Program-made: the position numbers and the translations under genes
IMG/VR virus record: IMGVR_UViG_3300030116_002629
Span: 1-61,426 of that record
DNA length: 61,426 nt
Reading direction: 5' to 3' (one strand)
Source: a virus
Lineage: Duplodnaviria; Caudoviricetes
Part shown: one piece after another, positions 1-61,426 of the stretch
How the letters are laid out: each line of letters starts with the position of its first letter
How positions within the stretch are numbered: position 1 is the stretch's first letter
Notes under the pieces: model-generated
Seen by the model: the letters and a program-made list of their open reading frames with translations, nothing else
Told to the model about the DNA's origin: nothing
Databases searched by the model: none

Positions 1-243
1 GAATCTGTTCTTGCTAGAAGTGCTCAAGGAGACCCAGCAGCTACAATGGCAGTAATTGCTATTTATGAATATCCTGCTGAAATGACAGATATATTAAAAC
101 TGTTTTACACTCCACAAGAGCCACAAATGTCTCCTGAAGAAGAAGCATATATACAACAACAAATGGGTATGCAACAGCAACAAATGATGGGGCCTGGACA
201 ACAAGCTCCTCCAACAGTAGCTGGTGCTTTAGGAGGAATGTAG
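1..243 (+). CDS. Portal protein, C-terminal fragment (allele A)
   Basis: Open from base 1 (ESVLARSAQGDPAATMAVIAIYEYP...); nearly identical to the end of the full portal ORF 46146-47942. Confidence 0.85.
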   Translation, partial: ESVLARSAQGDPAATMAVIAIYEYPAEMTDILKLFYTPQEPQMSPEEEAYIQQQMGMQQQQMMGPGQQAPPTVAGALGGM

Positions 244-410
244 TGGAAAATCTCGATAACTTATTTTGGGATATTATTGATAATGAATTTGGTGAACAAC
301 CATATGGTGACCCAATGCCACCTATGCCACCAATGCAAATAATTAAACCATTACCGAATATAATAATAATGATTACAGATGAGGAAGGAAATTATGGTAC
401 GGAAATCTAA
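243..410 (+). CDS. Small Pro-rich hypothetical protein, 55 aa (not in the ORF track)
   Basis: GTG overlaps the portal stop; MENLDNLFWDIIDNEFGEQPYGDPMPP...YGTEI; frame conserved in allele B (47942-48100). Confidence 0.75.
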   Translation: MENLDNLFWDIIDNEFGEQPYGDPMPPMPPMQIIKPLPNIIIMITDEEGNYGTEI

Positions 411-804
411 TAAAGGTGGTTACAGACAACCAACTCCTAGTAGGAAAAATGCTGTAAGTGGACCAGGTGCATTAAGTCAAAGAACTGATGGAAATCAACC
501 AGTTATGAGATTGCCAGATGCAGATTATGGTGAAAGTCAAGCTTTTGTACAACAACAACAAGGAGCTCCATTAGGAGATTCAGGAGGAGCTAATGCTCCA
601 TTTCCTTTGCCTGAAGCAGCAGGCCCAGATGTTTTCGGTGGAACAGATTTTCCAGACCAACCAGTAACGCAAGGAATACCAATGGGAGAAGGGGCAGGAC
701 CATCAAGAGATATAGCTAATAATGTTGATATATTGTTATCTGCTATGTATCAAGTAAATCCTCACCCTGTTATACTTCAATTATTAAATAGTAGAAGTAC
801 ATAA
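394..804 (+). CDS. Hypothetical Gly/Pro/Gln-rich virion-associated protein (allele A)
   Basis: Start moved to MVRKSNKGG (394) to match allele B, with GAGGAAGG upstream; VSGPGALSQRTDG motif conserved. Confidence 0.75.
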   Translation: MVRKSNKGGYRQPTPSRKNAVSGPGALSQRTDGNQPVMRLPDADYGESQAFVQQQQGAPLGDSGGANAPFPLPEAAGPDVFGGTDFPDQPVTQGIPMGEGAGPSRDIANNVDILLSAMYQVNPHPVILQLLNSRST

Positions 805-3800
805 TGTTTTTAGACCCCTTTCAGGTAGAGAGCTATTACATGGCTCAAAAGATGGAACAGGACTTAGTTAAGTTATATTCTAGTCCTGAGTTTAGGCCTA
901 TTCTTAATCAGCTACAAGCAGGTATGATTAGAGATTCTTTGGCTGCTCCAATTAAAGATAAACAATTAATTTTTGCTGAACAAGTTCTACCTGTATCAGA
1001 AACTCTTTCAAAACAAATGTTAGCTGATGAAGCTCAAGAAGAATGGGTATTACAAGAATCAAAAAACTGGGATGAGTTATCTGCAAAGTTTAGAGATGAA
1101 AAAATAACAGATGACATGCATCTTAGTGTTATGGATATACTTTCTGGTGGTTGGGCTCCAGGTGGTAGAACTCCTAAAGAAGTAGGTGGATGGTCATTGC
1201 CTATATGGGTAGTGGGTACTTTGGATGCAATTAGAGAGACTTGGAATAAATGGAATCCTTTACCAACTTCCGATGTATTACAATTTGGTGGTGGGGGTGT
1301 TCCTTATAGAGCACAAGGTCGTATTTGGAGATATTATCAAGACCTTAGAAGATATGATGAATTATTAGAAAAAGGATATACTCCAGAAGTAGCACAAGCT
1401 AATATAGCTTCTTTAGTAAATATATCTGAAGTTCCTAACTTAGGTAGAGATTTAGGCCCAGGAGAACTTGAACAAAATATTGATTTTATGCAAGAAGCAA
1501 TTAAATTTGCTGGAGAGAATTATATCTGGGCTGCAGCTAAAAAAGTTATGAATGGTGAAGCTGTCAATATGGATAGAAGCAAAGTATTCTTTTTTGAATC
1601 TATACATGCTGAAGAAGACCCAATATATCAAGAACTACTTTTGAAATTTAAAGGAGATGAACAGAAAGCTAAAGATTTATATTATTTAAAGATTGGTTCT
1701 CCTATCAAAGAACTAGATGCAAATGGAAATATTAATTACACAGGTATAGATAATCCTAACAAAATAAAAATATTTGCTGATAGAAGAACTAATTACAATG
1801 ATATGAATATTACTGAATATGCACAAAGAGAGTTTTTAAACGATGCTCAGTTAACTCCTTATTCATGGGGTAGATATGAAGCTGGCCAGATATATCAACC
1901 AGGTACAACTGCTTACAAAGTTACTTCTGGTTTATTAGATTTTGCTTCAGCTTTACCTGCTGAATATTTTACTGGTGGATTATTAAACTTAGGTAGGATT
2001 AAAAAATGGTCAAGAAGTACTGACATCTTAGTAGCTGAAAAAGCTAGAAGATTAAAAGCTGGTGATACTAGATATCTTGCTAACAAAAAAGAAGCTATTG
2101 AATTACACAATACAATTGTTAAAGCTACCAAAGATAGAGGTAAAGCAGGTAAACAAGCTTGGGATAATTTAACTCCAGATGAAAAGAAAATAGCTACTGC
2201 TTTAAATAATAATTCTGAAGATTTAGCTAAGCTACAATTAAACCCTACACAACTAGATGACTTAATACCGGAAGTTAAAAAAGCACTTAAACACGATAGA
2301 AAACTTAGAAGAAAACATGGTTTAATTAACGGTAGAGTTCAATCTGTATTTGCTAAAGATTCTGGTAAATTAATGGCTTTACCAGAATATCAAATAATTA
2401 GAAAACACATTGCTAATAGCGATTATCACACATTAGTAAATGATAATACTTTAAAACAATGGATACCTGATGATGCATTTTGGAAACATATTGTAGGAAA
2501 AGATGAATTAGAAATTGATAATATATTTAAAGAATTATTAAGTGATGGTGTACATTCAGCTTCATTAATACCTACTCAACCAAATACAGTCATACAAGCT
2601 AAAGGTTTACCTAAAGGTTTCTCTTACATGACTAATGCTGGTATTAGAAAAATGACAGGTAGTTCTGATTTTGCAATGAGAAGTTTAGGTTCTGTTTTAG
2701 GTGAACAAACTGCTGCTATTTGGCAAAAGAGTAAATTTGCAATGAGAACATTGAGGCATTATGACGATACTGTTCAACAAGCTAGAAAATATACACAAGC
2801 TTACAAAGTAACTGATGGTGCTGTTGATGGATTGTTTGATACAGTTAGTGCATTAAGGTTTTATTACAAAAATAAAATTGACCCTAGAAGTCAAAGTATT
2901 AAAAAATATTTAGGATTTAGTTCTAACTTTATGGATGGTTCTTCAGCTTGGGTTAAAAGAATGACAGCTTTAAGAACAGCAAACTATATGACTATGACAA
3001 ATGGAGTAGAAGGAACTAGACAGTTAATTGACAATATAAACTTAAATGGTTTTTCACCAGAGTATTTTAATAAAAAAATGGATGAATGGTTTAAAATCTT
3101 AGAAGCACCAATTGAAGAACAATATCGTTTAAAAAATAATTTCTTAATTGATTATATGGAAGATTCTATAAATCAATCTATTAAAGTTGTTAATGAAAGA
3201 GCTGAAGCAGCAGGAACTGTATATCAAGGTGAAAATATTAAGGCATTAAAAAAACATGCTAAAAAACTTATTACTGACTGGAATAGTGATAAAGCATATT
3301 GGAAGAGTTCTGGTTTCGATGGTGAAGATGTTTACAACATGGTATTTCCTGGTTCATCTTCAGGTATTCTTTATGACACTAAGAAAATGTGGTTGCAAGG
3401 AGAAGATTATAATATCATGGTACCTAAAGCTTCTACTTTAGGAGAAATGACTGAAAACTATTTCCCATTTTTAAATCAAGATATTGTAGATAGAGTTAAA
3501 GGAACAGGATTCTTTGCTTTAGATTCAAATGACCTTAAGAAATTTTCAGGATACAAAATGGCTAGACCTCATTATAAAGAATTTGTAAAAAGATTTAAAG
3601 CAAGTGGTAGTAAAGGTGTCAAACAATATGCAGCTGAAATAGGTGGATATATACCTACAAATAAAACAATGGATGATGCAGTTACATTGTTGTTAGATAG
3701 CTATACAAGAAAAATATTTAAACCTTTTGTTCTTATGAGAGCTGCTTTCATTACAAGAATATTCTTAGAGGAACAAGCTAGAGTAGCTTCTGCACAATTA

Positions 3801-6620
3801 GATTCAGCTTACAATCATCCATTTAGATATTTAACTTGGGTATTTTCTCATTCAGAAGACCAACAAAAAGCATTAATGAAAACATATGGAAACAATTTTG
3901 AAAATATTTTAAATAGTCCTGAATATAAACAATTGATGCATGAAAATCATTTTAAGAATTTACTAGCAGACCATAAGTATGATAATCAATATAAACATTC
4001 TTTTAAAGAAGTTACATTTGATGACCCTAACTATGCAGATGCAATTTATGATGGTTTATTTAAATTAAGAAATGATGAAGTAACAAGAAGAGTTGCACAA
4101 GAAGGTTCAGTATCACCAGCTCTTATTGAATGGTTTTTAGGAAGCAAAGAAAGACAATTACTTAGACAAAGAGGTGGGCCAGATTGGATTAAAGTTGCAA
4201 CAGATGATGAACATGCTATTGCTTATTTACATTCTAGAGAAAACCACATTAGACAATTAACTGGCCATACATTAGAAGAAGGTATTGATTATCAAAGATT
4301 TTCTTATAAAGATATGAAAAAGGGAGATGTAAATGCTTTTGAAGCAGCTCAATTAAGCCATAGAACAGATTCACAATATCATGGTCATCAAGTTCTAAGA
4401 GATGCTATTGCAGAAGGAAAATTTGTAACAAACGAAGGAAAGATTCTAGATTTAATGCCTGTAACAGATGATATAGGAACTTTAAAAGCTGTAGGTGTTG
4501 ATGACGAAAAAGCTATTAAAGATGCTATTCAAAGATACATAGACCAGTATGGAGATGATTTTGATTTTGGTACTTTATATCAAAAACAATTTGATAACGA
4601 AGTACAAGGTTTTGCTAAATTAGAAAAACAATGGGATGCTGGAGTAAACTTTTTCTTTGAAAATTTAGTAGAAAAATCTCTTAACTATTTAAATAGAAGC
4701 GTTGTCTTTAAACAGTATTATTGGGAAAAGATTATGGATATGTGGCACTTGTTTGATGCACCATTAAGAAAACAATATGTAGATGAAATCAAAGGTGTAG
4801 GATTAGCAGATATATTCAAAATAAATGAAAAAGGTACTGATTTAAAGAATGCTCCTAAATTAGGAACAAGATATGGTGTAAAAGATGCAAGTATTATAAG
4901 TGACACAGGTAAAGCTTTTGGTTTACAAGCTACAAAAGAATTGCTATATGATGTGACAAAGAGACATAACATATCTCATAAACTTAGAAACCTTGTACCT
5001 TTCCCAGAAGTTTGGTTTGAGTTATTAACTACATGGCCTAAATTACTTGCAGAAAATCCTACAATGGCCAGAAAGGTTCAATTAGGAATTAAAGGTGGAG
5101 CAGGAGCATCAGGCTTAGGATATACTGGTGATGGTTTCTTTGCAGAAGACCCTAATGGTTCAGGTGAACAAATGTTCGTATATCCATTTGGTGGCTATAT
5201 GAGTAACTTGATATTTGGTGAAGATTCAAATATTAAGATGTCACCTAGAGGATATGTTACAGGTGTCAACTTGTTAGGACAGGGTTTTGTTCCTGGACCT
5301 ACTCCTGTAGCTGGATGGGCCTTAGATAGAGTTCTACCTACTGGTGGAGTTGGTCAAGAACTTAGAAGTATGTTATTTGGTGATTTTGGACCTCCTAGAG
5401 GTGATGGTTTCTTGGATGCTATTATTCCTGACCACCCTTCATTTCAAAAGTTATTTACAGCTATAGGTGCTTCTCCATTTGGAAATCAAGCTGAAATAGA
5501 ATCATCAAGAGCAAGTACATCTATTGAATTGTTTAGATTACTTAAAATGGAAGGTGCAGAAAACAGATTACTTAAACAAGGAGAGTTAGATAGATATTTA
5601 AGAGAGATATCATGGAAAGGTACTACAGCTGATAAGTTACCTCCAGCTCAATTAACACCAGATATTTTAGATTCAGCATTAAGAGCATATGCTAAAGATA
5701 AAACAAGTACTACATTTACATTTAGATTTATGGCACAATTTGTGTTACCTACTGGATTTACACCTAGATATTATGCAGAAGATAAAAATGGAAAGATGTG
5801 GGCTACTCAGTTATTAGCTAAAGAGTATCAAAACTTAGTACAAAAACATCAAGGTGACCATGTAGCTGCATATGAATCATTTGTAAGATTGTATGGATAT
5901 GAGCATGGTTGGTTAACAACTTCTAAATCTGTATCTGCTAATAAACAAGCTTATTCTGAAAGAGTACTTGAATGGCAGAAAGAAAATAAAGAAATATTAG
6001 AACAATTACCTAGAAGTGCATTCTACGCTTTACCTGATAATCCAGCAGAACAAAGAAGTTATCAAGAAATAATTAGGCAGTATGAAATAGGAGAAAGAGA
6101 AGTCTTATCCTTAGAAGAGTTTAATTTAGCTGCTAATGATACTATTGGTTACTTTATGTACACATCATTTAAAAAGCAATATGAACGCTCTGGTATGCCT
6201 GAAATTGAAAAAAATAAGTTATTTAGAATTTATAGAACTGCTTTGATACAACAACTACCAGGTTTTGAAGCTACAGGTGGTTTAAGAAAGCCTGCTACTT
6301 CTAAAGAGATACTAGATGAAATGATTCAGAAATGGCCTAATTTACCTGAAATACAAGAAACAGAAGCAGGTGCTGCATTTGTTAATGTATTCTTACCTAG
6401 ATGGCAAGCAATGGAATCTCAATCAGCAAGAGTGTCTCCATCAGGAAATCCAACATGGTGGTTGTCATCTACAGATAATTTGGCTATTATGATGCGTGCA
6501 GATATGGCGAACTTTATAGAAGAAATAATAGTACAATCACCTGACTTTGCACCAATTTGGACTAATATAATTAGTAGAATGTTCAGAGACGACCATGAAA
6601 TGTTTAACGAAGGAATTTAA
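804..6620 (+). CDS. Very large putative internal virion/ejection protein, 1938 aa (allele A)
   Basis: Long ORF coupled by TAATG overlaps; lies between portal and scaffold; homologue at 48495-54302; function inferred from size and context. Confidence 0.6.
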   Translation: MFLDPFQVESYYMAQKMEQDLVKLYSSPEFRPILNQLQAGMIRDSLAAPIKDKQLIFAEQVLPVSETLSKQMLADEAQEEWVLQESKNWDELSAKFRDEKITDDMHLSVMDILSGGWAPGGRTPKEVGGWSLPIWVVGTLDAIRETWNKWNPLPTSDVLQFGGGGVPYRAQGRIWRYYQDLRRYDELLEKGYTPEVAQANIASLVNISEVPNLGRDLGPGELEQNIDFMQEAIKFAGENYIWAAAKKVMNGEAVNMDRSKVFFFESIHAEEDPIYQELLLKFKGDEQKAKDLYYLKIGSPIKELDANGNINYTGIDNPNKIKIFADRRTNYNDMNITEYAQREFLNDAQLTPYSWGRYEAGQIYQPGTTAYKVTSGLLDFASALPAEYFTGGLLNLGRIKKWSRSTDILVAEKARRLKAGDTRYLANKKEAIELHNTIVKATKDRGKAGKQAWDNLTPDEKKIATALNNNSEDLAKLQLNPTQLDDLIPEVKKALKHDRKLRRKHGLINGRVQSVFAKDSGKLMALPEYQIIRKHIANSDYHTLVNDNTLKQWIPDDAFWKHIVGKDELEIDNIFKELLSDGVHSASLIPTQPNTVIQAKGLPKGFSYMTNAGIRKMTGSSDFAMRSLGSVLGEQTAAIWQKSKFAMRTLRHYDDTVQQARKYTQAYKVTDGAVDGLFDTVSALRFYYKNKIDPRSQSIKKYLGFSSNFMDGSSAWVKRMTALRTANYMTMTNGVEGTRQLIDNINLNGFSPEYFNKKMDEWFKILEAPIEEQYRLKNNFLIDYMEDSINQSIKVVNERAEAAGTVYQGENIKALKKHAKKLITDWNSDKAYWKSSGFDGEDVYNMVFPGSSSGILYDTKKMWLQGEDYNIMVPKASTLGEMTENYFPFLNQDIVDRVKGTGFFALDSNDLKKFSGYKMARPHYKEFVKRFKASGSKGVKQYAAEIGGYIPTNKTMDDAVTLLLDSYTRKIFKPFVLMRAAFITRIFLEEQARVASAQLDSAYNHPFRYLTWVFSHSEDQQKALMKTYGNNFENILNSPEYKQLMHENHFKNLLADHKYDNQYKHSFKEVTFDDPNYADAIYDGLFKLRNDEVTRRVAQEGSVSPALIEWFLGSKERQLLRQRGGPDWIKVATDDEHAIAYLHSRENHIRQLTGHTLEEGIDYQRFSYKDMKKGDVNAFEAAQLSHRTDSQYHGHQVLRDAIAEGKFVTNEGKILDLMPVTDDIGTLKAVGVDDEKAIKDAIQRYIDQYGDDFDFGTLYQKQFDNEVQGFAKLEKQWDAGVNFFFENLVEKSLNYLNRSVVFKQYYWEKIMDMWHLFDAPLRKQYVDEIKGVGLADIFKINEKGTDLKNAPKLGTRYGVKDASIISDTGKAFGLQATKELLYDVTKRHNISHKLRNLVPFPEVWFELLTTWPKLLAENPTMARKVQLGIKGGAGASGLGYTGDGFFAEDPNGSGEQMFVYPFGGYMSNLIFGEDSNIKMSPRGYVTGVNLLGQGFVPGPTPVAGWALDRVLPTGGVGQELRSMLFGDFGPPRGDGFLDAIIPDHPSFQKLFTAIGASPFGNQAEIESSRASTSIELFRLLKMEGAENRLLKQGELDRYLREISWKGTTADKLPPAQLTPDILDSALRAYAKDKTSTTFTFRFMAQFVLPTGFTPRYYAEDKNGKMWATQLLAKEYQNLVQKHQGDHVAAYESFVRLYGYEHGWLTTSKSVSANKQAYSERVLEWQKENKEILEQLPRSAFYALPDNPAEQRSYQEIIRQYEIGEREVLSLEEFNLAANDTIGYFMYTSFKKQYERSGMPEIEKNKLFRIYRTALIQQLPGFEATGGLRKPATSKEILDEMIQKWPNLPEIQETEAGAAFVNVFLPRWQAMESQSARVSPSGNPTWWLSSTDNLAIMMRADMANFIEEIIVQSPDFAPIWTNIISRMFRDDHEMFNEGI

Positions 6621-8236
6621 TGTCTGATAATAATAAAGCAAGACAAAGAGGAATAAAGTTTAGGGAGTGGATTCTTAGCCTATTCAAAAACCCAGCAGCT
6701 CAAGATTATTTAGAAAATAAATATGGTATTACACCTGAAGTATTGCCTCAATATGGTATGTGGGATGCCAATATGGAAGATTGGGGATGGAGTTTTAATC
6801 TTGGACCAGATGGATTCTTATCTAGTGTTGTAATATCTGGAGTAGAAATTCCTATTAAAGAACTTCCAGGCTATGAAGAAGGTTTTAAACAACCATTAGG
6901 TGGTACAGGATTTTGGGGTGGTGTATTTAATTTACCTGCAGAATGGGCTGAGTATGATGTAGAAGCTTTACCTGAAGGTACTGTAAATGTTTTACCAGAA
7001 GCATATGGACCAGCTGAAACTCCTGGTGCAGAATTTTATGGTGAAGCTACAGGTGAGATACAAGAAGAGATGGATGCTGAAGAAGCAGCTGACCCTGATT
7101 TTCAAGCTTTAAAAGAAGGAGCAGTAGAAGAAGAAGAAAAAGAACCTTCATTTTTTACAAGGGAAGATTTTGAAAAAAACACATTATCTGAAGAAGAATG
7201 GAATACTTATCTAGCTAATATTAAAGCTGGTAGTACACCACAAGAAGCATGGGCTTATGCTACAAATGGTGACCCAGCTAAGTTTAATTATGTATGGACA
7301 TGGGATGAAGAAGCAAAGAGAAATAAACCAGCTTATTATTATGACCCAGAAATTAGTGAAAGTCCAATTCCAATACCTGTAGCTGCTCAGCCAAGTGAGC
7401 ATATAAATAAAAATCTTTTTATGAGTGGACTTCATAATATGTCTCCAGACGAAATTGAATGGGTAAAAGATTTCTTGATTATGGGTGGTGTAGCAGATGA
7501 AGGTGATTTTGCTGGACATGGTTTTGTTGATAGAAGTTTAGAATTAATTGTAGGAAATATGATTGATATGGCCAATATGAATTATGGACATATTGCACAT
7601 AAAAGCGATGATTATTATAAATTAATAGAATCTGGAAAAGGACTTTTTGGTGATAATCCACCTGCTATTTTTGAAGATTCAAAATGGTTTGAATGGGGAT
7701 TGTTTTCAGTAGTTGCTTCACAATATGGTATGACCATGGATAAAGCTGCTGAAGTTAAAGCAAAAGAAATAGCAGAAGATACATTAGCTGCTAATGCATT
7801 GCCAAGTAAAGAATCAATGGCTCGTGCTATTAATGATTTAGTTAAAGAAGAAATAGGTGTTGATGCTACTCCAGAACAGGTAAGAGAGTATACAGATTAC
7901 TGGATAGCTAGTCAAACTGAATGGGGTAGACAAATAGAATATGCAAATAAAGTTGCAGAAGTCGGAATGGATATAGAACATTATCATATTAAAACTGGTA
8001 GGACTATGACCATGGAAGAAGTTCAAGCAATGAGAGATGATATAGGTGCTGGAGGAGATGTTTTAGAAGGAATAGTAGGTCAAAGAGAAAAAGTTCCAAC
8101 AGTTACAGACCCTTGGACTGCTACTTACAATTTAGTTGTAGGTGATTTAGCAGGTGAAAAAGAAATTATAGAGGCTGGTAGGAAAAAGAGAGCTAAGCAA
8201 TCTGGTATCTTACAAGCAATGGCAGGTAAGTTTTAA
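6620..8236 (+). CDS. Putative internal virion protein, 538 aa, acidic (allele A)
   Basis: Coupled ORF; distant homologue at 54302-55852 (shared DDIxAGGDVLxGIVGxRE). Confidence 0.55.
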   Translation: MSDNNKARQRGIKFREWILSLFKNPAAQDYLENKYGITPEVLPQYGMWDANMEDWGWSFNLGPDGFLSSVVISGVEIPIKELPGYEEGFKQPLGGTGFWGGVFNLPAEWAEYDVEALPEGTVNVLPEAYGPAETPGAEFYGEATGEIQEEMDAEEAADPDFQALKEGAVEEEEKEPSFFTREDFEKNTLSEEEWNTYLANIKAGSTPQEAWAYATNGDPAKFNYVWTWDEEAKRNKPAYYYDPEISESPIPIPVAAQPSEHINKNLFMSGLHNMSPDEIEWVKDFLIMGGVADEGDFAGHGFVDRSLELIVGNMIDMANMNYGHIAHKSDDYYKLIESGKGLFGDNPPAIFEDSKWFEWGLFSVVASQYGMTMDKAAEVKAKEIAEDTLAANALPSKESMARAINDLVKEEIGVDATPEQVREYTDYWIASQTEWGRQIEYANKVAEVGMDIEHYHIKTGRTMTMEEVQAMRDDIGAGGDVLEGIVGQREKVPTVTDPWTATYNLVVGDLAGEKEIIEAGRKKRAKQSGILQAMAGKF

Positions 8237-11200
8237 TGGCTGAAGGAATTTCAAAAGAAGAGTTTATAAAGGCGTTAAAAGCTAATACTACAATACCTGA
8301 AGCTGCAAAAGCTACTTTGATAGAAGCATTAGAAAATGCACCAGCTAAACAAAAGTTTGATTCAAGAGTAAAAGATTATCTAGATGGAATAAAGAACGGA
8401 TACTTAGAAGTAGATGAATTAATAGGTTTCTTAGAAGATGAATTTGGATATGATAAATTTTCAGGAACTTTTGGTGACCCAGAAGCAGCCAAAGAAGTAA
8501 CAAAGAAAGCTAAAGAAACTACATCTAAAGAAGCTCAAGCTAAAGCTGATAAAGTTACTGAAGCTCCAGATGTTGCTAAACAAGCTGTATTAGAAGGTAA
8601 AGATAAGAAAGTTACACTTGTTGACGAATGGAAAAGAGCAGATGTTAAAAAAGATGTAGGTTTCTTGTATTTGTTTGGTGACAATCTTGCAGATGCTGAA
8701 AGTGGAGTTATTCCTAAAAGTACACAAGCTGTAATTAGAGGTTTAGAAAATGCTATAGGTATTCCAACAAGAATATCAAAGAGTGAAGATTTTCAACCAG
8801 AAGATTTTGAAAGATGGAAAGAACTAATTGATGAACAATTGGCATTAGCTGAAGCTGATGGTAGGCCAATTAAAATATCTAAAGGTGGTATGGCTACAGA
8901 TAAAGGTAAAAAACTTCCTGCTAATTTTAAAGAACATTTAGCTATAAAAATAAATAATTTAGCTGGAGAAGAATTATTTGGTCCAGATATGAAACAAGGA
9001 ACTTCTAATACATCAAAAAGAATAGTTGCAAGTGGAGGTACAGTACGAGCTATGCGTGGTGGTGAATTAGGTAATCCATTTTATTATAAAGGTAGTGGTA
9101 AATCAGATGAAATAGTAAAAGTAGGTACAGATAAATCTTCCACCGTAGTAATGCCAGAAGGAAGTACTGAAGATGATTTAGTTAAAAAAGTTGTTGAGCT
9201 ACATAAAGACTGGTTAACTTGGACACGATTACCTGATAATTTAGATGATGACCAATTGTTTGAATTACAAGCCCTGAGAGATAAACAATTAAGAATTATG
9301 GCTAATTTACCTGATGATTATACATTAGAATATTACAGACCAGATGCTGAATCTTCGCATGCTAAAACATTAGTAGATTTTATAGATAATGCAAAAAAAG
9401 ATATGGAGGAAGTAGATAGAAGTACTATAGGCCAAAGTGATGACCCTTATTTTGATACATCAAGAGATGTGTTAGACCTAACACTTGAACTATCAAGTAA
9501 AGGAGATGAGTTTGGTCAACAGTTCTCTGCTTTAAATGCTACTTTTAAAGAAGGTGAATATGCAGGAAGAACTATAGAAGATGTATGGCAAAATGAAATT
9601 AAAAAATCTGGTAAAGGTAAACCACCTGCAGAAGGAAGTGTACTATTTGGTAAATCTCTTGAAGATAGTAAACTTGCTTATCAAGAATTGTGGGAAATGT
9701 GGGCTGTTGAGAATCCTAGATTAATAGCTGAGTTACAAGATAAAGTTAATGAAGGATATCAATTAACAGATTGGTATGCAAGAAATAAAGACCCTAATAA
9801 AACAGTAAATCAAGCAGAAGCTTTAACTAACATAATTTATAATTTAAATAATGAAGAAAAAGCTATCAAAGCAGATGATGCTAAAAGTAGACAAGTTCCA
9901 TTTGAAAAGGTAAACGCTAGTGACCCAGGACCTGGAGCATCAAGAGCACAATATGATAACTGGGCCGTAAGAACTGGGGATAATTATTTAGCTGCTGCTA
10001 AAGCAGAAGGGTTTACTCTTGACTTTACTACTGAAGATAAAGGTAGTGGTAGTACTAAGAAGTCAGGTACTTATGAACCAAACTTAAAAATAATGAGAAC
10101 ATTTCCTCATTTAAAAGGATTAACTGATGAAGAAATACTAAATGCAACTTATAAACAAATTAAATTAACAAAAGACCTTAAATTTGCAAACCCAGATGAA
10201 GTAGCAGAAATAGCTGCATTAGTAGCAAAAGCTTTAAACAATGGTAAAACAATTAATGTTGCAGGTAATCAAGTGTATAGGTTTCCAGGTAAAACTCAAA
10301 ATGATGTCGATAGATTGTTTGCAGAATTTATGGATATGGTTCAAGATAATCCAGTTACTGATTGGAGTAATGCTGTTATTAGAAGTGGTGGCCAAAATGG
10401 ATTTGATTTATCTGGTTTAAGATGGGCCAACTTCTTTAAAATACCTTTTAGATTACATACTGGTAAAACTAAGTTATTTAGAAAAATAGGTGGTGGAGAT
10501 GTAGTAGGTGATATAAATGAATTTATTCCTTTATTACAATTTGATGAAAATGGTAAATTTAATAATGAACTATTAAAAGCACCAAAGAAAACTACTTCAG
10601 TTGATAAAGCTACAACTCAACCAAAAACAACTGAGAAGTTACCTCCTGATACTAGTAAAACTCTTAAAAGGTTAAACAGCGAATTTGAAAGTGTTAAAAA
10701 TTCTCCTAAAGCTATTAGAGACCAATGGTGGAAATCATTAACAGATATGGAAAGAGATTATATTAAAACCATTATAGAAAAGAAAAATGTTAAAGCATCA
10801 GCTGCAGGTACACCAGATGTTAAAGCAGTAGCAGAACCAGATATACCTACTAGAAAAACAGGACAAATGGAACTAGAACATTTTTGGTTAGATAAAGCAT
10901 ACAATGAAACGATACCTGTTTCAAGTATTGATGGTGCTTCTAGTTGGAAACGATATGTTGCTTATGGAACTAAAATATACGATTGGGAAACAAATCAAAG
11001 TAATTTAATAAATGGGAAAGCAGCTGGAACAGCATATGAACCTGTACAAATATTAAGAGGTTATCAAAAAGGTATAGTACTTCCTGAGACAATGGCTGAT
11101 ATAACTAAAAATCCTCAAAGTTTTGTTAAGGATGGAGAAGCTACTTGGCAAAGAACAAAACCAGGAGAATACGACCCTAGAACAGTTCAAAGTGTAGATA

Positions 11201-12792
11201 AAAAAACTGGTGAAGTTAAAAAAATACCAGGTGTTGAACCAGTTAAATTAGAAGGAGGTTCAGCAGAAGTTAAAGGTTTAATTCAAGAAGGAGACATTAT
11301 AACTGCAGGATTTGCAAGTGACGGTGAAAAAAATATTCTTAGATATGTTAATCAAATAACAGATGTAGGAGCTAGGCCTGCAGGTGGATTAGGTGTTAAT
11401 TATGGTGTACCAGTTAAAGTAGTAAAAGCTTGGCAATTACCAGAACAAATTACTGAAGAATTTTTTGAAACACCATTAGCTAAAAAAATGGCTGAATCTT
11501 TAAATCTTACCGAAGAGGCATTAAGAGAAAAATTAATGCTTGGTAAAAAGAATAAACAAGGTCAAAATAGTATGCAACCTTTTAATTCAAAGAAATTTTG
11601 GAATGGATGGTTTTATGAAATAGAACCTATTGCATTGAATGATGAAAATTATAAATGGGAAGAAGTACAACAAAAACATTTACAAGCTGATATTGAAACA
11701 GATGTTGCTATAAAGAACTGGATGGGTCATAAATATGGAATAAAAAACTTAGCTGCAGTTGGTGGTTTATTAATGAGACTAGCTCCTATAGTTGATTATG
11801 GTGAGTATGCATATGGTTTTGGTGTTAAAGGTTTTAATGCTTTAGTTAAACAAGCAGAGAGAGGATTTATAGCAGCTCAAGCTAATAAATGGATACCTGG
11901 AAATATGATATATTCTAAATTAGCTAGAGAAGTTGGAGATGTAAGAAAAGGCCTTTTACCTAAAACTAGAGGTTTCTTAGGTGAAATGGGTACTAGAGCT
12001 AAAATTACAGGATTTGGTGGTAGAGAAGCAGCTAAAGGAGCACATACAACAGGAGAACTTTTTCAAAGTAAAATAGGTAAGAGAGTAGTAGCTAGGCCTG
12101 CTACAGGTACAGTTAGAGCTGTAGGTTTGTATGAAAAATATAACTTCCTTTATGGTTTAGCTTCTGGGTTGTTGTTATCTTCAATAGAAGCATTAGGTAT
12201 TATTTCTAGAGATACTATTGGTGAAAATAATATCAGAACTCAACTAGGTGGAGATTATGAAGCATGGGCTGAAAGCAATGGAATCTTAGATAAAATAGGA
12301 CCTTGGCCATTAATATCTAGTTTGGAAAGAGCTGAGTCACTAGGTTATTTAGATGAAGGATTTACAGAAGATTATATTAATCAAACAAATACTAAATGGA
12401 TGGGAGTAGTACACGAATTTCTAGGTACAGAACATTATGACCAAATGGATAAAGTTAATGTTATTTGGCAAGATGGCAAAAGACCTAGAGGTTGGTTTAC
12501 TAGTTTCAATGATATCTTTGGATTAAGTTCTGATGGTGCAATAGCAAATGCTGGTGTTCTTCCTAGAACTGGTTTAGCTCCTGCTATTAAAAGGTCTCCA
12601 ATAGTTTCAGGTATTGAGATACCATTTGAGAATTGGTTCTTACCTAAAGTAGGATTAGAAAGCTGGGTAACAGAAGATAGGCCTGCAACAATTCAAGATG
12701 AAGAAGATTTAGCTAATCAAATAGGACAAATACCTGCTACAGTAGATAATAACGCATGGTTAGGAAACATAGCTGACTTTGGAGATTATTAA
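8236..12792 (+). CDS. Polyvalent putative virion cargo protein, 1518 aa (FGDN-motif domain, DUF4326-like, NADAR-like, SLOG/YpsA-like and ASCH-like domains, conserved C-terminal region)
   Basis: Motifs LYLFGDN..QAVIRGLENAIGIPT; GELGNPF..HAKTL; LELSSKGD..FSALNA..GRTIEDVWQ; RTGDN..INVAGN..IRSGGQNGFD; C-terminus shared with 55852-58386. Confidence 0.6.
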   Translation: MAEGISKEEFIKALKANTTIPEAAKATLIEALENAPAKQKFDSRVKDYLDGIKNGYLEVDELIGFLEDEFGYDKFSGTFGDPEAAKEVTKKAKETTSKEAQAKADKVTEAPDVAKQAVLEGKDKKVTLVDEWKRADVKKDVGFLYLFGDNLADAESGVIPKSTQAVIRGLENAIGIPTRISKSEDFQPEDFERWKELIDEQLALAEADGRPIKISKGGMATDKGKKLPANFKEHLAIKINNLAGEELFGPDMKQGTSNTSKRIVASGGTVRAMRGGELGNPFYYKGSGKSDEIVKVGTDKSSTVVMPEGSTEDDLVKKVVELHKDWLTWTRLPDNLDDDQLFELQALRDKQLRIMANLPDDYTLEYYRPDAESSHAKTLVDFIDNAKKDMEEVDRSTIGQSDDPYFDTSRDVLDLTLELSSKGDEFGQQFSALNATFKEGEYAGRTIEDVWQNEIKKSGKGKPPAEGSVLFGKSLEDSKLAYQELWEMWAVENPRLIAELQDKVNEGYQLTDWYARNKDPNKTVNQAEALTNIIYNLNNEEKAIKADDAKSRQVPFEKVNASDPGPGASRAQYDNWAVRTGDNYLAAAKAEGFTLDFTTEDKGSGSTKKSGTYEPNLKIMRTFPHLKGLTDEEILNATYKQIKLTKDLKFANPDEVAEIAALVAKALNNGKTINVAGNQVYRFPGKTQNDVDRLFAEFMDMVQDNPVTDWSNAVIRSGGQNGFDLSGLRWANFFKIPFRLHTGKTKLFRKIGGGDVVGDINEFIPLLQFDENGKFNNELLKAPKKTTSVDKATTQPKTTEKLPPDTSKTLKRLNSEFESVKNSPKAIRDQWWKSLTDMERDYIKTIIEKKNVKASAAGTPDVKAVAEPDIPTRKTGQMELEHFWLDKAYNETIPVSSIDGASSWKRYVAYGTKIYDWETNQSNLINGKAAGTAYEPVQILRGYQKGIVLPETMADITKNPQSFVKDGEATWQRTKPGEYDPRTVQSVDKKTGEVKKIPGVEPVKLEGGSAEVKGLIQEGDIITAGFASDGEKNILRYVNQITDVGARPAGGLGVNYGVPVKVVKAWQLPEQITEEFFETPLAKKMAESLNLTEEALREKLMLGKKNKQGQNSMQPFNSKKFWNGWFYEIEPIALNDENYKWEEVQQKHLQADIETDVAIKNWMGHKYGIKNLAAVGGLLMRLAPIVDYGEYAYGFGVKGFNALVKQAERGFIAAQANKWIPGNMIYSKLAREVGDVRKGLLPKTRGFLGEMGTRAKITGFGGREAAKGAHTTGELFQSKIGKRVVARPATGTVRAVGLYEKYNFLYGLASGLLLSSIEALGIISRDTIGENNIRTQLGGDYEAWAESNGILDKIGPWPLISSLERAESLGYLDEGFTEDYINQTNTKWMGVVHEFLGTEHYDQMDKVNVIWQDGKRPRGWFTSFNDIFGLSSDGAIANAGVLPRTGLAPAIKRSPIVSGIEIPFENWFLPKVGLESWVTEDRPATIQDEEDLANQIGQIPATVDNNAWLGNIADFGDY

Positions 12793-14033
12793 TGGAAGAA
12801 AATAAAGCACAAATACTTAAAGTTGTAGATGCAGATGGAAATGAAACTGGTGATTTTTATGTCATTGTAGATACAGGTGGAGTTAAATTTGTATTTAAAC
12901 CTACTCAAACATATGAAGAAACATTAGAAATATATAAAGATGTTATAGAAGTAGAAGAAACAGATTCAACAGAACTAGATTTTGAAAAAAGATTTATTGA
13001 TGATGATTTAATGGTGTATTGGGGAGACATAGACCAGTACACAGATACTACTGAAGATGTTATTAACAGTATTAAAACAGCTAGTGCTAATGAATCATGG
13101 TGGAAAAATGAGAACTTTAGAAATGCTTATGTAGATATCTGGGAAAATAACTATGATGATGTTACAGATGTATTTAATTCTGACCAATTCCTTGCTGATT
13201 TAAGAAACTCTAGTGCTATAGGTGCTGCATTTGGTGAAGATGGAATAACTAAAGCAACTTGGAATAGGTCTATTGATGAAAGATTAAATCCAGAACAATT
13301 TATATTGGATGATGATTTTGCAAAAACAATGGTATATGAAACAGCTATTGCAGGTTTAGGTCCTGATGGTGCTGATATTGTTAATGACAATAAAGATTTA
13401 AAACGAACTTTAGATTTGTTAGCCTTTAAATACAACAATGGACATTTTGGTGAAGTAGGTAGTGATAATGCTAAAGCACATTTGAGTGTTCAAATTACAG
13501 CTTTGATTGACCCTTCATCTAGATTAGAAAATGGTGGTTATTATGAATTAGAATCAGATGTAGCTAATTCTATTGATGGTATAGAAATACCAACTACTAC
13601 TAGAAAAGAAAGTGAAATACAAGAAATACTTGACCAATGGGTACCAGAAAATCAACATAGTACATTTAATGTAGCTGATGAAGCTGCAAAGTTAAGAAGA
13701 AATCCTTTGTATAAAACAGAATTCGTTGAAAAAGCTAAGGATGCTAAATTTGCACAATACCCTATGTATGATAGAAATGTAGATTGGACTACTGTTTTAA
13801 ATAGAGGTATAGCTTTAATTGAAAATGCTTGGGGAACTACTCCAAAAGATGGTGACCCTATCTTACATGAAGTATTAACATTAAACGATACTAATAAAGC
13901 AAATGCATATTTGAAAGCTGAAGGTTTGAAAATAGGTAATGAAAAGGTTAGTAACGATTATGCTAAAGCTGTAGCTCAAGCTTACGGTGATGATATAATC
14001 AGAACACCTGGATATGTGGAAGGAAGGCCATAA
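12792..14033 (+). CDS. Putative internal virion protein, 413 aa (allele A)
   Basis: Coupled ORF; homologue at 58388-59608. Confidence 0.55.
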   Translation: MEENKAQILKVVDADGNETGDFYVIVDTGGVKFVFKPTQTYEETLEIYKDVIEVEETDSTELDFEKRFIDDDLMVYWGDIDQYTDTTEDVINSIKTASANESWWKNENFRNAYVDIWENNYDDVTDVFNSDQFLADLRNSSAIGAAFGEDGITKATWNRSIDERLNPEQFILDDDFAKTMVYETAIAGLGPDGADIVNDNKDLKRTLDLLAFKYNNGHFGEVGSDNAKAHLSVQITALIDPSSRLENGGYYELESDVANSIDGIEIPTTTRKESEIQEILDQWVPENQHSTFNVADEAAKLRRNPLYKTEFVEKAKDAKFAQYPMYDRNVDWTTVLNRGIALIENAWGTTPKDGDPILHEVLTLNDTNKANAYLKAEGLKIGNEKVSNDYAKAVAQAYGDDIIRTPGYVEGRP

Positions 14034-15010
14034 TGGCACAACCATTTGTTGAAGGCGAAAATTTACAGATATGGTTATATTCTCCTGATGGACAAAGAGT
14101 AAAAAAGCAATCGGGTAGAAGAAAAGGTGAAAACCAATCTGAAGCTGATTATTTTATTAATGAGTTAGGTTATACAACTTATAATCCTAAAGCTGGAAAA
14201 ATAGAAGATATAAGAGACATAGAAGAAGGCACACAGCGTGCTAATCTCTTATTTAGTTTTATGCCTGAATCAGTTAAGAATGAATTTGCTAAATCATGGG
14301 TAGAATTAGGAGATGTTGAATTAGCTAAAGCTAAAGCTAGAACTACACCTGCATGGGAAAAAGAGTTTGGTTTTTTAAGAAGAAAAGATGGTTCTTTAGT
14401 TATGTCTGAAATAGAAGCTGTAGCTACTAAAGCAGCTTATAGAGAAACATTAGGAGAAGTAGGTATTGTAGATACTTCAGGATTTGAACAACAGTTTGAA
14501 CAGATGATTACTGGTGAAGTATCAGCACAAGAGTTCCAACAAAGAATAGATACTGTATGGAATACTGTTAAAAACAATATACCTCAAGTAGAGTCAATGT
14601 TTAGAAATCAATACAATATAGATTCAGATACTCCTACTATATTTGCTGCTTTAATTAATCCAGAGATACAAGATAAATTATTAAAAGGTGATTTAGTATC
14701 ATTAAGCATAGGAGCAGAAGCTAAAGCTGGTGGCTTTAATAGAAGTTTTGCAAGATTTGATGCACTTAGAAAAGCTGGTTTAGACCAGAAAGGAGCTAGA
14801 CAACTATATCAAACAGCTGAACCATTACTTGAAAGAGCTGGTTCAATAGGTAATGCATTAGGTATAGAGACATTAGAAGCTGCTGCTGTAGGTGACATGA
14901 AAGCACAACAACAAGTATCAAGAGCACAGTCAGAGATACTATCCGAAAGTAGTACTGTGGTAGGAGCTGCTAAAAATAATAAACAAGTTAGTGGACTTTT
15001 AGAACAATAA
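14033..15010 (+). CDS. Putative internal virion protein, 325 aa (allele A)
   Basis: Coupled ORF; homologue at 59608-60582 with an unrelated N-terminal ~60 aa. Confidence 0.55.
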   Translation: MAQPFVEGENLQIWLYSPDGQRVKKQSGRRKGENQSEADYFINELGYTTYNPKAGKIEDIRDIEEGTQRANLLFSFMPESVKNEFAKSWVELGDVELAKAKARTTPAWEKEFGFLRRKDGSLVMSEIEAVATKAAYRETLGEVGIVDTSGFEQQFEQMITGEVSAQEFQQRIDTVWNTVKNNIPQVESMFRNQYNIDSDTPTIFAALINPEIQDKLLKGDLVSLSIGAEAKAGGFNRSFARFDALRKAGLDQKGARQLYQTAEPLLERAGSIGNALGIETLEAAAVGDMKAQQQVSRAQSEILSESSTVVGAAKNNKQVSGLLEQ

Positions 15011-15019
15011 GTGTATAAT
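15011..15019 (+). promoter_or_regulatory. -10 box (gtgTATAAT) for the scaffold/capsid operon
   Basis: Perfect TATAAT at 15014-15019 directly after a stop codon; conserved at 60586-60591; same 9-mer at 31077-31085. Confidence 0.65.
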
Positions 15020-15026
15020 AAAGTTT

Positions 15027-15204
15027 AAGCGTTGCAAGGTCCGCTTTAAATGACCGCAAACCAGCTTTCAGGGCCTGCGTAGAAAGCTTGTACTAAAACC
15101 GCAGAGTAAGGACTTAGGATTAAAACCCTACCAGATTCTAAGTCAAGTGTGAAGGTAGGGCCGCAACTAATAGCCACGGGATTAGTTTGTAAGGTAAAAC
15201 CGTG
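15027..15204 (+). ncRNA. Structured 5' leader RNA with four tandem H-type pseudoknots
   Basis: Four stems, each with a loop complementary to a downstream segment; changes in allele B fall in loops or give G-U pairs. Confidence 0.75.
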
Positions 15205-15217
15205 TGGAGGTACGATT

Positions 15218-15682
15218 ATGAGTGAATTTGACGGTATAGAAAATACTGGCGTAAAAGCAATGCGAGATACTATTGACCGCAAAAATGAAGAGATAGCTAA
15301 ATTACAAGCTGAACTTCATGAGCATAAGGATGCAAAACTAAATACTGTTGTAAAACAGATAGGTTTAAATCCAGACAATGGTTTCGGTAAAGCATTAAAA
15401 CAAGTGTATGACGGTGACGCAACAGTCGAAGCTGTCAGTGAGTTTGCTAAAACTGAGTATAGTTATGAGCCAACAGGAGGATTTCAGGAAGTCACACAGA
15501 CTGAACTCCCACCAGTAGTTCAAGACGATGCAAGGGCTAGAGTAGCTTCACTTGATGATTATTCACAAAGTGATGTGCCAAGAGATGTTCTGAACGACCT
15601 TCAGGAAATCATTGCAAAGGGTACTCCGAAAGATAGTATCCGTGCAAAACTTACTCTGATGGAAGACGAAAAGAACAAATAA
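15218..15682 (+). CDS. Capsid scaffolding protein (allele A)
   Basis: ATG 15218 after GGAGG (15206-15210); coiled-coil, acidic, directly upstream of the capsid gene. Confidence 0.7.
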   Translation: MSEFDGIENTGVKAMRDTIDRKNEEIAKLQAELHEHKDAKLNTVVKQIGLNPDNGFGKALKQVYDGDATVEAVSEFAKTEYSYEPTGGFQEVTQTELPPVVQDDARARVASLDDYSQSDVPRDVLNDLQEIIAKGTPKDSIRAKLTLMEDEKNK

Positions 15683-15717
15683 GTATAAGTACAAGATAGA
15701 GTTTACGGAGGTAAATT

Positions 15718-16842
15718 ATGGCAGCAATTACGCTGACTAATAACGCTATTTACTCACAGAAGATTAATAACTTTTCTGGTGAGTTATTCCGTGTAGGTGG
15801 TCAAAGAACTCCTTTCTTATCTGCAACTGGTGGATTAAACGGAGGTAAGGTTTTACAATCTACTTTCTGGCAAATCCAAGCAGCTGACAGTCACACAGTT
15901 TCTTCTGAGCCAACAAAAGGCCAAGAAGGAGCACAACCAACTGAATATCTCGGAAGAGATAGAGTTGCGTACACAGGTGTGACTCAGGTATTCCATAAAG
16001 GTGTCAAGATGACCTATACTGCAATGGCGACTTTTCAACATCAAAATCCATTTGACTTGAGTGCAAATATTATTAACTCATCAGATGGTGACGGAACAGT
16101 TACAGCAGCTGATAAATTATCATTATCAGGTGGTAACCCAATTGTTGATGAGTTCTCAGAACAACTAACTCTTGCTCTTGAAAAAGTAGCTCGTGAGGTT
16201 GAATGGTTCGCATTCAATGGTACTTTTGCCGATGGTGCTAATACAACACCAGGTTCAGGTACTCGTGAAATGAGAGGTATTTCAGAATATATTGCATTAA
16301 ATGCTAATGCTAATAACTCAACAGCTCCAGTCGCAACTGGCGGAAACATTTATTATAATGACTCTTCTGGTGACGGTTCTGGTGCTGCTAGAGTTCTTTC
16401 ATGGGATGCAATCGCAGGTGCTATGAAGCGTCTATATGATGCTCACGCACCAATGATTCAACCAGTGCTTTGTGTAAATCCAAAGCAACTACTTGACCTT
16501 AACAAGGAATTGTTAACTGGTACAGTAGGTATTACTGGAACTATCCTACCAAGAGATAGAAGTATCGCTGGTATCGACATTGATACTATCGTTACTCCTT
16601 TCGGTGCAATTGGTCTTATGGTCATCGACCCTAACATCATGCCTGCCGATTGTGCATTTATCCTTGACTTTGCTTTCATACAACCAGTATTCACAAATAT
16701 CCCAGGATATGGTACTGTGTTCGTGAGAGACTTAGACCAAGACGATTATGCAAGAGTTGGAAAAGCAGTTTACATGGAAATGGGATATGACTTTGGTCCG
16801 CCAAGTTATCATCTCAAATTCGTTGATGCTGATTCAGCATAA
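15718..16842 (+). CDS. Major capsid protein (HK97 fold, SU10-MCP/DUF5309-like)
   Basis: 374 aa, strong GGAGGT RBS; TPFLS, EGA..P, TQVFHKGV, EFSEQ..ALEKVAREVE, REMRGI and IVTPFG motifs. Confidence 0.85.
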   Translation: MAAITLTNNAIYSQKINNFSGELFRVGGQRTPFLSATGGLNGGKVLQSTFWQIQAADSHTVSSEPTKGQEGAQPTEYLGRDRVAYTGVTQVFHKGVKMTYTAMATFQHQNPFDLSANIINSSDGDGTVTAADKLSLSGGNPIVDEFSEQLTLALEKVAREVEWFAFNGTFADGANTTPGSGTREMRGISEYIALNANANNSTAPVATGGNIYYNDSSGDGSGAARVLSWDAIAGAMKRLYDAHAPMIQPVLCVNPKQLLDLNKELLTGTVGITGTILPRDRSIAGIDIDTIVTPFGAIGLMVIDPNIMPADCAFILDFAFIQPVFTNIPGYGTVFVRDLDQDDYARVGKAVYMEMGYDFGPPSYHLKFVDADSA

Positions 16843-16860
16843 ATAAAAAATTGAAGATTA

Positions 16861-16890
16861 GGGTGGGAATCCACCTCCTGCCCTTTTCTT
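16861..16890 (+). terminator. Probable intrinsic terminator after the capsid gene
   Basis: GGTGG-GAAT-CCACC hairpin followed by a pyrimidine/T tract. Confidence 0.5.
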
Positions 16891-16891
16891 C

Positions 16892-16900
16892 TGCTATAGT
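16892..16900 (+). promoter_or_regulatory. Extended -10 promoter TGcTATAGT
   Basis: TGnTAnnnT ending 10 nt before ATG 16910; same 9-mer at 20976-20984 (+) and 36548-36556 (-). Confidence 0.55.
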
Positions 16901-16909
16901 AAGTGAGAT

Positions 16910-17242
16910 ATGATTAAAGTAAAAACAGTATTAATAGATGTATCAGCAGATGCAAGTAATTCAGTTAGTTTTAAAACTGATGGATTGTTATTATCAGGAA
17001 TTAAATTTCCTGCAGCAATGACAGGTTCTGCAATTACATTTGACCACTCAATGGATAACTCCACATGGTCTGATGTAAAAGAAACAGATGGAACAGAAGT
17101 AAGCTACACTGTATCAGCTGGAGATGTTATAAGACTTGACCCTAGTGGTTGGGCTTTTGCAGCAGAAGGTTGGTTAAGAATTACATCTGGAGGTACAGAA
17201 GCTGCAGATAGAAGTTTAGAAGTATATCTTAGACATAGTTAG
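16910..17242 (+). CDS. Small beta-rich structural protein, 110 aa
   Basis: Between capsid and tail genes; beta-strand-rich composition. Confidence 0.55.
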   Translation: MIKVKTVLIDVSADASNSVSFKTDGLLLSGIKFPAAMTGSAITFDHSMDNSTWSDVKETDGTEVSYTVSAGDVIRLDPSGWAFAAEGWLRITSGGTEAADRSLEVYLRHS

Positions 17243-17250
17243 GAGGTTTT

Positions 17251-18258
17251 GTGAGTAGTACAATAGCCGACCTAATTAATAGGACATACAGAGAATATTT
17301 AGAACCAGTAGATTCTGTAGAGAGTTATTCCTACATTACTTCTGGTATATCTGATTCAGCTACAAGTATTACCTATGACGGTAATTTATTTTCAGTTGAA
17401 GAAGAAGACGCATTAGATGCTGGTGCAATTATAGAAATTGGCCAAGAGTTAATGTACACAACAGCTCTTAATGCACCTACTAATACAATTACAGTTAAAA
17501 GAGGCCAAAGAGGTACAACAGCTGCTGCACATTCATCAGGAGATTTAATTAAAATAGCTCCTGCATTTCCTCGTAAAAATATTTATGATGCAATTGTTGA
17601 CCAAATTAAAAACTTATACCCTACATTATTTGCTGTAGAAACACTAGATGTTACAAGTGGTACAGGTTATAGAATATTAGGTAACTATGGTTCTGACCAA
17701 GATAGTTATAATTATTTAGTTACTCCAATTAAAGCTATATCTCAATATACAGATTGGAGTGCAGGTTCAGACCAAACAGGATTAACTTATAAACCTGTAG
17801 GAATTGAATTAATAGATTTACCTAATCCATTTACTTGGACAGATGATACAAGTACATCAAGAACTAAAACATATACAACAGGACCTGATGTAGTACATGC
17901 AATACAGTTTTCAGGTATAGCTTCAGGCCATACAACTTATGTAACTTTTAAAAAGAAATTTGTAATACCAACAGCTGAAACTACTACATTAACAGCAGTA
18001 GGTTTAGAAACAGAATATGAACCAATAGTTATGGCAGGTGTAGCTGCACAGTTGCTTGCTGGAAAAGATATCAATATGGTGGATGCTCCTTATATAACTG
18101 AACAATTAGAAGCTGCAGTTTATCCTGTAGGTAGTTCAAGTTCTATTAGAAATTCATTATTACAATATCAACAAGTATTAATCCAACAAGCTAGAAGTAA
18201 TTTGAGGTCTAAATATCCGGAGGCTGTCCTATTACAAGGCGTTAATTATCCTTCCTAA
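17251..18258 (+). CDS. Head-tail adaptor (tail tubular protein A-like) with a beta-rich insertion
   Basis: AGGAGG RBS; N-terminal TIADLINRT helix; IEIGQELM..TITVKRGQRGTTAAAH insert; position. Confidence 0.6.
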   Translation: MSSTIADLINRTYREYLEPVDSVESYSYITSGISDSATSITYDGNLFSVEEEDALDAGAIIEIGQELMYTTALNAPTNTITVKRGQRGTTAAAHSSGDLIKIAPAFPRKNIYDAIVDQIKNLYPTLFAVETLDVTSGTGYRILGNYGSDQDSYNYLVTPIKAISQYTDWSAGSDQTGLTYKPVGIELIDLPNPFTWTDDTSTSRTKTYTTGPDVVHAIQFSGIASGHTTYVTFKKKFVIPTAETTTLTAVGLETEYEPIVMAGVAAQLLAGKDINMVDAPYITEQLEAAVYPVGSSSSIRNSLLQYQQVLIQQARSNLRSKYPEAVLLQGVNYPS

Positions 18259-20225
18259 TGCCTAGAGTAGCAACTACTGATTTAATAAATAACCCAAAGA
18301 GATATGGGTATGACTTTAGAGTTGACAGATTATTACTTCGTGCTGCTATAAGTCCTGAAAGGCCTATGACTATACAGTCATCAGATGTTAATGCTAATGA
18401 TAATGTAAATGTTAAACAAAATCCTGAAGACTTTACATCTAACTTAGGCCGTGTATTTTCAAGAAATAACTTTAGTGCAGGCCAAGGATTAGATACAGCA
18501 CATAGAGCTAATGGACAACCTGATGATGTTAATAGATTTTGGGATAGTAAAGGTGTCGATGTATTTCATAGTGATGATGAAACATCATACAATGTACATT
18601 TATTAAACACAACACAAGACGAAGGAATTAACTTTAGTGGTAGCAATAACTACTTGACACAAACAACAGATGGAAAATTATGGGTAACTGATGCTAATAA
18701 AATATATAAATCAACAGACAATGGAGATAACTGGTCTCAAGAAACTACAGGTAATACACATAACTTTACAGGTATAACTTCTGTTGGTAATAGAGTATTT
18801 GCTACTACTGCTAATAGTACAACTGCATCAGAACTTATTGAGTGGAATGGTTCTAGTTGGAATGCAAGAACAACTGCACAAACATCAGCTGGTGGTTTAA
18901 ATGGTATATGGTTTTACAAAGGCGTATTAATTATTGCTGGAGATGATGGCACTGTAGAAAGAGTATGGATTATATCTCCTTTTAATCAAACATGGGATAG
19001 TTCAGATTTAACAGATGGTGGTGCTTTATTTAGTTTTGAAAGTACACATCATGTTTCACAAGTTGTAGATGCTGGTGCTGTAATACTTGTAGCTTCAACT
19101 AATGGTGATATATATTCTGTCAAAGATAATGCAGGTACTTGGGCATTAAGAGGCCAAACTAATATACCTTTTGAAGAAGTACACTCCATAGCTGCTGCTG
19201 AAGGTATAGTATTTTTTGGTACAAAAGATAAATCAAAAGATGTAGGAAGATTTTATAAAGCACAATTAGTAGTTGCTGATGATTTGTATGTATTAAATGA
19301 AAGACAATTAATTAAAGAATGGAGTATATCAGGACAAGACACAACACCTAAACATATGTTTGTATCTAGAGATAGTGTTTATTGTGGTATTAAAGAAAGC
19401 GGTAGTGAATCATATTTGTGGCGATATTACTTACCAACAGGTGGTATAGCCAGAGATTTGAAAGCAGGTGCTGGTGGTTTCGTTACTGGAATTACTAACT
19501 CAAATGATAAATTTGTAATATGTGTAGCTGGTGCAGACATATGGAGACAAACTTCTACATATGAAAGTACAGGTTATCTTATAACATCTGCTGCAGATTT
19601 CTTTACTGCTGAACAAAAACAATTTGTAGGTGCAGAAATATCTACTAAAAACTTAGCTGCTGATACAAGTGTATCATTGAATTTTAGTACTTCATTTGAA
19701 GATTTAGACAATCCAGATAGCAGTAATTATGTACAAGCTTTATCTCAGATAACAGGTACTGGTGATATTGAATCACAAATTTCTCCTGTTTCTAGATATA
19801 TTATAGGAAAATTAGTATTAAATTCTGATACTGGTGTTAATACACCTTATGTTAAATCTATACAATTTAGAGCACTAGCTAGGCCTGAACTTGTAGTTGC
19901 ACAAATACCTGTAAATATATCAGATAGAGTAGAAAGGCCTGGTAGAAAACCAATTAAAGTTAAAAACTTAGGAGATGCTATATACGAAGAATTAAGAACA
20001 TTAGAAGGTGATTCTGTTACATTAGAAATATTTAATCCTAATGAAGTTATTAGAGGTGTAGTAGAGCAAATAAGTTATCCTGTTACAACTAATTCTGAAG
20101 TAGGTTCTGTTACAACATATGCTACTATTACTATAAGAGGTACTAGACAGCCTACTGTTTCACAAGTATCATCTACAGTTGTACTTGGTATAGGAAAATT
20201 AGGAGAGATAAGGTTTGGTGGATAA
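18258..20225 (+). CDS. Tail nozzle (tail tubular protein B-like), probable beta-propeller
   Basis: 655 aa, beta-rich, Asp-box-like STDNGDNW; follows the adaptor as in podoviruses. Confidence 0.6.
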   Translation: MPRVATTDLINNPKRYGYDFRVDRLLLRAAISPERPMTIQSSDVNANDNVNVKQNPEDFTSNLGRVFSRNNFSAGQGLDTAHRANGQPDDVNRFWDSKGVDVFHSDDETSYNVHLLNTTQDEGINFSGSNNYLTQTTDGKLWVTDANKIYKSTDNGDNWSQETTGNTHNFTGITSVGNRVFATTANSTTASELIEWNGSSWNARTTAQTSAGGLNGIWFYKGVLIIAGDDGTVERVWIISPFNQTWDSSDLTDGGALFSFESTHHVSQVVDAGAVILVASTNGDIYSVKDNAGTWALRGQTNIPFEEVHSIAAAEGIVFFGTKDKSKDVGRFYKAQLVVADDLYVLNERQLIKEWSISGQDTTPKHMFVSRDSVYCGIKESGSESYLWRYYLPTGGIARDLKAGAGGFVTGITNSNDKFVICVAGADIWRQTSTYESTGYLITSAADFFTAEQKQFVGAEISTKNLAADTSVSLNFSTSFEDLDNPDSSNYVQALSQITGTGDIESQISPVSRYIIGKLVLNSDTGVNTPYVKSIQFRALARPELVVAQIPVNISDRVERPGRKPIKVKNLGDAIYEELRTLEGDSVTLEIFNPNEVIRGVVEQISYPVTTNSEVGSVTTYATITIRGTRQPTVSQVSSTVVLGIGKLGEIRFGG

Positions 20226-20251
20226 TAAATGTATGGTAAGATAGGACAATA

Positions 20252-20803
20252 ATGACAGCTCAAAACTTAAATTATAGCAACTTTTTTGAAACTACTTTAG
20301 ATGGTGCAGTAGGTGCTTCAGATGGAAACTTTACACTTACAGCAGCACCTACAAGTAATGGTACCGCTGTTATATCTGCACCTTTTTATTTAGTAATAGA
20401 CCCTGATAGTGCAACTAAAAGAGAAGTAGTATTAGTAACAGCATCATCAACTACAACTATGTCAACTGTTACTAGAGATGTAGAAGGCAGACATTCACCA
20501 GACCCATCACATGATGATGGAACTGTTGTTCGTATGTCAGTAGTTGGAGAAATGTTTAAAGATTTACATGACCAATTAACAGCAGGTACATTAACTTTAA
20601 CAAATAAAACTTTAACAACTCCTACATTAACAAGTCCTGTATTAAATACAGGTGCTAGTGGTACTGCAATTAAAGATGAAGATAATATGGCATCTAACTC
20701 AGCTACACATTTGGCAACACAACAATCAATTAAACAATATGTAGATACACAAGTATCTGCTAATTCAGGTGCAAGTCTTGGACTTGTAATAGCTTTATCA
20801 TAA
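20252..20803 (+). CDS. Tail fibre proximal/anchor protein
   Basis: TLTNKTLTTPTLTSPVLN repeats; DEDNMASNSATHLATQQSIKQYVD; hydrophobic GLVIALS end; TGgTAAGAT promoter at 20234-20242. Confidence 0.65.
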   Translation: MTAQNLNYSNFFETTLDGAVGASDGNFTLTAAPTSNGTAVISAPFYLVIDPDSATKREVVLVTASSTTTMSTVTRDVEGRHSPDPSHDDGTVVRMSVVGEMFKDLHDQLTAGTLTLTNKTLTTPTLTSPVLNTGASGTAIKDEDNMASNSATHLATQQSIKQYVDTQVSANSGASLGLVIALS

Positions 20804-20997
20804 TGGGTATTATAATTATGCTCAAAGAAGGTGGAAGTCTAGCAATAGACACTATTGGTAATTTACCGATAGATGAAGATATAGATTTATTACCTGATGC
20901 TGGTGGTGTATCATTAGCATTTAGGTTAATAATGGAAGCAATTTCTGTTACTAACACGACAAGTTCAACTAGTCGTGCTATAGTAATGGGAGTATAG
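20803..20997 (+). CDS. Small tail-associated hypothetical protein
   Basis: Coupled to the previous stop; hydrophobic RAIVMGV end resembles the previous gene's end. Confidence 0.45.
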   Translation: MGIIIMLKEGGSLAIDTIGNLPIDEDIDLLPDAGGVSLAFRLIMEAISVTNTTSSTSRAIVMGV

Positions 20998-21018
20998 AAA
21001 TATATGGAGAAAAAATAA

Positions 21019-21360
21019 ATGGCAACAGAAGTATTTAAAAATGGTTATCTAAATGTAACTAGCTCTGCCCAAACAATATATACAGCACCTACAGATGCAG
21101 GTGATGTTACTATTGTATTGTCACTAAGAGTAACAAATGTTGATGGTTCTGCAGATGATACAATCATTGCAGAAGTTAAAGATGTTTCTTCAGGGGATGC
21201 TAAAATAGCACACACTATGACAGTTCCTGCTGATAGCTCTTTAGAATTAGCAGGTACATCAAAACTTGTACTAATGGCAGGAGATTACATACAGCTTACT
21301 GGTGGTGCGGCATCAGGTGACTTAGAAGCGTTTATATCGGTTTTAGAAATACAAGCATAA
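21019..21360 (+). CDS. Small tail-fibre adaptor-like protein, 113 aa
   Basis: GGAG RBS; TIYTAP..IVLSLRVTNVDG..VPADSSLEL..KLVLMAGD pattern typical of phage tail modules. Confidence 0.6.
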   Translation: MATEVFKNGYLNVTSSAQTIYTAPTDAGDVTIVLSLRVTNVDGSADDTIIAEVKDVSSGDAKIAHTMTVPADSSLELAGTSKLVLMAGDYIQLTGGAASGDLEAFISVLEIQA

Positions 21361-21372
21361 CAAGGAGTAACT

Positions 21373-22296
21373 ATGGCTAAATATGGTTACACAGGTGCTA
21401 AACCAACACAATCTAGTTCTGCCAATACTGGCGTATTTGGTGTTAATGATGTCGTGGGATTATTACAAAATGGTAATTACAAATTACAAGCTATCGATGT
21501 CGAATACCTTGTAGTAGCTGGTGGAGGTAGCGGTACTACATCAGGTGGAGGTGGAGCAGGTGGTTTAAGAAATTCATATGCTTCTGAAAATACAGGAGGC
21601 GGTGTATCAGGTGAAACACCAATAAGTCTTATACCAGATGGTTCAACTACATATACAGTTACTGTTGGTGCTGCACAAAATAATTCAGTTTTTTCAACAA
21701 TTACATCTACATCAGGTGGTAATGGTGGTGTTAATAATGGTAGCAACGGTGCATCCGGTGGTTCTGGAGGTGGCGGTGGTTACAATGGTGGTGATGGTGG
21801 TTCTGGTACTTCTGGACAAGGTCATGATGGTGGTGATGCTAATACTAGTGCTGAACCTAACCAAGGTGGTGGAGGTGGTGGAGCTTCTGCAGCTGGTACA
21901 ACACGACATGGTGGCGATGGTTTACAATCTTCAATAACAGGTTCTGCTACTTATTATGCTGGTGGTGGCGGTGGTGGTTCATATCGTGCTGACCCATGGA
22001 GTTCTGGCAACAAAGGTGTTGGTGGACAAGGTGGTGGAGGAAATGGTGGTATTCGTTCATCTCCTTATACTGTTATAGCACCTACTGCAGGAACAGCTAA
22101 TACTGGTGGTGGCGGTGGAGGCTCAGGACATAATGGTGATGGTGGTACATCAGGAGGTTCAGGAGTTGTAATATTGCGTTATCCTGCAGGTAATACAATT
22201 ACAGTAGGTTCAGGTTTGACATCATCTACTGCAACTGATGGTAGTAGTAAAGTAACAACATTTACTGCAGGAACAGATACAATAACATTTAGTTAG
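21373..22296 (+). CDS. Glycine-rich tail fibre protein
   Basis: VEYLVVAGGG...GSGGSGGG...YYAGGGGG...GGSGVVILRY, typical of phage Gly-rich domains. Confidence 0.8.
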   Translation: MAKYGYTGAKPTQSSSANTGVFGVNDVVGLLQNGNYKLQAIDVEYLVVAGGGSGTTSGGGGAGGLRNSYASENTGGGVSGETPISLIPDGSTTYTVTVGAAQNNSVFSTITSTSGGNGGVNNGSNGASGGSGGGGGYNGGDGGSGTSGQGHDGGDANTSAEPNQGGGGGGASAAGTTRHGGDGLQSSITGSATYYAGGGGGGSYRADPWSSGNKGVGGQGGGGNGGIRSSPYTVIAPTAGTANTGGGGGGSGHNGDGGTSGGSGVVILRYPAGNTITVGSGLTSSTATDGSSKVTTFTAGTDTITFS

Positions 22297-22302
22297 GAAA
22301 TT

Positions 22303-22641
22303 ATGGCACATTACGCATTTATAAAAGATAACATAGTAACTGAAGTAATTACTGGAAAAGATGAAACCGAAACAGCACCTGATGGATTTTCTGATTGGGA
22401 AGAATATTATTTAACTAAAAGACCAGGACAAGATGCATGCAAAAGAACATCTTATAATACTTATGGTAATGAACATTTGTTAGGAGGAACACCATATAGA
22501 GGCAACTTTGCTTTTAAAGGTTTTACATACAATGAAGATAATGATGTATTTGTTCCACCTGAACCACCTACATATGAAGGTTGGACATTCACATTTAATA
22601 ATGATAAATGGATATGGGAAGGAGTAGAAGACAGTGAGTAA
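22303..22641 (+). CDS. Tail fibre-associated protein/chaperone
   Basis: MAHYAF..NIVTEVI..KRTSYN..YRGNFA..GFTYN..DVFVPP pattern that typically follows Gly-rich fibres. Confidence 0.65.
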   Translation: MAHYAFIKDNIVTEVITGKDETETAPDGFSDWEEYYLTKRPGQDACKRTSYNTYGNEHLLGGTPYRGNFAFKGFTYNEDNDVFVPPEPPTYEGWTFTFNNDKWIWEGVEDSE

Positions 22642-23260
22642 CGAATATGGATATATTGGTGGTGGTAATAATATTAACCAAAAAGTAAAGAACGATGGCG
22701 TATTATCAATTAATGATGCACATGATTTGCGTAGTAAAAAACAACTTGGTGGAAGTTTAGAATTTATTAAACAAGTTGATGTTTCAGGTGCAAGTACTTT
22801 GGAAGTTACTGGTATAATGGAAGATATTTATGATGTTCATTATTTTACTTACACAATGACAGGTGCTCATCAAGACCATACTCTTTTTATAGTTTTTTCA
22901 GAAGATGGCGGTACTTCTTGGGTTAGTTCTAATTATTCGTATTCAAAAGCGTATGGACAAACAGATGGAACTTTTAATCAAGCTACAAATGCTTCTACAT
23001 CATATATGCAATTAGCTCAAAGTGTTGATAGCAACAATGGTTGTTACAATTATGGCTATTTTTATTTTCTTGGTAATTCAGGAAGAAGGAGTCAATTTTC
23101 AAGCTTTTCAATTTTTGAAAGAAGTGGAGATAGTGGAGTAAAAAGATTTGAATACGGTGGTGGTAATCAGTTTGACGATAAAACAATAGATGCAATAAAA
23201 ATATATCCTAATGTTGGTACAATGACAGGAACATTTAAATTATATGGAGTTAAAGAATGA
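22634..23260 (+). CDS. Tail fibre/receptor-binding-like protein, paralogue 1
   Basis: Ends TGTFKLYGVK; shares YDV/NY motifs with the next two genes. Confidence 0.6.
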   Translation: MSNEYGYIGGGNNINQKVKNDGVLSINDAHDLRSKKQLGGSLEFIKQVDVSGASTLEVTGIMEDIYDVHYFTYTMTGAHQDHTLFIVFSEDGGTSWVSSNYSYSKAYGQTDGTFNQATNASTSYMQLAQSVDSNNGCYNYGYFYFLGNSGRRSQFSSFSIFERSGDSGVKRFEYGGGNQFDDKTIDAIKIYPNVGTMTGTFKLYGVKE

Positions 23261-23766
23261 GTAGTTTAAGATTATTAGATGAATCTACTGCAAGTGGAGT
23301 AACAACAATGAACATTACAGATGTATTTTCTGCTGATTTTGATGTTTATGTTATTACATGTCTTCGTAATGATAGTACTAATGGTCAAGGTAATTTAAAA
23401 TATATAGCTTCAGATGGAAGTGTTATATCAGACAGTAACTATGACTTTGCATCTTTATATATGTACACACATACAACTCATACTGAAAGTAGATTAACAG
23501 GCCAAAATCAAATACAAGACGCTTTTGCAAATTATGCAGAAGGTGGAAGTGTTACATATATTTTTAATCCTTTTGCATCTGATAAATATTCATATAATAT
23601 AACTCAATCAATTAATTATGCAGGTACTACTACTCCTTCAACACCTATGAGATGTATTGGTGTTTTAGAACAAACTGCAAGCATGACAGGTTTTCAAATA
23701 CTTGAGGGAACTGGAGGAACTATGACTAATTTAGTTAGGACTTATGGATTGAGAGTTGATAGCTAA
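23257..23766 (+). CDS. Tail fibre/receptor-binding-like protein, paralogue 2
   Basis: DVFSADFDVY..SNYD..VRTYGL; ATGA overlap. Confidence 0.6.
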   Translation: MSSLRLLDESTASGVTTMNITDVFSADFDVYVITCLRNDSTNGQGNLKYIASDGSVISDSNYDFASLYMYTHTTHTESRLTGQNQIQDAFANYAEGGSVTYIFNPFASDKYSYNITQSINYAGTTTPSTPMRCIGVLEQTASMTGFQILEGTGGTMTNLVRTYGLRVDS

Positions 23767-24335
23767 TGATAGGTAAATTAATACAAGTAGATTCATTTAC
23801 TATTTCAAGTCCTGTTGCTTCAGTAACTATTGGTGGTGGAACTAGTGGTAGTTCATCTATAAATTTTGAAATAAATACTGATGATGTGTATATGGTAATT
23901 TTAAACGATATACAGGGAGCTACTGATTCAGAAAGTTTAAAAGTTAGAGTAACTAAAACTGATGGTTCAGGTGGTGCAACTGCACAATCTACTTCTAATT
24001 ATGATTATTCAAAAAAAACATTTAGAACAGATAACACTTATTCTAATAATACTAATACTGACCAAAGTGAAGTTTTTGTAAATACACAATTAGCTATGGG
24101 AACAGGAACAGAAGAAACTTTACAAGGAATACAATATTTATATAGTTTTAATAATGCAAGTGAAAACAGTTTTGTTACTGATGAACTTATATTTAGAAAT
24201 TATAATAGTGGTGTTTTAATGGGTGGACAAGGTGGTTGGGTTTATACTGTTGCGGAAGCACACAATGGATTAAATTATTTTATGTCAAGTGGAAATTTAA
24301 CAAGTGGAACTTTTACATTATATAAGGTAGCATAA
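23766..24335 (+). CDS. Tail fibre/receptor-binding-like protein, paralogue 3
   Basis: DDVY..SNYD..SGTFTLYKV. Confidence 0.6.
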   Translation: MIGKLIQVDSFTISSPVASVTIGGGTSGSSSINFEINTDDVYMVILNDIQGATDSESLKVRVTKTDGSGGATAQSTSNYDYSKKTFRTDNTYSNNTNTDQSEVFVNTQLAMGTGTEETLQGIQYLYSFNNASENSFVTDELIFRNYNSGVLMGGQGGWVYTVAEAHNGLNYFMSSGNLTSGTFTLYKVA

Positions 24336-24364
24336 ATAAATATATGCTAATATAGGAGGATATT

Positions 24365-24667
24365 ATGGCAACAAAAGAAGAACTACAAACGCAAGCTGAT
24401 ACTGAAATAGAGGCAGCAAAACCTTTATATGCACAAGTTAACAACGAGCGTAGAGAGTTTACTGATGCTGAGTATGCACAAGCTAAAGTTGATTTAGGAA
24501 ATAAAAAGTGGAATGACCAACAGTTTGGTTATGTACAAGATAGGCAAGAAGCCTACGGTTCTATAGCTGACCAACTTGATATGCAGTACTGGGATGAAGT
24601 AAATGGCACTACAACTTGGAAAGACTTTGTAGCTAAAGTAAAATCAGATAATCCTAAACCTGAATAA
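24365..24667 (+). CDS. Tail fibre assembly chaperone-like protein
   Basis: RQEAYGSIADQLDMQYWD..TTTWKDFVAKVKSDNPKP; AGGAGG RBS. Confidence 0.7.
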   Translation: MATKEELQTQADTEIEAAKPLYAQVNNERREFTDAEYAQAKVDLGNKKWNDQQFGYVQDRQEAYGSIADQLDMQYWDEVNGTTTWKDFVAKVKSDNPKPE

Positions 24668-24674
24668 AATTATA

Positions 24675-24683
24675 TGTTATAAT
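24675..24683 (+). promoter_or_regulatory. Extended -10 promoter TGtTATAAT, probably giving a leaderless mRNA
   Basis: Consensus match with 7 nt to ATG 24691, which has no SD. Confidence 0.6.
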
Positions 24684-24690
24684 GTCCTCT

Positions 24691-24843
24691 ATGGATTTTA
24701 TAACTGGTTTTGTTTTTGGATATGTATGTAAAGAAGTTGTAGCTTATCTTAAAAGATTAAGTGGATATGACTGGGACAATCGTAATTATTATGATGGTGC
24801 TTACGATTGGGATACAGGATTAAATGAAGATGACCTCCCCTAA
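24691..24843 (+). CDS. Small membrane-anchored hypothetical protein, 50 aa (not in the ORF track)
   Basis: MDFITGFVFGYVCKEVVAYLKRLSGYDWDNRNYYDGAYDWDTGLNEDDLP; fills the gap after the promoter. Confidence 0.55.
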   Translation: MDFITGFVFGYVCKEVVAYLKRLSGYDWDNRNYYDGAYDWDTGLNEDDLP

Positions 24844-25021
24844 CGGTAACGGATTTACTCAAAAAGAAATGCTTACTTTAATTTTAGAAGGACAACAAGA
24901 CATAAACAAACGCATAGACGAATTGCACGAAAAAGTTAATCAAAAATTATCAAGACAAGAATTAACTGGGTGGTTAGTTGCTATATCTGCATTAGTAGTA
25001 CTAATCAACAGTGTTATATAG
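24824..25021 (+). CDS. Small coiled-coil protein with a C-terminal TM helix
   Basis: QQDINKRIDELHEKVNQK followed by LTGWLVAISALVVLI. Confidence 0.6.
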   Translation: MKMTSPNGNGFTQKEMLTLILEGQQDINKRIDELHEKVNQKLSRQELTGWLVAISALVVLINSVI

Positions 25022-26819
25022 AATAGGCCTAGCCCTTTTACTGCTGTTATTTTCTATACCAGCATACGCAGAAGATGTACCTGGTGAAGTTACAGTTAAT
25101 GAAGATTTTAGTGATAGCACTTATCAATCAGGTTTAACTATTAGTGGTGGTAATCAAGCTGCATATATTTATTGTAATGAACAAGGTAGATATGGAACTA
25201 CAGGTTGTTCATTAGCTATACAAAGTGGTACTTATGTTTTTGAATTTTCAGAAGATGTATATGAGATAGGATTTCTAGTAGGTGCAGTAAATAATTCCTA
25301 CTCTGTTAAATATTATTATTCAGATAGTACAGATGAAACAGAAAACAAATCTGCACAATCTTGGGGTAGTGATGGTAATGATATGTATGATGATTTTTAC
25401 AAATCATTTACTGATTACAACAATGATGAAGCTAACACAGATAAGTTTATTACAAAGTTTGAAGTTACATTATCTGATATATCTGTATTAGATACATTGT
25501 ATTGGCAGTATGTAGATGAAAGTACTATTCCTACTACAACTACGACTACAACTACGACTACAACTACTGTTCCACCTCCTCCACCTCCTCCTACTGAAGA
25601 GGAAATAGCAGCTCAAAAAGCAGAGGAAGAAGAGCAATCTAATGATAATTATGAGGAAACTGGTTTCTATGAAACTGATGCAGAGCGTAAACATAGAGAA
25701 GATAATCCTGAACAGTTTCAACATATATATAAAGAACAAGAAGAAACTGCTATTCGTGATGAACAGCGTGAAGCTAATGAAGAACTATATGGTTGTTATA
25801 TGACTGATGCTCAGATAGAGCGTGGTGATTGTGATATTCCTGAAGAAGAGGTTATGATTCCGGAAGAAGAGGTTATAATAGAAGTTGAGGATATTGAGGA
25901 GGAGGTTACTGATGCAGTGGTCGAAGAGTTACTTGAAGATGTCAAAGTCCCAGAAGAACCAATTGAAGAAGAAGTTGTTGTACCTACCAAAGAAGAAATA
26001 ATTGAAGATTTTGAATTTGAAGAAGAGGTTATAGTAATTGATATTCCTGAAGATATCGTTATAGTTATTGAAGATGAGTTATATGAAGAGACTGAACGAA
26101 GAGATACCGAAGGAGAACTTCCTGATGATGATATTGTGGTACCAATTGTGGAAGATGAACCAGTTAAAGAAGAAATTGAAGAGGAAGTTGAAGTCATTAA
26201 AGATACTATTGTTGAGGAAGTATCTGAAGTTGTCGAAGTAATTGATTTAGAAATAGAGGAGGATTTATCTGATGCAGAAGTTGAAGAGGCCATTGAAGTA
26301 TATGTGCAAGAACTCCCACCAGAAGAAATTGTAGAAGTCCTTGAAGAAGTCAATGACATTGGTGTACAAAATTTAGACCAAGTTACTGAAGAAGTACAGG
26401 AAGTTATACAAGCTGTTGTAGAGGAGGCCATAGAAGATGTTGAAGACCTTACACCAGAACAAGTTGAAGTTGTTGCTGAGGTATTACAAGTTGAAACTGA
26501 AGATGTTGAAATCATTGCAGAAGCAGTTAAACAAGACGAATCAGTAGCTACTGCTGTAGAAGAGTATGTTGAAAGAGCTGTAGAAAATTCAGATGTTGAG
26601 AACTATACATTAGCTGATGTTGTTACTGAAGTGCAATTTGAAGAGTTCATAGATAATCCAATTGAAGTATTAACAGATATCAACATACAAGATATCAACA
26701 TAGCAACCATTGGTAATGACATGACTAATGACCAAAAAGAAAAAGCACAAGAAGTTGTAGTTCCAGTTATTTTGACTAGAATAGCTACAATGGCAGCTTT
26801 CGTATTTAGGAGAAGTTAA
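25011..26819 (+). CDS. Exported, highly acidic surface protein with a poly-Thr/poly-Pro linker and C-terminal membrane anchor
   Basis: Signal peptide ending in AYA; T-run then P-run; long E/V/I-rich stretch; ends VVVPVILTRIATMAAFVFRRS. Confidence 0.7.
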   Translation: MLYRIGLALLLLLFSIPAYAEDVPGEVTVNEDFSDSTYQSGLTISGGNQAAYIYCNEQGRYGTTGCSLAIQSGTYVFEFSEDVYEIGFLVGAVNNSYSVKYYYSDSTDETENKSAQSWGSDGNDMYDDFYKSFTDYNNDEANTDKFITKFEVTLSDISVLDTLYWQYVDESTIPTTTTTTTTTTTTVPPPPPPPTEEEIAAQKAEEEEQSNDNYEETGFYETDAERKHREDNPEQFQHIYKEQEETAIRDEQREANEELYGCYMTDAQIERGDCDIPEEEVMIPEEEVIIEVEDIEEEVTDAVVEELLEDVKVPEEPIEEEVVVPTKEEIIEDFEFEEEVIVIDIPEDIVIVIEDELYEETERRDTEGELPDDDIVVPIVEDEPVKEEIEEEVEVIKDTIVEEVSEVVEVIDLEIEEDLSDAEVEEAIEVYVQELPPEEIVEVLEEVNDIGVQNLDQVTEEVQEVIQAVVEEAIEDVEDLTPEQVEVVAEVLQVETEDVEIIAEAVKQDESVATAVEEYVERAVENSDVENYTLADVVTEVQFEEFIDNPIEVLTDINIQDINIATIGNDMTNDQKEKAQEVVVPVILTRIATMAAFVFRRS

Positions 26820-27040
26820 TGCTAAAAAAAATTTGGAATTGGTTTATAACCATAATTAAAGAGACTTTGAATTTGTCGTGGACACTTGTTGGTTTAGTTA
26901 TTGCAACTTTAACTTTAACTGGTAGTGCTCAACAAATTACAGGTCTTGCTACTGTAATTACATTAGTTGTATGGTTATTAACAATAGGGTTTAGAAGTGA
27001 TAAACCTAAAGGTAATAAGAAACAAGGGGTGAGTAGATAA
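26819..27040 (+). CDS. Small two-TM membrane protein (holin-like)
   Basis: Two hydrophobic helices and a basic tail. Confidence 0.6.
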   Translation: MLKKIWNWFITIIKETLNLSWTLVGLVIATLTLTGSAQQITGLATVITLVVWLLTIGFRSDKPKGNKKQGVSR

Positions 27041-27078
27041 TGGATTGCTGTGGTAGCGGTTGTTGCGGAGGTAAATAA
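27040..27078 (+). CDS. Putative 12-aa Cys-rich micropeptide MDCCGSGCCGGK
   Basis: TAATG overlaps at both ends; fills the gap exactly; G-rich SD-like sequence upstream. Confidence 0.5.
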   Translation: MDCCGSGCCGGK

Positions 27079-27290
27079 TGGAAGCAAAAATTAATCTAAG
27101 TCAAATATTGCAAGGTGGTTTAGCTGCTTTAGTTGGCTGGTTATTTAAAACTGTTAACGATTTACAACAAGAAGTAGCAACACTTAAAGCACAAGTACAA
27201 GCTTATCAAGAATCTATTGCAGGATTTAATCAAAACTTAATAGTTATTGAAGAAGTTATTAGAGAAATATTATTTAAGGTAGGAGGATAA
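27078..27290 (+). CDS. TM plus coiled-coil protein (lysis accessory?)
   Basis: GGAGGT RBS; ILQGGLAALVGWLF followed by heptads. Confidence 0.6.
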   Translation: MEAKINLSQILQGGLAALVGWLFKTVNDLQQEVATLKAQVQAYQESIAGFNQNLIVIEEVIREILFKVGG

Positions 27291-27874
27291 TGGAATTAGA
27301 AGTATTAAGAATAAGTTCACAAAAGGATTCTACATCTGGAATGTTGTTCGATATCGTTAATGGTAAAAGGAATTTTCTTTGCTATACACTTGAAGATGAA
27401 CAAAGAGATGTAAAAGTCTGGGGTGAAACACGAATACCTGCTGGTAAATATAAACTATCTTTAAGAAAAGAAGGTGGTTTCCATAGTAGATATCAAGCTA
27501 AGTATGGTGATATGCACAAAGGTATGATACATGTGAATGATGTACCTGGATTTGAGTATATCTTATGGCATACTGGTAATACTGATGAAAACACTGCTGG
27601 TTGTTTATTACTAGGTAATTCACAAACTAGCAACCTTGTGCAAAAGGATGGGTTTGTTGGGTCAAGTGTTAATGCATATAAGGATGTTTATCCCTATGTT
27701 GCTGCTGCTATATCACAAGGTGATGTATGGGTGACATACATAGACTACGATGGTATTATCAATAGTAATGACAGTACAACTGTAAATAGTGATGACATAA
27801 CAGAAAAGCTGCAAGAAATATCTGGAGAGATAAAGATATTATCTGCTAAATTGGATAACCAAGTAATACTCTAA
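27290..27874 (+). CDS. DUF5675-family protein, putative endolysin
   Basis: CYTLED..ETRIPAGKY..DVPGFEYILWHTGNT..TAGCLLLG; among membrane genes. Confidence 0.75.
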   Translation: MELEVLRISSQKDSTSGMLFDIVNGKRNFLCYTLEDEQRDVKVWGETRIPAGKYKLSLRKEGGFHSRYQAKYGDMHKGMIHVNDVPGFEYILWHTGNTDENTAGCLLLGNSQTSNLVQKDGFVGSSVNAYKDVYPYVAAAISQGDVWVTYIDYDGIINSNDSTTVNSDDITEKLQEISGEIKILSAKLDNQVIL

Positions 27875-30800
27875 TGGCTAAGAAAAAAGATAAACTAACT
27901 TTATTAAAAGAAGAGTTAGAAGAACTTTTAAATAAACCTAATAAAACTCCTGCTGATATATCTAGAACAAAAGATTTAGTAAATGAAATAAAATTTCAAG
28001 AACGAGCTTTAATTACTGAATCTAAAACTTTAGAACAAGGACAGCTATTGTTTGGTGATGCTTACGGTGATGCATTCAAAAAATCTTCTAGTAAAGAGCC
28101 TAAGAAAGTTATACCTACTTTTAAAGGTTCAACAGCTGCTGAAAAATTATCGAGAAGTGATTTTCGTTCTATAGGTTGGCGTGAAAGAAATTTTCCTACT
28201 GGTATTCCTGGTTTGCCTATTGAAGGTAATGAAGCTGCTATGAAAAGAGCTAGAGAAACTAAAGCAAAAATTAAAAAAGAATTAGATTTAGGTAAAAGTA
28301 GTGAGTTACTTAGTGCATCAGATAGAATAGGTATAGAACTTCCACCTTCTATACAAGAACAAATACAAACAACAGCAAGAGGTTTAGTAGAATCAAATCC
28401 TGCAGGTATTGACCCAGCTAAACAAGAACAATTTATTCAAGATGTAGCAGATGAAATGGCTGCACAAGTTGAAGAAGCAGCTAGGTCAGATGCAGGTAAG
28501 ATAAACATTATGGATTTTTCTGAAGGTAACCCTATGATTATTGAATCAAGACAAGGTACTGTAAAAGATTTGACAGAAGCAGTTGACCCTAAATCAAAAG
28601 CTGCTTCAGCTTATGCTAAAGAATTTGGTATAGAAACTAAATCAGCAACAGATAGTGGATTTAACATATCTATTAGAACATTAGAAGGTCAGCTAGATAT
28701 GATTAATGACACAATAGAAAATACTAAAGGTGAAAGATTAAATGTTGAAGAAAATCTAACTCCTAGAATATTAGATATTGAAAGAGTTAATAAGCGTAAT
28801 GCACAAGTTGATAAAACAGTAGCTGAATTAGAAAAACAAAAAAATATTATTTCTAATTTATTACAAGAACAAGTACAAACACTTAACAAAGAAACAGCTT
28901 ATGTATATTTACAAGGTAGAGATGTTATTACAAAATCTGGTAGTAAAACAAATAGAGAAAAAGCAGACAAAATAATTAATAAATTAAATATAACTGGAGA
29001 TAGGATAATAGAAGTAGAAGATTTAGATATTATGTATAAATCAAAATTTGAAAATAAAATGCCAAAACAAGATTCTCCTGTAACTAAAGAACAATTAATT
29101 ATGACTGAATCAGAAAGGCTTATTTCTAGCTGGCAAAAACAAATAAGTCCTGGTGCTCACAATTTAAAGACACAAGAGCTGGCTGACCCAGATGCAGTTG
29201 ACCCTGATGCTGCAAAATATCAAACTAAATCAGAAGCTGAAGGAAGTATTAAGTTTAAAAAATCCCAGTCTCCCATGACTAACCTTCTTAAGAACGCACT
29301 ACAAGATGCTGGTACTTTGCCAGGTGAAGCAGGTATGATTTCAGAAAGAATGGAATATACTGAAGGAGTTAATGAACCTAGAGGTAGAGATTGGTGGTCA
29401 GAGGGATATATTGTTGAAAAACAAGAACCTTCAGTTACTAAAGGTGAACAACACATAGGTCATTTTGGAGATGAAGGCTTTGATATTAAAGGAGTTGCTG
29501 GTCAACAAATTGCTAAATCAGAAGAAGGCAAATTTATAAGAGACGCTTTAAGCAAACCTGCAGTATTAGAAACAAATGTAGTCTTTGGTTGGAAACCACA
29601 ACCTTGGTTAAGTGGAACATTAGAAGCAGATGCAAAAGGAAATATAAAACCTTACAGTCCTAAAAGAGACCCACAATCTGGACAAATATTAAATCAACCA
29701 TTACCAGTAAAATCTTTTATAGATGATAAAGGAAATCTTACCAAAGCAGGACAAAAATATAGAATTGATGTACCTAAAAAACCTGACCCAAAAAATTATG
29801 CAGCTAAAGATGATTATAAAAAAGCAGAACAAATATATAAAAGTAATTTAGAAAGTCCTGCAAAAGCTACTGTATATAAAAAAGATTTACCAGGACATGA
29901 AGGACCTGAAATAGAATTAAAAGCAGAAGTTACAAAAGGATATGTTGGAGTTGCTGAATCTAAAGATGTAGATGTTACTATTACAGGTAAACAGGGACCA
30001 GGAAAGTTTGGTTCTAAATATGATTATGGATTAAAAGATATAGCTGCAAAAGGTATTGAAGTACCAGGTAAAGTTCGTGTTACTGATTATGGTAAAGGAG
30101 CTCAAGCTACTTTTGAAGTTAGCGATAGTGATTTTAGAAGACATCTTGAAACATTAGGTAGAGTTAAAGATACTAAGTATGGTAAAGCAGAAATAACAGG
30201 ATTAGCAAAAGGATTAAAAGGTGGAGAAGCAGCAACATTTGGAGGCCTAAAAGATTTCAATGTAGGTAGCCAAGATGTATTTAATATTCTTTATGGTGAA
30301 GCTAGAGAAGTTAGAAATATAAAAGTAGGTATTGGAGAGGAATTAATATCTGCTTCTAAAGAACAGTATGCTGCAGAAATAAAAGCAAATCCAGATGCAA
30401 CTGTTCCTAATAGACCATATGGTTCAGTTACTGAATCAGCTGTTAGAAGTTTTGCTGTTGATAAAGGTTTAATGGTAACAAATAAACAAGGCAAAGAAGT
30501 TATGCCTGGAAATATAAAAGGTAGAACAGCTAAAGATGTAGTTGCTTCACTAACTCCTTCTCAGTTACAACAAGTTGCACCTAAAGAACAGAAGTATTTA
30601 TTTCAATCAGAAGCTCAGCGTGCTCCAAAACAAACATTCTCATATAAAGCAACAGGTATTGTAGATAGCAAAAATAAATTTACTCACCTGTTTAAACAAG
30701 AAGATTACACTACTCTTAGAAAGAGTTATGAAAAAGATTTAGCATGGAAAGCTTATAGTGCAGCTGTAAAAAATAGAGGTGGCGTTAAAAAATATAGTAG

Positions 30801-31077
30801 TAAAGCACCTACTGCTACATTATTAAAAGCTGCTGGACCTGAAGAAGTTAATAAGTTTTTAAGTCAGGCCTCATCAGCAATGTCAGGACAAAACATATCA
30901 CAAAACTTTTATAAAAAAGATGGTTCATTTAATACTAAAGCTTTAACTAAATTAGCTCAACAACGAATATATCATGATGCACAAACTTATGCTGATAAAA
31001 GTCTCAAGCCAGAAGCTAGTAAAAAATTCCTTACAGAATTAAAAAAAGGAATTAAAATGGTAATTGGAAAAGGATAG
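27874..31077 (+). CDS. Large Lys-rich hypothetical protein, 1067 aa
   Basis: Long coupled ORF; no recognisable motif. Confidence 0.6.
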   Translation: MAKKKDKLTLLKEELEELLNKPNKTPADISRTKDLVNEIKFQERALITESKTLEQGQLLFGDAYGDAFKKSSSKEPKKVIPTFKGSTAAEKLSRSDFRSIGWRERNFPTGIPGLPIEGNEAAMKRARETKAKIKKELDLGKSSELLSASDRIGIELPPSIQEQIQTTARGLVESNPAGIDPAKQEQFIQDVADEMAAQVEEAARSDAGKINIMDFSEGNPMIIESRQGTVKDLTEAVDPKSKAASAYAKEFGIETKSATDSGFNISIRTLEGQLDMINDTIENTKGERLNVEENLTPRILDIERVNKRNAQVDKTVAELEKQKNIISNLLQEQVQTLNKETAYVYLQGRDVITKSGSKTNREKADKIINKLNITGDRIIEVEDLDIMYKSKFENKMPKQDSPVTKEQLIMTESERLISSWQKQISPGAHNLKTQELADPDAVDPDAAKYQTKSEAEGSIKFKKSQSPMTNLLKNALQDAGTLPGEAGMISERMEYTEGVNEPRGRDWWSEGYIVEKQEPSVTKGEQHIGHFGDEGFDIKGVAGQQIAKSEEGKFIRDALSKPAVLETNVVFGWKPQPWLSGTLEADAKGNIKPYSPKRDPQSGQILNQPLPVKSFIDDKGNLTKAGQKYRIDVPKKPDPKNYAAKDDYKKAEQIYKSNLESPAKATVYKKDLPGHEGPEIELKAEVTKGYVGVAESKDVDVTITGKQGPGKFGSKYDYGLKDIAAKGIEVPGKVRVTDYGKGAQATFEVSDSDFRRHLETLGRVKDTKYGKAEITGLAKGLKGGEAATFGGLKDFNVGSQDVFNILYGEAREVRNIKVGIGEELISASKEQYAAEIKANPDATVPNRPYGSVTESAVRSFAVDKGLMVTNKQGKEVMPGNIKGRTAKDVVASLTPSQLQQVAPKEQKYLFQSEAQRAPKQTFSYKATGIVDSKNKFTHLFKQEDYTTLRKSYEKDLAWKAYSAAVKNRGGVKKYSSKAPTATLLKAAGPEEVNKFLSQASSAMSGQNISQNFYKKDGSFNTKALTKLAQQRIYHDAQTYADKSLKPEASKKFLTELKKGIKMVIGKG

Positions 31078-31083
31078 TGTATA

Positions 31084-31365
31084 ATGTTTAATAAGTTAAA
31101 AAGAAAAAGAAACTCTGATGGGACATTTAAAAAGGATGTTGCGTGGACCCCTTGGAACGAAGCATGGAGTTATAAAATGAGTGAAGAACTTAAAGATATG
31201 TTAAGTAAAACTCTTTGGACATTTGTTGAAGCATTTATTGGTGCATTAACAGTTGCTCCACTTGTGGGCGTTGACGCATCAGCTGTACAGTTAGCTGCTA
31301 TGTCAGGTGCAGGTGCAGCATTAGTTGTCGTTAAAGAGTTCGCTAAAAAACAAGTAAGCAAATAA
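31084..31365 (+). CDS. Holin-like membrane protein (alternative start 31177)
   Basis: KTLWTFVEAFIGAL..QLAAMSGAGAALVVVK resembles r1t-type/actinophage holins. Confidence 0.6.
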   Translation: MFNKLKRKRNSDGTFKKDVAWTPWNEAWSYKMSEELKDMLSKTLWTFVEAFIGALTVAPLVGVDASAVQLAAMSGAGAALVVVKEFAKKQVSK

Positions 31366-31727
31366 TGTCAGCACAAGAACCTAAGCACGATTGGACTACT
31401 CATGGTATGACTGAGCGTGAAATGAAATCAAGAATTAAAGCACATAGAGCTATGACTATTAAACATGCTACTACTGCTAAAGAATGGGAAGTTCCTAAAG
31501 CATTTTTACAACCAGAGTTTAGAACATGGGTTAAAAATAATCCACAATCTCCTTGGGTTACAGGTGGAGGAATGAATGCTTTACAAAACCAAGCCCTTAA
31601 ATCAATTGGGCATAGTTATGCAGCAGGAAAACATTACAATACTCAAAAGAAATTAACTAATGCTCTTGCTAAAAAACAGCAAGAAAAATTTAAGAAACAG
31701 TTAAATAAAATAATTGGGGGATACTAA
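31365..31727 (+). CDS. Basic hypothetical protein, 120 aa
   Basis: Coupled ORF. Confidence 0.55.
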   Translation: MSAQEPKHDWTTHGMTEREMKSRIKAHRAMTIKHATTAKEWEVPKAFLQPEFRTWVKNNPQSPWVTGGGMNALQNQALKSIGHSYAAGKHYNTQKKLTNALAKKQQEKFKKQLNKIIGGY

Positions 31728-31783
31728 TGCCAATAACTAAATCTGGTAAAAAGAAATCATACGGTAAAAAGAAAAGATACTAA
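31727..31783 (+). CDS. Putative 18-aa basic micropeptide MPITKSGKKKSYGKKKRY
   Basis: TAATG overlap with the previous gene; GGGGG upstream; last ORF of the rightward arm. Confidence 0.5.
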   Translation: MPITKSGKKKSYGKKKRY

Positions 31784-31879
31784 TACCTCTAAGAGACGCA
31801 TAGAGCCGTTTTAAGACATATTAATTGCTCGTCTGCCATTGTGTACCGTTAATTATGTATTTAAAAAAAAAGGTGGAAG

Positions 31880-32185
31880 TTAATCGTCACTAATATTATA
31901 CATTTGGTATTTTAAAGTAAGTTCTTCTCCAGTAATAATGAGTTTTTTAGTAATTAAATAATATTCATCGCCTCTTATTTCTAGTACACAATTAGGGTAA
32001 TCAGAATGATTAATGAAACCACCTAAAGGAGTTCTTATCACACCATTATCAGTCTGTTTTTCTGTCCGATAATGTGTTATTCCTAGTTCTGTATCTTTCT
32101 CTATAGGCATAGTTGAAAAGAGGCCAAGGCCTTCTACTTTTGACCTCTTAACAGTTACTTGTTTAGGAAGGGGCCTATAACTCAT
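31880..32185 (-). CDS. SET-domain protein (putative lysine methyltransferase)
   Basis: SKVEGLGLFS, GFINHSDYPNC and GEELTLKY are the canonical SET motifs; start moved to MSYRPLP. Confidence 0.85.
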   Translation of the reverse strand: MSYRPLPKQVTVKRSKVEGLGLFSTMPIEKDTELGITHYRTEKQTDNGVIRTPLGGFINHSDYPNCVLEIRGDEYYLITKKLIITGEELTLKYQMYNISDD

Positions 32186-32759
32186 CAGGGTATTTCCATG
32201 TTTGTTCAGGCACAAAGTATATACTTTCTGGAAGATTCCAGTATTGCATTATATCGTATTGACTTACATCAGTATCTACATGAATAGAGTCAGCTACATA
32301 TTTGAACATTAACTTTGTTGGTTTGTTTTTGACAAAGCCTTTTATAAAATTAATGTCAACTAGTTCGTATAGTCTTTGTAAATGATTAAGAGTTTTGATG
32401 GTCACCTCTCCACCTCTTCTCTTTTTTAACTTTCTTGTCATTGATTCATAGTTCATAATAGGTTTGGTTCCGATTTTAAATGTATATCTATCGTTTGCCA
32501 TTACACTCCCTGGTACTGTAAGTACAGAAAGTTTATGTGTAAAGGACATCTTTAATTTTAAATCGGACAGATTAATTTGATAAGAAACAAATACAGGTTT
32601 ACCTGCTTTAGTTAATCCTAAAAATCTTTTACCACCATAAGTTTTAAGCGATAAAGTATTCTCTTTATTTGCATGCTTGTCAATTTTCTCTGTATATACC
32701 ATGTCATTTAAATTCTTTTGTTCTCTTGTCATGAACTGTGTATTTATGTTATTAGACAT
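32175..32759 (-). CDS. Basic hypothetical protein
   Basis: AAGGAGG RBS before MSNNINT. Confidence 0.6.
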   Translation of the reverse strand: MSNNINTQFMTREQKNLNDMVYTEKIDKHANKENTLSLKTYGGKRFLGLTKAGKPVFVSYQINLSDLKLKMSFTHKLSVLTVPGSVMANDRYTFKIGTKPIMNYESMTRKLKKRRGGEVTIKTLNHLQRLYELVDINFIKGFVKNKPTKLMFKYVADSIHVDTDVSQYDIMQYWNLPESIYFVPEQTWKYPDEL

Positions 32760-32833
32760 ATGTGTCCTCCTTCTTCTAAATCTTGTAAACAATCTTCACA
32801 ATAATATTCATACCCCGGAACAGGATGAGACAT
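32744..32833 (-). CDS. Putative 29-aa zinc-binding micropeptide
   Basis: MSHPVPGYEYYCEDCLQDLEEGGHICLIT (CxxC..HxC); coupled to the upstream stop. Confidence 0.45.
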   Translation of the reverse strand: MSHPVPGYEYYCEDCLQDLEEGGHICLIT

Positions 32834-33078
32834 TATTCTTCCTCTTGCTTTTCTTCTTCTGCTAGTTGTTCTTGTAATTGGTTGTAATAAAAATTATAGT
32901 CGCTAACAAATTGACCTATTAATCCATCTACTTTTTCTGTATTTGGTAATATGTTTCTTTTGCTATCTCCTAAGTATCCTATTAATGTCACTGCCCAATC
33001 TCTTAAATCCATAGGACTATTAAATATATTCACTTTCTCTTTCTTTTTTGGTGTGAATTTTTTTCTACTTTTTGCCAT
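32833..33078 (-). CDS. Hypothetical protein
   Basis: Start moved to MAKSRKK, overlapping the end of the SLT gene. Confidence 0.55.
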   Translation of the reverse strand: MAKSRKKFTPKKKEKVNIFNSPMDLRDWAVTLIGYLGDSKRNILPNTEKVDGLIGQFVSDYNFYYNQLQEQLAEEEKQEEE

Positions 33079-33487
33079 AACTATCAACCTTTCCCCAGCA
33101 GCGTTTGCTACTGTTCCAATGATGCCAACCATCATTATATACTAACCATGATGCAACAGCAGTTGTTACTTCAGGGTTATATCTATTACTACTTATGTTT
33201 AATTTATTTGTCAACCATGTCCATGTATTGTCATTAAATTGCCATAGTCCTATGTCTCTTGTGCCATTAGTATTAACACCAACTGCGTCATCTCTACCTG
33301 AAGACTCACAATATATAATTGTTAATGCTTTAGGTATGTCTTCTTGTTTAAAGTATTCAGACACTAATGGTTCCCATTCAAGTACATGTTCTATTTTTCT
33401 ATTAATGTTTCTACATTGGATATACTCAGTTATGCTCTCCACGCTCACAGGCAATGTAACTGCACAACTGAGTAGTATCCCAGCCAT
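33065..33487 (-). CDS. Lytic transglycosylase (SLT/lysozyme-like)
   Basis: IIYCESSG..AVGVN..DIGLWQF..YNPEVTTAVASWL..GWHHW. Confidence 0.8.
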   Translation of the reverse strand: MAGILLSCAVTLPVSVESITEYIQCRNINRKIEHVLEWEPLVSEYFKQEDIPKALTIIYCESSGRDDAVGVNTNGTRDIGLWQFNDNTWTWLTNKLNISSNRYNPEVTTAVASWLVYNDGWHHWNSSKRCWGKVDSYGKK

Positions 33488-33488
33488 G

Positions 33489-33854
33489 TTAGGTTAAAGC
33501 CTTTTTCATTTTCTTTAAAAAGCTTTTACCTCTGCGTTTCATACTTACACTATCGGTAGGACTACTTACTAAATAATAAAGGTAATGTCCTCTCTGTTTA
33601 GCAGGTAATGTTACAATATCATAACCTTCTTTTCTAAGGTCATGTATAACTCCACCGAATCTAGTGCATCGTAATTCAAAAACGAACTCACCATTACTTA
33701 TAGGGTCTTTTTCACGATTAGCTTCTAAGGCCCATAAGATAAGCTGAGATTTGCTTTTAATATAATTAGGTACTTTTCTACCTCTGAATGATGATACTAT
33801 CAATTCAATCTCCGTTTCTCCACCATATAGCTCGTACATCCTAAGTTCGTACAA
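33489..33854 (-). CDS. Winged-helix DNA-binding protein (true start may be near 33803)
   Basis: ISNGEFVFELRCTRFGGVIHDLRKEGYDIVT. Confidence 0.65.
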   Translation of the reverse strand: MYELRMYELYGGETEIELIVSSFRGRKVPNYIKSKSQLILWALEANREKDPISNGEFVFELRCTRFGGVIHDLRKEGYDIVTLPAKQRGHYLYYLVSSPTDSVSMKRRGKSFLKKMKKALT

Positions 33855-33937
33855 GCTATAATTTGGTGATTATTTTTTGTAGTTTCTTGTAACTCTTTGT
33901 TACAAAGACTACATTTATTGTTGGCTTTCCTTGCCAT
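33800..33937 (-). CDS. Small zinc-ribbon protein, 45 aa
   Basis: MARKANNKCSLC...CTNLGC. Confidence 0.5.
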   Translation of the reverse strand: MARKANNKCSLCNKELQETTKNNHQIIACTNLGCTSYMVEKRRLN

Positions 33938-34478
33938 CAAGATTCCATTCTTGAGGAATATCGGAATTATCCAACCACCAAGATTTACGCCACTTGCCTG
34001 TATGCTGCGGGCATTCCTCAGGTGTTTTGCCTGAACAAACAAAGTCAGGACTTCTATCAGACTTCTTATTGCGTCTATTATCCCAAACCATTAACTTGTT
34101 AGGACATGGACATTTTAAGTCGTCTCGATATTTATTTTGGTTAGCCATTTGAGTAACTAACTTATCAGTTATTTCAGACACTTCTGTATCTGGTTCTGGT
34201 GTTATGTCTTTCACATCTCCCATTATACTAGATACTTTATCTATGATATCCATTTGTTCAAATTGTTCTTGTGTATAGACTTCAGGCATATCAGCTATCT
34301 TTTCTATAAACTCAAAATATTTGTTCAATTGTTCATCATTATAGTCTGTTAACTTAGGTGGGAACTTACGCAGTTTAGCGTAATCAGCAGCAGACTTTAA
34401 TATCTTTTGCTTAGTCCCCATCTCTTTGCCTTCTAACATAGCATTAATAGTAGTTTGTATAAACTCTATGTCTTGCAT
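33915..34478 (-). CDS. Hypothetical protein with a C-terminal Cys-rich motif, downstream of the annealase
   Basis: CPC..VWDNRRNKKSDRSPDFVC..ECP..SWWL. Confidence 0.6.
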   Translation of the reverse strand: MQDIEFIQTTINAMLEGKEMGTKQKILKSAADYAKLRKFPPKLTDYNDEQLNKYFEFIEKIADMPEVYTQEQFEQMDIIDKVSSIMGDVKDITPEPDTEVSEITDKLVTQMANQNKYRDDLKCPCPNKLMVWDNRRNKKSDRSPDFVCSGKTPEECPQHTGKWRKSWWLDNSDIPQEWNLDGKESQQ

Positions 34479-35020
34479 TAGAAAGGTGCCTCAGCTATGG
34501 TTCCATCATCATTTAATTTGATTTCATCCATAGATTTAGCTTCTGGCTTAGCTATTTTGTTTTCTTTTAAACGCCTATCAACTTTAGTAACTTCTACTTT
34601 AGCTTCTCTTGCAGCTTCAGCAGAGGCCTCCTCTTCAGTCTGTGTAGAACCACTCCATAGTTCAACACCTAAACCAAACCTCATACAAGCTCTCTTGAAT
34701 GCGTCTGATTCTGCGTCCTTAAGATTAGTGCCATCATTAAACTTTTCACTATTTAATTTAAAGGTATCTATATCTCCAAAGCCATCATAACTTCCCATAC
34801 CTTCTATAGTTATAGTTCCTTTAGCACCAACAATACGCTTCTCGCCATTGTGTGTACCATACACTGGTTCACATGTCCAACTATATGAGACGCCACTGTC
34901 TCTTAGTCTTTCAACATAATTAGCGTGTGGTACATAATCCCCAAACTTTCCCGCAGGTGCTGAACGCACCAAATGTTGTGGAAAAGGGGACAATAATTTC
35001 TTGGTATCTATTTCTACCAT
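34478..35020 (-). CDS. Rad52/Sak-family single-strand annealing protein
   Basis: LLSPFP..YVPHANYVERL..LKDAESDAFKRACMRFGLGVELW; acidic tail ending PF; start MVEIDT after GAAGGA. Confidence 0.8.
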   Translation of the reverse strand: MVEIDTKKLLSPFPQHLVRSAPAGKFGDYVPHANYVERLRDSGVSYSWTCEPVYGTHNGEKRIVGAKGTITIEGMGSYDGFGDIDTFKLNSEKFNDGTNLKDAESDAFKRACMRFGLGVELWSGSTQTEEEASAEAAREAKVEVTKVDRRLKENKIAKPEAKSMDEIKLNDDGTIAEAPF

Positions 35021-35039
35021 ATTATCCTTCCTATTATTC

Positions 35040-35076
35040 ATAATAGAGAAAAGAAATATAGGGACCGTTAGGTCCC
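35040..35076 (-). promoter_or_regulatory. GTTA-hairpin promoter-like element A
   Basis: GGGACC-GTTA-GGTCCC at 35061-35076; TATTAT on the minus strand at 35045-35040. Confidence 0.65.
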
Positions 35077-35084
35077 GATAAGAC

Positions 35085-35219
35085 TTAACCTACTAATTCT
35101 TTATTTAGTTTTGTAATACCTCTTTCAACAGGTACAAACTCTACTTCTCCTTGTTCATTTCGAACAATAAAGAAAGGTTCGCTACCGATTCCAGCGTATT
35201 CTATTCCAACTATCTTCAT
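35085..35219 (-). CDS. Small hypothetical protein, 44 aa
   Basis: MKIVGIEYAGIGSEPFFIVRNEQGEVEFVPVERGITKLNKELVG; GAGGT upstream. Confidence 0.5.
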   Translation of the reverse strand: MKIVGIEYAGIGSEPFFIVRNEQGEVEFVPVERGITKLNKELVG

Positions 35220-35246
35220 GTCTTGACATACCTCTATCCATATGTA

Positions 35247-36302
35247 CTATACATCTTCTAATTTTACTAGATATTCTGCAGTTACGCCAGTACCATCCTT
35301 ACAAAATAGTAACCATTGGCATGGCCTACCCATACTAGCTAGTTGTTCTAGTGCAAATGTATTGTAACTTTCAGTACTTCCATTAACCCATAACCTTATA
35401 TCATTAAGATACATTGTTGTAGGTGTATGAAAGTGACCTGCAATAGCGTTGTCAAAGTCTGGCATAAGACCATTAGCTGCTAATGTTTTCCAACCTTGTA
35501 GCTTTTTACCAAAGCCATACCATGGAAATCCACTAAAACCTCTCACATTGTCACCGTGCCAGAGTAAAAACTTACATTCTTTACCTAAATCAGCTATATC
35601 GAACCAATGGTTGTCACCTGTACTGTCAGGTATTGTGAATGTAATACGCTTTTCTTCTCTAAATATCATCTTCATGATGTTACCTAGCATCCTATCAGCG
35701 TTAGAATCTGGATGATAATCTTTACGACTTCGGCCTCCTAAATGGCCATGATTACCTATAACCCAATGAACATCTACTTCATTAAAGTTAGCAAGTAATA
35801 TGTCAAAGAACTGTGTCATTATTCTTGGGCCATCAACTGTTACTTGTTTGTACAAGCTGCTGTCAATCAAGTGTGATTGGCCTGGAAATATTAACTCACC
35901 TTCTACTATGTCTCCTACTGCAAACACTGCAACTTTATTAACAGGATGAGATTGTCTTTGGACATTAGTAATGTCAACTATCTTATTTGCATAAGCTATT
36001 ACTCTTTCTTCAGCTATCTCTGAATTATATTCAGGTGTTACTTTAGCTAATTGAATGTCACTAAGTACTGCTATTGCAGTTTCTTCATCCTTAGTTTTCT
36101 TTAAGTTGCGTGGTTTAGGTATAGAAGGTTTGTCCCATGTTCGAAGATTGGCTGATACTGCCTCATAAACTGCATCAACCATATCTTCTTTCTTCTTTTT
36201 GGCCTTCTCAAGCTGTTTCATAATATTTAAATTATCTTTTTTTAAATCTTGAACAACTTTAGACTCAACTTCTGCCATTAATCTTTCAACATCTTTAGGC
36301 AT
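35247..36302 (-). CDS. Calcineurin-like metallophosphoesterase (putative nuclease) with an N-terminal coiled coil
   Basis: LSDIQ, GDIVEG, GNHG, WHGD and GHFH motifs. Confidence 0.85.
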   Translation of the reverse strand: MPKDVERLMAEVESKVVQDLKKDNLNIMKQLEKAKKKKEDMVDAVYEAVSANLRTWDKPSIPKPRNLKKTKDEETAIAVLSDIQLAKVTPEYNSEIAEERVIAYANKIVDITNVQRQSHPVNKVAVFAVGDIVEGELIFPGQSHLIDSSLYKQVTVDGPRIMTQFFDILLANFNEVDVHWVIGNHGHLGGRSRKDYHPDSNADRMLGNIMKMIFREEKRITFTIPDSTGDNHWFDIADLGKECKFLLWHGDNVRGFSGFPWYGFGKKLQGWKTLAANGLMPDFDNAIAGHFHTPTTMYLNDIRLWVNGSTESYNTFALEQLASMGRPCQWLLFCKDGTGVTAEYLVKLEDV

Positions 36303-36540
36303 TAGATTCTTTCTCCAATCTTTGTAAGTATCTTCTCATTGCTGATTCAGATATTACAATACCAAAGTTATCTTCAAGTAATCTTGATACAACATAAGGT
36401 CTCATCTTTATCTTATCTTTTATTACCCTGTTTTTTAAAGCAATCCAAAAAGGTTCTGCTTCTGGTGTAATTTTACCTTCAACATAGTTACCTTTTTTTC
36501 CATGCTCTGCTTCATCTAGCATTTCATTTATATCAGTCAT
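36295..36540 (-). CDS. Small HTH-like protein, probably leaderless
   Basis: VVSRLLEDNFGIVISESAMRRYL; TGCTATAGT at 36556-36548, 7 nt before the ATG. Confidence 0.6.
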   Translation of the reverse strand: MTDINEMLDEAEHGKKGNYVEGKITPEAEPFWIALKNRVIKDKIKMRPYVVSRLLEDNFGIVISESAMRRYLQRLEKESNA

Positions 36541-36594
36541 ACTGACTACTATAGCAGGATATAGATATAAGTAGATGATTTAAGAAGAAAGTAG

Positions 36595-36667
36595 TGGAGG
36601 TGGCCGGAATCGAACCGGCATTAGTCTAATACAGTTGCCTGTATTAGCTACTAACCTGGACACCCCC
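36595..36667 (-). ncRNA. Non-canonical tRNA-Ala-like RNA (tmRNA TLD-like) with no D-stem and no anticodon loop
   Basis: GGGGGUG/CACCUCC-A acceptor stem with G3.U70 and A73; T-arm GCCGG-UUCGAUU-CCGGC; central 14-bp helix closed by GCAA; CCA not encoded. Confidence 0.8.
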
Positions 36668-36751
36668 AACTGATGGAATACCGTGCTTAAGGTCGGAAAG
36701 GAGTACAACCCACTGTTGCCAGTTGCACGGTACTCCTTAATTTCCTTCCTT

Positions 36752-38263
36752 TTATCCTAGCTGATTTAATGCTAAAGCAAACTTCTTTACTTCATCAATA
36801 TTAGCTAGTCTGGTTATTCCTGAACGCTTGCATATTTCTATACAATCTTTCAATAAGTTTTCACTATTCTGATTATGTAAACCAAAGACATACATATCAC
36901 TCACCCATATTCTTTTAGGTGGTTGTTTAGATAACCATTTCAAAGCAGGGCCATCAACTAAGTTACCTCCGCCTGTATATTTATTTAAGTATTCTTGATT
37001 TACTCTTTTACCATTCTGTCCTATTATTCTTAACGAACCTGTATCCCATGCACCTGCATAGTTATCGTTATACATAGCAATAGTAACAGCTGGTAGTAAT
37101 TGCATTATATCTAGGATATCTTGTCCTGAAAAATGCATTGAACCTGATGCGTCAATTAATATTGTTCCACCATATACTCTTTGTTTTTGTTTGAATACTT
37201 TTTTATCCACACACCAACGATTCATATACTTAGGATTAACACCATAGTCCATTGGCCTATATTCTCTACCACCTTTTATTTTTGATTGCATATTCACATC
37301 AAGATATGGTTTAAATATCTCCATCTTTCCCCACTTACCCATATCATTTGGTTGTGGTTTGTAGTTCATATTACCATCATTGGTAGCATTAAATATCTGC
37401 TCTTTGTTACGCTGCATTAACTCATCTAATGTTTCCATTCCTTCCATATCGCCTTCACCATCTTGTTCAGTAGATGAACTGTTAGCTTTACGATTGGCAT
37501 TCATGGCTTGTTCTTTAGCTTGTTTAGCTTTTCTAGCTTTTTCAAGAACTTCATGTTCTTTAGGCTTGTCATTGAACTCATCCATTAATTTGTTGAGTAT
37601 TATTGCAGCTTGTCTAGTTTTATTGTATTTAGTTGGTTTTCTATAATAACCTCTACTATAAGTTATCTTTTGATATAACTTATTAGCTTGTCTCATAGCC
37701 CATTGCAATTGACCTAATCTTAATTTAGTCATTTGGTTTGGACTACCTGGTTCTATATTATGAACAGATTCCATTGCTTGTTTAATAGATTCAAATTCTG
37801 GTCCAGCAACACTGTGACTATAATAACTGCCACCTTGTCCTGGTCTCATGTTCATTAATATCCATGCAGTGATATCAAATACTGAACCGTTATACAATAT
37901 GTCTAAAGTTTTTTCTTCAAACTTTGGTTGACATATAGTCCATTCATCTAACCATAAATCTTTAACAGATAAATTATAATTAACACGAACTTCTTCGCAT
38001 ATTTCTATACAAATTTCACTTTCATAATCTTTTAATTTACCTACAGTTTTAGGACTCCACTTAGCATGGCCAAGTTCATGTCTTCTAATCATTTTGTTAT
38101 GGTCAGCACCACATAAATCACATACATCACCATTTGTAGGGACATACATTTCTTTAGACAATACAGATGTTCTAGGCTGTTTTTCGTCCTCAAATATTTT
38201 CCAAGGTCCCTCTCCAGAAGCTATTTCTGGAAAGGGTATCTTGTTATTCTTCTTCTTGTACAT
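36752..38263 (-). CDS. HEXXH metallopeptidase-like plus vWA domain protein (partner of the MoxR ATPase)
   Basis: RRHELGH; ILIDASGSM MIDAS motif; GGGN..D and IWVSD vWA motifs. Confidence 0.75.
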   Translation of the reverse strand: MYKKKNNKIPFPEIASGEGPWKIFEDEKQPRTSVLSKEMYVPTNGDVCDLCGADHNKMIRRHELGHAKWSPKTVGKLKDYESEICIEICEEVRVNYNLSVKDLWLDEWTICQPKFEEKTLDILYNGSVFDITAWILMNMRPGQGGSYYSHSVAGPEFESIKQAMESVHNIEPGSPNQMTKLRLGQLQWAMRQANKLYQKITYSRGYYRKPTKYNKTRQAAIILNKLMDEFNDKPKEHEVLEKARKAKQAKEQAMNANRKANSSSTEQDGEGDMEGMETLDELMQRNKEQIFNATNDGNMNYKPQPNDMGKWGKMEIFKPYLDVNMQSKIKGGREYRPMDYGVNPKYMNRWCVDKKVFKQKQRVYGGTILIDASGSMHFSGQDILDIMQLLPAVTIAMYNDNYAGAWDTGSLRIIGQNGKRVNQEYLNKYTGGGNLVDGPALKWLSKQPPKRIWVSDMYVFGLHNQNSENLLKDCIEICKRSGITRLANIDEVKKFALALNQLG

Positions 38264-39017
38264 CTTTTAATTCATTGTCATGTACATTAACATCGGATAG
38301 TTTAATAGCGTCAAGTAACTCTTCACCTCTATCACCGAATATCAATTCAGCTGCCATTTTCATTGGCGTACCTTTTTGTTGAAGTTCAAAGTATTCTCTC
38401 CAACTTCTAACTGATATTCTTTCTTCCATATCCTCTGATAATGAAGTATCTTGTATCACTTGATGCCATGTTTTAGGAAACATCCTTAATGCACTAGGAT
38501 GAATCTCATCAACATGTATTTTAACTGGGAACCTATCTTTAAGTGCCATTGGTAGGCTTTCAGGTAGGCTGTTAGTTGTAGCAATAACATTAAAACCTGA
38601 TTTAGGCCTTACTGTTTCTTTGTCGTCATTATTTAATGTCAACTGTGCTATATCTTTATCATCAAGGATAGCATGTAAGAATGTCATGGCGTCTGGACTA
38701 GCGTGGTCAATCTCATTGACTACCAATCTTCCACCATTTCTCCATGCTTGAATTGCTATACCATCATGCCATTCAAATCCACCGTCAGAGTTTGGCTTGT
38801 AAAAGCCTTCTAAGTTTGCACTAGCAGTATCCTCTGTCATTGTGATTTGATATACATTTGGGTCGCCATTCATATTCAATCCAACCTTATTGGTTGCAGC
38901 AGCATATGTTTTACCAGTCCCTGGTGGACCGTACAACAATATTCTATCGGAGTTTCCGATTGCTGATTTTACTTTATCCCAACAAGTAACTACTTTCGTA
39001 GTCTCTTTCTCACTCAT
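38244..39017 (-). CDS. MoxR/CbbQ/CobS-type AAA+ ATPase
   Basis: GPPGTGKT Walker A; LVVNEID Walker B; IATTN; ALKDRF. Confidence 0.9.
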   Translation of the reverse strand: MSEKETTKVVTCWDKVKSAIGNSDRILLYGPPGTGKTYAAATNKVGLNMNGDPNVYQITMTEDTASANLEGFYKPNSDGGFEWHDGIAIQAWRNGGRLVVNEIDHASPDAMTFLHAILDDKDIAQLTLNNDDKETVRPKSGFNVIATTNSLPESLPMALKDRFPVKIHVDEIHPSALRMFPKTWHQVIQDTSLSEDMEERISVRSWREYFELQQKGTPMKMAAELIFGDRGEELLDAIKLSDVNVHDNELKDVQEEE

Positions 39018-39029
39018 TAGTATCCTTTC

Positions 39030-39353
39030 TTAGAATGGTTTTTCTTCCATTCCATCTATTTTTACAAAACGACAATATATTTCTATAAAGCCGTGTTCTG
39101 GGTTTCTTCGTTGCCTTACTTCAAACAAACCTTTACCTCTAAGGTGTCTGATATTTGTTTGGTTCATGCTTTCGATATTTTGTTTCACACCTGATATCCA
39201 ATTATCAGATTCAGCTATTACATACCATTCATTAGGTGTAGATAATAGTGTTTCTACTTTTTCATCAGTCAATATCGTAGGTGATTTACCTTTACGATTT
39301 GCGTGTGCAACTGGTGGCTTTTTTCTTTCTAACTTACTATTCTGAATCGCCAT
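39030..39353 (-). CDS. Hypothetical protein
   Basis: ORF in the leftward operon. Confidence 0.55.
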   Translation of the reverse strand: MAIQNSKLERKKPPVAHANRKGKSPTILTDEKVETLLSTPNEWYVIAESDNWISGVKQNIESMNQTNIRHLRGKGLFEVRQRRNPEHGFIEIYCRFVKIDGMEEKPF

Positions 39354-39894
39354 CTTTATCCTCTGTCATATCTTTTAGCCATTGTTCTGTTATGTTACCT
39401 GTATTTTCACTATGTTCCATAACTTCAGCAATTGATTTGTCAATCATAGCTTCTTCATTGGCCTCTAATACGCACTGAATAGTAGTTGGTTCCGTAAAGA
39501 AAAACCTATTGAATAAACCTCTATTTCCCATATCATTTAAACACAACATCTGTTCTTCTTGTGTTGCTTTAGGGTCTATAGTTTTAATCCAACCTGTCAT
39601 CATAGCTGCTTTACGGTAAGCGTCTAATCTCATCGCAGCATCTATTGCTTCTTTTGGTCCAACTGCTGGAACTTTATATCTAGTAGCTAGTTCTGTATGT
39701 TCATCAAAGTTAACAAACTTATCACTCCATAAGTATCCATGTTCATCTTCTCTTTGATAAACAATTATAACTACATACATATGAACTTTTTGTTCACCGA
39801 ATGCTACAACATCCCTGTCACTTAACATATTCATTCCTATAAATGAGTCATCATTACAATCATTACAATCGCAACTATCATTTTCTTCAGTCAT
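39337..39894 (-). CDS. Hypothetical protein
   Basis: AAAGGA RBS; overlaps both neighbours. Confidence 0.55.
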   Translation of the reverse strand: MTEENDSCDCNDCNDDSFIGMNMLSDRDVVAFGEQKVHMYVVIIVYQREDEHGYLWSDKFVNFDEHTELATRYKVPAVGPKEAIDAAMRLDAYRKAAMMTGWIKTIDPKATQEEQMLCLNDMGNRGLFNRFFFTEPTTIQCVLEANEEAMIDKSIAEVMEHSENTGNITEQWLKDMTEDKDGDSE

Positions 39895-40195
39895 ATATCA
39901 TTCCTTTCTCTACTTCCCATGTCTCAAAGTTAGCGTGACATCTATCACACCACCATAATTCTGAATGTTCATCGTCAAAATTTAATTCTCCTTCACATAA
40001 TGAACAATAAAATCCTGGTTGTATCTCATTATCAGTTACTAGTTGTAGCATATCTTCAATAATACGCTGCTCAATAAGCAGCTGTTTCTTGTTATACTTC
40101 CACCATCTAATAATGTCATAATTGAAATCACGCAGTCTTATATAGACTTGTTTGTAGAATCTCTTATAATCATTAAATGTCATCCTCATTGTCAA
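39887..40195 (-). CDS. Hypothetical protein with a C-terminal zinc ribbon
   Basis: CSLC..CDRC. Confidence 0.55.
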   Translation of the reverse strand: MTMRMTFNDYKRFYKQVYIRLRDFNYDIIRWWKYNKKQLLIEQRIIEDMLQLVTDNEIQPGFYCSLCEGELNFDDEHSELWWCDRCHANFETWEVEKGMIYD

Positions 40196-40388
40196 CCTTA
40201 ATCTCTACTAAGTCAATCTGATGACTCTCGAATGTAAACAATTTATTGTTATCAGCTAGTTTTACAAGGTTATCAACTTGTTCATCTATCTGGTCAACAG
40301 TTGTTTCTTCTGGGAATGTAAATGTAACCACTACATCTTTGTCCCAGGTTTTCTTTGCTGGGTTTTCATAAACATATGGTTCACTCAT
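40173..40388 (-). CDS. Hypothetical protein
   Basis: ATGA-coupled ORF. Confidence 0.55.
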   Translation of the reverse strand: MSEPYVYENPAKKTWDKDVVVTFTFPEETTVDQIDEQVDNLVKLADNNKLFTFESHQIDLVEIKVDNEDDI

Positions 40389-40588
40389 TGTTCTTCCCTT
40401 CTTGCGACATAATCAAGCTCTTTTACAATGCTTAACTTTAATCTCGCATGTTTAATTTGATTGTGTATTTTTATTTCTTCAACAATACCTTCGCTACTAA
40501 ACTGTTCAAGGTCATTATTAATATCTTTAATAATTTTAATCAATGAACCTTTGGGTAACGATTCTAATTGGTCGTCTAAAACATCCAT
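40385..40588 (-). CDS. Hypothetical protein
   Basis: AAAGGAG RBS. Confidence 0.55.
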   Translation of the reverse strand: MDVLDDQLESLPKGSLIKIIKDINNDLEQFSSEGIVEEIKIHNQIKHARLKLSIVKELDYVARREEQ

Positions 40589-40612
40589 ACATCTCCTTTC
40601 TCTATCATTATA

Positions 40613-40766
40613 TAGATAGCTTGTAGCGTACAGTTTCAGTCATTATGCAAACAGGGGAGTCACACACTCTTACTTCCATACACTACAAGCTACCTACAAC
40701 AATTACTTCCGGGTATACTGTTTATCAAGAGACCTTGAAAAACTCTTGATATTCAATATGTTGTAG
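40613..40766 (-). other. Two long intergenic stem-loops (possible RNase III sites or structured RNA)
   Basis: 40613-40630 pairs with 40679-40696 (G-U pairs work on the minus strand); 40694-40701 with 40759-40766; 40723-40731 with 40743-40751. Confidence 0.5.
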
Positions 40767-40783
40767 AATAGCTTTACTAACTG

Positions 40784-41383
40784 CTAGTTAGCACTTGTTT
40801 CTTCTGTAGGGTCTATTACTAAATTAGCTACTCTGTCAAACATCATAGCATGTTCAGCATATATCTGTTTAGTTTCTTCTTCAGATAATGGGTATTTACT
40901 TTGTACTGGTTCTCTTTCAAATTCGTGCAAAGCAGAATTACTTATCTTTAAATTATATTTTCTAGCAATATCGTTTAATAATTTAAATGGTTCTCCCCAA
41001 GCTGAGTCAAATGTCAAAACAATTTTATTTTCATCCATAAATAATAACTCTGTTTGACAGTCTCCCCATTTGGTTCCCCAGTTTTTGTATTCCCAGTCAA
41101 CTGGTTTATATGTACCATATTTGTCAACTAATTCTTGCTTTGTAATGTCAAGCATTGGCCTAGCACCGTCATCATCCTCAAACCATACATCACATCTAAC
41201 ATCATCAAATGTTCTAGCTCCTTGATGTATAGTTTTGAATATTTTAGGTCTGGGCATACAATTAGTTAAATGATATGCTATTTCACCGTCAGTTGGTTCT
41301 ATATCAGTGATTTTTAGCATAAACTTTTCTAAATCATCACCTTTACCTGTGATTACTATATTGTTATTTGTCCAATTCGGCAT
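40784..41383 (-). CDS. Api92/DUF1281 (YubB ferredoxin-like) family protein
   Basis: MPNWTNN..DWEYKNWGTKWG..LTFDSAWGEP. Confidence 0.75.
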   Translation of the reverse strand: MPNWTNNNIVITGKGDDLEKFMLKITDIEPTDGEIAYHLTNCMPRPKIFKTIHQGARTFDDVRCDVWFEDDDGARPMLDITKQELVDKYGTYKPVDWEYKNWGTKWGDCQTELLFMDENKIVLTFDSAWGEPFKLLNDIARKYNLKISNSALHEFEREPVQSKYPLSEEETKQIYAEHAMMFDRVANLVIDPTEETSAN

Positions 41384-41669
41384 TATCATCTCCCATCATT
41401 TTCTTAGCTTCTTCAATTAATTCATTAATACGAATCATTTCTAATTTTACTTCGTCAGGCACATCTTTATTTTCTTGAGTGAATTTAGTATATTCTTCTC
41501 TAAAATCATCTCTTGATAATACTGTTGCCATAAATTCATTTCTAAATTTATGTGATTTCTTGCCTAAATGCTCAACAATAGCAATTTGAACTGTAGTTAG
41601 TATGTCTATTTGTCTAGTAGCAGTTTCAACGAACTTTTCTAGCTCTTTTAACTCTTTTGGTTTAGCCAT
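41364..41669 (-). CDS. Hypothetical helical protein
   Basis: AAAGGAG RBS. Confidence 0.55.
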   Translation of the reverse strand: MAKPKELKELEKFVETATRQIDILTTVQIAIVEHLGKKSHKFRNEFMATVLSRDDFREEYTKFTQENKDVPDEVKLEMIRINELIEEAKKMMGDDNAELDK

Positions 41670-41805
41670 CTCTCTCCTTTACAACAACTTTTTTGATTGT
41701 ATCTTTACCTTCACCATATGCTTTCATATGGATTTGTGCTTCGTTATAGGAGTAACCTCGTCTAAGGCACTCCCATAACTGCATAATAATTTCTTCCTGA
41801 GACAT
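41662..41805 (-). CDS. Small hypothetical protein, 47 aa
   Basis: MSQEEIIMQLWECLRRGYSYNEAQIHMKAYGEGKDTIKKVVVKERDG; coupled to the upstream stop. Confidence 0.5.
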   Translation of the reverse strand: MSQEEIIMQLWECLRRGYSYNEAQIHMKAYGEGKDTIKKVVVKERDG

Positions 41806-42218
41806 TATTCTTCCTCGTTAATTAAAGTAGCAAGAAAGTCTTTTTGTCCCTTTGCCATATGAAAATCAATATAATCTTTCCATAAAGTATCGAATACATT
41901 TTTTAAGTCTCCGTTACCAATATCATTCTCTGATTGTCCTTGATTTGTATTTAATTTACCAAATCTATCCTTTGGATAAAGTTCTAAATCAAAGAAGTCA
42001 TTGAAATTATGTATAACTTTCCAATGTAATGTTCTATTGTTTATAGTAATGTCAAATTCTATTCCCCCGTGAAATTCTTGAAGTCTTTCGCCTGTTGGAT
42101 TGTTAGTTAGAATTACAACATCTTCTATAAGTTCTTCATACATACCTTCGGGCATTAAATCAATAATACTACCGGCACTATATGATGTAACCATATTTTT
42201 CATCTTTTCCTTTCTCAT
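41805..42218 (-). CDS. Hypothetical protein
   Basis: ORF in the leftward operon; start may be a few codons further in. Confidence 0.55.
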   Translation of the reverse strand: MRKEKMKNMVTSYSAGSIIDLMPEGMYEELIEDVVILTNNPTGERLQEFHGGIEFDITINNRTLHWKVIHNFNDFFDLELYPKDRFGKLNTNQGQSENDIGNGDLKNVFDTLWKDYIDFHMAKGQKDFLATLINEEE

Positions 42219-42253
42219 CTCGCATTTGAACTACTGCGTGACAATTACTACTG

Positions 42254-42281
42254 AAATAAAGGGGGATTTTACTCCCCCTCT
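42254..42281 (-). terminator. Intrinsic terminator after ssb
   Basis: Minus strand AGAGGGGGA-GTAAAA-TCCCCCTTT-ATTT. Confidence 0.6.
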
Positions 42282-42294
42282 ATTAACTAATTTT

Positions 42295-42747
42295 TTATTC
42301 TTGTTCTTCACTAGCATTAGTTTGAACAACTGGATTATCATATCCAAATGTTTCATTTTTAACTGGTGCTTCCCAAATATCTGTAACAACCATTTCGGTC
42401 TTATAGTGCATAACACCTTTATCATCCTCATAGTTATTATTCTGTAATTTTCCAGTAACACCAACTCTTATAAAAGGTTTATTAGTTACTGTACTAACTG
42501 GTGCATTTTGAAGAGTATTAACTATTTTACTAATTAATTTATCTCCATAAGCAACTGCTAGTAGGTTAGCTTGTTTATTTCCTCCATCTAATACGAACTT
42601 AATCCCATTAGCATAAGAGTTTCCTGTTTTGGCTGAACTACCAACTCGTGGCATTCCATCCTCTGTTATTGTTGTCATTAAACCGGTATAATTAATAGTA
42701 TTAATTGTACCTAGGTCTCCTGCAAATTGTTCGAGTCTATCTGTCAT
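42295..42747 (-). CDS. ssb: Single-stranded DNA-binding protein (OB fold)
   Basis: AVAYG..VGVTGKLQNNNYEDDKGVMHYKTEMVVTDI; acidic tail; start MTDRLE after AAAGGAG. Confidence 0.8.
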   Translation of the reverse strand: MTDRLEQFAGDLGTINTINYTGLMTTITEDGMPRVGSSAKTGNSYANGIKFVLDGGNKQANLLAVAYGDKLISKIVNTLQNAPVSTVTNKPFIRVGVTGKLQNNNYEDDKGVMHYKTEMVVTDIWEAPVKNETFGYDNPVVQTNASEEQE

Positions 42748-42784
42748 TATTACTTCATCTCCTTTCAAACAATATACAATATTC

Positions 42785-42822
42785 AAAATAGAAAAAAGAT
42801 AAAAGGGGACCGTTAGGTCCCC
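42785..42822 (-). promoter_or_regulatory. GTTA-hairpin promoter-like element B
   Basis: GGGGACC-GTTA-GGTCCCC at 42805-42822; TATTTT at 42790-42785; directly upstream of ssb. Confidence 0.65.
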
Positions 42823-42828
42823 ATTCTA

Positions 42829-42933
42829 TCATTTATTTTTCAACACATCACTTAGTGTTAACCACCAAGGTTTATTTCTGTGCCATTTATAATATGTTAT
42901 CCAACTAATTATTATCCATAGTTTCTTTAACAT
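42829..42933 (-). CDS. Small Trp-rich peptide, 34 aa
   Basis: MLKKLWIIISWITYYKWHRNKPWWLTLSDVLKNK; fills the gap. Confidence 0.4.
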   Translation of the reverse strand: MLKKLWIIISWITYYKWHRNKPWWLTLSDVLKNK

Positions 42934-42934
42934 A

Positions 42935-43078
42935 TTACTTATTGCCTTTCCATTTTGTATTGAACTTCCAATTAACATTCTCGTTAAGTGGTTGCTCAAA
43001 GCTTATATCCCAACAATCATTACATAACATACCGTCAAGTAATAAATGTTTGGTTTTTGTTTTACAATTAGGACACAT
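42935..43078 (-). CDS. Small zinc-ribbon protein, 47 aa
   Basis: MCPNC...LCNDC. Confidence 0.5.
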   Translation of the reverse strand: MCPNCKTKTKHLLLDGMLCNDCWDISFEQPLNENVNWKFNTKWKGNK

Positions 43079-43274
43079 TATCGTCACTAATTTCTTGGTG
43101 ATAAGAATAAACTATATCTTCTACAATATGTTTACTTCTATCACTTATTTCTTTTAATCCCTTAGCCTCTAATTCTTCAATTTCTTGGGCTGGGAATATA
43201 TTAATTTTTCTTAACAAATTCATACTTTTTGTAAGTGTTAAGACTTCATTGCGTATTTGTTCAAATTCATTCAT
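43068..43274 (-). CDS. Hypothetical protein
   Basis: AAAGGAG RBS. Confidence 0.6.
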   Translation of the reverse strand: MNEFEQIRNEVLTLTKSMNLLRKINIFPAQEIEELEAKGLKEISDRSKHIVEDIVYSYHQEISDDNVS

Positions 43275-43297
43275 CTGAATTTAACTCCTTTCAATAC

Positions 43298-43334
43298 ATA
43301 ATAGAAAGAAGAAGTAAAGGGACCGTTAGGTCCC
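43298..43334 (-). promoter_or_regulatory. GTTA-hairpin promoter-like element C
   Basis: GGGACC-GTTA-GGTCCC at 43319-43334; TATTAT at 43303-43298. Confidence 0.65.
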
Positions 43335-43375
43335 GTTATTCATCTCTCTTTTCTTGTGCGAAAGCTACTAAGTTT

Positions 43376-43419
43376 AAAAAAATACTAAGGGGGGAAAAAG
43401 GGCTATCCCCCCAAAGTAT
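43376..43419 (-). terminator. Intrinsic terminator after the first leftward gene
   Basis: GGGGGGA..TCCCCCC stem followed by a T run on the minus strand. Confidence 0.55.
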
Positions 43420-43426
43420 CAGCTCC

Positions 43427-43714
43427 CTAGTATCTTTCGTAGGTGTCTTTGAAAGCTTTATGGCTAACTTTAAACCATTCTACAAACTCAACAAAGATTG
43501 TATCCGAATAATCATCAGAAGCTGGAACATACTTAAAAGTTCGCTTATCATCTAAGCCATTTAAGTAATCTGTAGCGTCCTCTAAGTTCTCAAACTTAGC
43601 ACGCATTTCTAATAGTAATGTGGAATCAATAGGTTTAGAACTAACCAATTTAGCATTAGTGCCAACTGGAAGCTCTTGGCCTGATATCTCACAAGTATAA
43701 GTTTTCGTAGTCAT
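43427..43714 (-). CDS. Hypothetical protein, first gene of the leftward arm
   Basis: Start MTTKTY after AAAGGAG. Confidence 0.6.
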   Translation of the reverse strand: MTTKTYTCEISGQELPVGTNAKLVSSKPIDSTLLLEMRAKFENLEDATDYLNGLDDKRTFKYVPASDDYSDTIFVEFVEWFKVSHKAFKDTYERY

Positions 43715-43744
43715 TTTAACTCCTTTTTTAACTAACATTAACTT

Positions 43745-43782
43745 GTAATAGAGAGAAGAAGTAAAGAATGCGTTAGCATTCT
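43745..43782 (-). promoter_or_regulatory. GTTA-hairpin promoter-like element D
   Basis: AGAATGC-GTTA-GCATTCT at 43765-43782; same flank and spacing as A-C with a different stem sequence. Confidence 0.65.
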
Positions 43783-43849
43783 AAAGTCCTACTATCTCTT
43801 ATTTAATTTAGAATGTATATGAACAAAAGGGAACATATTAGTCTAAATC

Positions 43850-43946
43850 AAGTTAGAAAGAGTGTAGAAAGTAAGCGTTAGCTTACATACTGTTAAGTAG
43901 CGTTAGCAGAAGTCGTTAGACCTGCAGATGTTAATCTGGCGTTAGC
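43850..43946. repeat. Element E and an array of six GTTA-loop mini-hairpins
   Basis: Stem pairs GTAAGC/GCTTAC, TACT/AGTA, GC/GC, GTC/GAC, CAGAT/ATCTG and GC/GC, each enclosing GTTA, at 43871-43946. Confidence 0.75.
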
Positions 43947-44187
43947 TGTTTTTATATGTATGTGATAAAAAATATGATGGTAATTCTGTATTACTGTATA
44001 GGGGGAGAGCCTGTTTAGGCATGAGCGGGCCTTATATAGTAGTGTTTTAATGATTCAGCTATCTTTTTAATCCTTGAGTACTAGGTTTGTGTTTCTACTT
44101 TATCGTCCTACCGATTCCTAGCTTTCTGCCTCCCGATGGCACCTTTACTTGTAATTAATTTCCTTCTGAATGTTTGTAATTGTTTTT

Positions 44188-44202
44188 AATATAGCATATA
44201 AT
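44188..44202. promoter_or_regulatory. Back-to-back divergent -10 boxes
   Basis: TATAAT (+) at 44197-44202 before terL; TGcTATATT (-) at 44196-44188. Confidence 0.45.
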
Positions 44203-44238
44203 AATATCTAAGCAAGTATCTAAAAAGGATTAGTTTAA

Positions 44239-46155
44239 ATGTCTAACAAGCCCCATAAAGTTTGTGAAGGAACTGGGTGTAAAAAATGGTTAAAAGGAAA
44301 GCAAAGACGCTTTTGTTCTACTACTTGTAATAAAAGAACCTGGGCTCAAGAGAAAGCATCAGGTAAAGAAAACATTACCAAAGCTATTAATAGAGAATTA
44401 AAGTCAGATACTGGTGATTATGCTTCTGTAAGGAGGGGTACTTACTATTCAGAGTTTAAAGCAACCTACGCAGACGACTTAGCAGGGGGCCTAATCACAA
44501 CACTAGAGGTAGCAGAGGCCATTGGGACCAGCTCCGCTACTGTTTCACGCATGCTCGCTGCCTACAAGATAGATAAACAGAATGAAATAAATGCCGAAGG
44601 TTGGGAATTAGATGAAACCCAGACTGAAATTTTAAAAAATTTTTCTAGCTTTCGCTCAAAGTACTTTGCTACTGAAACCGGGGAAAAATTCGAGACAGCA
44701 GACTTTCATGAAAACTGGATATTAAACATAGAAGACTCTATAGAGAACGGTAAAGAGTTATTAATACTGTCACCCCCAAGACATGGAAAGACAGAACTAC
44801 TTATACACTTTGCTATATACCAAATAATGAAAAATCCTAACATAAGAATCATGTGGGTTGGAGGTAACGAGGACATTGCAAAGAATGCATTAAGTTCTGT
44901 ATTAGAACACCTTGATGATAATGAAAGATTGATAGAAGACTTTTGTCCACCAGGTACAAACTTTAAACCTGATAACCGTTCAGGAAAGAACTGGTCACAG
45001 AATCAATTTACTGTAGGTACTAGAACAGTACCAGGTATTAAATCACCAACTATGGTTGCTATAGGTAAGGGTGGAAAGATTCTTTCTCGTGACTGTGACT
45101 TGATTATTGCAGACGACATTGAAGACCACCAGACCACTATGCAACCTGGTGCAAGAGAGAACACTAGACAATGGTGGACCACTACTCTTTCATCAAGAAA
45201 AGAGGAACACACTGCTGTTGTAGTTATTGGTTCAAGGCAACACTCTGATGATTTATACCATCACTTGCTAGGCAATGAAAGTTTTACAACAATAGTTGAA
45301 ACAGCACATGATATGGCCTGTACTATTCCTGACCACTTTGTAGAAGAACATACTGACTGTATGTTATGGCCAGGTAAAAGAACATTCAAATGGTTAATGT
45401 CTCGTATGCAAGCTGCAGAGACAACAGGTGGTAGGAAAATTTATGAAATGGTTTATTACAATCAGGCCTATGTAGAAGGTACACAAATCTTTACTATGGA
45501 TATGATTGATAGTTGTATGCGTAATGATTTAATTATTGGGCAGGTACCAGGCAATTTACATTTAGTTGCCGGACTTGACCCTGCTTCTTCTGGATATCAA
45601 GCAGCTGTACTATGGGGTATAAACTCCTATAGAGGCGAGCTATTTCTTATTGATATAGAGAATAGACAAGGTGGGGGAGTGAAACATGCTTTGCAAATTA
45701 TGTCTGATTGGTATAGCAGGTATGATTTACAACATTGGATTATTGAAGAAAATGGTTTTCAAACTGCTATTAGACAGGATGATAAAATAAAAGAATTTGT
45801 TTTAAGGTCAGGTATAATGATGCAAGGACATGTTACTGGAAAAAATAAACATGACCCTATGTATGGTGTAGGTTCTATGGCTGGTTTATTTGAAAATCAA
45901 AAAATCCACCTACCAGTTGGAAATTCTGAAAGTATTGCTAAAGTTAATGCTTATAAACAACAATTGTTATACTTTGACGGGAAACCAGTGAATCAAAGAA
46001 ACAAAGAAAAGACTGATATAGTCATGGCTGGTTGGTTTCCAATGAAAGTATTCAGAAGAATGAACAAAGAGCAACTTGCTACTATGGGATTAGATTATAA
46101 TGCAAGTTACACAAACTTTGAAGGAAGCGACTATAATGAGGCACCATGGGGATAG
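44239..46155 (+). CDS. terL: Terminase large subunit with a fused N-terminal zinc finger and HTH
   Basis: PPRHGKT Walker A; LIIADD Walker B; GLDPA nuclease motif; N-terminal CEGTGC..CSTTC and LEVAEAIGTSSATVSRML. Confidence 0.9.
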   Translation: MSNKPHKVCEGTGCKKWLKGKQRRFCSTTCNKRTWAQEKASGKENITKAINRELKSDTGDYASVRRGTYYSEFKATYADDLAGGLITTLEVAEAIGTSSATVSRMLAAYKIDKQNEINAEGWELDETQTEILKNFSSFRSKYFATETGEKFETADFHENWILNIEDSIENGKELLILSPPRHGKTELLIHFAIYQIMKNPNIRIMWVGGNEDIAKNALSSVLEHLDDNERLIEDFCPPGTNFKPDNRSGKNWSQNQFTVGTRTVPGIKSPTMVAIGKGGKILSRDCDLIIADDIEDHQTTMQPGARENTRQWWTTTLSSRKEEHTAVVVIGSRQHSDDLYHHLLGNESFTTIVETAHDMACTIPDHFVEEHTDCMLWPGKRTFKWLMSRMQAAETTGGRKIYEMVYYNQAYVEGTQIFTMDMIDSCMRNDLIIGQVPGNLHLVAGLDPASSGYQAAVLWGINSYRGELFLIDIENRQGGGVKHALQIMSDWYSRYDLQHWIIEENGFQTAIRQDDKIKEFVLRSGIMMQGHVTGKNKHDPMYGVGSMAGLFENQKIHLPVGNSESIAKVNAYKQQLLYFDGKPVNQRNKEKTDIVMAGWFPMKVFRRMNKEQLATMGLDYNASYTNFEGSDYNEAPWG

Positions 46156-47942
46156 AAAATTTAGATATTAAGAATTATCAAGAAATAGTAGATAATGCTA
46201 CTCAACTTGTTAGTGGAAGGCCTACTAAACATAGGCAAGTACAAAAAGCTAGAATAAAAGCAATTTTAAATGGTGGAGCTGAAGGAATGAAAGCTCTACT
46301 AGGAAACTCGATGGAGACATCAGATGCAGATTTATTACCTGCACCTAACATGCTTCAATCTGGTATAGATAGACTTGCTCAAAAAATAGCTGGAGTTCCA
46401 GATGTAAGAGTAGATATATTAAATCACAATACTTCTGATAGAGCTAAAAGAAGAGCTGAGAAACTAGAAAGAATTGTTACATCATATGATGAAAGTCAGA
46501 ATTTAAATTTACAGTTAGCTCAGGCAGCTAGATGGTTGCCGGGTTACGGATATGCTGCTTGGATAATAACAACAAGAACAGATAAAAACGGTTATCTATA
46601 CCCAACAGCAGAACTTCGTGACCCTTATGATACATTCCCTGGGAACTTTGGTCCTAACCAAGAACCTAGAGAATTAGCTGTATTAAGACGAATACCTAGA
46701 TATAAGCTTGCTCAACTCTATCCTGAGTTTGCTAAAGAAATCTTAAACCCTGCCGAAGAAGAAAGCACTGATACTGCTATCGGAAGAGGTGGGGTAGGTA
46801 CTCAATATCAAAGTGATAAAGATAATAATTGGGAAGATAATACGGGGCAAGGTGTTCGGATTATTGAATACTACGATGTAGGTGGAACTTATGTTGTATT
46901 CCCTGAAAAGAAAATGATTCTTGACTTTGTTCCGAATTATCTCTCAAGTCCTCCTTTTGTGTTTATGAAGAGAACTTCTTTTGATGAATTAAAAGGACAA
47001 TATGACCACATTATTGGTTTGATGGGTATGATGGCCAAAATTAATATCATGTCAGCAATAGCTATGGAAGACTCTGTATTTACAGAAACAAACATATCTG
47101 GTGAATTAGAGTCAGGCCAATATCGTAAAGGTAGATTTGCTGTTAACTATTTGGCACCTGGTACTCAAGTTTCTAAACCACAAAATAATATACCTTATCA
47201 ATTATTTCAACAAGTAGATAGGTTAGAAAGACAACTCAGATTAGTTGGTGGATATCCAGTTACTGACGATGCACAATCACCTAACTCATTTGTTACTGGT
47301 GCAGGACTACAGGAACTTAACGGAACTATGTCATTAATGATTAATGAATATAGAGAAATTATTAAACATGGCCTTGAAGCTATGGATGAAAAAAGATTAG
47401 AACTTGATAGTTTGTTATCTGCACAATTTGAAGAATTAAGAAAGAAACCAATACAAGGTTTTTATGCTGGAACTGCATTCTCAGAAAACTATTCTCCTAT
47501 AGCAGATATTGGAGGAGATTATAGAACTAGAAGAGTTTATGGAGTTATGGCCGGATTTGATGAGCCACAAAAAATTGTTACTGGTTTGCAATTGTTACAA
47601 GCAGGTGTTATAGACATAGAAACATTGCAAGACAATATTGATGGCCTTGATAACATTGCTAAAGTGCAAGAGCGTATTAGAAAAAATAAAGCAGAAAATG
47701 TTTTATTTGAATCTGTACTTGCTAGAAGTGCTCAAGGAGACCCAGCAGCTACAATGGCAGTAATTGCTATTTATGAATATCCTGCTGAAATGACAGATAT
47801 ATTAAAACTGTTTTATACTCCACAAGAGCCACAAATGACTCCTGAAGAAGAAGCATACATCCAACAACAAATGGGTATGCAACAGCAAATGATGGGGCCT
47901 CAACAGCCTCCAACAGTAGCTGGAGCTTTAGGTGGTGTGTAA
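46146..47942 (+). CDS. Portal protein
   Basis: 598 aa directly after terL; helical; Q/M/P-rich tail typical of podovirus portals. Confidence 0.8.
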   Translation: MGIENLDIKNYQEIVDNATQLVSGRPTKHRQVQKARIKAILNGGAEGMKALLGNSMETSDADLLPAPNMLQSGIDRLAQKIAGVPDVRVDILNHNTSDRAKRRAEKLERIVTSYDESQNLNLQLAQAARWLPGYGYAAWIITTRTDKNGYLYPTAELRDPYDTFPGNFGPNQEPRELAVLRRIPRYKLAQLYPEFAKEILNPAEEESTDTAIGRGGVGTQYQSDKDNNWEDNTGQGVRIIEYYDVGGTYVVFPEKKMILDFVPNYLSSPPFVFMKRTSFDELKGQYDHIIGLMGMMAKINIMSAIAMEDSVFTETNISGELESGQYRKGRFAVNYLAPGTQVSKPQNNIPYQLFQQVDRLERQLRLVGGYPVTDDAQSPNSFVTGAGLQELNGTMSLMINEYREIIKHGLEAMDEKRLELDSLLSAQFEELRKKPIQGFYAGTAFSENYSPIADIGGDYRTRRVYGVMAGFDEPQKIVTGLQLLQAGVIDIETLQDNIDGLDNIAKVQERIRKNKAENVLFESVLARSAQGDPAATMAVIAIYEYPAEMTDILKLFYTPQEPQMTPEEEAYIQQQMGMQQQMMGPQQPPTVAGALGGV

Positions 47943-48100
47943 TGGAGAATTTAGATAATTTGTTTTGGGACATTATTGATAATGAATTTGGTGAAAATCC
48001 ATATGACCCAATGATGCCTCCTATGCAAATAATAAGACCATTACCTAATATAATAATAATGATACAAGGAGAGGAAGGTTATTATGGTACGGAAGAGTAA
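47942..48100 (+). CDS. Small Pro-rich hypothetical protein, 52 aa (allele B)
   Basis: MENLDNLFWDIIDNEFGENPYDPMMPP...; homologue of 243-410. Confidence 0.75.
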   Translation: MENLDNLFWDIIDNEFGENPYDPMMPPMQIIRPLPNIIIMIQGEEGYYGTEE

Positions 48101-48494
48101 TAAAGGTGGGTATAGAAAACCTACTCCTAATAGAAAAAACGCAGTCAGTGGACCAGGAGCTTTAAGTCAAAGAACTGACGGAACTCAGCCAATTATGCGT
48201 GGACAAGATATGGGTTACGGTGAAAGTACAGAATATCAAAATTTACAAAGGAGTGCTCCTATGGGAGATTCTGGTGGAGCTAATATGGGGTTACCTCAAC
48301 AAGCTGCTCCGGGGCCAGATGTTTTTGCACCTACAGAAATACCAGGAGAACCAATAACAGCAGGAGTACCTGTCGGAGAAGGAATGGGGCCACAACGACA
48401 AATAGCTGAAGATGTAGATATATTATTATCTGCAATGTATTCAGTTAACCCTCATCCTGTAATAGCCGATTTAATAAATAACAGAAGTCAATAA
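48084..48494 (+). CDS. Gly/Pro/Gln-rich hypothetical protein (allele B)
   Basis: Homologue of 394-804. Confidence 0.75.
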   Translation: MVRKSNKGGYRKPTPNRKNAVSGPGALSQRTDGTQPIMRGQDMGYGESTEYQNLQRSAPMGDSGGANMGLPQQAAPGPDVFAPTEIPGEPITAGVPVGEGMGPQRQIAEDVDILLSAMYSVNPHPVIADLINNRSQ

Positions 48495-51400
48495 ATGTGG
48501 ATTGACCCAATACAAGAAGCTGAATTTCATAAAGTTGTTGCTATTGACAAACAGAGATTCTTAACAGCACAAGAATATGTTAAAGCAAACCCTATAGTAG
48601 CAGATTTAACAATTGCTCACACAAAAGCAAATCCTATTTTATCAAAAAGTATTGTTACAACATTAGCTATGATGAATGTTCCAGTTGAAGACCCTTCAGT
48701 TCAAATGTTAGCAGATGAAGCTCAAGCAAACTGGGTTATGCAAGAAACTGAAAAGTGGAATGAGATTAATGAAAAATATAGAGATGATAAAATAACAGAT
48801 GATATGCATCTTAGTATTATTGATATTCTTACTGGTGGATATGCACCTGGAGGTAGAACTCCTAAAGAAGTAGGAGGTTGGTCACCAGCTATATGGCTTA
48901 TTGGAACATTAGACGCAATTAGAGAAACTTGGAATAAATGGAATCCATTACCAACTTCTGATGTATTACAATTTGGTGGTGGAGGTGTTCCTTATAGAGC
49001 ACAAGGTCGTATATGGAGATATTATCAAGACCTTAATAGATATGATGAATTATTAGAAAAAGGATATACTCCTAAACAAGCTCAAGCTAATATAGCTTCG
49101 CTAGTAAATATATCTGAAGTACCTAACTTAGGTAAAGATATGGGAGCTGGAGAATTTGCACAGAATTTAGATTTCTTAGAAGAAGCAATTAAATTTGCAG
49201 GAGAAAATTATATTTGGGCAGCAGCTAAAAAAGTATTTAGAGGCGAAGCTGTAAATATGGATAGAAGTAAAAAATTCTTTTTTGAATCTGTACATCATGA
49301 TAAAGACCCTAAATATCATGAATTATTACAAAAGATGAATGGAGATGAAGAAAAAGCTAAACAATTATATTATTTACAAATTGGTACTCCAATTAAAAAA
49401 CTAGATGGAAATGGTGAAATAAATTATTTAAGTATTGAAAATCCAAATAAAATTCAAATCTTTGCTGATAGAAGAACTAACTACAATGATATGAATGTTA
49501 CTGAATATGCTGCAAGAGAATTAATGAAAGATGCTCAGTTAACAGATTATTCTTGGGGAAGATATGAAACTGGACAGTTATTTACACCTGGAACTACATC
49601 ATACAAAGTAATGTCTGGTTTGTTAGATTTTGCATCTGCTTTACCAGCAGAATATGCAACAGGTGGTTTATTAAATTTATATAAAATAAAAGCTGCTTCT
49701 AGAAGTGTTGATGTAGTTAATCAAGCTAAAAAGATTAGAAAAGATACAGGAGATATCAGATGGCTTGATACTAAATTGGAAGCCAAAGAATTAACTGAAT
49801 TAATTAATACAGCTAAAGATAGAACTACTGCAGCAGGAAAACAAGCTTTTGATAAATTAACTAAGAAAGAAAAAGCTTTTATATTAGATGAAGCTGAAGC
49901 AGCAAACTGGGCTATCAATATGGCTAAAGCTGATAAATACAATGGAGTAAATCCAATATTACAAAAAGTAATGAAAGCTGATAAAACCATGAAAAGAAAA
50001 CATGGAATGTTTAATGGAAGATTACAAGGTGTATTTTCTTCAACAGCTGAAAAATTAGTAAATACTGCTGAAGCAAGAATATTAATTAAACATTTTGCAA
50101 ATTCTAGGTCAGCTGATTTAATGTCAGACCCTACATTAAGAAATTGGATTAACAATGATGATTATTGGGAATGGGTAGGAAGACAAACTGATGAAGGAGT
50201 TATTTCAGATTCATTATTGCAAATGATGCGAGATGGTTTTTCTATGCAAAAATTATCACGAAAAGGTGCAGTCGTATCTGATGAATTAATATCAATACCA
50301 GGTTTACCTAAAGGTTTTTCATATTTAACAAACAAAGCAGTGCGTTCAGTAACAGGAAATCAAGATTTTGCAATGAGAAGTCTTGGAGGTGTATTAGGAA
50401 AAAATATTAAAACTCCATATCAAATTACAAGAGGAACTTTAAGATTATTAACACACAGAGCTCAAAGAAAAGATGCTATAAAAACTGCTACAAAAAAAGT
50501 AGAAGGATTAGTAGATGGCCAAGCAGACAGTTGGGATATATTAAAACAAATATACAAAGCTGAAATAAATCCAAACACAGTACCATTTAAAAAATATTTA
50601 GGTTTTAGTGCTAACTTTAGTGATGGTGTATCTCCAAGAATGAAAGCTTTAGTAGCTGAATTACCTGGAAGTTCTATGAACTTAAGTAATCCTAAAGTTG
50701 CAGCTAGGCAATTAGTTAATCATATGAAAGTTAATCAATATACTCCTGATGAATTTGAAACAACTTACAGATTATTTCAAACAGCAATGGAGGGTGGATA
50801 TCAAAAACAAGTTCAATTTACTATGGATTTAATGGAGAATGATTATAACAGAATCAGAAGAACTCTTGAAGAAAAGAAAGCTGCAGGTTTAATAAATGAT
50901 GCACAAGCTAGAGGCCATGAAGTTATTGCTGCTCATATTAAAAAAGTAACAGCTGAATGGAATAAAAAAGAAAGAGCTTACTGGAAAAGTAATGGAGTAG
51001 ATACTAATGGTGTATCAAACAATATACATGCACCAGGTGGAAACACTCCTGAGCAAACATTTAAAATGCTTATTGATGGAGAAGAAATAGAAATTGTTGT
51101 ACCTCACGCACATGTGTTAGCAGAAATGAGTGAAAACTTTATGCCGTTTATCAATCAAGATATGGTAGATAGAGTTAATAGCAAATTGTTTTATCATGTA
51201 GATGTAGATGATGTACAAGCTTGGGAAGTATCAGGTGCTGCTAAACAAAATCTTAAAAACTTCTTTAATAACTGGAAATCTGATGGGTTACAGTTTGCTA
51301 AAAAAGAATACCCAGGTTGGATACCTACAAACAATACAATGGATGATGCAATGACTAAGTTGTTAGATTTCTATACAAGAAAAGTTTTTAAACCAATTGT

Positions 51401-54302
51401 GTTAATGAGGCCTGCATTCTTTACAAGAATATTTATGGAAGAACAGTTCAGAGTATATGCAGCTGGTTTAGATAGTGCTTGGAATAATCCATTCCAATAT
51501 ATGAAATGGGTGTTTTCTCATTCGGATAAACATCAAGCAGAAGCATTTAAAACTTTAAGTACTTGGGATAACATTGTAAGAAGTCCTGAACATAGAGCAT
51601 TAACACATGAACAATGGACTGTTAATCTTTTAGCTGGTGGAGTAAGTAAAAATAAATATTTAGCTAATTATGAACAAGTTTCATTTGGACAATCTACTTA
51701 TAACAAAGGATTAAGAGAGACATTGTTTAAATTAAGAAATGACCCTGTAGCTAGACATTTAGCTAGAGAAGGAGGAGTTACTGAAGATACTATTAAATGG
51801 TTTGTTGAAGGTAAAGGAAATAGATTTAGACAAGAATTAGCTGATAAAAGTGATAACTTTTTAGATGTTGCTACAAAAGATGAATACGCTATAGCTTATC
51901 TACATTCTGTAGAAAATAGAATTAGACAAGCAACTGGCCATAACTTAAAAGCTGGTAGAGATTATTTACCATTTGACCCTAAATCAGTGGACAACCCTAA
52001 TTTTACTAGCGACTTAGTAGTTGCACAATTAAGTCATACTAGTGACGGTATAACAGATACAGGATTTAAAGTATTAAGAGATATTATTGCAAATGGTCAA
52101 ATAAAGCGTGTAAAAGGAAGTGGAGATGACATACCTTTTTTAAGTTTATTAGATGATGATAAATTAAGACCTATTAGTAAATCAGAACAAAAAGAAATAG
52201 ATAGAGCTTTAAATGACATGATTGATTTTTATGGTCCTGAAAAAATGGATGTAGGTAATTTATTTTATGATAATCCTAAAAGAATTGCAGAAGGTAGTGC
52301 ATGGAAAGGTGAAGAGATATACGATAAAGCTGTTAATTATTTATTTGATGCTTTAATGGAAAAACCTTTAAATTATTTAAACAGAAGTTCTACATTTAAA
52401 CAATATCGTTGGGCTTACATAACTAATAACTTTCATAAATATAATGCTGCTTTACAACAAAAATTTATAGATGAAGCTGTAGCAATGGGTGTGCCTAAAA
52501 AAGTTAGAAAACAATTAGAAAATATGCAATCACAAACAGGAGGAAAATATGGTGTAGATGCTTACCAAACTATAAGTGATGCTAGTAAAGCTTTCGGATT
52601 ACAATCTACACAAGACTTGCTATATGACATAACTAAGCGACATTCTATATCTCATAAAACTAGAAACATATTCCCATTCCCTGAAGTATGGTTTGAAATG
52701 CTTACTACATGGCCAAAATTGTTAGCACAAAATCCTAAAGTATTAAGAAGAGTACAATTAGGACTTAAAGGTGGTAGGGGTGCATCAGGCCTAGGATTTA
52801 CAGGAGATGGGTTTTTTGCAGAAGACCCTAATGGTTCCGGAGAAACAATGTTTGTATATCCATTCGGTGGTTATATGGGTAACTTAATATTTGGTGAAGA
52901 TTCAAATATAGAAATGTCACCTAGAGCATATGTAACAGGAGTTAACTTATTAGGCCAAGGTTTTGTACCTGGCCCTACACCATTAGCAGGATTTGCTTTA
53001 GATAAAGTTTTACCTGCAAGTTCTACAGGAGATGAAGTTAGAAGTGTATTCTTTGGAGACTTTGGACCTCCAACAGGTAGAGGTTTTTGGGATGCAATAA
53101 TTCCTACATCACCATCATTTCAAAAGTTTATGGCTGCATCAAATTGGAACCCTGTAGGTAGTCAAAGTGAAGTTGAGTCTATGAGAGCTAGTACTTCTAT
53201 TGAAATATACAAATTATTAAAGATGGAAGGTGGAGAACAAAGATTATTAGCACAAGGAGCACTTGACCCATATTTGTCAAAAATGGAATGGAAAGGTGTA
53301 ACTGCTGATAAATTAGCACCTGAAGATTTAACTCCAGATTTAATTGATTCAGCTTTAATTAGTTATGCTAATGATAAAGCTAAAACTACTTTCTTGTTTA
53401 GAGCTGTAGCTCAGTTTATAGCACCTACTGGATTTACACCTAGATATTATGTTGAAGATGTAAATGGAAAAATGTGGGGTACACAATTGTTAGCTAAAGA
53501 ATATCAAAACATGGTACAAGAACATAACAATGACCACATAGCTGCATATGAAACATTTGTAAGAGAATATGGTTATGAACATGGTTGGTTAACTACTGCT
53601 AAAAGTGCTAGTAAATCAGGTAAAAAAGCATATACAGATAGAGTATTAAGTTGGCAAAGAGATAACAAAGAAGTATTAGAACAATTACCATTATCATCTT
53701 TTTATCTGCTACCTGATTCAGTTTATGAAGAAAGAAGCTATCAAGAAATAATTCAACAATATAACATTGGAGAAAGAGAAACATTATCTACTGAGGAATT
53801 TGCTAAAGCTGCAAATGATACTGTAGGTTACTTTAGATATACAGCTTATAAAAGAAAATTAGAAGTTACTCGTTTACCGGAAAACCAAAAAAATATGATG
53901 TTAAGAATATATAGAACTGCATTAATACAGGAATTACCAGGATTTGAAGCAACTGGTGGTTTAAGACAACCTGCAACATCTAAAGAGATATTAAATGAAA
54001 TGATAAACAAATGGCCTGAGTTATCTGTAGCTTATGAAACAGAAGCAGGTAAAGCTTTTGTAGAAGAGTTCTTACCTAAATGGAAACAAAATCAATTAGC
54101 TTCTACTTATCGTTCTCCTTCACAAAATCCTGACTGGTGGTTAAGTAGTACAAGTCCTACAGCTGTATGGATGAGAGCTGATTTTCAAGCGTGGGCAAAT
54201 GAATTAATAAGAATATCCCCTGATTTTGCACCAATATGGACTAATATAGTTAGCAGGATGTTTAGAAACGACTTAGAATATTATAATGTACAGGATGTGT
54301 AA
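48495..54302 (+). CDS. Very large putative internal virion/ejection protein, 1935 aa (allele B)
   Basis: Homologue of 804-6620. Confidence 0.6.
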   Translation: MWIDPIQEAEFHKVVAIDKQRFLTAQEYVKANPIVADLTIAHTKANPILSKSIVTTLAMMNVPVEDPSVQMLADEAQANWVMQETEKWNEINEKYRDDKITDDMHLSIIDILTGGYAPGGRTPKEVGGWSPAIWLIGTLDAIRETWNKWNPLPTSDVLQFGGGGVPYRAQGRIWRYYQDLNRYDELLEKGYTPKQAQANIASLVNISEVPNLGKDMGAGEFAQNLDFLEEAIKFAGENYIWAAAKKVFRGEAVNMDRSKKFFFESVHHDKDPKYHELLQKMNGDEEKAKQLYYLQIGTPIKKLDGNGEINYLSIENPNKIQIFADRRTNYNDMNVTEYAARELMKDAQLTDYSWGRYETGQLFTPGTTSYKVMSGLLDFASALPAEYATGGLLNLYKIKAASRSVDVVNQAKKIRKDTGDIRWLDTKLEAKELTELINTAKDRTTAAGKQAFDKLTKKEKAFILDEAEAANWAINMAKADKYNGVNPILQKVMKADKTMKRKHGMFNGRLQGVFSSTAEKLVNTAEARILIKHFANSRSADLMSDPTLRNWINNDDYWEWVGRQTDEGVISDSLLQMMRDGFSMQKLSRKGAVVSDELISIPGLPKGFSYLTNKAVRSVTGNQDFAMRSLGGVLGKNIKTPYQITRGTLRLLTHRAQRKDAIKTATKKVEGLVDGQADSWDILKQIYKAEINPNTVPFKKYLGFSANFSDGVSPRMKALVAELPGSSMNLSNPKVAARQLVNHMKVNQYTPDEFETTYRLFQTAMEGGYQKQVQFTMDLMENDYNRIRRTLEEKKAAGLINDAQARGHEVIAAHIKKVTAEWNKKERAYWKSNGVDTNGVSNNIHAPGGNTPEQTFKMLIDGEEIEIVVPHAHVLAEMSENFMPFINQDMVDRVNSKLFYHVDVDDVQAWEVSGAAKQNLKNFFNNWKSDGLQFAKKEYPGWIPTNNTMDDAMTKLLDFYTRKVFKPIVLMRPAFFTRIFMEEQFRVYAAGLDSAWNNPFQYMKWVFSHSDKHQAEAFKTLSTWDNIVRSPEHRALTHEQWTVNLLAGGVSKNKYLANYEQVSFGQSTYNKGLRETLFKLRNDPVARHLAREGGVTEDTIKWFVEGKGNRFRQELADKSDNFLDVATKDEYAIAYLHSVENRIRQATGHNLKAGRDYLPFDPKSVDNPNFTSDLVVAQLSHTSDGITDTGFKVLRDIIANGQIKRVKGSGDDIPFLSLLDDDKLRPISKSEQKEIDRALNDMIDFYGPEKMDVGNLFYDNPKRIAEGSAWKGEEIYDKAVNYLFDALMEKPLNYLNRSSTFKQYRWAYITNNFHKYNAALQQKFIDEAVAMGVPKKVRKQLENMQSQTGGKYGVDAYQTISDASKAFGLQSTQDLLYDITKRHSISHKTRNIFPFPEVWFEMLTTWPKLLAQNPKVLRRVQLGLKGGRGASGLGFTGDGFFAEDPNGSGETMFVYPFGGYMGNLIFGEDSNIEMSPRAYVTGVNLLGQGFVPGPTPLAGFALDKVLPASSTGDEVRSVFFGDFGPPTGRGFWDAIIPTSPSFQKFMAASNWNPVGSQSEVESMRASTSIEIYKLLKMEGGEQRLLAQGALDPYLSKMEWKGVTADKLAPEDLTPDLIDSALISYANDKAKTTFLFRAVAQFIAPTGFTPRYYVEDVNGKMWGTQLLAKEYQNMVQEHNNDHIAAYETFVREYGYEHGWLTTAKSASKSGKKAYTDRVLSWQRDNKEVLEQLPLSSFYLLPDSVYEERSYQEIIQQYNIGERETLSTEEFAKAANDTVGYFRYTAYKRKLEVTRLPENQKNMMLRIYRTALIQELPGFEATGGLRQPATSKEILNEMINKWPELSVAYETEAGKAFVEEFLPKWKQNQLASTYRSPSQNPDWWLSSTSPTAVWMRADFQAWANELIRISPDFAPIWTNIVSRMFRNDLEYYNVQDV

Positions 54303-55852
54303 TGGCTGAAAAGAAAAGTTTAGCACAAAGAATTGGTGAATGGTGGTATAACTACACTCTAGCTCAAGGCGAAGCAGCAATGATACAATCAGAAGCTCAA
54401 TTAGCTACAGGTGAAGCACTTTTAGGAGTTCTTGAACAAATTGAAATAGATGGAGATATTACTGATGAAGAAAGAGAAGTTATAAGTGAACTTCATAAAT
54501 ATGAATCAGGTGCAGTACTCGGTGAAGCTTTAAAAATATTTTTTACAAATTTTAGTAACGATTTTTCAAAAGGTTACAATAGTGCAGAATGGGATAATTT
54601 ATCTCCAGATGAAAAAGATGCAGTTAGAGAAACTCAATCAAAAGAATCATTTATAAATAAACCAACAGTAGCAGAAGAAGTAGTAGATACAGGAGCATCT
54701 GCTTATGAAATTCAATCTCAAATGGGTGCAGCTTTTGATGCAGATGGAACTATACAAGATGCTATTGGAGCACCAGAGGTAACAAATCAAGATATATTAA
54801 AGCGTACTCCTATTGGTGGATTAGGTGGACAACAATTAGAAATGTACCTTAATGCAGTAGCAGAAGGTAATTTAACTCCAGAACAAGCATACTTACAAAC
54901 TACTGGTACTAACTTAGCTGCATTTGTTACTGATGATGATGGAAAAATTCAATTTGAAGAAGTAACTAAACAAGATGGAACTAAAGTATTTGTACCTGTT
55001 CCAGTAACAGTACAACCTGAATCTTTATTTATGGGTGGTTTTATAAATCATATTAGAAGACAAAATCCAGCAGCTATTGAAGAATTAAAACAATTCTTAG
55101 TATTAAACGGTATAGCTGAAGCAGATGATTTTGATGATAGTGGTGAAATGGACCCAGCATTAGAAGGAATTATTCAAACATTAATGGCTGATGCTAATTA
55201 CAAATATGCACATGTAACTTATGGTAGTCACGAATGGAATGAGTTAGTTAATTCAGTACCTAGAAACTTTGGTTGGGTTCTTGATAGTGATATGGATAGA
55301 GAGAAAGCATCGTGGGCCTTACTTGGTAGAGCTATTATAGATTTCAAAGATGACAGGGCTTTTATTGAAAAAGCGGATATAAAAGCAAAAGAAAAAGAAT
55401 ATGAAGCAAATATAGATATTCCAGGTGTTGGTGAAATGTCATATAGAATAGATAACTTCTTTTCAGATGCATTAGGAAGACCTCCAACTGCAGAAGAAAG
55501 AAATAGATTTCTTAATGAATGGAATACAGGATATGATACTTATGTTCAAAAGAATATCGCTGCATATAAAGCAGCTACTTACGGTGCTGATATGGAGAGA
55601 TATTTAATTGAAAATGGTGAGTCAATTACTGCTGAAGAAGAACAAGCTTTAAAAGATGACATACAAGCTGGTGGTGATGTATTAGCTGGTATTGTTGGTG
55701 AAAGAGAAGTTGAAACAGATTTCGTTACTGATGAAGATATATTTTATGATACATATTGGAATATGACTCAATATACTGATAAAGTAAAAGCTGGTAAAGA
55801 TAAAAGAGAACATCAAGCAAATCTTATGAAATTAATAACAGGTAAAATATAA
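54302..55852 (+). CDS. Putative internal virion protein, 516 aa (allele B)
   Basis: Distant homologue of 6620-8236. Confidence 0.55.
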   Translation: MAEKKSLAQRIGEWWYNYTLAQGEAAMIQSEAQLATGEALLGVLEQIEIDGDITDEEREVISELHKYESGAVLGEALKIFFTNFSNDFSKGYNSAEWDNLSPDEKDAVRETQSKESFINKPTVAEEVVDTGASAYEIQSQMGAAFDADGTIQDAIGAPEVTNQDILKRTPIGGLGGQQLEMYLNAVAEGNLTPEQAYLQTTGTNLAAFVTDDDGKIQFEEVTKQDGTKVFVPVPVTVQPESLFMGGFINHIRRQNPAAIEELKQFLVLNGIAEADDFDDSGEMDPALEGIIQTLMADANYKYAHVTYGSHEWNELVNSVPRNFGWVLDSDMDREKASWALLGRAIIDFKDDRAFIEKADIKAKEKEYEANIDIPGVGEMSYRIDNFFSDALGRPPTAEERNRFLNEWNTGYDTYVQKNIAAYKAATYGADMERYLIENGESITAEEEQALKDDIQAGGDVLAGIVGEREVETDFVTDEDIFYDTYWNMTQYTDKVKAGKDKREHQANLMKLITGKI

Positions 55853-58386
55853 TGAACAAAGAATTATTAGATAAACTTTGGGAAGCTATTAAAAAAACAA
55901 ATATACCTGCAGGACAAAGAAAACAAATATTTGAACAATTTCAACAATCTTTTGATACATTAGATGCAGATACATTAAAAAAATTAGACGCTGAAGTTGT
56001 TATTGAGATTCTTATTGACCAAATGAAAACTTCTGGAGTAAAATCTGCAGATATAAAAGCTTTCCAAGCAGAACTTAAAGCAGAAGCTAAACCTCAAACT
56101 AAACCTGAAGTTGAAACTAAAACACCTGCACCAACTGAAGATATAGACCCTAGAGTAGTTGCAGCAGAAGCTGCAGAAATAGAAGCAGCACAAAAAGGCG
56201 AACCTATTGTTCCTAAAACAAGAGGCCCAAAAATACATAAATACGAAGAATCAATACTTAGAAATATTATTGCAGATATTAAAGCTCAAGGTGGAAGCAA
56301 AGAAGCAGCACAAAGTGTTGTATCTAATTTACCAGGAGACTTACAAAATATTTGGAATAAAAATATAGAAATTGCTAAAACAATGTGGAAGGATAAACCT
56401 AAAACAACAGAAACTCCTAAATCACCTGTAGAACCTAAGCCTAAAGAAAAAGTAATATCTGCTAAAAATGGTTATACTTTTAATAGAAAAGTACAAGGTG
56501 ACCCAACAAGAAACATGCCAGATTACAAAGGTTTGTTACCACCGGGAGGAGACCCTGGTAGTGGAAACTATGTTAGGCCTATTACATTATCTAAATTTAT
56601 TAATCAATCTGAATTAGATACAACTAAAATAATAGACGGTAAATTTGCAGCTGCAGGATTTGAAGCTAATTTAATTGCTGAAGGATTCCAAACTGCATAT
56701 CTTACTAAATATAGTTGGATAAATGATACACCTTATCAAGTAGTTGATAAAGAAAGAGTAGAAATACCAGGAGCATCTGATAAACCTCCAGCAAAAGGTG
56801 ACATTGTTTTAATTGGCCATAATCAAGGAGATTTAGATAAACTTAATATTGACCGTGATAAATTACCAGGTGTATTTGTAGAATTAGAAGATGTTATAGA
56901 ATTAGGAGATAACTGGTGGTCAGAAGGTAATATTCCTAATTATGCAAAGCTAGATGAAATGGCTAAACAATTAGGATGGACAACAGATAAATTAGTTAAA
57001 GTAATATACGGTGCTAAAACTAATCCAGCATCTATGACTACAGAACAAACAGATAAATTACTTGAATGGAATGGTGCTACTTTTTGGAAATTAAAAGTTT
57101 TAGAACCTAGCAAGATGGATGAATCTTGGGTTAAAGGGCAATCAGCTTCAAGTAAACAACCATTTGGTGCAAATGCTTGGGGAAGACAAGGACCTTCTTT
57201 CAGACATGGTCCTGGTGGTATGGCTCCTTTAGATTATGTTGACCCAGCTGAAGGTGTAACTAAAGCAGGAGACGCTAGAGATGATTATGTACAATGGTGG
57301 GATGAAAATGAATCTTATCAAGAGTGGTGGGATAGACAACCTATTGAAGGTGATTATGGTTGGGAAAAACAAACTCCACATGCAGTTGCTGAATCTTGGG
57401 GATTTAATTTTAATAAGATAAATGAATTAGCTGATATGCTACCTAAGTTAATTACACAAATAGGGCCTGCTGCAATGTTAGCTGGAGGTAAAGCATTAAG
57501 GTTATTAGATTATGGTGAAATGATTTATGGTTCTTTAGCTACTGGTATTAATCCTTTACTTAAAAAATTAGGAAAACCTGGACAAAAAATGGCTGAAATT
57601 GTAGGCCAGAGTAGTAAAATTGGTAAAGGTCCTGCATTAGCTGGTCCTCAAGTTAAAGGAGCTCCTGGAAAAGTATTAAGAGCAGGACAAAGAGCATCAA
57701 CTGGTTCTGTAGCTGTAATGGCTAACTATGAAAAATATAATTTCTTATATGGGTTAGCTTCTGGTTTGATACTTTCAGCAATAGAAACAATGGGAATTAT
57801 TGCAAAAGATTCATATGGTGAAAATTCAATTAGAAAAGCATTAGGTCCTGAATATTTTGATTGGGCTGCTGACAATGGAATTATTGATATGATAGGGCCT
57901 TATCCTTTGATGGATAGTTTAGAATTAGCTGAAGAACAAGGTATATTATCAGATGGTTTTGTTGAAGAATATGTAGATTGGACTAATGATAAATGGGTAA
58001 ATGTTTTATATGAGTTTTTAGGTACTGAAGGATACCAAGATATGGAATCAGTTAATGTTGTATGGAGAGATAAAAGATTACCTAAGAATTGGTTAGGTAG
58101 TATGAATGATGTCTTTGGATTACAAAATAATAGTGTAGCTATGAATGCTAGTTTTATACCAGAAACTGGATTAATGCCAGCTATTAAAAGGTCTCCAATA
58201 ATTTCTGGTATTGAAATACCATTTGAAAACTGGTTCTTACCTAAAGTAGGATTAGATGAATGGGTTACACCTATGGAAGAATACATTTACGGAAGTGATG
58301 TATATAATGAAATGCAAGAATATAGTAATATGCCAAGTGTAGATAATACTGCTTGGTTAGGTAATGCTATGAGTGCGGGAGATTAG
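55852..58386 (+). CDS. Short allele of the polyvalent cargo protein, 844 aa (ASCH-like domain and conserved C-terminus)
   Basis: Shares YEKYNFLYGLASGL..IKRSPI.SGIEIPFENWFLPKVGL with 8236-12792 but lacks its four N-proximal domains. Confidence 0.6.
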   Translation: MNKELLDKLWEAIKKTNIPAGQRKQIFEQFQQSFDTLDADTLKKLDAEVVIEILIDQMKTSGVKSADIKAFQAELKAEAKPQTKPEVETKTPAPTEDIDPRVVAAEAAEIEAAQKGEPIVPKTRGPKIHKYEESILRNIIADIKAQGGSKEAAQSVVSNLPGDLQNIWNKNIEIAKTMWKDKPKTTETPKSPVEPKPKEKVISAKNGYTFNRKVQGDPTRNMPDYKGLLPPGGDPGSGNYVRPITLSKFINQSELDTTKIIDGKFAAAGFEANLIAEGFQTAYLTKYSWINDTPYQVVDKERVEIPGASDKPPAKGDIVLIGHNQGDLDKLNIDRDKLPGVFVELEDVIELGDNWWSEGNIPNYAKLDEMAKQLGWTTDKLVKVIYGAKTNPASMTTEQTDKLLEWNGATFWKLKVLEPSKMDESWVKGQSASSKQPFGANAWGRQGPSFRHGPGGMAPLDYVDPAEGVTKAGDARDDYVQWWDENESYQEWWDRQPIEGDYGWEKQTPHAVAESWGFNFNKINELADMLPKLITQIGPAAMLAGGKALRLLDYGEMIYGSLATGINPLLKKLGKPGQKMAEIVGQSSKIGKGPALAGPQVKGAPGKVLRAGQRASTGSVAVMANYEKYNFLYGLASGLILSAIETMGIIAKDSYGENSIRKALGPEYFDWAADNGIIDMIGPYPLMDSLELAEEQGILSDGFVEEYVDWTNDKWVNVLYEFLGTEGYQDMESVNVVWRDKRLPKNWLGSMNDVFGLQNNSVAMNASFIPETGLMPAIKRSPIISGIEIPFENWFLPKVGLDEWVTPMEEYIYGSDVYNEMQEYSNMPSVDNTAWLGNAMSAGD

Positions 58387-58387
58387 A

Positions 58388-59608
58388 ATGGCTTTTCCAG
58401 ATAATGCAACTATTGTACAAGTAGAAGGTACAAATGAATTTTATATAAGAGTAGATAAAGGTGGAGTAAGTTTCTTTTTTAAACCAGATGAACAAAATAT
58501 AAATAGTTTAATAAAGAATTTAGGTGGTGAAGACCCAGCACAAATTAAAAAATCAGTTGAAACTGTTAGTGAAGAAGACTTTGAAGGTTCTTTTATTGAT
58601 GATGATTACCTTGTTTACATGGGTGATTACGATACTCTTACTGAAGATTTTGAAACTATATTAAATAACTTAAGCGATATATCTGCTACTGAAACTTGGT
58701 GGGGTAATCCAGAATTTAGAAGGATATACGAAAAAGAATACATGCTTAACTTAAGTGCTAATGATGGTGTGTTTGACTCAGACGAATTTTTTGCTTCGTT
58801 AAAAGAAAATCCTGATATTGATAATGCTTTAGGGCCTGGTGTTAGAAGAAGTCAATTTAACAGAGCTGTTGATTATCGTTTAGATGGAGTTGCTTATGAA
58901 GAAAGTTTAGAAGTAAAGATAGGTACTATATTATCTACAGCTGCAAAAGCTGGTTTAAATCCAGATACACTTAAAGATAATCCTCAACTAGATAACTCTT
59001 TAAAATTAATTGCTAAGAACTTTAATGATGGTGTTTACGGTGACCCTGGGTTACAAGGTACTATGACTAAAGTTGTACAGCAAATAAATGCTTTAATTGA
59101 CCCTGAAGGTGCAGGTCAGTTTTATAATTTAGATGAAGATATTAAAGCTGCTTCTAAAGGTATGTCTGACTTTACTATAACTACTAAACAAGACGATGTT
59201 AGAGAGTTATTAAATACCTGGGTACCACAAACAAAATGGGGTAATTTTGATATAGGAAAAGAAGCAGGTAAATTAAGAGCTAATCCTGAATATGAAACAG
59301 AATTAATTGAAAAAATGAAAGATGCTAGATTTGCAGAATATTCTATGTATGATAGAGAAACAAGTTGGTCAACTATATTAGCTAATAAGAAAGCATCTAT
59401 TATGAATGCTTGGGGTATAGATGTTGGATATGATAGTCCAGTATTACATGAAGTTATTAAATTAAATGATTCTGCTGCAGAGGGTAAATATCTAAGAGGT
59501 AAAGGTTTAGAATTAGGAATACAAAAAGTAATGAATGACCAAACACTAAGTGAAATGCAAGCATACGGTGAAGGTGTTATTGCATCAGCAGGATACACGG
59601 AGGGATAA
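58388..59608 (+). CDS. Putative internal virion protein (allele B)
   Basis: Homologue of 12792-14033; start moved to MAFPD. Confidence 0.55.
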   Translation: MAFPDNATIVQVEGTNEFYIRVDKGGVSFFFKPDEQNINSLIKNLGGEDPAQIKKSVETVSEEDFEGSFIDDDYLVYMGDYDTLTEDFETILNNLSDISATETWWGNPEFRRIYEKEYMLNLSANDGVFDSDEFFASLKENPDIDNALGPGVRRSQFNRAVDYRLDGVAYEESLEVKIGTILSTAAKAGLNPDTLKDNPQLDNSLKLIAKNFNDGVYGDPGLQGTMTKVVQQINALIDPEGAGQFYNLDEDIKAASKGMSDFTITTKQDDVRELLNTWVPQTKWGNFDIGKEAGKLRANPEYETELIEKMKDARFAEYSMYDRETSWSTILANKKASIMNAWGIDVGYDSPVLHEVIKLNDSAAEGKYLRGKGLELGIQKVMNDQTLSEMQAYGEGVIASAGYTEG

Positions 59609-60582
59609 TGGTAGAAGTTTTTAGAAAAGATTTAGATAGTTCTTATACAGTAGAAAATGATACAGTAATTGAAAATGGTAAAGAAGTAACTAGAGATTTA
59701 CAATATTATTTAGATAGAGGATATACAACTAATTCTTCTGTACAAGGTACAGGTTCTGGTGGTAGTTCTGAACCTGTTGAAACTAGAAATTTAAATCAAG
59801 GAATGGCTCAAGCAAAAGCTTTACTACAACATATGCCAGAATCAATACGAAATGAGTTTTCTAAATCATGGGTTGAATTTGGAGATGTTAACATAGCTAA
59901 ATCAGCAGTAAGAACTACAGCTGCATGGGAAGCTGAATTTGGTTATTTAAAAAGAGATGATGGTAGTTTAATAATGGATGAGTTAAGTGCATTAGCTACA
60001 AAAGCTACATACAGAGAATCTTTAGCTGAAGTTGGTATTGCTGATACTTCTGCATTTGAAGAACAATTTGAACAATTAATAAAAGGTGAAGTATCTGGTG
60101 CAGAGTTTCAACAAAGAATAGATACTGTATGGGGTTCTGTTAAAGACAATATACCTCAAGTAGAAGCAATGTTTAGAGAACAATATAACATAGATTCAGA
60201 TACTCCTACTATATTTGCTGCTTTAATTAATCCAGATATACAAGATAAATTATTAAGAGGTGAACTACAAAGCTTGAAGATTGGTGCAGAAGCTAGAGCT
60301 GCTGGATTTAATAGAAGTTTCTCTAGATTTGAATCGTTAAGAAAAGCTGGTATGACACAAGAGAAAGCTAGAGATGTATATCAATCAGCTCAACCATTAC
60401 TTGAAAGAGCTGGCTCAGTAAGTAGTGGATTAGATATAGGAACATTAGAAGCTGCTGCTATAGGTGACATGAAAGCACAACAGACAGTAGCCAGAACACA
60501 ATCTCAAATACAATCTGAAAGTAGTACTGTACTTGGAGCTGCTAAAAAAGGTAAACAAGTTAGTGGACTTTTAGAAGGATAA
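59608..60582 (+). CDS. Putative internal virion protein, 324 aa (allele B)
   Basis: Homologue of 14033-15010. Confidence 0.55.
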   Translation: MVEVFRKDLDSSYTVENDTVIENGKEVTRDLQYYLDRGYTTNSSVQGTGSGGSSEPVETRNLNQGMAQAKALLQHMPESIRNEFSKSWVEFGDVNIAKSAVRTTAAWEAEFGYLKRDDGSLIMDELSALATKATYRESLAEVGIADTSAFEEQFEQLIKGEVSGAEFQQRIDTVWGSVKDNIPQVEAMFREQYNIDSDTPTIFAALINPDIQDKLLRGELQSLKIGAEARAAGFNRSFSRFESLRKAGMTQEKARDVYQSAQPLLERAGSVSSGLDIGTLEAAAIGDMKAQQTVARTQSQIQSESSTVLGAAKKGKQVSGLLEG

Positions 60583-60598
60583 GTGTATAATAGACATT

Positions 60599-60776
60599 AA
60601 GCGTTGCAAGGTCCGCTTTAAATGACCGCAAATCGGCTTTCAAGCCTGCGTAGAAAGCTTGTACTAAAACCGCAGAGTAAGGACTTAGGATTAAAAACCC
60701 TACCAGATTCTAAGTCAAGTGTGAAGGTAGGGCCGCAGCTAATTGCCACGGGATTAGTTTGTAAGGTAAAACCGTG
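60599..60776 (+). ncRNA. Four-pseudoknot leader RNA (allele B)
   Basis: All eight helices of 15027-15204 are retained. Confidence 0.75.
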
Positions 60777-60787
60777 TGGAGGTACGA

Positions 60788-61249
60788 ATGAGTGAATTTG
60801 ACGGTATTGAAAATACTGGCGTAAAAGCAATGCGTGAAACCATTGATAGAAAGAATGAAGAGATAGCTAAATTGCAATCTGAACTTCATGAACACAAGGA
60901 TGCAAAGCTTAATTCTGTTGTAAAACAGATAGGTTTAAATCCAGACAGTGGTTTTGGTAAAGCATTAAAACAAGTGTATAACGGTGATGCAACAGTTGAA
61001 GCCGTTAGTGAGTTTGCTAAGACTGAGTATAGTTATGAGCCAACAGGAGCAATTCAGGAAGTCACACAGACTGAAGAGCCACCAGTAGTTCAGGACGATG
61101 CAAGGGCTAGAGTAGCTTCACTTGATGCAAATTCTACAAGTGATGTACCAGGAGATGTTCTGAGTGAACTTCAGGATATAATTAGCAAGGGTACTCCTAA
61201 AGATAGTATCCGAGCAAAACTTACTCTGATGGAGAACGAAAAGAACTAA
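60788..61249 (+). CDS. Capsid scaffolding protein (allele B)
   Basis: ATG after GGAGG; homologue of 15218-15682. Confidence 0.7.
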   Translation: MSEFDGIENTGVKAMRETIDRKNEEIAKLQSELHEHKDAKLNSVVKQIGLNPDSGFGKALKQVYNGDATVEAVSEFAKTEYSYEPTGAIQEVTQTEEPPVVQDDARARVASLDANSTSDVPGDVLSELQDIISKGTPKDSIRAKLTLMENEKN

Positions 61250-61289
61250 ATAAGTATAAGTACAAGTTAAGAGTTTACGGAGGTAAATT

Positions 61290-61426
61290 ATGGCAAGCAT
61301 AAGCTTGACAAATAACGCTATTTACTCACAGGCAATTAATAATTTTTCCGGTGAGTTATTCCGTGTAGGTGGTCAAAGAACTCCTTTCTTATCTGCAACT
61401 GGTGGATTAAACGGAGGTAAGGTTTT
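61290..61426 (+). CDS. Major capsid protein, N-terminal fragment (allele B, cut by the window end)
   Basis: MASISLTNNAIYSQAINNFSGELFRVGGQRTPFLSATGGLNGGKV. Confidence 0.9.
   Translation, partial: MASISLTNNAIYSQAINNFSGELFRVGGQRTPFLSATGGLNGGKV

Follow-up and report, generated by a model that had tools for sequence, protein, structure and literature searches.

Phage populations are mosaic and recombine, and they carry hypervariable structural modules. Capsid-packaged ejection proteins are known from T7 (gp14-16), SPP1 (gp7/MuF) and P22 (gp7/16/20). Packaged and polyvalent proteins are also treated by Iyer et al. (2017; PMC5512222) and in a preprint on phi24B gp47, with which we compare our locus. 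On the side of metagenomic assembly, the authors of CheckV report repeat lengths of 55, 77 and 99 bp that correspond to assembler k values (PMC8116208).

The window analysed here, a stretch of 61,426 nt, is an entire IMG/VR entry, classed as linear and given a CheckV completeness of 100. We conclude, with a probability of about 0.88, that this contig is not a single genome but a marine phage genome of ~46 kb, circular or circularly permuted, written ~1.3 times through two variants of one module (alleles A and B; Table 1), the duplication of 14-16 kb being an assembly artefact and both variants being real.

Table 1. Features of the 61,426-nt window, with the two alleles of the portal-to-capsid module.
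Feature	Position	Strand	Remarks
Portal C-terminus, allele A	1-243	+	last 80 codons; 5' side cut by contig start; in frame with 46146-47942
Gene 1, allele A, 141 aa	379-804	+	phrog_8200, function not assigned; 67% aa identity to B (136 aa)
Gene 2, allele A, 1938-aa giant protein	804-6620	+	without family match; 55% aa identity to B (1935 aa)
Gene 3, allele A, 538 aa	6620-8236	+	without family match; 30% global aa identity to B (516 aa)
Gene 4, allele A, 1518 aa	8236-12792	+	DUF7831 at residues 130-214, phrog_9995 at 416-534
Gene 5, allele A, 413 aa	12792-14033	+	40% aa identity to B (411 aa)
Gene 6, allele A, 325 aa	14033-15010	+	phrog_8424, mainly helical; 62.5% aa identity to B (324 aa)
Promoter-like site and structured 5' leader, allele A	14992-15217	+	TGGACT-16-TATAAT at 14992-15019
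Scaffold-like gene, allele A, 154 aa	15218-15682	+	phrog_7813; ATG after GGAGG
Major capsid protein	15718-16842	+	only complete copy; Pfam SU10_MCP, E 4.1e-40
Single-copy backbone	15855-47708	mixed	tail-like genes, then minus-strand block, then large terminase and most of portal
Large terminase	44239-46155		within backbone, upstream of portal gene
Complete portal gene	46146-47942	+	overlaps end of backbone and start of copy B
Portal C-terminus, allele B	47709-47942	+	end of complete portal gene; second copy begins here
Module, allele B	48084-60582	+	genes of 136, 1935, 516, 844, 411 and 324 aa, order as allele A
Structured 5' leader, allele B	60583-60787	+	TATAAT at 60586
Scaffold-like gene, allele B, 153 aa	60788-61249	+	
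Capsid gene, second copy, first 45 codons	61290-61426	+	cut by contig end; last 77 nt = 15778-15854

That positions 1-15854 and 47709-61426 have the same genes in the same order, as a sequence-only reading of the window had stated, is borne out by the open reading frames and by collinear alignment: blastn of 1-16500 against 46500-61426 gave 11 collinear pieces at 71.8-90.2% nucleotide identity, and the homology runs from 1 (47709) to 15854 (61426), that is, to both ends of the contig. Each copy holds the portal C-terminus, six module genes, the leader, the scaffold-like gene and the capsid start. Copy A is missing ~520 codons from the start of the portal gene and copy B ends after 45 capsid codons, both copies being truncated by the contig ends and not bounded by unique sequence as a true duplication would be. 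The flanks had been described as near-identical, which holds for the first ~170 nt (portal end) and for the 208-nt leader (96%) but not for the flanks as a whole (80% over 1-807 and 86.6% over 14260-15854); at the protein level, global alignment gives 96% identity for the portal C-terminus and 88% for the scaffold-like protein. A conserved patch at 1230-1400 does differ mostly by synonymous changes (47 of 57 codons identical, 7 synonymous, 3 non-synonymous), its partner lying at 48918-49088 (offset 47,688) rather than at ~48920; over 1014-1991, 189 of 326 codons are identical, 70 synonymous and 67 non-synonymous.

The repeat unit measures 47,708 nt through allele A and 45,572 nt through allele B. 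We queried ten long relatives, five of which were fetched whole and compared each with itself. Direct terminal repeats were found in two of the ten, G003 (46,827 nt, 99-nt end overlap) and G006 (43,905 nt, 83-nt overlap), and neither contains a second module copy: each has one capsid match and no internal repeat. Only two of the ten exceed 48 kb, and both overlap themselves in diverged form. In G007 (50,478 nt), 2-7852 matches 41621-50478 at 73-95% with an exact 127-nt run at the end; in G008 (52,621 nt), 2006-8204 matches 44816-51037 at 80%, with two capsid matches. The wrap-around pattern thus recurs in two of the five relatives compared with themselves, and the largest relatives without self-overlap reach at most 47.9 kb.

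These sizes bear on whether a single DNA molecule could carry A, the backbone and B, either as a genuine partial tandem duplication or as a heterozygous concatemer that was packaged. The contig does exist as a single record scored as 100% complete, and its copies are too diverged for a trivial exact concatemer. However, they are cut by the contig ends, neither relative with terminal repeats has a second copy, the contig amounts to 1.29-1.35 genome units where the largest relatives without self-overlap stay at or below 47.9 kb, and a halt at an exact run of k length is repeated in G007 (k=127). We consider such a molecule very improbable; the sequence-only reading had called it less likely than a graph walk.

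At the right end of the contig, the final 77 nt match 15778-15854 exactly, as had been noticed, and the base before them is a mismatch. Among the 226 exact runs in the alignment of the right flank this one ranks first in length, ahead of a run of 49, and the 300 nt before it are 86% identical between A and B. At 15778-15977, B-type contigs agree with the window at 99-99.5%. Since this stretch is conserved across the family, a long exact run there is unsurprising, and the telling point is only that the contig stops exactly 77 nt past the last difference. The 5' end is at odds with a simple k=77 edge: nt 9 is mismatched, and the common run that follows at the portal end, 10-107 (47718-47815), is 98 nt long. 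No start-end repeat of at least 20 bp, of the direct-terminal-repeat class, is present in the window, its first 25 nt being unique and its last 25 nt equal to the internal 15830-15854. Mean k-mer frequency, which we computed independently rather than with CheckV, is 1.012 (k=15), 1.007 (k=21) and 1.003 (k=31), values that do not mark a concatenated-genome artefact; they stay this low because the second pass follows another, 72-90% identical lineage. Checks based on either property would therefore not flag the record, and a genome wrapped around through a diverged variant passes as a complete linear one.

Most probably, the contig was written by a de Bruijn-graph assembler from reads of a mixed natural population. 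The two co-assembled lineages differ strongly from the portal C-terminus to the capsid N-terminus, but at either border they have an exact stretch in common that exceeds k (98 nt at the portal end, at least 77 nt at the capsid start), giving a circular graph with one bubble of 13-15 kb. The path would begin in allele A, leave through the capsid gene, circle the backbone, take allele B at the portal fork, and halt where the edge of B re-enters an already used 77-mer vertex. We infer the path actually taken and the presence of A and B in the same read set; the repeat geometry, the terminal identity of k length, the unit size, the single-copy complete relatives and the independent alleles and junctions were observed directly. 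The proposal of a graph walk over two natural variants of a genome of ~46-48 kb agrees with the unit sizes, the end-to-end homology and the 77-nt stop, and gains further backing from G007, which has the same architecture, and from the occurrence of both alleles in independent contigs. Alternatively, the alleles may never have co-occurred, and the join would stem from the pooling or co-assembly of different samples, or else from scaffolding or merging. Runs X1 and X2 contain allele A, and the odd 5' end could come from post-processing, but an exact junction of k length is what a single graph gives and related variants are abundant within single runs; we regard this version as improbable.

Independent contigs carry the portal with allele B and the portal with an A-type module, and on this ground both alleles exist naturally. 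L082 joins the portal to allele B (96.9% to 46101-54370, even along its length), while L083 joins a portal at 96.7% to an A-type module at 89%. L181 matches allele B at 57209-60642 with 99.97% identity over 3,434 nt. Two further contigs (L182 and L196) match allele B at 96% up to its end and continue into a capsid gene mostly 97-99% like that of the window, with one 200-nt bin at ~91%; in the A-type G001, likewise, the capsid gene that follows resembles that of the window at 95-97%. Each of the four junctions (portal with A-type, portal with B, A-type with capsid and B-type with capsid) was thus found independently. In addition, near-identical Logan contigs from runs X1 and X2, which belong to two studies, cover the A module: for example, a 7,777-nt contig has no differing letter over 8000-9555 and a 2,820-nt contig has three. 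The Logan comparison covered a 20-kb stretch without allele B, with one depth figure per contig, and no piece among the Logan matches listed bridges position 15854. L082, L083, L182 and L196 are short-read assemblies, in which chimeric joins could have arisen at these very borders too.

Do the two alleles then belong to one exchanging population? They could instead come from two separate phages whose backbones have diverged from each other, the backbone of the contig deriving from one of them or being a hidden mixture, and the module not being exchanged but tangled in the graph at its conserved borders. The closest A-type relatives, L084 and L085, are 94-95% like the window in the module but 91-92% in the portal and 89-90% in the terminase, whereas L082, the closest B-type relative, is 97% identical in portal and module alike, so the portal of the window may be native to B and not to both. 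L196 falls to a patchy 76-99% past the capsid, G001 lacks any match at 21-24 and 28-31 kb, and in run X1 only 207 of 1,786 aligned contigs are at least 99% alike, which indicates a swarm of relatives. Against two separate phages, L082 and L083 share portals that are 98.8% identical yet carry B-type and A-type modules that are 67% identical, and B-type modules co-occur with portals 86% apart. More broadly, six pairs of sequences combine modules at least 88% identical with portals at most 86.2% identical, and portal and module identity are hardly correlated (Spearman rho 0.10, 21 pairs of 7 sequences). G001 is also a fine-scale mosaic: of the 65 positions of the scaffold-like gene and capsid start where A and B differ, it has the B letter at 21, the A letter at 41 and neither at 3. 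Its blocks are 21-26 nt apart, shorter than any assembler k; over such a distance an assembler with k of 33 or higher could not have switched paths, so at least that mosaic is real. Taken together, the L082/L083 pair, the B-type modules on portals 86% apart and the G001 mosaic point to real exchange in the population, and we see two separate phages as unlikely, though an alternative of some weight.

The two alleles are best described as versions of a core module that keeps its gene order and evolves fast; the uncultured marine phages that carry it form a recombining swarm, in which module type reassorts against portal type. A bolder, tentative possibility is that the block from portal to capsid really is an exchangeable cassette of capsid-packaged, host-delivered proteins under diversifying pressure from host barriers, swapped by homologous recombination at two fixed anchors; these would be the portal C-terminus on one side and the promoter, pseudoknotted leader, scaffold-like gene and capsid start on the other. 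The breakpoints coincide, at ~47812 of the window for L082/L083 and at 47815 for A/B. Two independent pairs thus break within one stretch of ~100 nt. If the block were such a cassette, the assembler tangle would be the by-product of a real recombination hotspot.

The sequence-only reading had further proposed that the variable island is the set of ejected proteins rather than the tail fibres. This is not supported: the regions at 20.6-24, 28-31 and 40-44 kb are equally unalignable among relatives, tail-fibre-like and early regions being as variable as the module, and G001 keeps the module at 83-97% per kb but has nothing that matches 21-24 and 28-31 kb. That the large proteins are virion-associated, and internal or ejected, is a guess from gene position and size. 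At E ≤0.01 the giant 1938/1935-aa proteins gave no Pfam hit of any kind, be it MuF, LPD, peptidase or lysozyme, and the module shows no polyvalent- or MuF-type domain, its sole Pfam match being the DUF7831 of the 1518-aa protein. Atlas gave a weak lead from the giant protein to an LPD38-bearing cluster, with a score of 0.93 and 149 shared features, below the tool's guide of 170. The copies of gene 3 align by BLASTP at 28% over 419 aa (E 9e-35). Those of gene 4 (1518 and 844 aa) are homologous only in their last ~300 residues (48% over 299 aa), their N-terminal parts being unrelated. Genes 1 and 6 have 53 and 78 distinct homologues in the fetched loci. Neither predicted structure matches a solved fold, whether for gene 5 (pLDDT 88.2, pTM 0.72; best Foldseek PDB E 0.15, best VIA-align Z 6.5) or gene 6 (pLDDT 82.5; best E 0.11, best Z 5.0). 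In BFVD, the first-ranked match to the gene 5 model is a 'minor tail protein' of Streptomyces phage FlowerPower, a weak match (E 1.1e-2, probability 1.00, TM 0.37).

We judge the leader RNA more interesting than the rest of the region. All 48 aligned sequences have TATAAT without variation, and the fold has seven helices, two of them pseudoknots, with 98.5% of cells paired and compensatory change in 18 of 40 pairs. Covariation makes the conserved leader 5' of the scaffold-like gene a well-supported structured RNA with two pseudoknots; a search of Rfam returned no match to it.

FlowerPower and its kin (Beephvirinae, cluster BF) also provide the nearest described head module. The capsid protein of the window is less than 30% identical to that of any cultured phage, and the minus-strand block of the backbone encodes an exonuclease, an annealing protein and an AAA ATPase. 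Matches to the portal come from 31 records, of which 29 belong to Streptomyces phages (best E 5e-17); identity to the FlowerPower group is 22-23.5% (E 2e-16 to 5e-17), and the terminase is homologous as well. With homologous portal and terminase and the same portal-to-capsid gene order, the head module is of Beephvirinae type. According to its GenBank annotation, FlowerPower has, in order, terminase, portal, small ORFs, a giant ORF (1,635 aa), several ORFs of 280-430 aa, a small ORF and the capsid gene; it differs in that an endolysin gene separates terminase from portal, the module contains a tRNA array, and its proteins are annotated as 'minor tail' rather than 'internal'.

Like the ejection proteins of T7, SPP1 and P22, and the polyvalent proteins treated by Iyer et al. 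(2017; PMC5512222), the proteins of this module are very large, encoded in the head cluster, portal-adjacent and fast-evolving, and one of them shows a domain swap. Among these putative virion proteins, the giant one differs in having no recognisable Pfam domain at E ≤0.01. As an assembly, the record resembles the concatenated IMG/VR contigs described in the CheckV paper (PMC8116208) in spanning more than one genome unit, in an exact terminal identity as long as a standard assembler k (77 nt here; 99, 83 and 127 nt in G003, G006 and G007) and in a unit size equal to that of complete relatives; it differs from those described there in that the repeat is 72-90% rather than fully identical and the exact match pairs the 3' end with an internal site. 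We recommend reading it as a genome of ~46 kb plus a second allele, the duplication not to be taken as biology.

Finally, the locus shares with mosaic phage populations the conserved flanks around a block reassorted among lineages and the domain-level swap within one gene. It differs in that the variable block is a portal-to-capsid module of 13-15 kb made of large uncharacterised proteins, and is not the sole island. The biology is ordinary in kind, a recombining swarm with several hypervariable islands, and the record offers a clean natural allele pair of a large uncharacterised portal-adjacent module.

The same genes occur twice, in the same order, towards the two ends of the window: 1-15854 (allele A) is collinear with 47709-61426 (allele B) over 11 blastn pieces of 71.8-90.2% identity, and the two sets of ORFs correspond one to one. 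We consider the resulting 14-16 kb duplication to be an artefact of assembly, with a probability of close to nine in ten. The A copy starts within the portal gene, of which it holds just the last 80 codons, and the B copy stops after 45 codons of the capsid gene. Homology that reaches both contig ends is the pattern of a circular sequence followed for over one full turn, rather than of a duplication bounded by unique DNA. Taken via A, a unit would be 47,708 nt long; taken via B, 45,572 nt. Of the ten long relatives queried, two are classed as having direct terminal repeats: one of 46,827 nt, whose ends overlap exactly over 99 nt, and one of 43,905 nt, with an exact overlap of 83 nt. Both contain a single capsid gene and lack any internal repeat.

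The last 77 nt match 15778-15854 exactly, the base preceding them is mismatched, and the contig ends exactly 77 nt past the last A/B difference. This terminal run is the longest among 226 exact runs in the flank, where the preceding 300 nt are 86% identical, and the stop looks like a k=77 graph edge re-entering a vertex. Repeat lengths such as 55, 77 and 99 bp are attributed to assembler k values in the CheckV paper (PMC8116208), which also describes concatenated-genome contigs in IMG/VR. The 5' end of the contig is not what the start of a simple k=77 edge would give: nt 9 is mismatched, and only after it does an exact A/B run of 98 nt begin (window 1-107).

Five relatives were also compared whole, each against itself, and a diverged self-overlap was found in the two longest. 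In G007 (50,478 nt; loci L178-L180), positions 2-7852 match 41621-50478 at 73-95%, and a final exact run of 127 nt matches an internal site. In G008 (52,621 nt; loci L172-L174), positions 2006-8204 match 44816-51037 at 80%, and its two capsid genes are 71-73% identical to that of the window. Both genomes are rated linear and 100% complete in IMG/VR. The ends lying in homology, the unit sizes, the 77-nt stop and this recurrence in relatives together support the proposal of the sequence-only reading that the tandem is a graph walk through two variants of a genome of about 46-48 kb. The window has a mean k-mer frequency of 1.003-1.012, which stays near 1 because the copies have diverged, and lacks a start-end repeat, so the usual checks would miss the artefact.

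The divergence between the alleles is uneven. Amino acid identity declines from the borders of the module (the genes between the portal C-terminus and the leader RNA) to its middle: it is 96% for the portal C-terminus and, for the module proteins named by their A/B lengths, 67% (141/136 aa), 55% (1938/1935 aa), 30% (538/516 aa), 40% (413/411 aa) and 62.5% (325/324 aa), rising to 88% for the scaffold-like protein. In the fourth module gene (8236-12792 in A, 55852-58386 in B), homology is confined to the C-terminal ~300 residues (48% over 299 aa), and the N-terminal parts are unrelated, with 1,221 aa in A, carrying DUF7831 and phrog_9995, and 554 aa in B. This 1518/844-aa pair represents a domain-level replacement upon a conserved C-terminal part. 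The sequence-only reading had called the flanks near-identical, which overstates their similarity (80% over 1-807 and 86.6% over 14260-15854); near-identity is limited to the leader (208 nt, 96%) and to the initial ~170 nt. Its mostly synonymous patch at 1230-1400 stands at the correct offset of 47,688, with 47 identical, 7 synonymous and 3 non-synonymous codons out of 57; the wider patch 1014-1991 has 70 synonymous and 67 non-synonymous codons. Estimates of dN/dS for the middle genes (0.4-0.7) were set aside as unreliable, dS being close to saturation (~0.9-1.0) and the global alignment of the 1518/844-aa pair mostly non-homologous.

Both alleles are real variants within a recombining marine phage swarm. 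The 8.3-kb contig L082 carries the portal and B at 96.9%, evenly along its length, and the 3.4-kb contig L181 is 99.97% identical to B. A-type modules occur in contig L085 and in the genome G001 (locus L084), at 94-95% over the left part, and the A module is also covered by near-identical Logan contigs, from runs belonging to two studies. Independent contigs show every one of the four types of junction. L082 joins the portal to B, and L083, L085 and G001 join it to an A-type module; L182, L196 and L183 lead from a B-type module into the capsid gene, and G001 leads from its A-type module into a capsid gene 95-97% like the window's. For L182 and L196, most of the capsid is 97-99% like the window's, apart from a single 200-nt bin at ~91%. 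The contigs that serve as witnesses here were also assembled from short reads, and could be chimeras joined at these very borders.

A and B may share a backbone (15855-47708 in the window) or may sit on separate, diverged ones. Separate backbones would agree with the portal and terminase of the closest A-type relatives, which are only 89-92% like the window's, while the portal of the closest B-type relative reaches 97%; past the capsid gene, A-type and B-type relatives alike turn patchy. Exchange of the module on similar backbones is favoured by the mismatch between portal and module, a common breakpoint and the mosaic structure of G001. Between L082 (B-type) and L083 (A-type), identity is 98.8% in the portal and 67% in the module, B-type modules are also paired with portals just 86% like the window's, and portal and module identity are uncorrelated (rho 0.10; 21 pairs, 7 sequences). 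The L082/L083 breakpoint, at window ~47812, coincides with the A/B breakpoint at 47815. In the scaffold-like gene and capsid start of G001 (locus L199; 15218-15777), the 65 sites that differ between A and B comprise 41 A, 21 B and 3 of neither type, and, though the genome is A-type, the first 31 nt of its capsid gene are B-specific. A-like and B-like blocks lie only 21-26 nt apart, a spacing too short for a graph switch, which points to real fine-scale recombination in G001. Logan contigs were placed on window 8000-27999 for 4 of the 24 runs (X1, X2, X7 and X8, from four studies). Word depths over near-identical pieces are 9.2-12.9 for the A module and 13-14.7 for the backbone in X1, and 10-11.2 and 4.9-6.8 in X2, per-contig figures that cannot rank parts of the sequence.

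The proposal that the module is the variable island, rather than the tail fibres, was not supported. Where relatives have portal and capsid genes 70-85% identical to the window's, the DNA of the module cannot be aligned, and the same is true of the regions 20.6-24, 28-31 and 40-44 kb, the first of these containing ORFs with tail-fibre-like PHROG matches. In G001 the module is retained (83-97% per kb), and there is no match at 21-24 and 28-31 kb. From these comparisons, the module is one among several variable islands. Nor is it a set of unrelated cassettes, since homologues of its 141-, 413- and 325-aa proteins occur family-wide (53, 63 and 78 distinct sequences, respectively, at 23-94% identity). 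In the Logan contig layout of runs X1, X2 and X7 we also observed numerous joints and loose ends at 21.5-22.1 kb, which suggests a repetitive stretch that varies strongly among co-occurring relatives; a glycine-rich-domain protein (Pfam Gly_rich_2) is encoded at 21373-22296.

The 208-nt non-coding stretch between the 325-aa gene and the scaffold-like gene (44% G+C) is a conserved, covariation-supported structured 5' RNA upstream of the scaffold-like and capsid genes. The A copy has blastn matches of 74-99.5% in 82 relative loci, some of which show partial or no DNA alignment of the adjoining 325-aa gene. It starts at a TATAAT found unchanged in all 48 aligned sequences, with TGGACT upstream at a 16-nt spacing, and ends in GGAGG and the ATG of the scaffold-like gene. 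As a promoter-like match alone is not significant (1 found versus 1.1 expected), the support for this site is the invariance of TATAAT. About 190 nt are structured, with seven helices, two pairs of which cross as pseudoknots; 98.5% of 1,917 cells are paired across the 48 sequences, and compensatory changes occur in 18 of 40 pairs. None of 500 shuffles reaches the observed percentage paired, the pairs or cells changed on both sides, or the covariation score; the remaining one of the five measures, further pair types, is not above shuffles (324/500). Sliding the partners by 1-3 columns leaves just 28-40% of cells pairing. The 3' helix, in which 15180-15184 pair with 15205-15209, stops 2 nt short of the ribosome-binding site. 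Rfam gave no match at the gathering threshold over the whole window, nor at E up to 1 on 14980-15260.

Annotated features of the window
Feature	Position	Context	Evidence
Promoter-like site and 5' leader, A	14992-15217	leader itself 15011-15217
Major capsid protein	15718-16842		Pfam SU10_MCP, E 4.1e-40
SET-domain protein	31883-32215	minus-strand block
SLT lysozyme-like protein	33068-33487	minus-strand block
Large terminase	44239-46155		phrog_38, E 1.3e-59
Portal gene	46146-47942		distant tblastn matches to annotated portals, 31 records including 29 Streptomyces phages, best E 5e-17
5' leader, B	60583-60787	upstream of scaffold-like gene

The 61,426-nt IMG/VR record is classed as linear, with a CheckV completeness of 100 and 34% G+C. 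Further products of the minus-strand block (31883-43552) are an annealing protein, an exonuclease and an AAA_5 ATPase. The scan of 36 backbone ORFs turned up no DNA polymerase family. Against cultured phages, the 24 records matched by the capsid in tblastn are all below 30% identity, and megablast of backbone 15855-40000 against phages gave no match. Uncultured relatives in IMG/VR are numerous: the capsid has 220 matches there and the portal 336, of which the best 80 were examined in each case. No further IMG/VR record contains an exact 32-mer of the backbone (20321-20352), and the right end of B has relatives in four IMG/VR loci, at best 69%. The stretch 10855-20854 is partly present in 20 of the 24 listed sequencing runs, with at least half of its words in 7; the runs come from 8 studies, one of them possibly the source of the window itself, and are labelled marine, seawater or freshwater metagenomes.

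The sequence-only reading had also taken the module for the putative ejected-protein set, a function assigned from position and size for which we found no support. A Pfam scan of 17 proteins gave matches in two, just one of them in the module, and no family for the 1938-aa giant protein; the best PDB sequence matches had E of 0.34 (1938-aa) and 0.85 (1518-aa). Predicted models of the 413-aa and 325-aa proteins are confident (pLDDT 88 and 82.5), yielded no Foldseek match against the PDB at E up to 0.001, and reached best VIA-align Z of 6.5 and 5.0, respectively, within the tool's stated noise. The 325-aa gene, directly upstream of the scaffold-like gene, was considered as a prohead protease and rejected, no protease family or fold being found. 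A weak Atlas lead is a neighbour cluster carrying LPD38 (score 0.93), a domain that PMC5512222 and a phi24B gp47 preprint place in phage 'polyvalent' proteins, whose packaging is predicted or proposed. From position and size, the likeliest guess is that the module proteins are internal or ejected, and they may instead be tail components.

By portal and terminase, the nearest cultured relatives are the Beephvirinae, soil actinophages that include Streptomyces phage FlowerPower, to whose 'minor tail protein' the 413-aa protein has a weak fold match. FlowerPower (1-18844) differs in a tRNA array inserted ahead of the small ORF that precedes its capsid gene; no tRNA genes were found in the window. 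The two have distantly related portals and agree in gene order, with a giant ORF lying between the portal and capsid genes.

Follow-up and report, generated by a model that had tools for sequence, protein, structure and literature searches.

Four consecutive H-type pseudoknots in the probable 5' untranslated leader of the scaffold-like and capsid mRNA of an uncultured marine tailed phage

Several known RNAs, including the pseudoknot string of tmRNA, the ToxI repeats, the pRNA of phi29 and the xrRNA of flaviviruses, are built from pseudoknots or from covarying loop pairings, and some of them are linked to phages. In T4 gene 32, one pseudoknot is followed by an unstructured tract where gp32 polymerises. 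The pseudoknot in the 5' leader of the T4 gene 32 mRNA is used for translational autoregulation, as described in part of PMC10690425. Bacterial mRNAs are stabilised by 5'-terminal stem-loops according to reference titles in PMC3997798, and the 5' pseudoknot of the tisB mRNA is required for the binding of S1 and the 30S subunit according to a section of PMC7708055. In the pseudoknot array of tobamoviruses, PK2/PK3 are bound by eEF1A (an excerpt of PMC13564737). The element of this study is most likely the structured 5' untranslated leader of an mRNA that encodes a scaffold-like protein and the capsid protein of an uncultured marine tailed phage. The T4 gene 32 operator, the 5' stabiliser hairpins and the tisB standby pseudoknot are its closest analogues in function.

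The analysed window is the whole 61,426-nt stretch of the IMG/VR virus record IMGVR_UViG_3300030116_002629, in which a phage genome of about 47.7 kb with a G+C content of 33% is read more than once. The genes at 379-15700 reappear in diverged form at 48084-61426, and the ORF pairs between the two passes have lengths of 1938/1935, 538/516, 1518/844, 413/411 and 325/324 aa. The pair of 1518 and 844 aa marks a hypervariable spot. The two passes look like diverged strains, joined either as a chimeric assembly of two variants or as a tandem of relatives. The gene order runs from the terminase through a large nameless ORF at the portal position and several very large ORFs to a 325-aa ORF ending at 15010. 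It continues with the leader, a 154-aa ORF (15218-15682, + strand) and an SU10-type major capsid gene (15718-16842, + strand; PF17236). The translation of the 154-aa ORF belongs to PHROG 7813, a family of unknown function, and has no Pfam match. The term scaffold-like refers to its size and its place ahead of the capsid gene only, its function not being named by any family. The ORFs upstream of the leader likewise received no functional name from Pfam or PHROGs, and neither collection indicated an RNA-binding domain in the proteins flanking it. The DNA of the window has no match among GenBank phages, and the replication-module proteins gave weak matches only. Among deposited capsid proteins, the closest share 24-29% identity with the one encoded here; most belong to phages of Mycobacterium, Propionibacterium and Bifidobacterium, and every named source is an actinobacterial phage. 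Long intergenic gaps were also observed at 20803-21019, 24667-25011, 26819-27290 and 43738-44239, on the strand of the virion genes or before the terminase gene.

The sequence-only reading had proposed four consecutive H-type pseudoknots, and all of their eight helices were recovered from the sequence at the positions given for them, on the + strand. PK1 (15027-15059) is composed of the stem S1 (15027-31/15042-46) and the loop-tail helix S2, in which 15032(33)-35 and 15038-41 pair with 15052-59 around a 2-nt bulge. In PK2 (15063-15104), S1 is formed by 15063-69/15082-88 and S2 by 15075-79/15100-04. PK3 (15111-15160) combines S1 at 15111-20/15135-44, with one G-U pair (15118-15137), and S2 at 15126-32/15154-60. 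PK4 (15165-15204) is made up of S1 at 15165-71/15181-87 and S2 at 15175-79/15200-04. Only the account of PK1 had to be adjusted: both of its helices are present, whereas all of the 8 loop-tail pairs originally drawn are impossible without a connecting base. The version that the homologues support has an L1 of 1 nt and about 7 loop-tail pairs, and pair 22-54 forms in 30 of 53 leaders. With the outermost pair of PK1 open, the lengths from PK1 to PK4 are 1, 5, 5 and 3 nt for L1 and 5, 11, 9 and 12 nt for L3, which by the rules of Pleij may suffice for crossing the grooves. The linkers measure 3-6 nt between the pseudoknots and 1 nt from PK4 to the Shine-Dalgarno (SD) sequence. The units had been described as unlike in sequence and alike in topology. 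No tandem repeat was detected in our search, and the units align at 53% mean column identity.

An alignment-free strict scan was carried out for hairpins with a perfect 5-bp stem and a loop that can pair perfectly over 5 bp with a segment at most 16 nt downstream. Three non-overlapping pseudoknots (PK2-4) were detected in 15027-15205, and this number was reached by 0 of 2000 dinucleotide shuffles. It was also reached by 4 of 1021 tiles of the window, two of which are the two alleles of the leader, A and B. The remaining two tiles (179 nt) start at 8821 and 49141, inside large ORFs and at positions that are non-homologous between the two passes; their three pseudoknots are probably due to chance. 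A narrower version of the scan gave two pseudoknots (P=0.0055). Nested-only folding of the leader yielded z-scores of 0.26 (+ strand) and -0.44 (- strand). Such scoring gives no signal because crossing helices are invisible to it. When the two nested sets were taken separately, the four hairpins amounted to -21.9 kcal/mol and the four loop-tail helices to -27.8 kcal/mol.

Allele B comprises a promoter and leader at 60583-60785 (+ strand), with the pseudoknot array at 60599-60776 and a score of 184.8 bits against the model R1. Its identity to allele A (15011-15217) is 95% in the genome search and 93.3% in a global alignment. The array itself is 96.1% identical between the alleles, compared with 74.0% and 58.5% DNA identity in the two aligned ORF pairs upstream of the leader. 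Therefore, the leader is conserved above the upstream genes, as had been noticed. The scaffold-like ORF downstream is 88.4% identical. The seven differences between the arrays comprise one linker change, two conversions of a pair to G-U (15063 and 15166) and four loop changes or indels. The earlier statement that these changes are only compatible and none is double compensatory is right for these two alleles. In the wider homologue set, double compensatory changes occur in all four loop-tail helices.

The homologues were obtained through a capsid-protein alignment search of IMG/VR, which gave 233 related places, 80 of which were kept. A full-length leader homologue was found by nhmmer with leader A as the query in 57 of the 80 kept relatives, always just 5' of the scaffold-like ORF. 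A 14-mer of the PK3 tail matched 98 stretches, including two contigs already in the set. In a MAFFT-only alignment of 52 distinct leaders, the eight helices are 95.6% paired versus 32-40% with the 3' partners slid, and both-side changes appear in 19 of 50 pairs versus 2-6 in the slid controls. A covariance model was also built from the four hairpins only, and 61 leaders (53 distinct) were realigned with it. In the 53 distinct leaders, 96.1% of 2644 cells of the eight helices are paired versus 32-38% after sliding, and both-side changes occur in 20 of 50 pairs versus 2-6. The loop-tail pairings, to which this alignment was not fitted, are kept in the homologues (94.2% paired versus 24-45% slid), with both-side changes in 9 of 25 pairs and 62 cells; the slid controls gave 0-4 pairs and 0-18 cells. 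RNAalifold, run without a supplied structure, recovered three loop-tail helices together with the hairpin of PK4. The eight helices of the original proposal are thus well borne out by the homologous leaders.

At least one both-side change was seen in seven of the eight helices among the 53 leaders. The eighth is S1 of PK2, for which other complementary arms are used instead in the loci L250, L211 and L249. S1 of PK1 covaries from GC to AU, and different stems take its place in L220 and in L218/L238. In S2 of PK1, pair 25-50 changes from CG to AU in 3 of 53 leaders, and the GGUC/GACC core is invariant. Pair 71-97 in S2 of PK2 is AU in 41 of 53 leaders and GC in the other 12, with no intermediates. 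PK3 shows both-side changes in 4 of 7 pairs of S2 and in 4 of 7 pairs of S1, and a different 7-bp S2, itself covarying, is found in the group of L250 and L220. PK4 is paired in 100% of cells, with both-side changes in 5 of 7 pairs of S1 and 3 of 5 pairs of S2. G-U pairs are frequent, for example at pair 166-187 (42 of 53 leaders). Since these would be A-C on the other strand, the folded molecule is the + strand RNA. The loops of PK1 and PK2 are the most conserved in the 52-leader alignment. Strongly conserved unpaired stretches are located in the linker between PK2 and PK3, in CAAGUG after the PK3 stem and in the A-rich third loops.

Many isolated column pairs that follow the clades came out of a blind covariation search of the leader alignment, which revealed no additional contiguous long-range helix. 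Simple covariation counts are inflated by relatedness. Because isolated columns covary by clade, weight was put on contiguous helices, on repeated flips and on unrelated clades. An independent tree was calculated with FastTree from 1.6 kb of downstream coding DNA, a tree that recombination could distort. On this tree, the loop-tail pair 71-97 of PK2 flips between A-U and G-C at least five times with no intermediate, a pair of the PK4 stem flips four times, and a loop-tail pair of PK4 changes three times. As judged from these comparisons of sequences, the leader is under strong purifying and compensatory selection.

Further variants were collected with a 14-mer of PK1, and model hits were obtained at 32 of 80 loci. 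Nine of the 32 were inspected, and the array lies directly ahead of the scaffold-like gene in all nine. L250, L190, L211 and L220 differ from the window in the sequences of the PK2 stem, the PK3 loop-tail helix and PK4, but the arms remain complementary. Two hybrid leaders, L249 (5128-5301, - strand) and L234 (4461-4630, + strand), combine PK1 and PK2 as in the window's clade with a 3' domain of three stems that belongs to another clade, and the stem of PK2 is entirely different there. These hybrids indicate that phage lineages exchange the units as modules. Leaders of about 250 nt were also observed in L170 (1812-2066), L218 (6717-6972) and L238 (6924-7178), where PK1 and a PK2-like unit are followed by a long dissimilar 3' part. 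At each of another 22, more distant loci, the same gene is preceded by a leader of about 130-230 nt. In small alignments judged by eye, two further clades show three pseudoknot-type units apiece and compensatory changes of their own. The strict scan found at least two pseudoknots in 19 of 21 distant leaders, with P<=0.05 in 18 of 21; some of these hits are A/T-rich and may be chance.

The array is preceded by a sigma-70-like promoter (14992-15019, + strand) with a -35-like hexamer at 14992-14997, a 16-nt spacer and the -10 TATAAT at 15014-15019. Its score of 10/12 makes it one of three sites tied for the top in 12500-21500. The -10 is invariant in the 52 aligned leaders, and in distant clades canonical -35/-10 pairs occupy the corresponding position. 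The first helix begins at 15027, 8 nt after the TATAAT as the sequence-only reading had it, and the distance of 7-8 nt past the -10 is found in all three clades. At the other end, the claim that PK4 stops 1 nt ahead of the SD holds, with S2 reaching 15204 and GGAGG occupying 15206-10. The SD and the start codon (ATG, 15218-20) lie within 15206-15220 on the + strand, and GGAGGTAC is invariant in the 52 leaders. The SD is unpaired in the MFE structure and in the RNAalifold consensus, and no conserved anti-SD partner within the leader was seen by eye in the 52-leader alignment.

These observations bear on the idea that one or more units are riboswitch aptamers sensing a ligand or a condition. With their A-rich third loops, the H-type pseudoknots are similar to small aptamers such as preQ1-I, and PK1 and PK2 have the most conserved loops. 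A covariance-model check against Rfam 15, whose models cover riboswitches and tmRNA, had been suggested together with the original proposal and gave 0 matches at the gathering score in the whole window. At E<=10, the sole match in 14900-15350 was a 20-nt chance hit inside an ORF. A riboswitch is hardly to be expected here: the leader has no Rfam family match even at that threshold, a conserved alternative pairing that sequesters the SD is absent from the MFE and RNAalifold structures, and the loop and S2 sequences vary freely with modules swapped.

The transcription unit is closed by a terminator-like hairpin with a T-run (16860-16894, + strand) directly after the capsid gene, and a comparable hairpin ahead of a T-run was found in 60 of 76 relatives. 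In the window and at the corresponding place in L103-L182, the stem of this hairpin occurs in two versions, and UCCACC is preserved in the loop of both. This motif resembles the 16S anti-SD and is complementary to bases at the leader SD. A 5'-3' kissing interaction between the loop and the SD region was considered and rejected, as the loop is unchanged where the leader has GAGGAGG, not GUGGAGG. The layout of the unit also recalls the put RNAs of HK022, and the nascent leader might modify RNA polymerase in cis and allow read-through into the long downstream virion operon. The element is indeed just downstream of a promoter and heads about 16 kb of virion genes on the same strand, and a terminator follows the capsid gene. 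However, put RNAs consist of two stem-loops, not of pseudoknots as found here. The conserved terminator is better suited to a discrete abundant mRNA with partial read-through, and the close tie of the array to the SD would be unneeded for antitermination. Such a cis-acting modifier of the polymerase is improbable.

Parts of the window are present in marine RNA libraries from several studies. Contigs from four runs of four studies begin at 15027, 15039, 15039 and 15044, with no loose ends listed there. All four run on into the scaffold-like ORF, and two of them reach the capsid gene. These starts give a weak hint that 15027-15044 marks the 5' end of the transcript; the ends of contigs are no proof of where a transcript starts, and DNA can be present in RNA libraries. 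None of the contigs of the four runs lies over 14000-14962, which does not count as absence.

A candidate host was provided by a 1.1-Mb MAG titled Actinomycetota bacterium, in which two related phage-like contigs (54 and 58 kb) were binned. Their capsid identities are 85% (L183) and 68% (L184) and their leaders belong to two clades, one contig carrying the same leader (220 bits) and the other a clade-3 leader. The presence of L183 and L184 in one MAG hints at the host, and also at co-infecting lineages. From the binning and the distant capsid relatives, we infer a probably actinobacterial host. WhiB is a frequent mark of actinophages; no WhiB gene was found in the window. The candidate host genome contains an RNase E/G gene (348 bits), and RNase J had no match in this one genome of 1.1 Mb, which may be incomplete. 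Given that result, the earlier suggestion that the array blocks RNase J gets no support.

The array might also be cut off as a separate stable RNA and act like the phi29 pRNA, as an exonuclease-resistant fragment or as a decoy directed against host defence, for example a type III toxin. The mechanical robustness of pseudoknot strings and the phage context would suit such a role. A pRNA-like separate RNA is nevertheless very unlikely, because the last pseudoknot is 1 nt from the SD and the RNA-library contigs join the leader to the ORF. Neither a terminator nor a gap exists before the SD, the units are not sequence repeats, and no Rfam family or tmRNA was matched in the window. The lack of an RNase J match in the possibly incomplete candidate host genome also argues against a separate RNA of this kind.

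The sequence-only reading had spoken of a cis-regulatory RNA family. A cis-located structured + strand RNA at the 5' end of the unit is what stands of this claim, and its regulatory function is one that we infer. We propose, with a probability of roughly 50%, that the leader is a 5'-end protective and ribosome-presenting element. The host RNA polymerase would start about 7-8 nt past the TATAAT, and the RNA would fold from its first bases into the four consecutive H-type pseudoknots, beyond the last of which the GGAGG would always be free. With its paired 5' end and hardly any single-stranded A/U-rich RNA, the leader would shield this presumably very heavily used mRNA from 5'-end-dependent decay. 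At the same time, the compact array would hold the ribosome-binding site open and may dock the 30S subunit or S1 adjacent to it. In combination with the terminator behind the capsid gene, the leader would make the message for the proteins of the largest copy number long-lived and highly translated. This protective and ribosome-presenting role is favoured because the first predicted bases are already paired in every clade, little single-stranded A/U-rich RNA is present and a terminator follows. A point against a stabiliser is that one hairpin suffices in the known stabilisers, compared with four pseudoknots here.

Since one hairpin would protect the message and unpaired motifs are conserved, the main rival is a translational operator. 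Its ligand would be a phage protein, which could be the free scaffold-like protein, the capsid protein or another RNA-binding protein. By attaching to the ribosome platform at or close to PK4, this protein would trap the 30S subunit or keep it out, and synthesis would be coupled to assembly. Entrapment in S15/rpsO and the autoregulation of the P22 scaffold are precedents for such an operator. A further precedent is gp32, which binds the leader pseudoknot according to a part of PMC10690425. The array always stands directly before the scaffold-like gene (57 of 80 relatives, 22 distant loci and the 9 inspected of 32), and PK4 is 1 nt from the SD. The conserved unpaired stretches fit an operator as well, and may suggest a more specific partner. 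On the other hand, near-identical PK1/PK2 serve scaffold-like proteins with very different N-termini (the window versus L249/L238), modules are swapped between lineages, and the flanking proteins are without a detected RNA-binding domain. Both the operator as such and its assembly-coupled form with PK4 as the target are regarded as tentative possibilities.

A bolder and rather speculative view is that the leader represents an undescribed class of phage RNA, in which a modular rod of stacked H-type pseudoknots stands on a ribosome platform by the SD and is exchangeable unit by unit. The rod could then be an assembly-coupled operator or the bacterial counterpart of nuclease-resistant viral RNAs. 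If this is true, the leader would in either role govern how much of the most abundant virion proteins is made in a widespread marine phage group. The protective and ribosome-presenting role remains our preferred reading. Under any of these readings the leader is worth study, with its length of about 180 nt, its presence in at least 57 of the 80 relatives, a collection that offers 233 capsid relatives, several RNA-library studies and natural module swaps. Therefore, it is a tractable model for the folding and stacking of pseudoknot arrays and for the tuning of capsid output in phages without cultured hosts. It might further serve as a portable element for expression or stability.

In the literature consulted, which includes papers represented by excerpts, no bacterial or phage leader of four consecutive covariation-supported pseudoknots was found. 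The catalogue of 10,006 candidate viral RNAs in PMC10690425, of which a part was available, may contain it unnamed. A preprint on phage ncRNA arrays (10.64898/2026.09.22.753630) was considered as well. In its accessible portion, it deals with reverse-transcriptase-linked units of about 150 nt and not with this leader. In architecture, the leader comes closest to the pseudoknot string in the 3' UTR of tobamoviruses, in which consecutive H-type pseudoknots with short linkers also lie in an untranslated region of a viral mRNA. However, that string belongs to the 3' UTR of a eukaryotic RNA virus and lies beside a tRNA-like end, whereas the present one forms the 5' leader in a DNA phage and ends at the SD.

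Other pseudoknot-built RNAs differ more clearly. ToxI is made of tandem repeats next to an endoRNase toxin gene; here no tandem repeat exists and the flanking genes are virion genes. The phi29 pRNA is a separate transcript of about 170 nt with loops that pair between molecules, whereas this array ends 1 nt before the SD and contigs span the leader and the ORF. Among the functional analogues, T4 gene 32 has its single pseudoknot and an unstructured tract that extends to the RBS of a gene for an ssDNA-binding protein, in contrast to four pseudoknots with linkers of 1-6 nt and a scaffold-like downstream gene. In the tisB +42 mRNA, a 5'-proximal pseudoknot serves the binding of S1 and the 30S subunit according to a section of PMC7708055, but the ribosome-binding site is sequestered about 100 nt away, and here the SD is free and adjacent. 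In the leaders of ompA and papA of E. coli and aprE of B. subtilis, pairing begins at the very 5' end of an abundant mRNA, as far as the reference titles in PMC3997798 indicate, and the present leader may be like them in this. In our case, the first helix lies 8 nt after the -10, and one contig starts exactly at 15027. These three stabilisers are single hairpins, whereas the phage leader has four covarying pseudoknots with conserved loops. The leader belongs to the known structured cis-acting leaders of phage mRNAs, with an architecture that is unusual and well supported.

Follow-up and report, generated by a model that had tools for sequence, protein, structure and literature searches.

GNTA-loop hairpins at a fixed distance from a -10-like box ahead of leftward phage genes: a possible hairpin-dependent promoter family

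Stem-loops ahead of early phage genes

The early promoters of N4 that are used by its virion RNA polymerase are hairpins on the template strand, in which some stem bases are conserved and others are free (PMC4496689, in excerpt). In addition, d(cGNNAg) is a stable class of DNA loop, named in the title of a reference in PMC10085684 (in excerpt). The original prediction for the DNA analysed here, a stretch of 61,426 nucleotides from an uncultured marine phage referred to below as the window, had invoked both precedents, and both are borne out by these sources. Cassettes that combine a stem-loop with an early promoter (PeSL) are also already known, from the T4-type phages RB49 and phi1, where sigma70-like early promoters are joined to stem-loops and activity has been demonstrated both for promotion and for termination (PMC2839356, in excerpt). 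A further described system, the SAS/ESAS of Cluster K mycobacteriophages, comprises oriented repeats just before some of the non-structural gene starts; about half have an upstream inverted repeat, whose consensus differs by sub-lineage, and their role is given as unknown (PMC3203893, in excerpt).

As far as the excerpt on N4 goes, the elements described here would resemble its promoters as small template-strand hairpins with stems of 5-7 bp whose non-conserved bases are free if paired, with a C-G-closed loop that owes its stability to a sheared G:A pair, a run of purines from hairpin to start that may act as a ruler, and several copies of the same orientation at the start of the early region. 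Unlike N4, the loop has four nucleotides (GNTA) rather than three, and the loop is separated by 22 nt from the conserved box, compared with about 11 nt from the start in N4. The present locus also differs in its TAnnnT -10-like hexamer, its upstream host-type promoter candidate, and in that no vRNAP homologue was found.

The likeness to PeSL lies in a repeated intergenic stem-loop joined to a putative early promoter and followed by SD and ATG, in cassettes that stand between small early genes and flank variable ones, and in a stem-loop that may overlap the -35 position. The excerpted account of PeSL describes canonical -35 and -10 boxes, variable stem-loop positions, G-T pairs and no fixed loop, whereas the present elements have no -35 box, rigid spacing, a near-invariant loop and closing pair, no sense G-T pairs in their stems, and orphan mini-hairpins in their vicinity. 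SAS/ESAS, as excerpted, have conserved arms of 17 bp, a variable spacer and an SD inside the SAS; here, short arms of unconserved sequence enclose a fixed loop, and the SD comes only after the downstream box. With Rho-independent terminators the elements share a hairpin that contains GC and has a T-rich stretch after it. They differ from them in the fixed loop, in the fixed spacing to a box 15 nt past the stem, in the weak stems and U tracts of many copies, and in the presence of distinct canonical terminators in the same genomes.

Five two-part elements and their counterparts in relatives

A search of the whole window for TAGA-N18-CGTTAG returned five matches on the plus strand (at 35044, 42789, 43302, 43749 and 43854) and none on the minus strand, and the reversed pattern used as a control returned none. 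By chance, 0.10 +/- 0.30 matches are expected, and five matches were reached in 0 of 100 shuffles. A covariance model trained on 26 elements recovered only the same five in the window (49-57 bits), the next match scoring 15.5 bits. The elements are as follows:

35036..35079, minus strand: element A; hairpin 35076-35061, stem GGGACC/GGTCCC, loop 35070-35067, hexamer TATTAT 35045-35040, then SD and ATG 35041 of a Rad52/SSAP-like annealase gene; 52.9 bits
42781..42824, minus strand: element B; hairpin 42822-42805, stem GGGGACC/GGTCCCC, loop 42815-42812, hexamer TATTTT 42790-42785, SSB-like gene (ssb) next; 57.3 bits
43294..43337, minus strand: element C; hairpin 43334-43319, stem GGGACC/GGTCCC, loop 43328-43325, hexamer TATTAT 43303-43298, then SD and ATG at 43274; 52 bits
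43741..43784, minus strand: element D; hairpin 43782-43765, stem AGAATGC/GCATTCT, loop 43775-43772, hexamer TATTAC 43750-43745, then SD and ATG at 43714; 52 bits
43846..43889, minus strand: element E; hairpin 43886-43871, stem GTAAGC/GCTTAC, sense loop TAAC 43880-43877 (GTTA on the plus strand), TCT box 43857-43855, hexamer TAACTT 43855-43850, no gene immediately downstream and element D about 105 nt further on; 49.2 bits

These are the five GTTA-loop elements of the original prediction, which had read them correctly. TAGA starts 23 nt ahead of the G of the loop in all five, the stems differ and pair perfectly throughout, the minus-strand hexamers are those it had given, and A to D stand directly ahead of an SD and ATG.

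The hairpin has 6-7 bp. The sense loop has the consensus T-A-N-C (G-N-T-A on the template), and its first base lies 22 nt from a TCT that opens the -10-like TAnnnT hexamer and is better conserved than the hexamer. In the spacer between hairpin and TCT, pyrimidines prevail on the sense strand, which is T-rich and G-poor, and purines on the template strand. No -35 box is present at these sites, and the loop falls at about -35/-36; together with the hexamer, this position supports the proposed placement of the hairpin near -35.

A motif search in related phages returned the same element in 37 distinct copies. The stretch between loop and TCT is free of indels in 36 of the 37, and the bases of the box are conserved to different degrees (C34 and T35 in all 37, T33 in 36, T40 in 35, A36 in 25). 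Such rigid spacing over highly different spacers fits a single reader that may contact both parts. In a gapless alignment of 26 elements, each of the four inner stem pairs shows 9-15 double changes and no unpaired cells, the closing C-G pair is kept in 25, and the outer G-C pair in all 26. The covariation score is 0.777; shuffles give 0.178 and slid controls no more than 0.176, figures to be read with the caveat that part of the element set was chosen by pairing and that the covariance model itself rewards pairing. The family is thus defined by structure, as had been proposed: stems covary, and loop, closing pair and spacing are fixed across relatives.

Ahead of the annealase gene, one element is found in each of six genomes (the window and five relatives), with five stems that are all fully paired: GGGACC (twice), GGCTGC, GGTATCC and GGACTAC. 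In two related records (L100 and L103) the copy at this site reads TCTTTTGC. The stem of element E shows two compensatory double changes between two contigs sharing 92% identity over 8.5 kb. As a separate observation, the GGTATCC stem also occurs at the annealase site of a contig from a public run.

Orientation with leftward genes and a position just ahead of them, both part of the original prediction, held up in the relatives. The elements point in the direction of the early genes in 38 of 38 model matches in relatives and in 19 of 19 in five whole records. In the two records with a completeness of at least 91%, no element falls in the structural arms. A script for SD and start codon found a site for 21 of 33 elements; the distance from the hexamer to the start of the SD is at least 7 nt in all of these, and 7-13 nt in 12 of the 21. 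The genes near the elements include SSB-like, annealase-like and exonuclease-like genes.

The window contains 11 copies of CGTTAG, against 6.6 expected, and nine of them are on the plus strand between 35066 and 43945. Three extra copies, at 43901, 43914 and 43940, form mini-hairpins with stems of 2-3 bp, and the copy at 35699, with one pair and no stem, was left out of the element count. The mini-hairpins form a cluster upstream of element E:

43897..43949, minus strand: cluster of orphan mini-hairpins with the loop of the elements and without the TCT box; in plus-strand spelling, GC-GTTA-GC (loops at 43902 and 43941), GTC-GTTA-GAC (43915) and CAGAT-GTTA-ATCTG (43925-43938)

The orphan stems measure 2-5 bp, and the position of the cluster is kept in relatives. 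Across elements and mini-hairpins the loop is fixed except for the third sense base, which is A in all nine loops of the window (five elements and four mini-hairpins) and G or T in all loops of the L013/L014/L015 lineage; in the L015 lineage, the loops of the cluster have all switched jointly to GCTA or GATA. This constancy, combined with lineage-wide change, suggests a sequence-specific reader and is counted here for the promoter reading. Stems of 2-3 bp would be sensible only with an extra-stable or protein-bound loop.

Upstream region, folding strand and candidate reader

The surroundings of the elements contain the following features:

44188..44215, minus strand: leftward sigma70-type promoter candidate, conserved, with invariant columns; -35 TTGCTT 44215-44210, TG 44196-44195, -10 TATATT 44193-44188, 16-nt spacer
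44174-44179 and 44197-44202, plus strand: rightward promoter candidate (TTGTAA / TATAAT) ahead of the large terminase gene, overlapping the leftward candidate
44053..44171, minus strand: structured non-coding region upstream of the elements, with 27 predicted pairs, 20 of them with compensatory changes
43391..43412, minus strand: canonical intrinsic-terminator-like hairpin (G6/C6 stem, then a T run; -15.9 kcal/mol) after the gene 43427-43714 and about 60 nt upstream of element C
42262..42278, minus strand: canonical terminator-like hairpin after the SSB-like gene (-18.7 kcal/mol)
39887..40195, minus strand: zinc-ribbon protein of 102 aa (CxxC...WWCxxC)

The structured region is leftward-sense according to its G.U pairs and is conserved throughout the phage family; an Rfam search with it gave no match. 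The hairpin at 42262..42278 does not belong to the element family. Element C and its counterpart in L014 are each preceded by a separate canonical terminator. It had been argued that D and E have no upstream leftward gene to terminate. This is correct for protein genes, but it fails as an argument against termination: upstream of E there is a covarying structured region with G.U pairs on the sense strand, and also a conserved candidate for an extended -10 promoter, so that read-through could reach every element.

The loops GTTA, GCTA and GATA, closed by C-G on the template strand, belong to the stable d(cGNNAg) class. Among 222 core stem cells, sense-strand G.T is absent, and sense-strand C.A or A.C, the template equivalent of which is G.T, occupies six cells from three independent events, which are few. 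The adjoining structured region has G.U in 45 of 621 cells. The GNNA loop is on the template strand, as originally proposed, and the sequence evidence leans weakly towards folding of the hairpin on that DNA strand.

Scans of the ORFs with PHROGs and Pfam, a six-frame search with PF04542 and a motif regex detected neither an RNA polymerase of the phage nor a sigma factor or known activator. PF00940 over six frames gave no match either, but the control genomes were likewise unmatched, so this search carries no weight. Homologues of the 102-aa zinc-ribbon protein were found only in genomes with hairpin elements, and this protein may be considered a candidate loop reader, as a lead and nothing more. 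The phage, of about 44 kb, is unrelated to Schitoviridae, and its large terminase is less than 28% identical to the best cultured-phage match.

A hairpin-dependent promoter and its alternatives

The five sites are most likely two-part, orientation-specific promoter copies for leftward early and DNA-metabolism genes. More specifically, we tentatively read them as a hairpin-dependent promoter with a lineage-specific reader, N4-like in logic and outside the N4 family, with a probability of roughly 0.42. The template DNA strand would form the hairpin, with a stable d(C-GNNA-G) tetraloop; a lineage-specific and probably phage-encoded factor would recognise this hairpin and would place or activate RNA polymerase at the -10-like box. 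The polymerase would most likely be that of the host, since no phage polymerase was detectable. Starts are predicted about 7 nt past the hexamer, near 35033, 42778, 43291, 43738 and 43843, and A and B may have a second role in stopping upstream transcripts. The base at A36 is the -11 base, which is key for sigma70-type recognition, and its limited conservation counts against the promoter reading, as do the lower conservation of the hexamer relative to TCT and the copy in L100 and L103 that reads TCTTTTGC. The same is true of a minus-strand terminator scan that four of the five elements (A-D) pass as terminator-like, and of the finding that PeSL stem-loops overlapping the -35 of early promoters act as terminators (PMC2839356, in excerpt).

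The main rival, which we consider somewhat less likely, is a PeSL-like cassette of terminator and promoter. Its RNA hairpin would terminate or attenuate upstream transcripts, TCT/TAnnnT would be an ordinary -10-only host promoter with the hairpin outside promoter recognition, and recombination at the repeated cassettes would in addition reshuffle small early genes. The terminator calls and the T-rich, G-poor sense spacer fit this view, as do A and B, which begin 5-8 nt past stop codons with GC-rich stems (RNA hairpins of -11.9 and -15.1 kcal/mol, respectively; B with a good T run); transcription from upstream is likely, and the genes between elements differ among close relatives, with the elements remaining alignable. 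However, termination does not require the loop, the closing pair and the outer pair to be invariant, and the nearly invariant spacing and lack of sense G.T pairs contrast with the variable positions and G-T pairs of PeSL as excerpted. Mini-hairpin stems of 2-3 bp are unable to terminate, E and D form weak RNA hairpins (-6.9 and -7.8 kcal/mol), and U tracts are poor in many relatives (e.g., TCATTAATC and ATCACATTC). Moreover, the genome has other, canonical terminators, one of them just upstream of C, and no element stands at the end of the leftward gene block, where the operon ends. The RNA runs that were found are contigs of relatives, and no transcript starts or stops are visible in them.

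It is also conceivable, but improbable, that the site works at the RNA level, where a phage or host RNA-binding protein would recognise C-UANC-G hairpins in the leader and between genes and so govern antitermination, the processing or stability of the RNA, or how the downstream gene is translated. Multiple same-loop hairpins in a transcribed leader with another ahead of several genes, a lineage-wide loop switch that calls for a specific reader, and a location 7-40 nt ahead of SD sites would agree with such a role. Yet UANC is not known as a stable RNA loop class, whereas its complement is one of DNA; the stems lack the G.U pairs seen in the neighbouring structured region and tolerate sense-strand C.A mismatches, element E has no downstream gene, and it is not obvious what purpose a rigid spacing to a -10-like box would serve in RNA. 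Less probable again is a single-stranded DNA signal. On this view, the hairpins of the template strand would serve a primase, mark replication starts or be targeted by a structure-specific DNA enzyme, and the mini-hairpin cluster beside the terminase gene would be an origin-like region. Stable DNA-type loops all on one strand, a conserved site that lies 5' of the hairpin there at constant spacing, a group of orphan hairpins in a divergent intergenic region, and the DNA-metabolism genes nearby would suit this idea, but gene annotation searches detected no primase, polymerase, HUH or Rep enzyme, the full elements keep to the starts of genes, the SD being always at least 7 nt away, and a replication signal does not need to be kept at the annealase gene in six genomes. 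Least probable of all is a true N4-type system, in which one of three large unannotated virion proteins would contain an injected RNA polymerase that reads the template-strand hairpins. The promoter logic matches that of N4 (PMC4496689, in excerpt), and the very large virion proteins of 1938, 1935 and 1518 aa have no assigned family; they also gave no match to an RNA polymerase family or motif, however, and the 1935-aa protein has LPD38, a polyvalent-protein domain, as its nearest named cluster (a weak match). Compared with the excerpted N4 promoters, the loop is one nucleotide too long and the loop-to-box distance is twice as great, and the -10-like hexamer with the upstream host-type promoter candidate suggests a host polymerase.

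The promoter reading is also favoured by a clade without the hairpins, in which a similar pyrimidine-rich box, TTATGGAT, is kept ahead of the SDs.

Hairpin elements in the window and its relatives

The original prediction of five elements proved true in every detail. The pattern TAGA-N18-CGTTAG occurs five times on the + strand of the window and not at all on the other strand (chance expectation, 0.10; five copies were reached in 0 of 100 shuffles). The stems pair perfectly and differ between copies, the minus-strand hexamers are those originally listed, and an SD with ATG lies just downstream of four elements. In the leftward sense, each element reads stem-C-TANC-G-stem, a spacer, and a TCT box that opens a hexamer.

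Table. Elements and main genes of the window
15718-16842, + strand (rightward): major head protein gene, among structural genes
43714 to 31880, - strand (leftward): early and DNA-metabolism gene block
35036-35079, - strand: element A
42781-42824, - strand: element B
43294-43337, - strand: element C
43741-43784, - strand: element D
43846-43889, - strand: element E
44239-46155, + strand (rightward): large terminase gene, among structural genes

Within the window, a covariance model trained on 26 elements from the window and its relatives scored just these five at 49-57 bits, and its next match reached 15.5 bits. The short motif CGTTAG is itself clustered, as 9 of its 11 copies in the window lie on the + strand within 35066-43945. 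Three of the nine, at 43901, 43914, and 43940, form orphan mini-hairpins, to which CAGAT-GTTA-ATCTG (43925-43938) adds a fourth. The copy at 35699 was ruled out as an element, having no stem. Curated RNA families gave no Rfam match at gathering score over the whole window, and within 43300-44300 only two chance-level matches were obtained (E 0.34 and 0.41).

The motif search in related phages, proposed originally as a check, found the element in 14 of 57 related loci, and all 38 matches are oriented with early genes. Five whole records contain 19 matches (2-5 per genome, all on one strand); in the two with a completeness of 91% or more, the structural arms have none. Written on the sense strand and anchored on the loop, the 26 elements align over 44 columns with no gap; G4, C9, T10, A11, C13, C19, and T33-C34-T35 are invariant, and G14, T31, and T40 are present in at least 90%. 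Each of the four inner stem pairs shows 9-15 double changes with no unpaired cell, and the covariation score of 0.777 compares with 0.178 in shuffled controls and no more than 0.176 when partners are slid.

Part of this 26-element set had been picked by pairing, and checks independent of that selection were hence sought. In a plain alignment of the whole intergenic region, orthologous E stems read GTAAGC, GTAGAC, GAATGC, and GAGTAC, each with its complement. At the annealase-gene site, six genomes carry five different stems, all fully paired, and a public-run contig bears one of the five in the same place. In the E stem, a pair of contigs sharing 92% identity across 8.5 kb is distinguished by two compensatory double changes. 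These comparisons show that selection acts on the hairpin as a structure; the feature is real, conserved, and structure-defined. A palindromic protein site was rejected as an explanation, given that uncontacted positions would not stay complementary and that the centre, TANC, is not a palindrome.

A permissive script for a hairpin plus TCT gave 1677 mostly spurious matches, and the covariance model was used instead. A collection-wide pattern scan with no pairing requirement gave at least 119 matches; among those listed, only 6 are complementary at every one of the four inner pairs, in each case with a stem already seen in this phage family. A distant clade (large terminase 72-74% identical) carries one hairpin, CTTTACC-TTAC-GGTAAAG, with the template loop GTAA and no U tract; the TAGTAT that follows keeps the register of the elements in 12 loci and lies one base nearer the hairpin in 2. 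These loci are near-identical orthologues and thus count as one or two observations. In one locus of this clade (L074, 5500-5720, - strand), the motif ACTATATATAG/A occurs three times upstream of early genes and a hairpin precedes only one copy.

Downstream box and folded strand

The loop-to-TCT distance is identical in 36 of 37 distinct elements despite widely differing spacers, which are pyrimidine-rich and G-poor on the sense strand. The TCT opens a TAnnnT hexamer (T35 in 37/37, A36 in 25/37, T40 in 35/37), and four of the five elements in the window fit it, D ending in C. If the hexamer corresponds to -12 to -7, the loop would lie at about -37 to -34. An SD with a start codon was detected by script for 21 of 33 elements. 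This SD always begins at least 7 nt past the hexamer, which is the clearance needed if transcription were to start about 7 nt downstream of it; for 12 of these 21 elements the interval is 7-13 nt. The promoter scan lists none of the five elements, and the place where a TTGACA-like -35 box would lie, 16-18 bp upstream, is taken up by the loop and the 3' hairpin arm. Creation of a -35 box by cruciform extrusion was also considered and rejected, as the flanks upstream of the stems carry no TTGACA-like motif. A hairpin-free sister clade, whose large terminase is 82% identical, has a similar pyrimidine-rich TTATGGAT box before its SDs.

Three observations lean, weakly, towards folding of the template DNA strand. 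The template-strand loops are GTTA, GCTA, or GATA, with GTAA in the distant clade, and all are closed by C-G. The sequences d(cGNNAg) are described as a class of unusually stable DNA tetraloops (PMC10085684, citing Nakano et al. 2002). The template-strand loops of the elements belong to this class. We know of no stable RNA loop class that includes the sense loop UANC. The 37 distinct elements have 222 core stem cells, of which 211 are Watson-Crick, none is a sense-strand G.T, 5 are other mismatches, and 6 are C.A or A.C on the sense strand, equivalent to G.T on the template strand; these six represent three independent events and are thus weak evidence. For comparison, the neighbouring structured region upstream of E shows G.U in 45 of 621 cells, or in 22 of 598 when one invariant pair is left out. 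Third, stems as short as the 2-3 bp of the mini-hairpins are plausible only if the loop is extra-stable or a protein is bound.

Promoter or terminator

In our preferred reading, to which we give a probability of roughly 0.4, the hairpin belongs to the promoter itself and is recognised in its DNA form. The main alternative is a cassette like the PeSL of T4-type phages, in which the stem-loop terminates upstream transcripts and an adjacent sigma70 promoter restarts them. The two readings share a promoter in the 3' box, and taken together they make that assignment probable.

The original prediction had argued that D and E have nothing to terminate. This was wrong, as a conserved promoter candidate and a structured region lie upstream of E, and transcripts from upstream probably cross both E and D.

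Table. Features upstream of element E
44171-44053, - strand: structured non-coding region of ~120 nt; 27 predicted pairs, 20 with compensatory changes (23 relatives)
44215-44188, - strand (leftward): conserved extended -10 promoter candidate, from sequence; TTGCTT at 44215-44210, TG-c-TATATT at 44196-44188, 16-nt spacing
within 44174-44215, + strand (rightward): conserved sigma70-like candidate before the large terminase gene; TTGTAA-17-TATAAT

The leftward and rightward sigma70-like candidates overlap within 44174-44215 and face apart. The structured region contains G.U pairs in the leftward sense, and at one pair all 23 sequences have G.U. The region matches no Rfam family and may represent a leader, riboswitch-like element, or small RNA. 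It adjoins a terminase gene with no recognised small subunit beside it.

Termination has some points in its favour besides these incoming transcripts, and they deserve serious weight. A simple permissive scan calls A-D terminator-like, and A and B lie directly after stop codons and have GC-rich stems. In line with a cassette, the small genes between D and B differ among close relatives while the elements stay alignable (window 42829-43274; L015 3146-3722; L022 4830-5480), a pattern expected from cassette shuffling at the elements. However, the folding energies of E and D are just -6.9 and -7.8 kcal/mol, versus -15.9 and -18.7 kcal/mol for the canonical terminators of this genome, and one such terminator already stands just upstream of C, an arrangement repeated in the related locus L014. 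The tails in many relatives, such as TCATTAATC or ATCACATTC, make a poor U tract or none, and a different signal ends the leftward block. Nor would termination account for the invariance of the loop and outer pair, for the constant position of the box 15 nt past the stem, or for mini-hairpins with stems of 2-3 bp. We regard a terminator next to a promoter as the less likely of the two accounts of the hairpin.

The published description of PeSL sharpens this comparison. There, the stem-loop may overlap the -35 box, terminates upstream transcripts, and is followed by restart from a sigma70 promoter; the early promoter has canonical -35 and -10 boxes, and the stem-loop lies between ORFs at a variable position with G-T pairs in its stems (PMC2839356). 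The elements are likewise intergenic and followed by SD and ATG, but they lack a -35 box, hold a fixed position in 36 of 37 cases, and contain no G-T pairs, which places them outside PeSL as described there. The fixed geometry, fixed loop, and orphan hairpins equally do not fit it. The SAS/ESAS repeats of Cluster K, as far as described in PMC3203893, offer a looser parallel.

The N4 early promoters provide the closer analogy for a hairpin read as DNA. They are described as template-strand hairpins with conserved and free stem bases, a stem of 5-7 bp, a C-G closing pair, a 3-nt loop with a central purine and sheared G:A, and a purine ruler; they are read by a phage-encoded virion RNA polymerase, distantly T7-like, from a start about 11 nt from the loop centre, and supercoiling and SSB are needed (PMC4496689). 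As in N4, stems here are 6-7 bp, the closing pair is C-G, the loop ends are G...A, and the GNNA loop lies on the + strand, the template for leftward genes. Whereas the N4 loop has 3 nt, every one of the 37 elements shows a 4-nt loop (G-N-T-A) with different central bases; the conserved box lies 22 nt from the loop, and sequence-level searches found no virion RNA polymerase. By this comparison, the elements share the logic of N4 and differ from its class in loop size, distance, and the missing polymerase. We found no description of the element in the literature on N4 hairpin promoters, SAS, early stem-loop promoters, DNA hairpins, cruciforms and tetraloops, or Actinomarina phages, supplementary files being outside the scope of that search.

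Neither a phage RNA polymerase nor a sigma factor was found with PHROGs and Pfam among 58 ORFs, large proteins included. PF04542 gave no match over six frames; PF00940 gave none either, and its control was silent everywhere, so that this result is uninformative. A PDB sequence search of the large proteins revealed no RNA polymerase, regexes for T7-type and two-barrel polymerase motifs gave no match, and the 1935-aa virion protein resembles only unnamed clusters in the protein atlas, the nearest named one being LPD38. Combined with the -10-like hexamer and the upstream host-type promoter, these results make a host polymerase acting with a factor more likely than an injected enzyme of the N4 type. 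Many actinobacterial promoters carry a TAnnnT -10 element alone. A related 54-kb contig falls in a genome bin labelled Actinomycetota, a weak host hint, and WhiB, sought as a further hint, was absent.

To our knowledge, promoters read as DNA hairpins have so far been a speciality of N4-like phages. It is conceivable, if on balance unlikely, that the elements represent a second, independent class of DNA-hairpin promoters in an abundant uncultured marine phage lineage, in which an extruded template-strand d(C-GNTA-G) tetraloop would replace the -35 box, a small phage adaptor would couple host polymerase to a -10-like box exactly 22 nt away, and reader and loop would co-evolve from GTTA to GCTA/GATA. 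A second case with another geometry and apparently no phage polymerase would show DNA secondary structure to be a more general promoter signal. It would also provide naturally occurring variants (compensatory, loop, and spacing) for studying how the signal is read, a signature for locating the early transcription units of a marine phage group that is widespread and has no cultured member, and a possible source of compact, orthogonal, structure-defined control elements. If the elements instead terminate and restart transcription, the PeSL idea of terminator-promoter cassettes flanking shuffled early genes would be extended to an unrelated phage group.

Loop identity, candidate reader, and genome context

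The sole variable loop position is the third sense base, which is A in all nine window loops and in most relatives. In the lineage of loci L013, L014, and L015 it is G or T in every loop, mini-hairpins included. A reader of the loop with changed specificity would explain this lineage-wide change better than gene conversion, since the stems of the same elements have not been made uniform. The four mini-hairpins (43897-43949), which have the element loop and no downstream box, are kept in position in hairpin-bearing relatives and are absent from the hairpin-free clade (L096).

One lead for such a reader is the following gene:
39887-40195, - strand: zinc-ribbon protein of 102 aa with an invariant WWC motif, candidate reader

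Its homologues comprise 8 distinct forms, all in hairpin-bearing loci, with none in the other loci searched, and two members match the TFIIB zinc ribbon (E = 3.4e-5). Found only in hairpin-bearing genomes, this protein would be a candidate for the adaptor; the hairpin clade is probably one branch, and the co-occurrence thus amounts to a single event. In two related loci (L025 and L028), an element begins at the stop codon of the zinc-ribbon gene. The first early protein was rejected as reader, as it is 41% identical between two loop types yet not conserved among genomes with the same loop. Picking a reader by comparing close relatives with different loops also failed, since a pair 92% identical over 8.5 kb has too many differences.

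The leftward block encodes an SSB-like protein, a Rad52/SSAP-like annealase, an Mre11/SbcD-like exonuclease, and a CobS/AAA_5-like ATPase. The latter adjoins a 503-aa protein of unknown PHROG family (36752-39017, - strand), a pair that we take to resemble the CobS/CobT-like pairs of marine phages. Several of the variable small genes between D and B encode CxxC zinc-ribbon proteins. Just downstream of E (43820-43845, - strand; alignment A1 columns 405-416), a stretch ending in TGTTCC is invariant in 8 of 8 aligned relatives; in the window it forms the beginning of a 14-codon ORF that lacks an SD.

No near-identical cultured phage was found for the window, a search with the large-terminase protein likewise found no close one (best matches below 28% identity), and its 276 relatives in IMG/VR are all uncultured metagenome contigs. 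Contigs from four public runs (sequence-word shares of 0.05-0.12) are pieces of relatives with 88-99% likeness; they give no transcript starts or ends and no cover over 42408-43992, and carry no weight for or against transcription. The longest relatives are 43-45 kb, and the window, an entire IMG/VR virus record (61,426 bases), probably represents not one genome but two related ones joined in a wrap-around assembly. Two paralogous structural modules with identical gene order occupy 379-15700 and 48084-61426, and their 1938-aa and 1935-aa proteins are 54% identical. The related 54-kb contig carries two terminase copies about 44 kb apart.

Follow-up and report, generated by a model that had tools for sequence, protein, structure and literature searches.

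The window, the whole stretch of DNA analysed here, is a complete IMG/VR virus record of 61,426 bp and contains a phage RNA gene that is real and conserved and has no annotation. The gene encodes a 73-nt tRNA-like RNA that represents a new architecture of a known, barely studied kind of molecule. The published record of phage RNAs that resemble tmRNA and have no tag is limited to one mycobacteriophage, going by passages in two papers (PMC4131195, PMC11915505). We consider it very likely that the gene in the window encodes a tRNA-like RNA descended from a tmRNA end and is under selection.

The source is an uncultivated marine phage, and the stretch is contained in marine metagenomes from 11 studies. 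A DNA search of cultured phages gave no match to the region, and a tblastn search with the terminase gave no match above 28% identity. The phage genome includes neither an SmpB gene nor a tyrosine or serine recombinase gene. The RNA, its parts and the neighbouring features are listed in Table 1.

Table 1 Positions in the window of the tRNA-like RNA, its structural parts, the adjacent RNA motif and selected genes.
Feature	Positions	Strand	Remarks
tRNA-like RNA, 73 nt	36595-36667	minus	G1 at 36667; discriminator A73 at 36595
Acceptor stem, 5' strand GGGGGUG	36661-36667	minus	G3 at 36665; pairs with 36596-36602
Acceptor stem, 3' strand CACCUCC	36596-36602	minus	U70 at 36598; unchanged in 10 of 10 variants
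Linker UCCAG, 5 nt, in place of the D arm	36656-36660	minus	unpaired in every fold
Long arm	36620-36655	minus	6 bp, AG bulge (36648-36649), 9 bp, GCAA loop (36635-36638)
T arm GCCGG-UUCGAUU-CCGGC	36603-36619	minus	100% paired in 10 variants
3' trailer CUA	36592-36594	minus	CCA not encoded
Three-way-junction RNA motif	36678-36733	minus	P1 formed by 36725-36733 with 36678-36686
P2 hairpin of the junction	36712-36723	minus	GCAA loop
P3 of the junction	36691-36710	minus	loop UACUCCUUUC
503-aa protein gene	36755-38263	minus	phrog_33218, function unknown
AAA_5 (MoxR-like) ATPase gene, first of the pair	38247-39017	minus	PF07728, E 2.3e-20
Major head protein gene	15718-16839		
Large terminase gene	44239-46152		

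Structure of the RNA and its kinship with tmRNA ends

On the minus strand, from position 36667 downward, the 5' part of the RNA reads GGGGGUG UCCAGG UUAGU-AG-CUAAUACAG GCAA. The 3' part follows as CUGUAUUAG-ACUAA U GCCGG UUCGAUU CCGGC CACCUCC A and then CUA. The anatomy that an earlier note on this DNA had read from these letters was exact in sequence, and the same layout was returned by RNAfold, in which the minimum free energy structure and the centroid structure of the 73-nt RNA are identical to it. Only two lengths had to be revised: the note had given the arm as 14 bp and the linker as 6 nt, and while this layout stands, RNAfold pairs G13 with U48, so that the arm extends to 15 bp and the linker shortens to 5 nt. 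With this pair counted, the arm abuts the T arm with 0 nt between them. The acceptor stem comprises 7 bp including G3.U70, with A73 as the discriminator (RNAfold and sequence), the T loop is canonical, and the unpaired strand UCCAG(G), which contains GG, stands where a D arm would be. The folding energy is -34.3 kcal/mol, compared with -18.95 ± 3.25 kcal/mol in shuffled sequences (z = -4.72; 0 of 200 shuffles were as stable). A canonical tRNA-Ala cloverleaf is not matched, as a 4-nt loop without an anticodon closes an arm of 15 bp (RNAfold, ARAGORN). No tag frame, resume codon or pseudoknot was found in the 73 nt.

Standard tools are silent on this RNA, as had been predicted from the letters: ARAGORN reported 0 tRNA or tmRNA genes in the whole window, and Rfam gave 0 matches for the RNA at gathering thresholds. 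The best family below threshold is tmRNA, RF00023, at 40.7 bits, where the cut-off is 47 bits (E values 8.5e-15 and 1.8e-16). This match runs end to end, from model position 1 to 374, and skips 284 internal positions that correspond to the mRNA-like part. Neither UCGAC nor GGAC is present in exact form, and their model positions are deleted in the RF00023 alignment; the earlier claim that tag ORF and tmRNA motifs are both missing thus holds. The tRNA model RF00005 reached 26 bits against a cut-off of 29 (E 9.1e-5). Relatives of the RNA, described below, score 30.2-51.4 bits with RF00023, and one of them, L176, lies above the cut-off at 51.4 bits. Copies of a more distant type, here called the L186 type, pass the cut-off as well, with 52.4 and 50.1 bits.

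A permuted two-piece tmRNA was considered and rejected, the Rfam family tmRNA_permuted giving 15.4 bits at a non-significant E of 0.65. A bacterial Y RNA of the YrlA-like sort, encoded beside a Ro/TROVE-vWA gene, was rejected as well. No Y RNA family was found at E up to 10, and TROVE Pfam matches are absent from the 503-aa protein and 11 homologues, which removes a Ro/Y-RNA-like system. The topology also differs: in YrlA it is a Ro-binding stem that holds the ends of the RNA, whereas the ends of the window RNA sit in its acceptor stem (RNAfold).

The resemblance to the tRNA-like domain of tmRNA that the earlier note had proposed is seen in the ranking of RF00023 as the best family and in the 3' 23-mer that covers the T arm and the acceptor strand. 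This 23-mer was found at 27 places in species-representative bacterial genomes, of which ARAGORN assigned 21 to tmRNA and two to tRNA-Ala, with no call for the other four. The genomes that share it are taxonomically scattered, mostly Omnitrophota MAGs, and therefore they do not allow a host to be assigned. In 16 bacterial tmRNAs that share this 3' end, the 5' end reads GGGGGUG..GG followed by TCGAC, TCGAT or TTGAC, and GGAC, AGAC or GCAC stands ahead of the T arm.

Conservation, genomic context and expression

The RNA gene is part of a leftward block with the order AAA_5 ATPase, 503-aa gene, RNA, 81-aa gene, Mre11-like exonuclease and Rad52-like annealing protein. The RNA starts 84 nt past the stop codon of the 503-aa gene, and the next ATG is 54 nt beyond the RNA. 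A simple scan found no promoter or terminator flanking it. The consensus of the 503-aa family (12 homologues) includes an N-terminal HELGH (HExxH) motif and a C-terminal DASGSM motif (DxSxS, vWA type). No Pfam family was assigned to the 503-aa protein or 11 homologues, sequence and profile searches of the PDB gave no useful match, and Atlas offered a vWA lead only. On the strength of PF07728, the DxSxS consensus and the Atlas lead, the AAA-vWA label used in the earlier note for the upstream genes is a fair one.

Between the 503-aa gene and the tRNA-like RNA lies a second structured RNA, a three-way junction that ends 10 nt upstream of the tRNA-like RNA. RNAalifold, with 11 variants, gave 15 pairs in this motif, 12 of them with compensatory change. 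The loop of the junction copies the anti-Shine-Dalgarno tail of 16S rRNA. The motif is also kept in relatives that have no tRNA-like RNA, and the two may be separate functional units. A small ORF over the motif was rejected as an explanation: the 13-codon GTG frame of the window is not retained in the relatives whose sequences were read.

A homologue of the 503-aa protein is encoded at 27 viral loci, nine of which have the RNA at the same place, and in all nine the protein identity is 63-96%. At 17 loci, with 503-aa identity of 54% or less, the RNA is missing from that place, and the remaining locus ends before it. No normal tRNA-Ala, which the earlier note had named as a finding that would undo its view, stands at the RNA's place in the relatives (27 viral loci); they have the same anticodon-less layout or nothing there. 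A metagenome scan with the 5' 17-mer returned 44 loci, 13 of them with the RNA and the other 31 unrelated and without tRNA or tmRNA calls. An additional viral scan with a 13-mer and the 3' strand returned 17 loci. In total, 12 distinct RNA variants were collected from related phages and metagenomes, and every one of them folds into the same layout.

In an alignment of 10 variants 96.4% of cells are paired. The covariation check suggested in the earlier note gave a score of 0.183, compared with 0.064 in shuffles, none of which (0 of 500) reached it, and 0.026-0.074 in slid controls. Pairs 2 and 3 of the T stem occur as CG, GC, AU and UA (3-4 pair types) and are always paired. The acceptor stem, G3.U70, A73, C74 and A76 are unchanged in all 10 variants, where the 5' 17 nt were set by the search pattern in five of the 10 rows and the acceptor 3' strand was not set by it. 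The strictness of G3.U70, A73 and C74/A76 next to helices that covary suggests that alanine charging and a mature CCA end matter. The trailer is CCA in one half of the 10 variants and CUA in the other half, and the linker is UCCAA in two of them, both of which also have altered T loops. This conservation with covariation in relatives places the RNA far above chance.

The arm measures 35-39 nt and 14-15 bp in eight of the 10 variants. Within the window's own subtype, L247 replaces C27-G36 by U-A and L269 has a GCGA loop in place of GCAA; in the L186 type, U-A and A-U are swapped in the proximal helix, and the bulge of 2 nt has kept its position. Across the 12 variants the loop is GCAA or GCGA in five, C[U(A/G)CCC]G in another five and of other types in two. 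A contig with 51 differences from the window in 1001 nt (about 4% elsewhere) has at least 12 of them, and two insertions besides, in the 30-nt distal arm. The arm thus diverges unusually fast.

Related phages place the RNA in at least three genomic contexts. It follows the 503-aa gene in the first, as in the window. The second, that of the L186 type, puts it about 1.6 kb before the 503-aa gene, with a strong ribosome-binding site about 20 nt further on. In the third the RNA lies between genes in AT-rich sequence and is followed by a T-run. Five complete or nearly complete relatives do not have the RNA in the first context; two of them carry it elsewhere and three have none, from which it follows that the RNA is dispensable. 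It is a selected but dispensable accessory RNA gene.

These observations bear on the possibility that the RNA is a relic, either a decaying tRNA or tmRNA fragment or the remnant of an attachment site left by integration into ssrA. Integration into tmRNA genes is common and phages often bear the 3' ends of these genes, according to passages in PMC9004378 and PMC11590407. However, the acceptor stem of the window RNA is complete with both halves paired, the 12 variants show compensatory changes with G3.U70 and A73 unchanged and come from at least three genomic contexts, and tyrosine and serine recombinase genes are absent. A relic can hardly be credited, in agreement with the earlier argument against a decayed pseudogene.

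The gene order is compatible with a further role, that of a processing signal. RNase P and RNase Z would cut the polycistronic transcript at the RNA, in the manner of mascRNA, and would thereby define where the upstream mRNA, together with the three-way-junction RNA, ends or where the next mRNA begins; the small RNA would be a by-product. The RNA is always in sense orientation and at gene junctions, it has no promoter or terminator of its own beside it in the simple scan, and the conserved structured RNA lies 10 nt upstream. However, RNase P and RNase Z need none of G3.U70, A73 and C74/A76, yet none of these varies, and 17 of the 27 related loci do without the RNA at that junction. Transcript data point the same way, weakly, in that a contig from an RNA library is uncut across the predicted RNase P site, although contigs do not show ends. 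We therefore regard a processing signal as unlikely.

This contig, 180 nt of metatranscriptome cDNA, spans positions 36602-36782, from the RNA across the upstream motif into the final 30 nt of the 503-aa gene. It is a weak hint of expression, as it lacks ends and strand and the library may have contained DNA. The runs from RNA libraries contain only small shares of the stretch. Of the four runs compared, two (X16 and X17) cover coding sequence only, at a distance from the RNA. X15 probably stems from DNA, and none of the runs showed joints, ends or loose ends.

Possible functions

A function in trans-translation would have a published precedent, although the earlier note, which listed a modulator of trans-translation among several roles, did not mention it and so overrated the novelty of the RNA. 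Mycobacterium phage DS6A encodes a tmRNA that consists of the tRNA-like domain only (TLD-only; Mao et al. 2009, as reported in passages of PMC4131195 and PMC11915505). According to the same passages tmRNA is strongly inhibited by a TLD-only molecule, which may titrate SmpB, and the experiment was done in E. coli with 'a similar molecule'. Peptidyl transfer to a TLD-only tmRNA in vitro is mentioned in a passage of PMC3895274, which cites Shimizu and Ueda 2006. The other roles proposed at the same time, in connection with EF-Tu or the stringent response, found no support in our analysis.

With the layout of the tmRNA tRNA-like domain, and with the inhibition by TLD-only molecules and their acceptance of peptides as given in those passages, we tentatively favour the view that the phage gene encodes a tmRNA derivative without a tag, a divergent type of TLD-only tmRNA that competes with host tmRNA. 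We hold this to be a plausible reading, without being confident of it. For such an RNA we infer RNase P processing, CCA addition, alanine charging, SmpB binding and an effect on trans-translation. Transcription would come at the end of the leftward operon of the AAA_5 and 503-aa genes. RNase P would cut 5' of G36667, the CUA trailer would be trimmed and the CCA-adding enzyme of the host would finish the 3' end. Alanyl-tRNA synthetase would charge the RNA via G3.U70 and A73, and EF-Tu would bind the charged minihelix of acceptor and T arm. Without an anticodon or a tag template the RNA would neither decode nor tag, and it would rival host tmRNA for SmpB, alanyl-tRNA synthetase, EF-Tu or stalled ribosomes. 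During infection, SsrA tagging would be damped or stalled ribosomes would be diverted to tag-free alanine addition. The absence of genes for SmpB and for tyrosine or serine recombinases makes alternatives to this reading less likely.

Three sets of observations count against competition with tmRNA. The first concerns SmpB, whose contacts in E. coli are A15, U17, C18, G19 and A334, with A15, U17 and A334 forming a pocket for Trp122; the exchange G19C abolishes binding (both from passages in PMC8363625). These positions fall in the UUCGAC and GGAC motifs, both of which are missing from the window RNA, and at the corresponding stretch the L186-type variant swaps pairs, so that this stretch behaves like an ordinary helix and unlike a sequence motif. 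The second is that the architecture is unlike that of DS6A and that the covariance model of the DS6A family does not separate the window RNA cleanly from tRNA-Ala genes (see below). The third is that three of the five complete relatives do without the RNA.

The missing SmpB contacts keep three rival explanations alive, namely the processing signal discussed above, a decoy and an alanine donor. As a decoy or sponge that is independent of SmpB, the RNA would act as a tRNA 'top half', in which the acceptor/T-arm minihelix with its CCA soaks up a factor that recognizes tRNA or tmRNA ends. Such a factor might be a defence toxin, for instance one that cuts or modifies the acceptor stems or 3' ends of tRNA, or else RNase P, RNase Z or the CCA-adding enzyme. 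Besides the missing contact nucleotides, a decoy would fit the constancy of the acceptor stem and the UCCAG linker, next to an arm that is replaced wholesale and is free to diversify, and it would fit the switching of loop types among variants. Fast change of the arm is, however, equally expected for a helix that is constrained only to pair, and no toxin or target stands out as a candidate. The RNA cannot serve as a decoy for anticodon nucleases, as the window's copy has no anticodon loop. On balance a decoy of this kind appears rather doubtful.

As a non-ribosomal alanine donor, the charged RNA would pass its alanine to an aminoacyl-transferase of the phage or the host, off the ribosome, since it would be unable to decode. 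This would account for the strict retention of the identity elements and of an end that can be aminoacylated, in an RNA whose copy in the window has no anticodon. No gene resembling an aminoacyl-transferase was found among the neighbours scanned, however, and the RNA is found in differing gene neighbourhoods, which makes a donor very improbable.

A broader interpretation is that the RNA belongs to a new class of phage RNAs, alanine-accepting and non-decoding tRNA 'top halves' that have a constant acceptor stem and linker and a rapidly exchanged arm and that work without SmpB. Members might shield the 3' ends of host tRNA and tmRNA from a defence enzyme, for example, or occupy enzymes that act on tRNA ends. 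Such a new class we regard as somewhat improbable. Its RNA might work jointly with the adjacent three-way-junction RNA, and if this is true the phage bears two mimics of translation RNAs side by side.

Comparison with known tRNA-like RNAs

The window RNA shares with the tRNA-like domain of standard tmRNAs its T arm, acceptor strand and 3' end, with no difference in 23 nt from tmRNAs of several phyla, as well as the GG at positions 12-13 and a helix that leaves directly before the T arm. Standard tmRNA differs in having pseudoknots, a resume codon, a tag frame and the nucleotides that contact SmpB, none of which is present in the window RNA.

In mascRNA and the tRNA-like structures of viruses, a tRNA-like fold that RNase P can cut ends a longer transcript beside another structured element. 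The layout in the window is alike, in that a tRNA-like fold adjoins a structured element. To our knowledge these RNAs are eukaryotic or belong to RNA viruses, have no such alanine identity and are not homologous to the window RNA.

Tag-less forms of tmRNA are also found in organelles. The tmRNAs without a coding sequence (CDS) of jakobid mitochondria and some plastids comprise little beyond the tRNA-like domain, about 65 nt in plastids, in common with the window RNA, and they are presumed still to work with SmpB (passages in PMC11915505). Compared by description only, they differ from the window RNA in that they are inherited vertically and most of the mitochondrial ones are permuted (same passages), whereas the window RNA is phage-borne and patchily distributed.

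The closest parallel is the RNA of DS6A, located at 28478-28560 of JN698994, which matches RF00023 over positions 1-374 with 43.2 bits and ends in ACUA at its 3' side. Both RNAs are phage-encoded and about 75-83 nt long, and both have an acceptor stem with G3.U70 and A73 and a T arm. In both, the D arm and the tag frame are missing, the tmRNA model is matched from end to end below its threshold, and the 3' end is ACUA, so that CCA is not encoded. A loose pattern scan of viral contigs found at least 117 loci, in which G3.U70 and A73 were set by the pattern and are not countable as conserved. At least 54 of these loci (47 distinct sequences of 63-86 nt) were kept for full acceptor pairing and the absence of an ARAGORN tRNA call. 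The DS6A RNA aligns with 19 viral sequences in one architecture, in which the T arm follows GGAC and 12 of 18 pairs show compensatory change. RNAs of this kind look like a common phage accessory gene, to judge by the number of loci, and they are missed by standard annotation because ARAGORN and the Rfam thresholds are silent on them. CCUCC-type motifs are not generally linked to DS6A-like RNAs, as they occur upstream in five of 47 and downstream in four of 47 (among the matches listed).

A covariance model of the DS6A family, built on DS6A and the 19 viral sequences aligned with it, was applied to the first 100 of these loci (at least 117). It gave 43 bits or more at 52 loci, of which 16 were training sequences and one a relative of the window RNA, leaving 35 non-training loci; members outside the training set scored 43-73 bits. 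The model matched the window RNA over its full length with 40.4 bits (E 6.7e-7) and RNAs of the window type with 34.3-46.3 bits, a range that is overlapped by the scores of tRNA-Ala genes (27.8, 28.3, 30.1, 30.3 and 38.2 bits). In full-text literature searches no phage case beyond DS6A was described, and the supplementary tables of PMC11915505 may list more. The 2025 tmRNA database presented in that paper counts 79 phage sequences, and nine entries in all are classed as 'Standard, no CDS', according to the passages concerned.

The two architectures are nevertheless distinct. DS6A and the 19 viral sequences keep GG(N)UUCGAC, GGAC, a 6-bp P2a, an A-rich internal loop and a small hairpin, whereas the window RNA has a 5-nt linker, neither UUCGAC nor GGAC, and a continuous, bulged 15-bp arm that is closed by a GNRA loop. 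DS6A also encodes a tyrosine integrase, which the window phage does not. The window RNA thus adds a second architecture, one without the known SmpB contacts, and sharpens the question of whether such RNAs serve phages in blocking SsrA tagging, in tag-free ribosome rescue or in something that has nothing to do with SmpB. With a length of 73 nt and clear identity elements, the RNA makes this question directly testable.

RNA and start signals around the 503-aa and 81-aa genes

The three-way-junction motif beside the 503-aa gene, which lies upstream of the tRNA-like RNA on the same strand as the 81-aa gene, comprises P1 and two hairpins, P2, which is capped by GCAA or GAAA, and P3. Compensatory change was seen in 12 of its 15 pairs (11 variants), and relatives that do not carry the tRNA-like RNA have the motif too. 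An Rfam search at E-values up to 10 matched no family to the motif. The P3 loop is 10 nt long, U(A/C/U)CUCCUUUC, and resembles the 16S rRNA anti-Shine-Dalgarno tail.

The start region of the 81-aa gene, the next gene downstream of the tRNA-like RNA, was found to include no Shine-Dalgarno motif. A TATAGT/TATACT box is located about 7–11 nt 5' of its ATG and is kept in relatives. As judged from sequence, the mRNA of this gene may be leaderless.

Features of the window and of related loci
Feature	Position	Strand	Basis or remark
Two co-linear blocks, five large genes each	window 804-15010 and 48495-60582		gene sizes and the identity of one pair
TATAGT/TATACT box and 81-aa gene start region	window 36540-36560	-	sequence reading
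Linker position 12 / T loop	window 36656-36657 / 36608-36614		variant comparison
Three-way-junction RNA motif	36678-36733	-	conserved; lies directly 3' of the 503-aa gene stop codon
Purine-rich tract	36734-36750	-	precedes the three-way-junction motif
Further contexts of the window's RNA type	L186 2366-2442; L285 2223-2294; L287

Variants of the tRNA-like RNA

At position 12 of the linker, the 5-nt strand that replaces the D arm, G is replaced by A in two variants, L173 and L237. These are also the variants with non-canonical T loops (UUAAACU and UGCAAAU). The paired change may mark a tertiary contact between linker and T loop, a reading drawn from two events only. Among further loci with the window's RNA type, the L186 type has an arm capped by a 13-nt pyrimidine-rich loop, UUAAUCCCUUUUC, the L237/L285 type is directly preceded by a hairpin with the loop GCCUCCCCUUUGGU, and the L287 form is 66 nt long and likewise has a GCAA loop. 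CCUCC/CCCUUU loops recur in or beside this RNA type and may bear on its function.

Integrity of the record

The first genes of the two co-linear blocks (1938 and 1935 aa) share 54% identity, and the remaining pairs correspond by size only. Complete relatives measure 44–48 kb, and 47.7 kb separate the starts of the two blocks, so the 61-kb record may be a chimeric assembly, one genome joined to part of a related one. True paralogy of the blocks is a possible alternative reading of the same correspondence.

DS6A-like RNAs in viral contigs

Tag-less RNAs resembling the TLD-only tmRNA of Mycobacterium phage DS6A are frequent in viral contigs (among the matches listed, L002-L118), and tRNA genes adjoin several of their loci. 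Among these matches, C is the first base of the trailer, directly 3' of discriminator A73, in 44 of 48 distinct sequences, a set that includes the window's own copy, and 18 of the 48 have an encoded CCA. Many of these DS6A-like RNAs combine a small hairpin with an internal loop whose 5' side carries UAA(A) and whose 3' side carries GAA.
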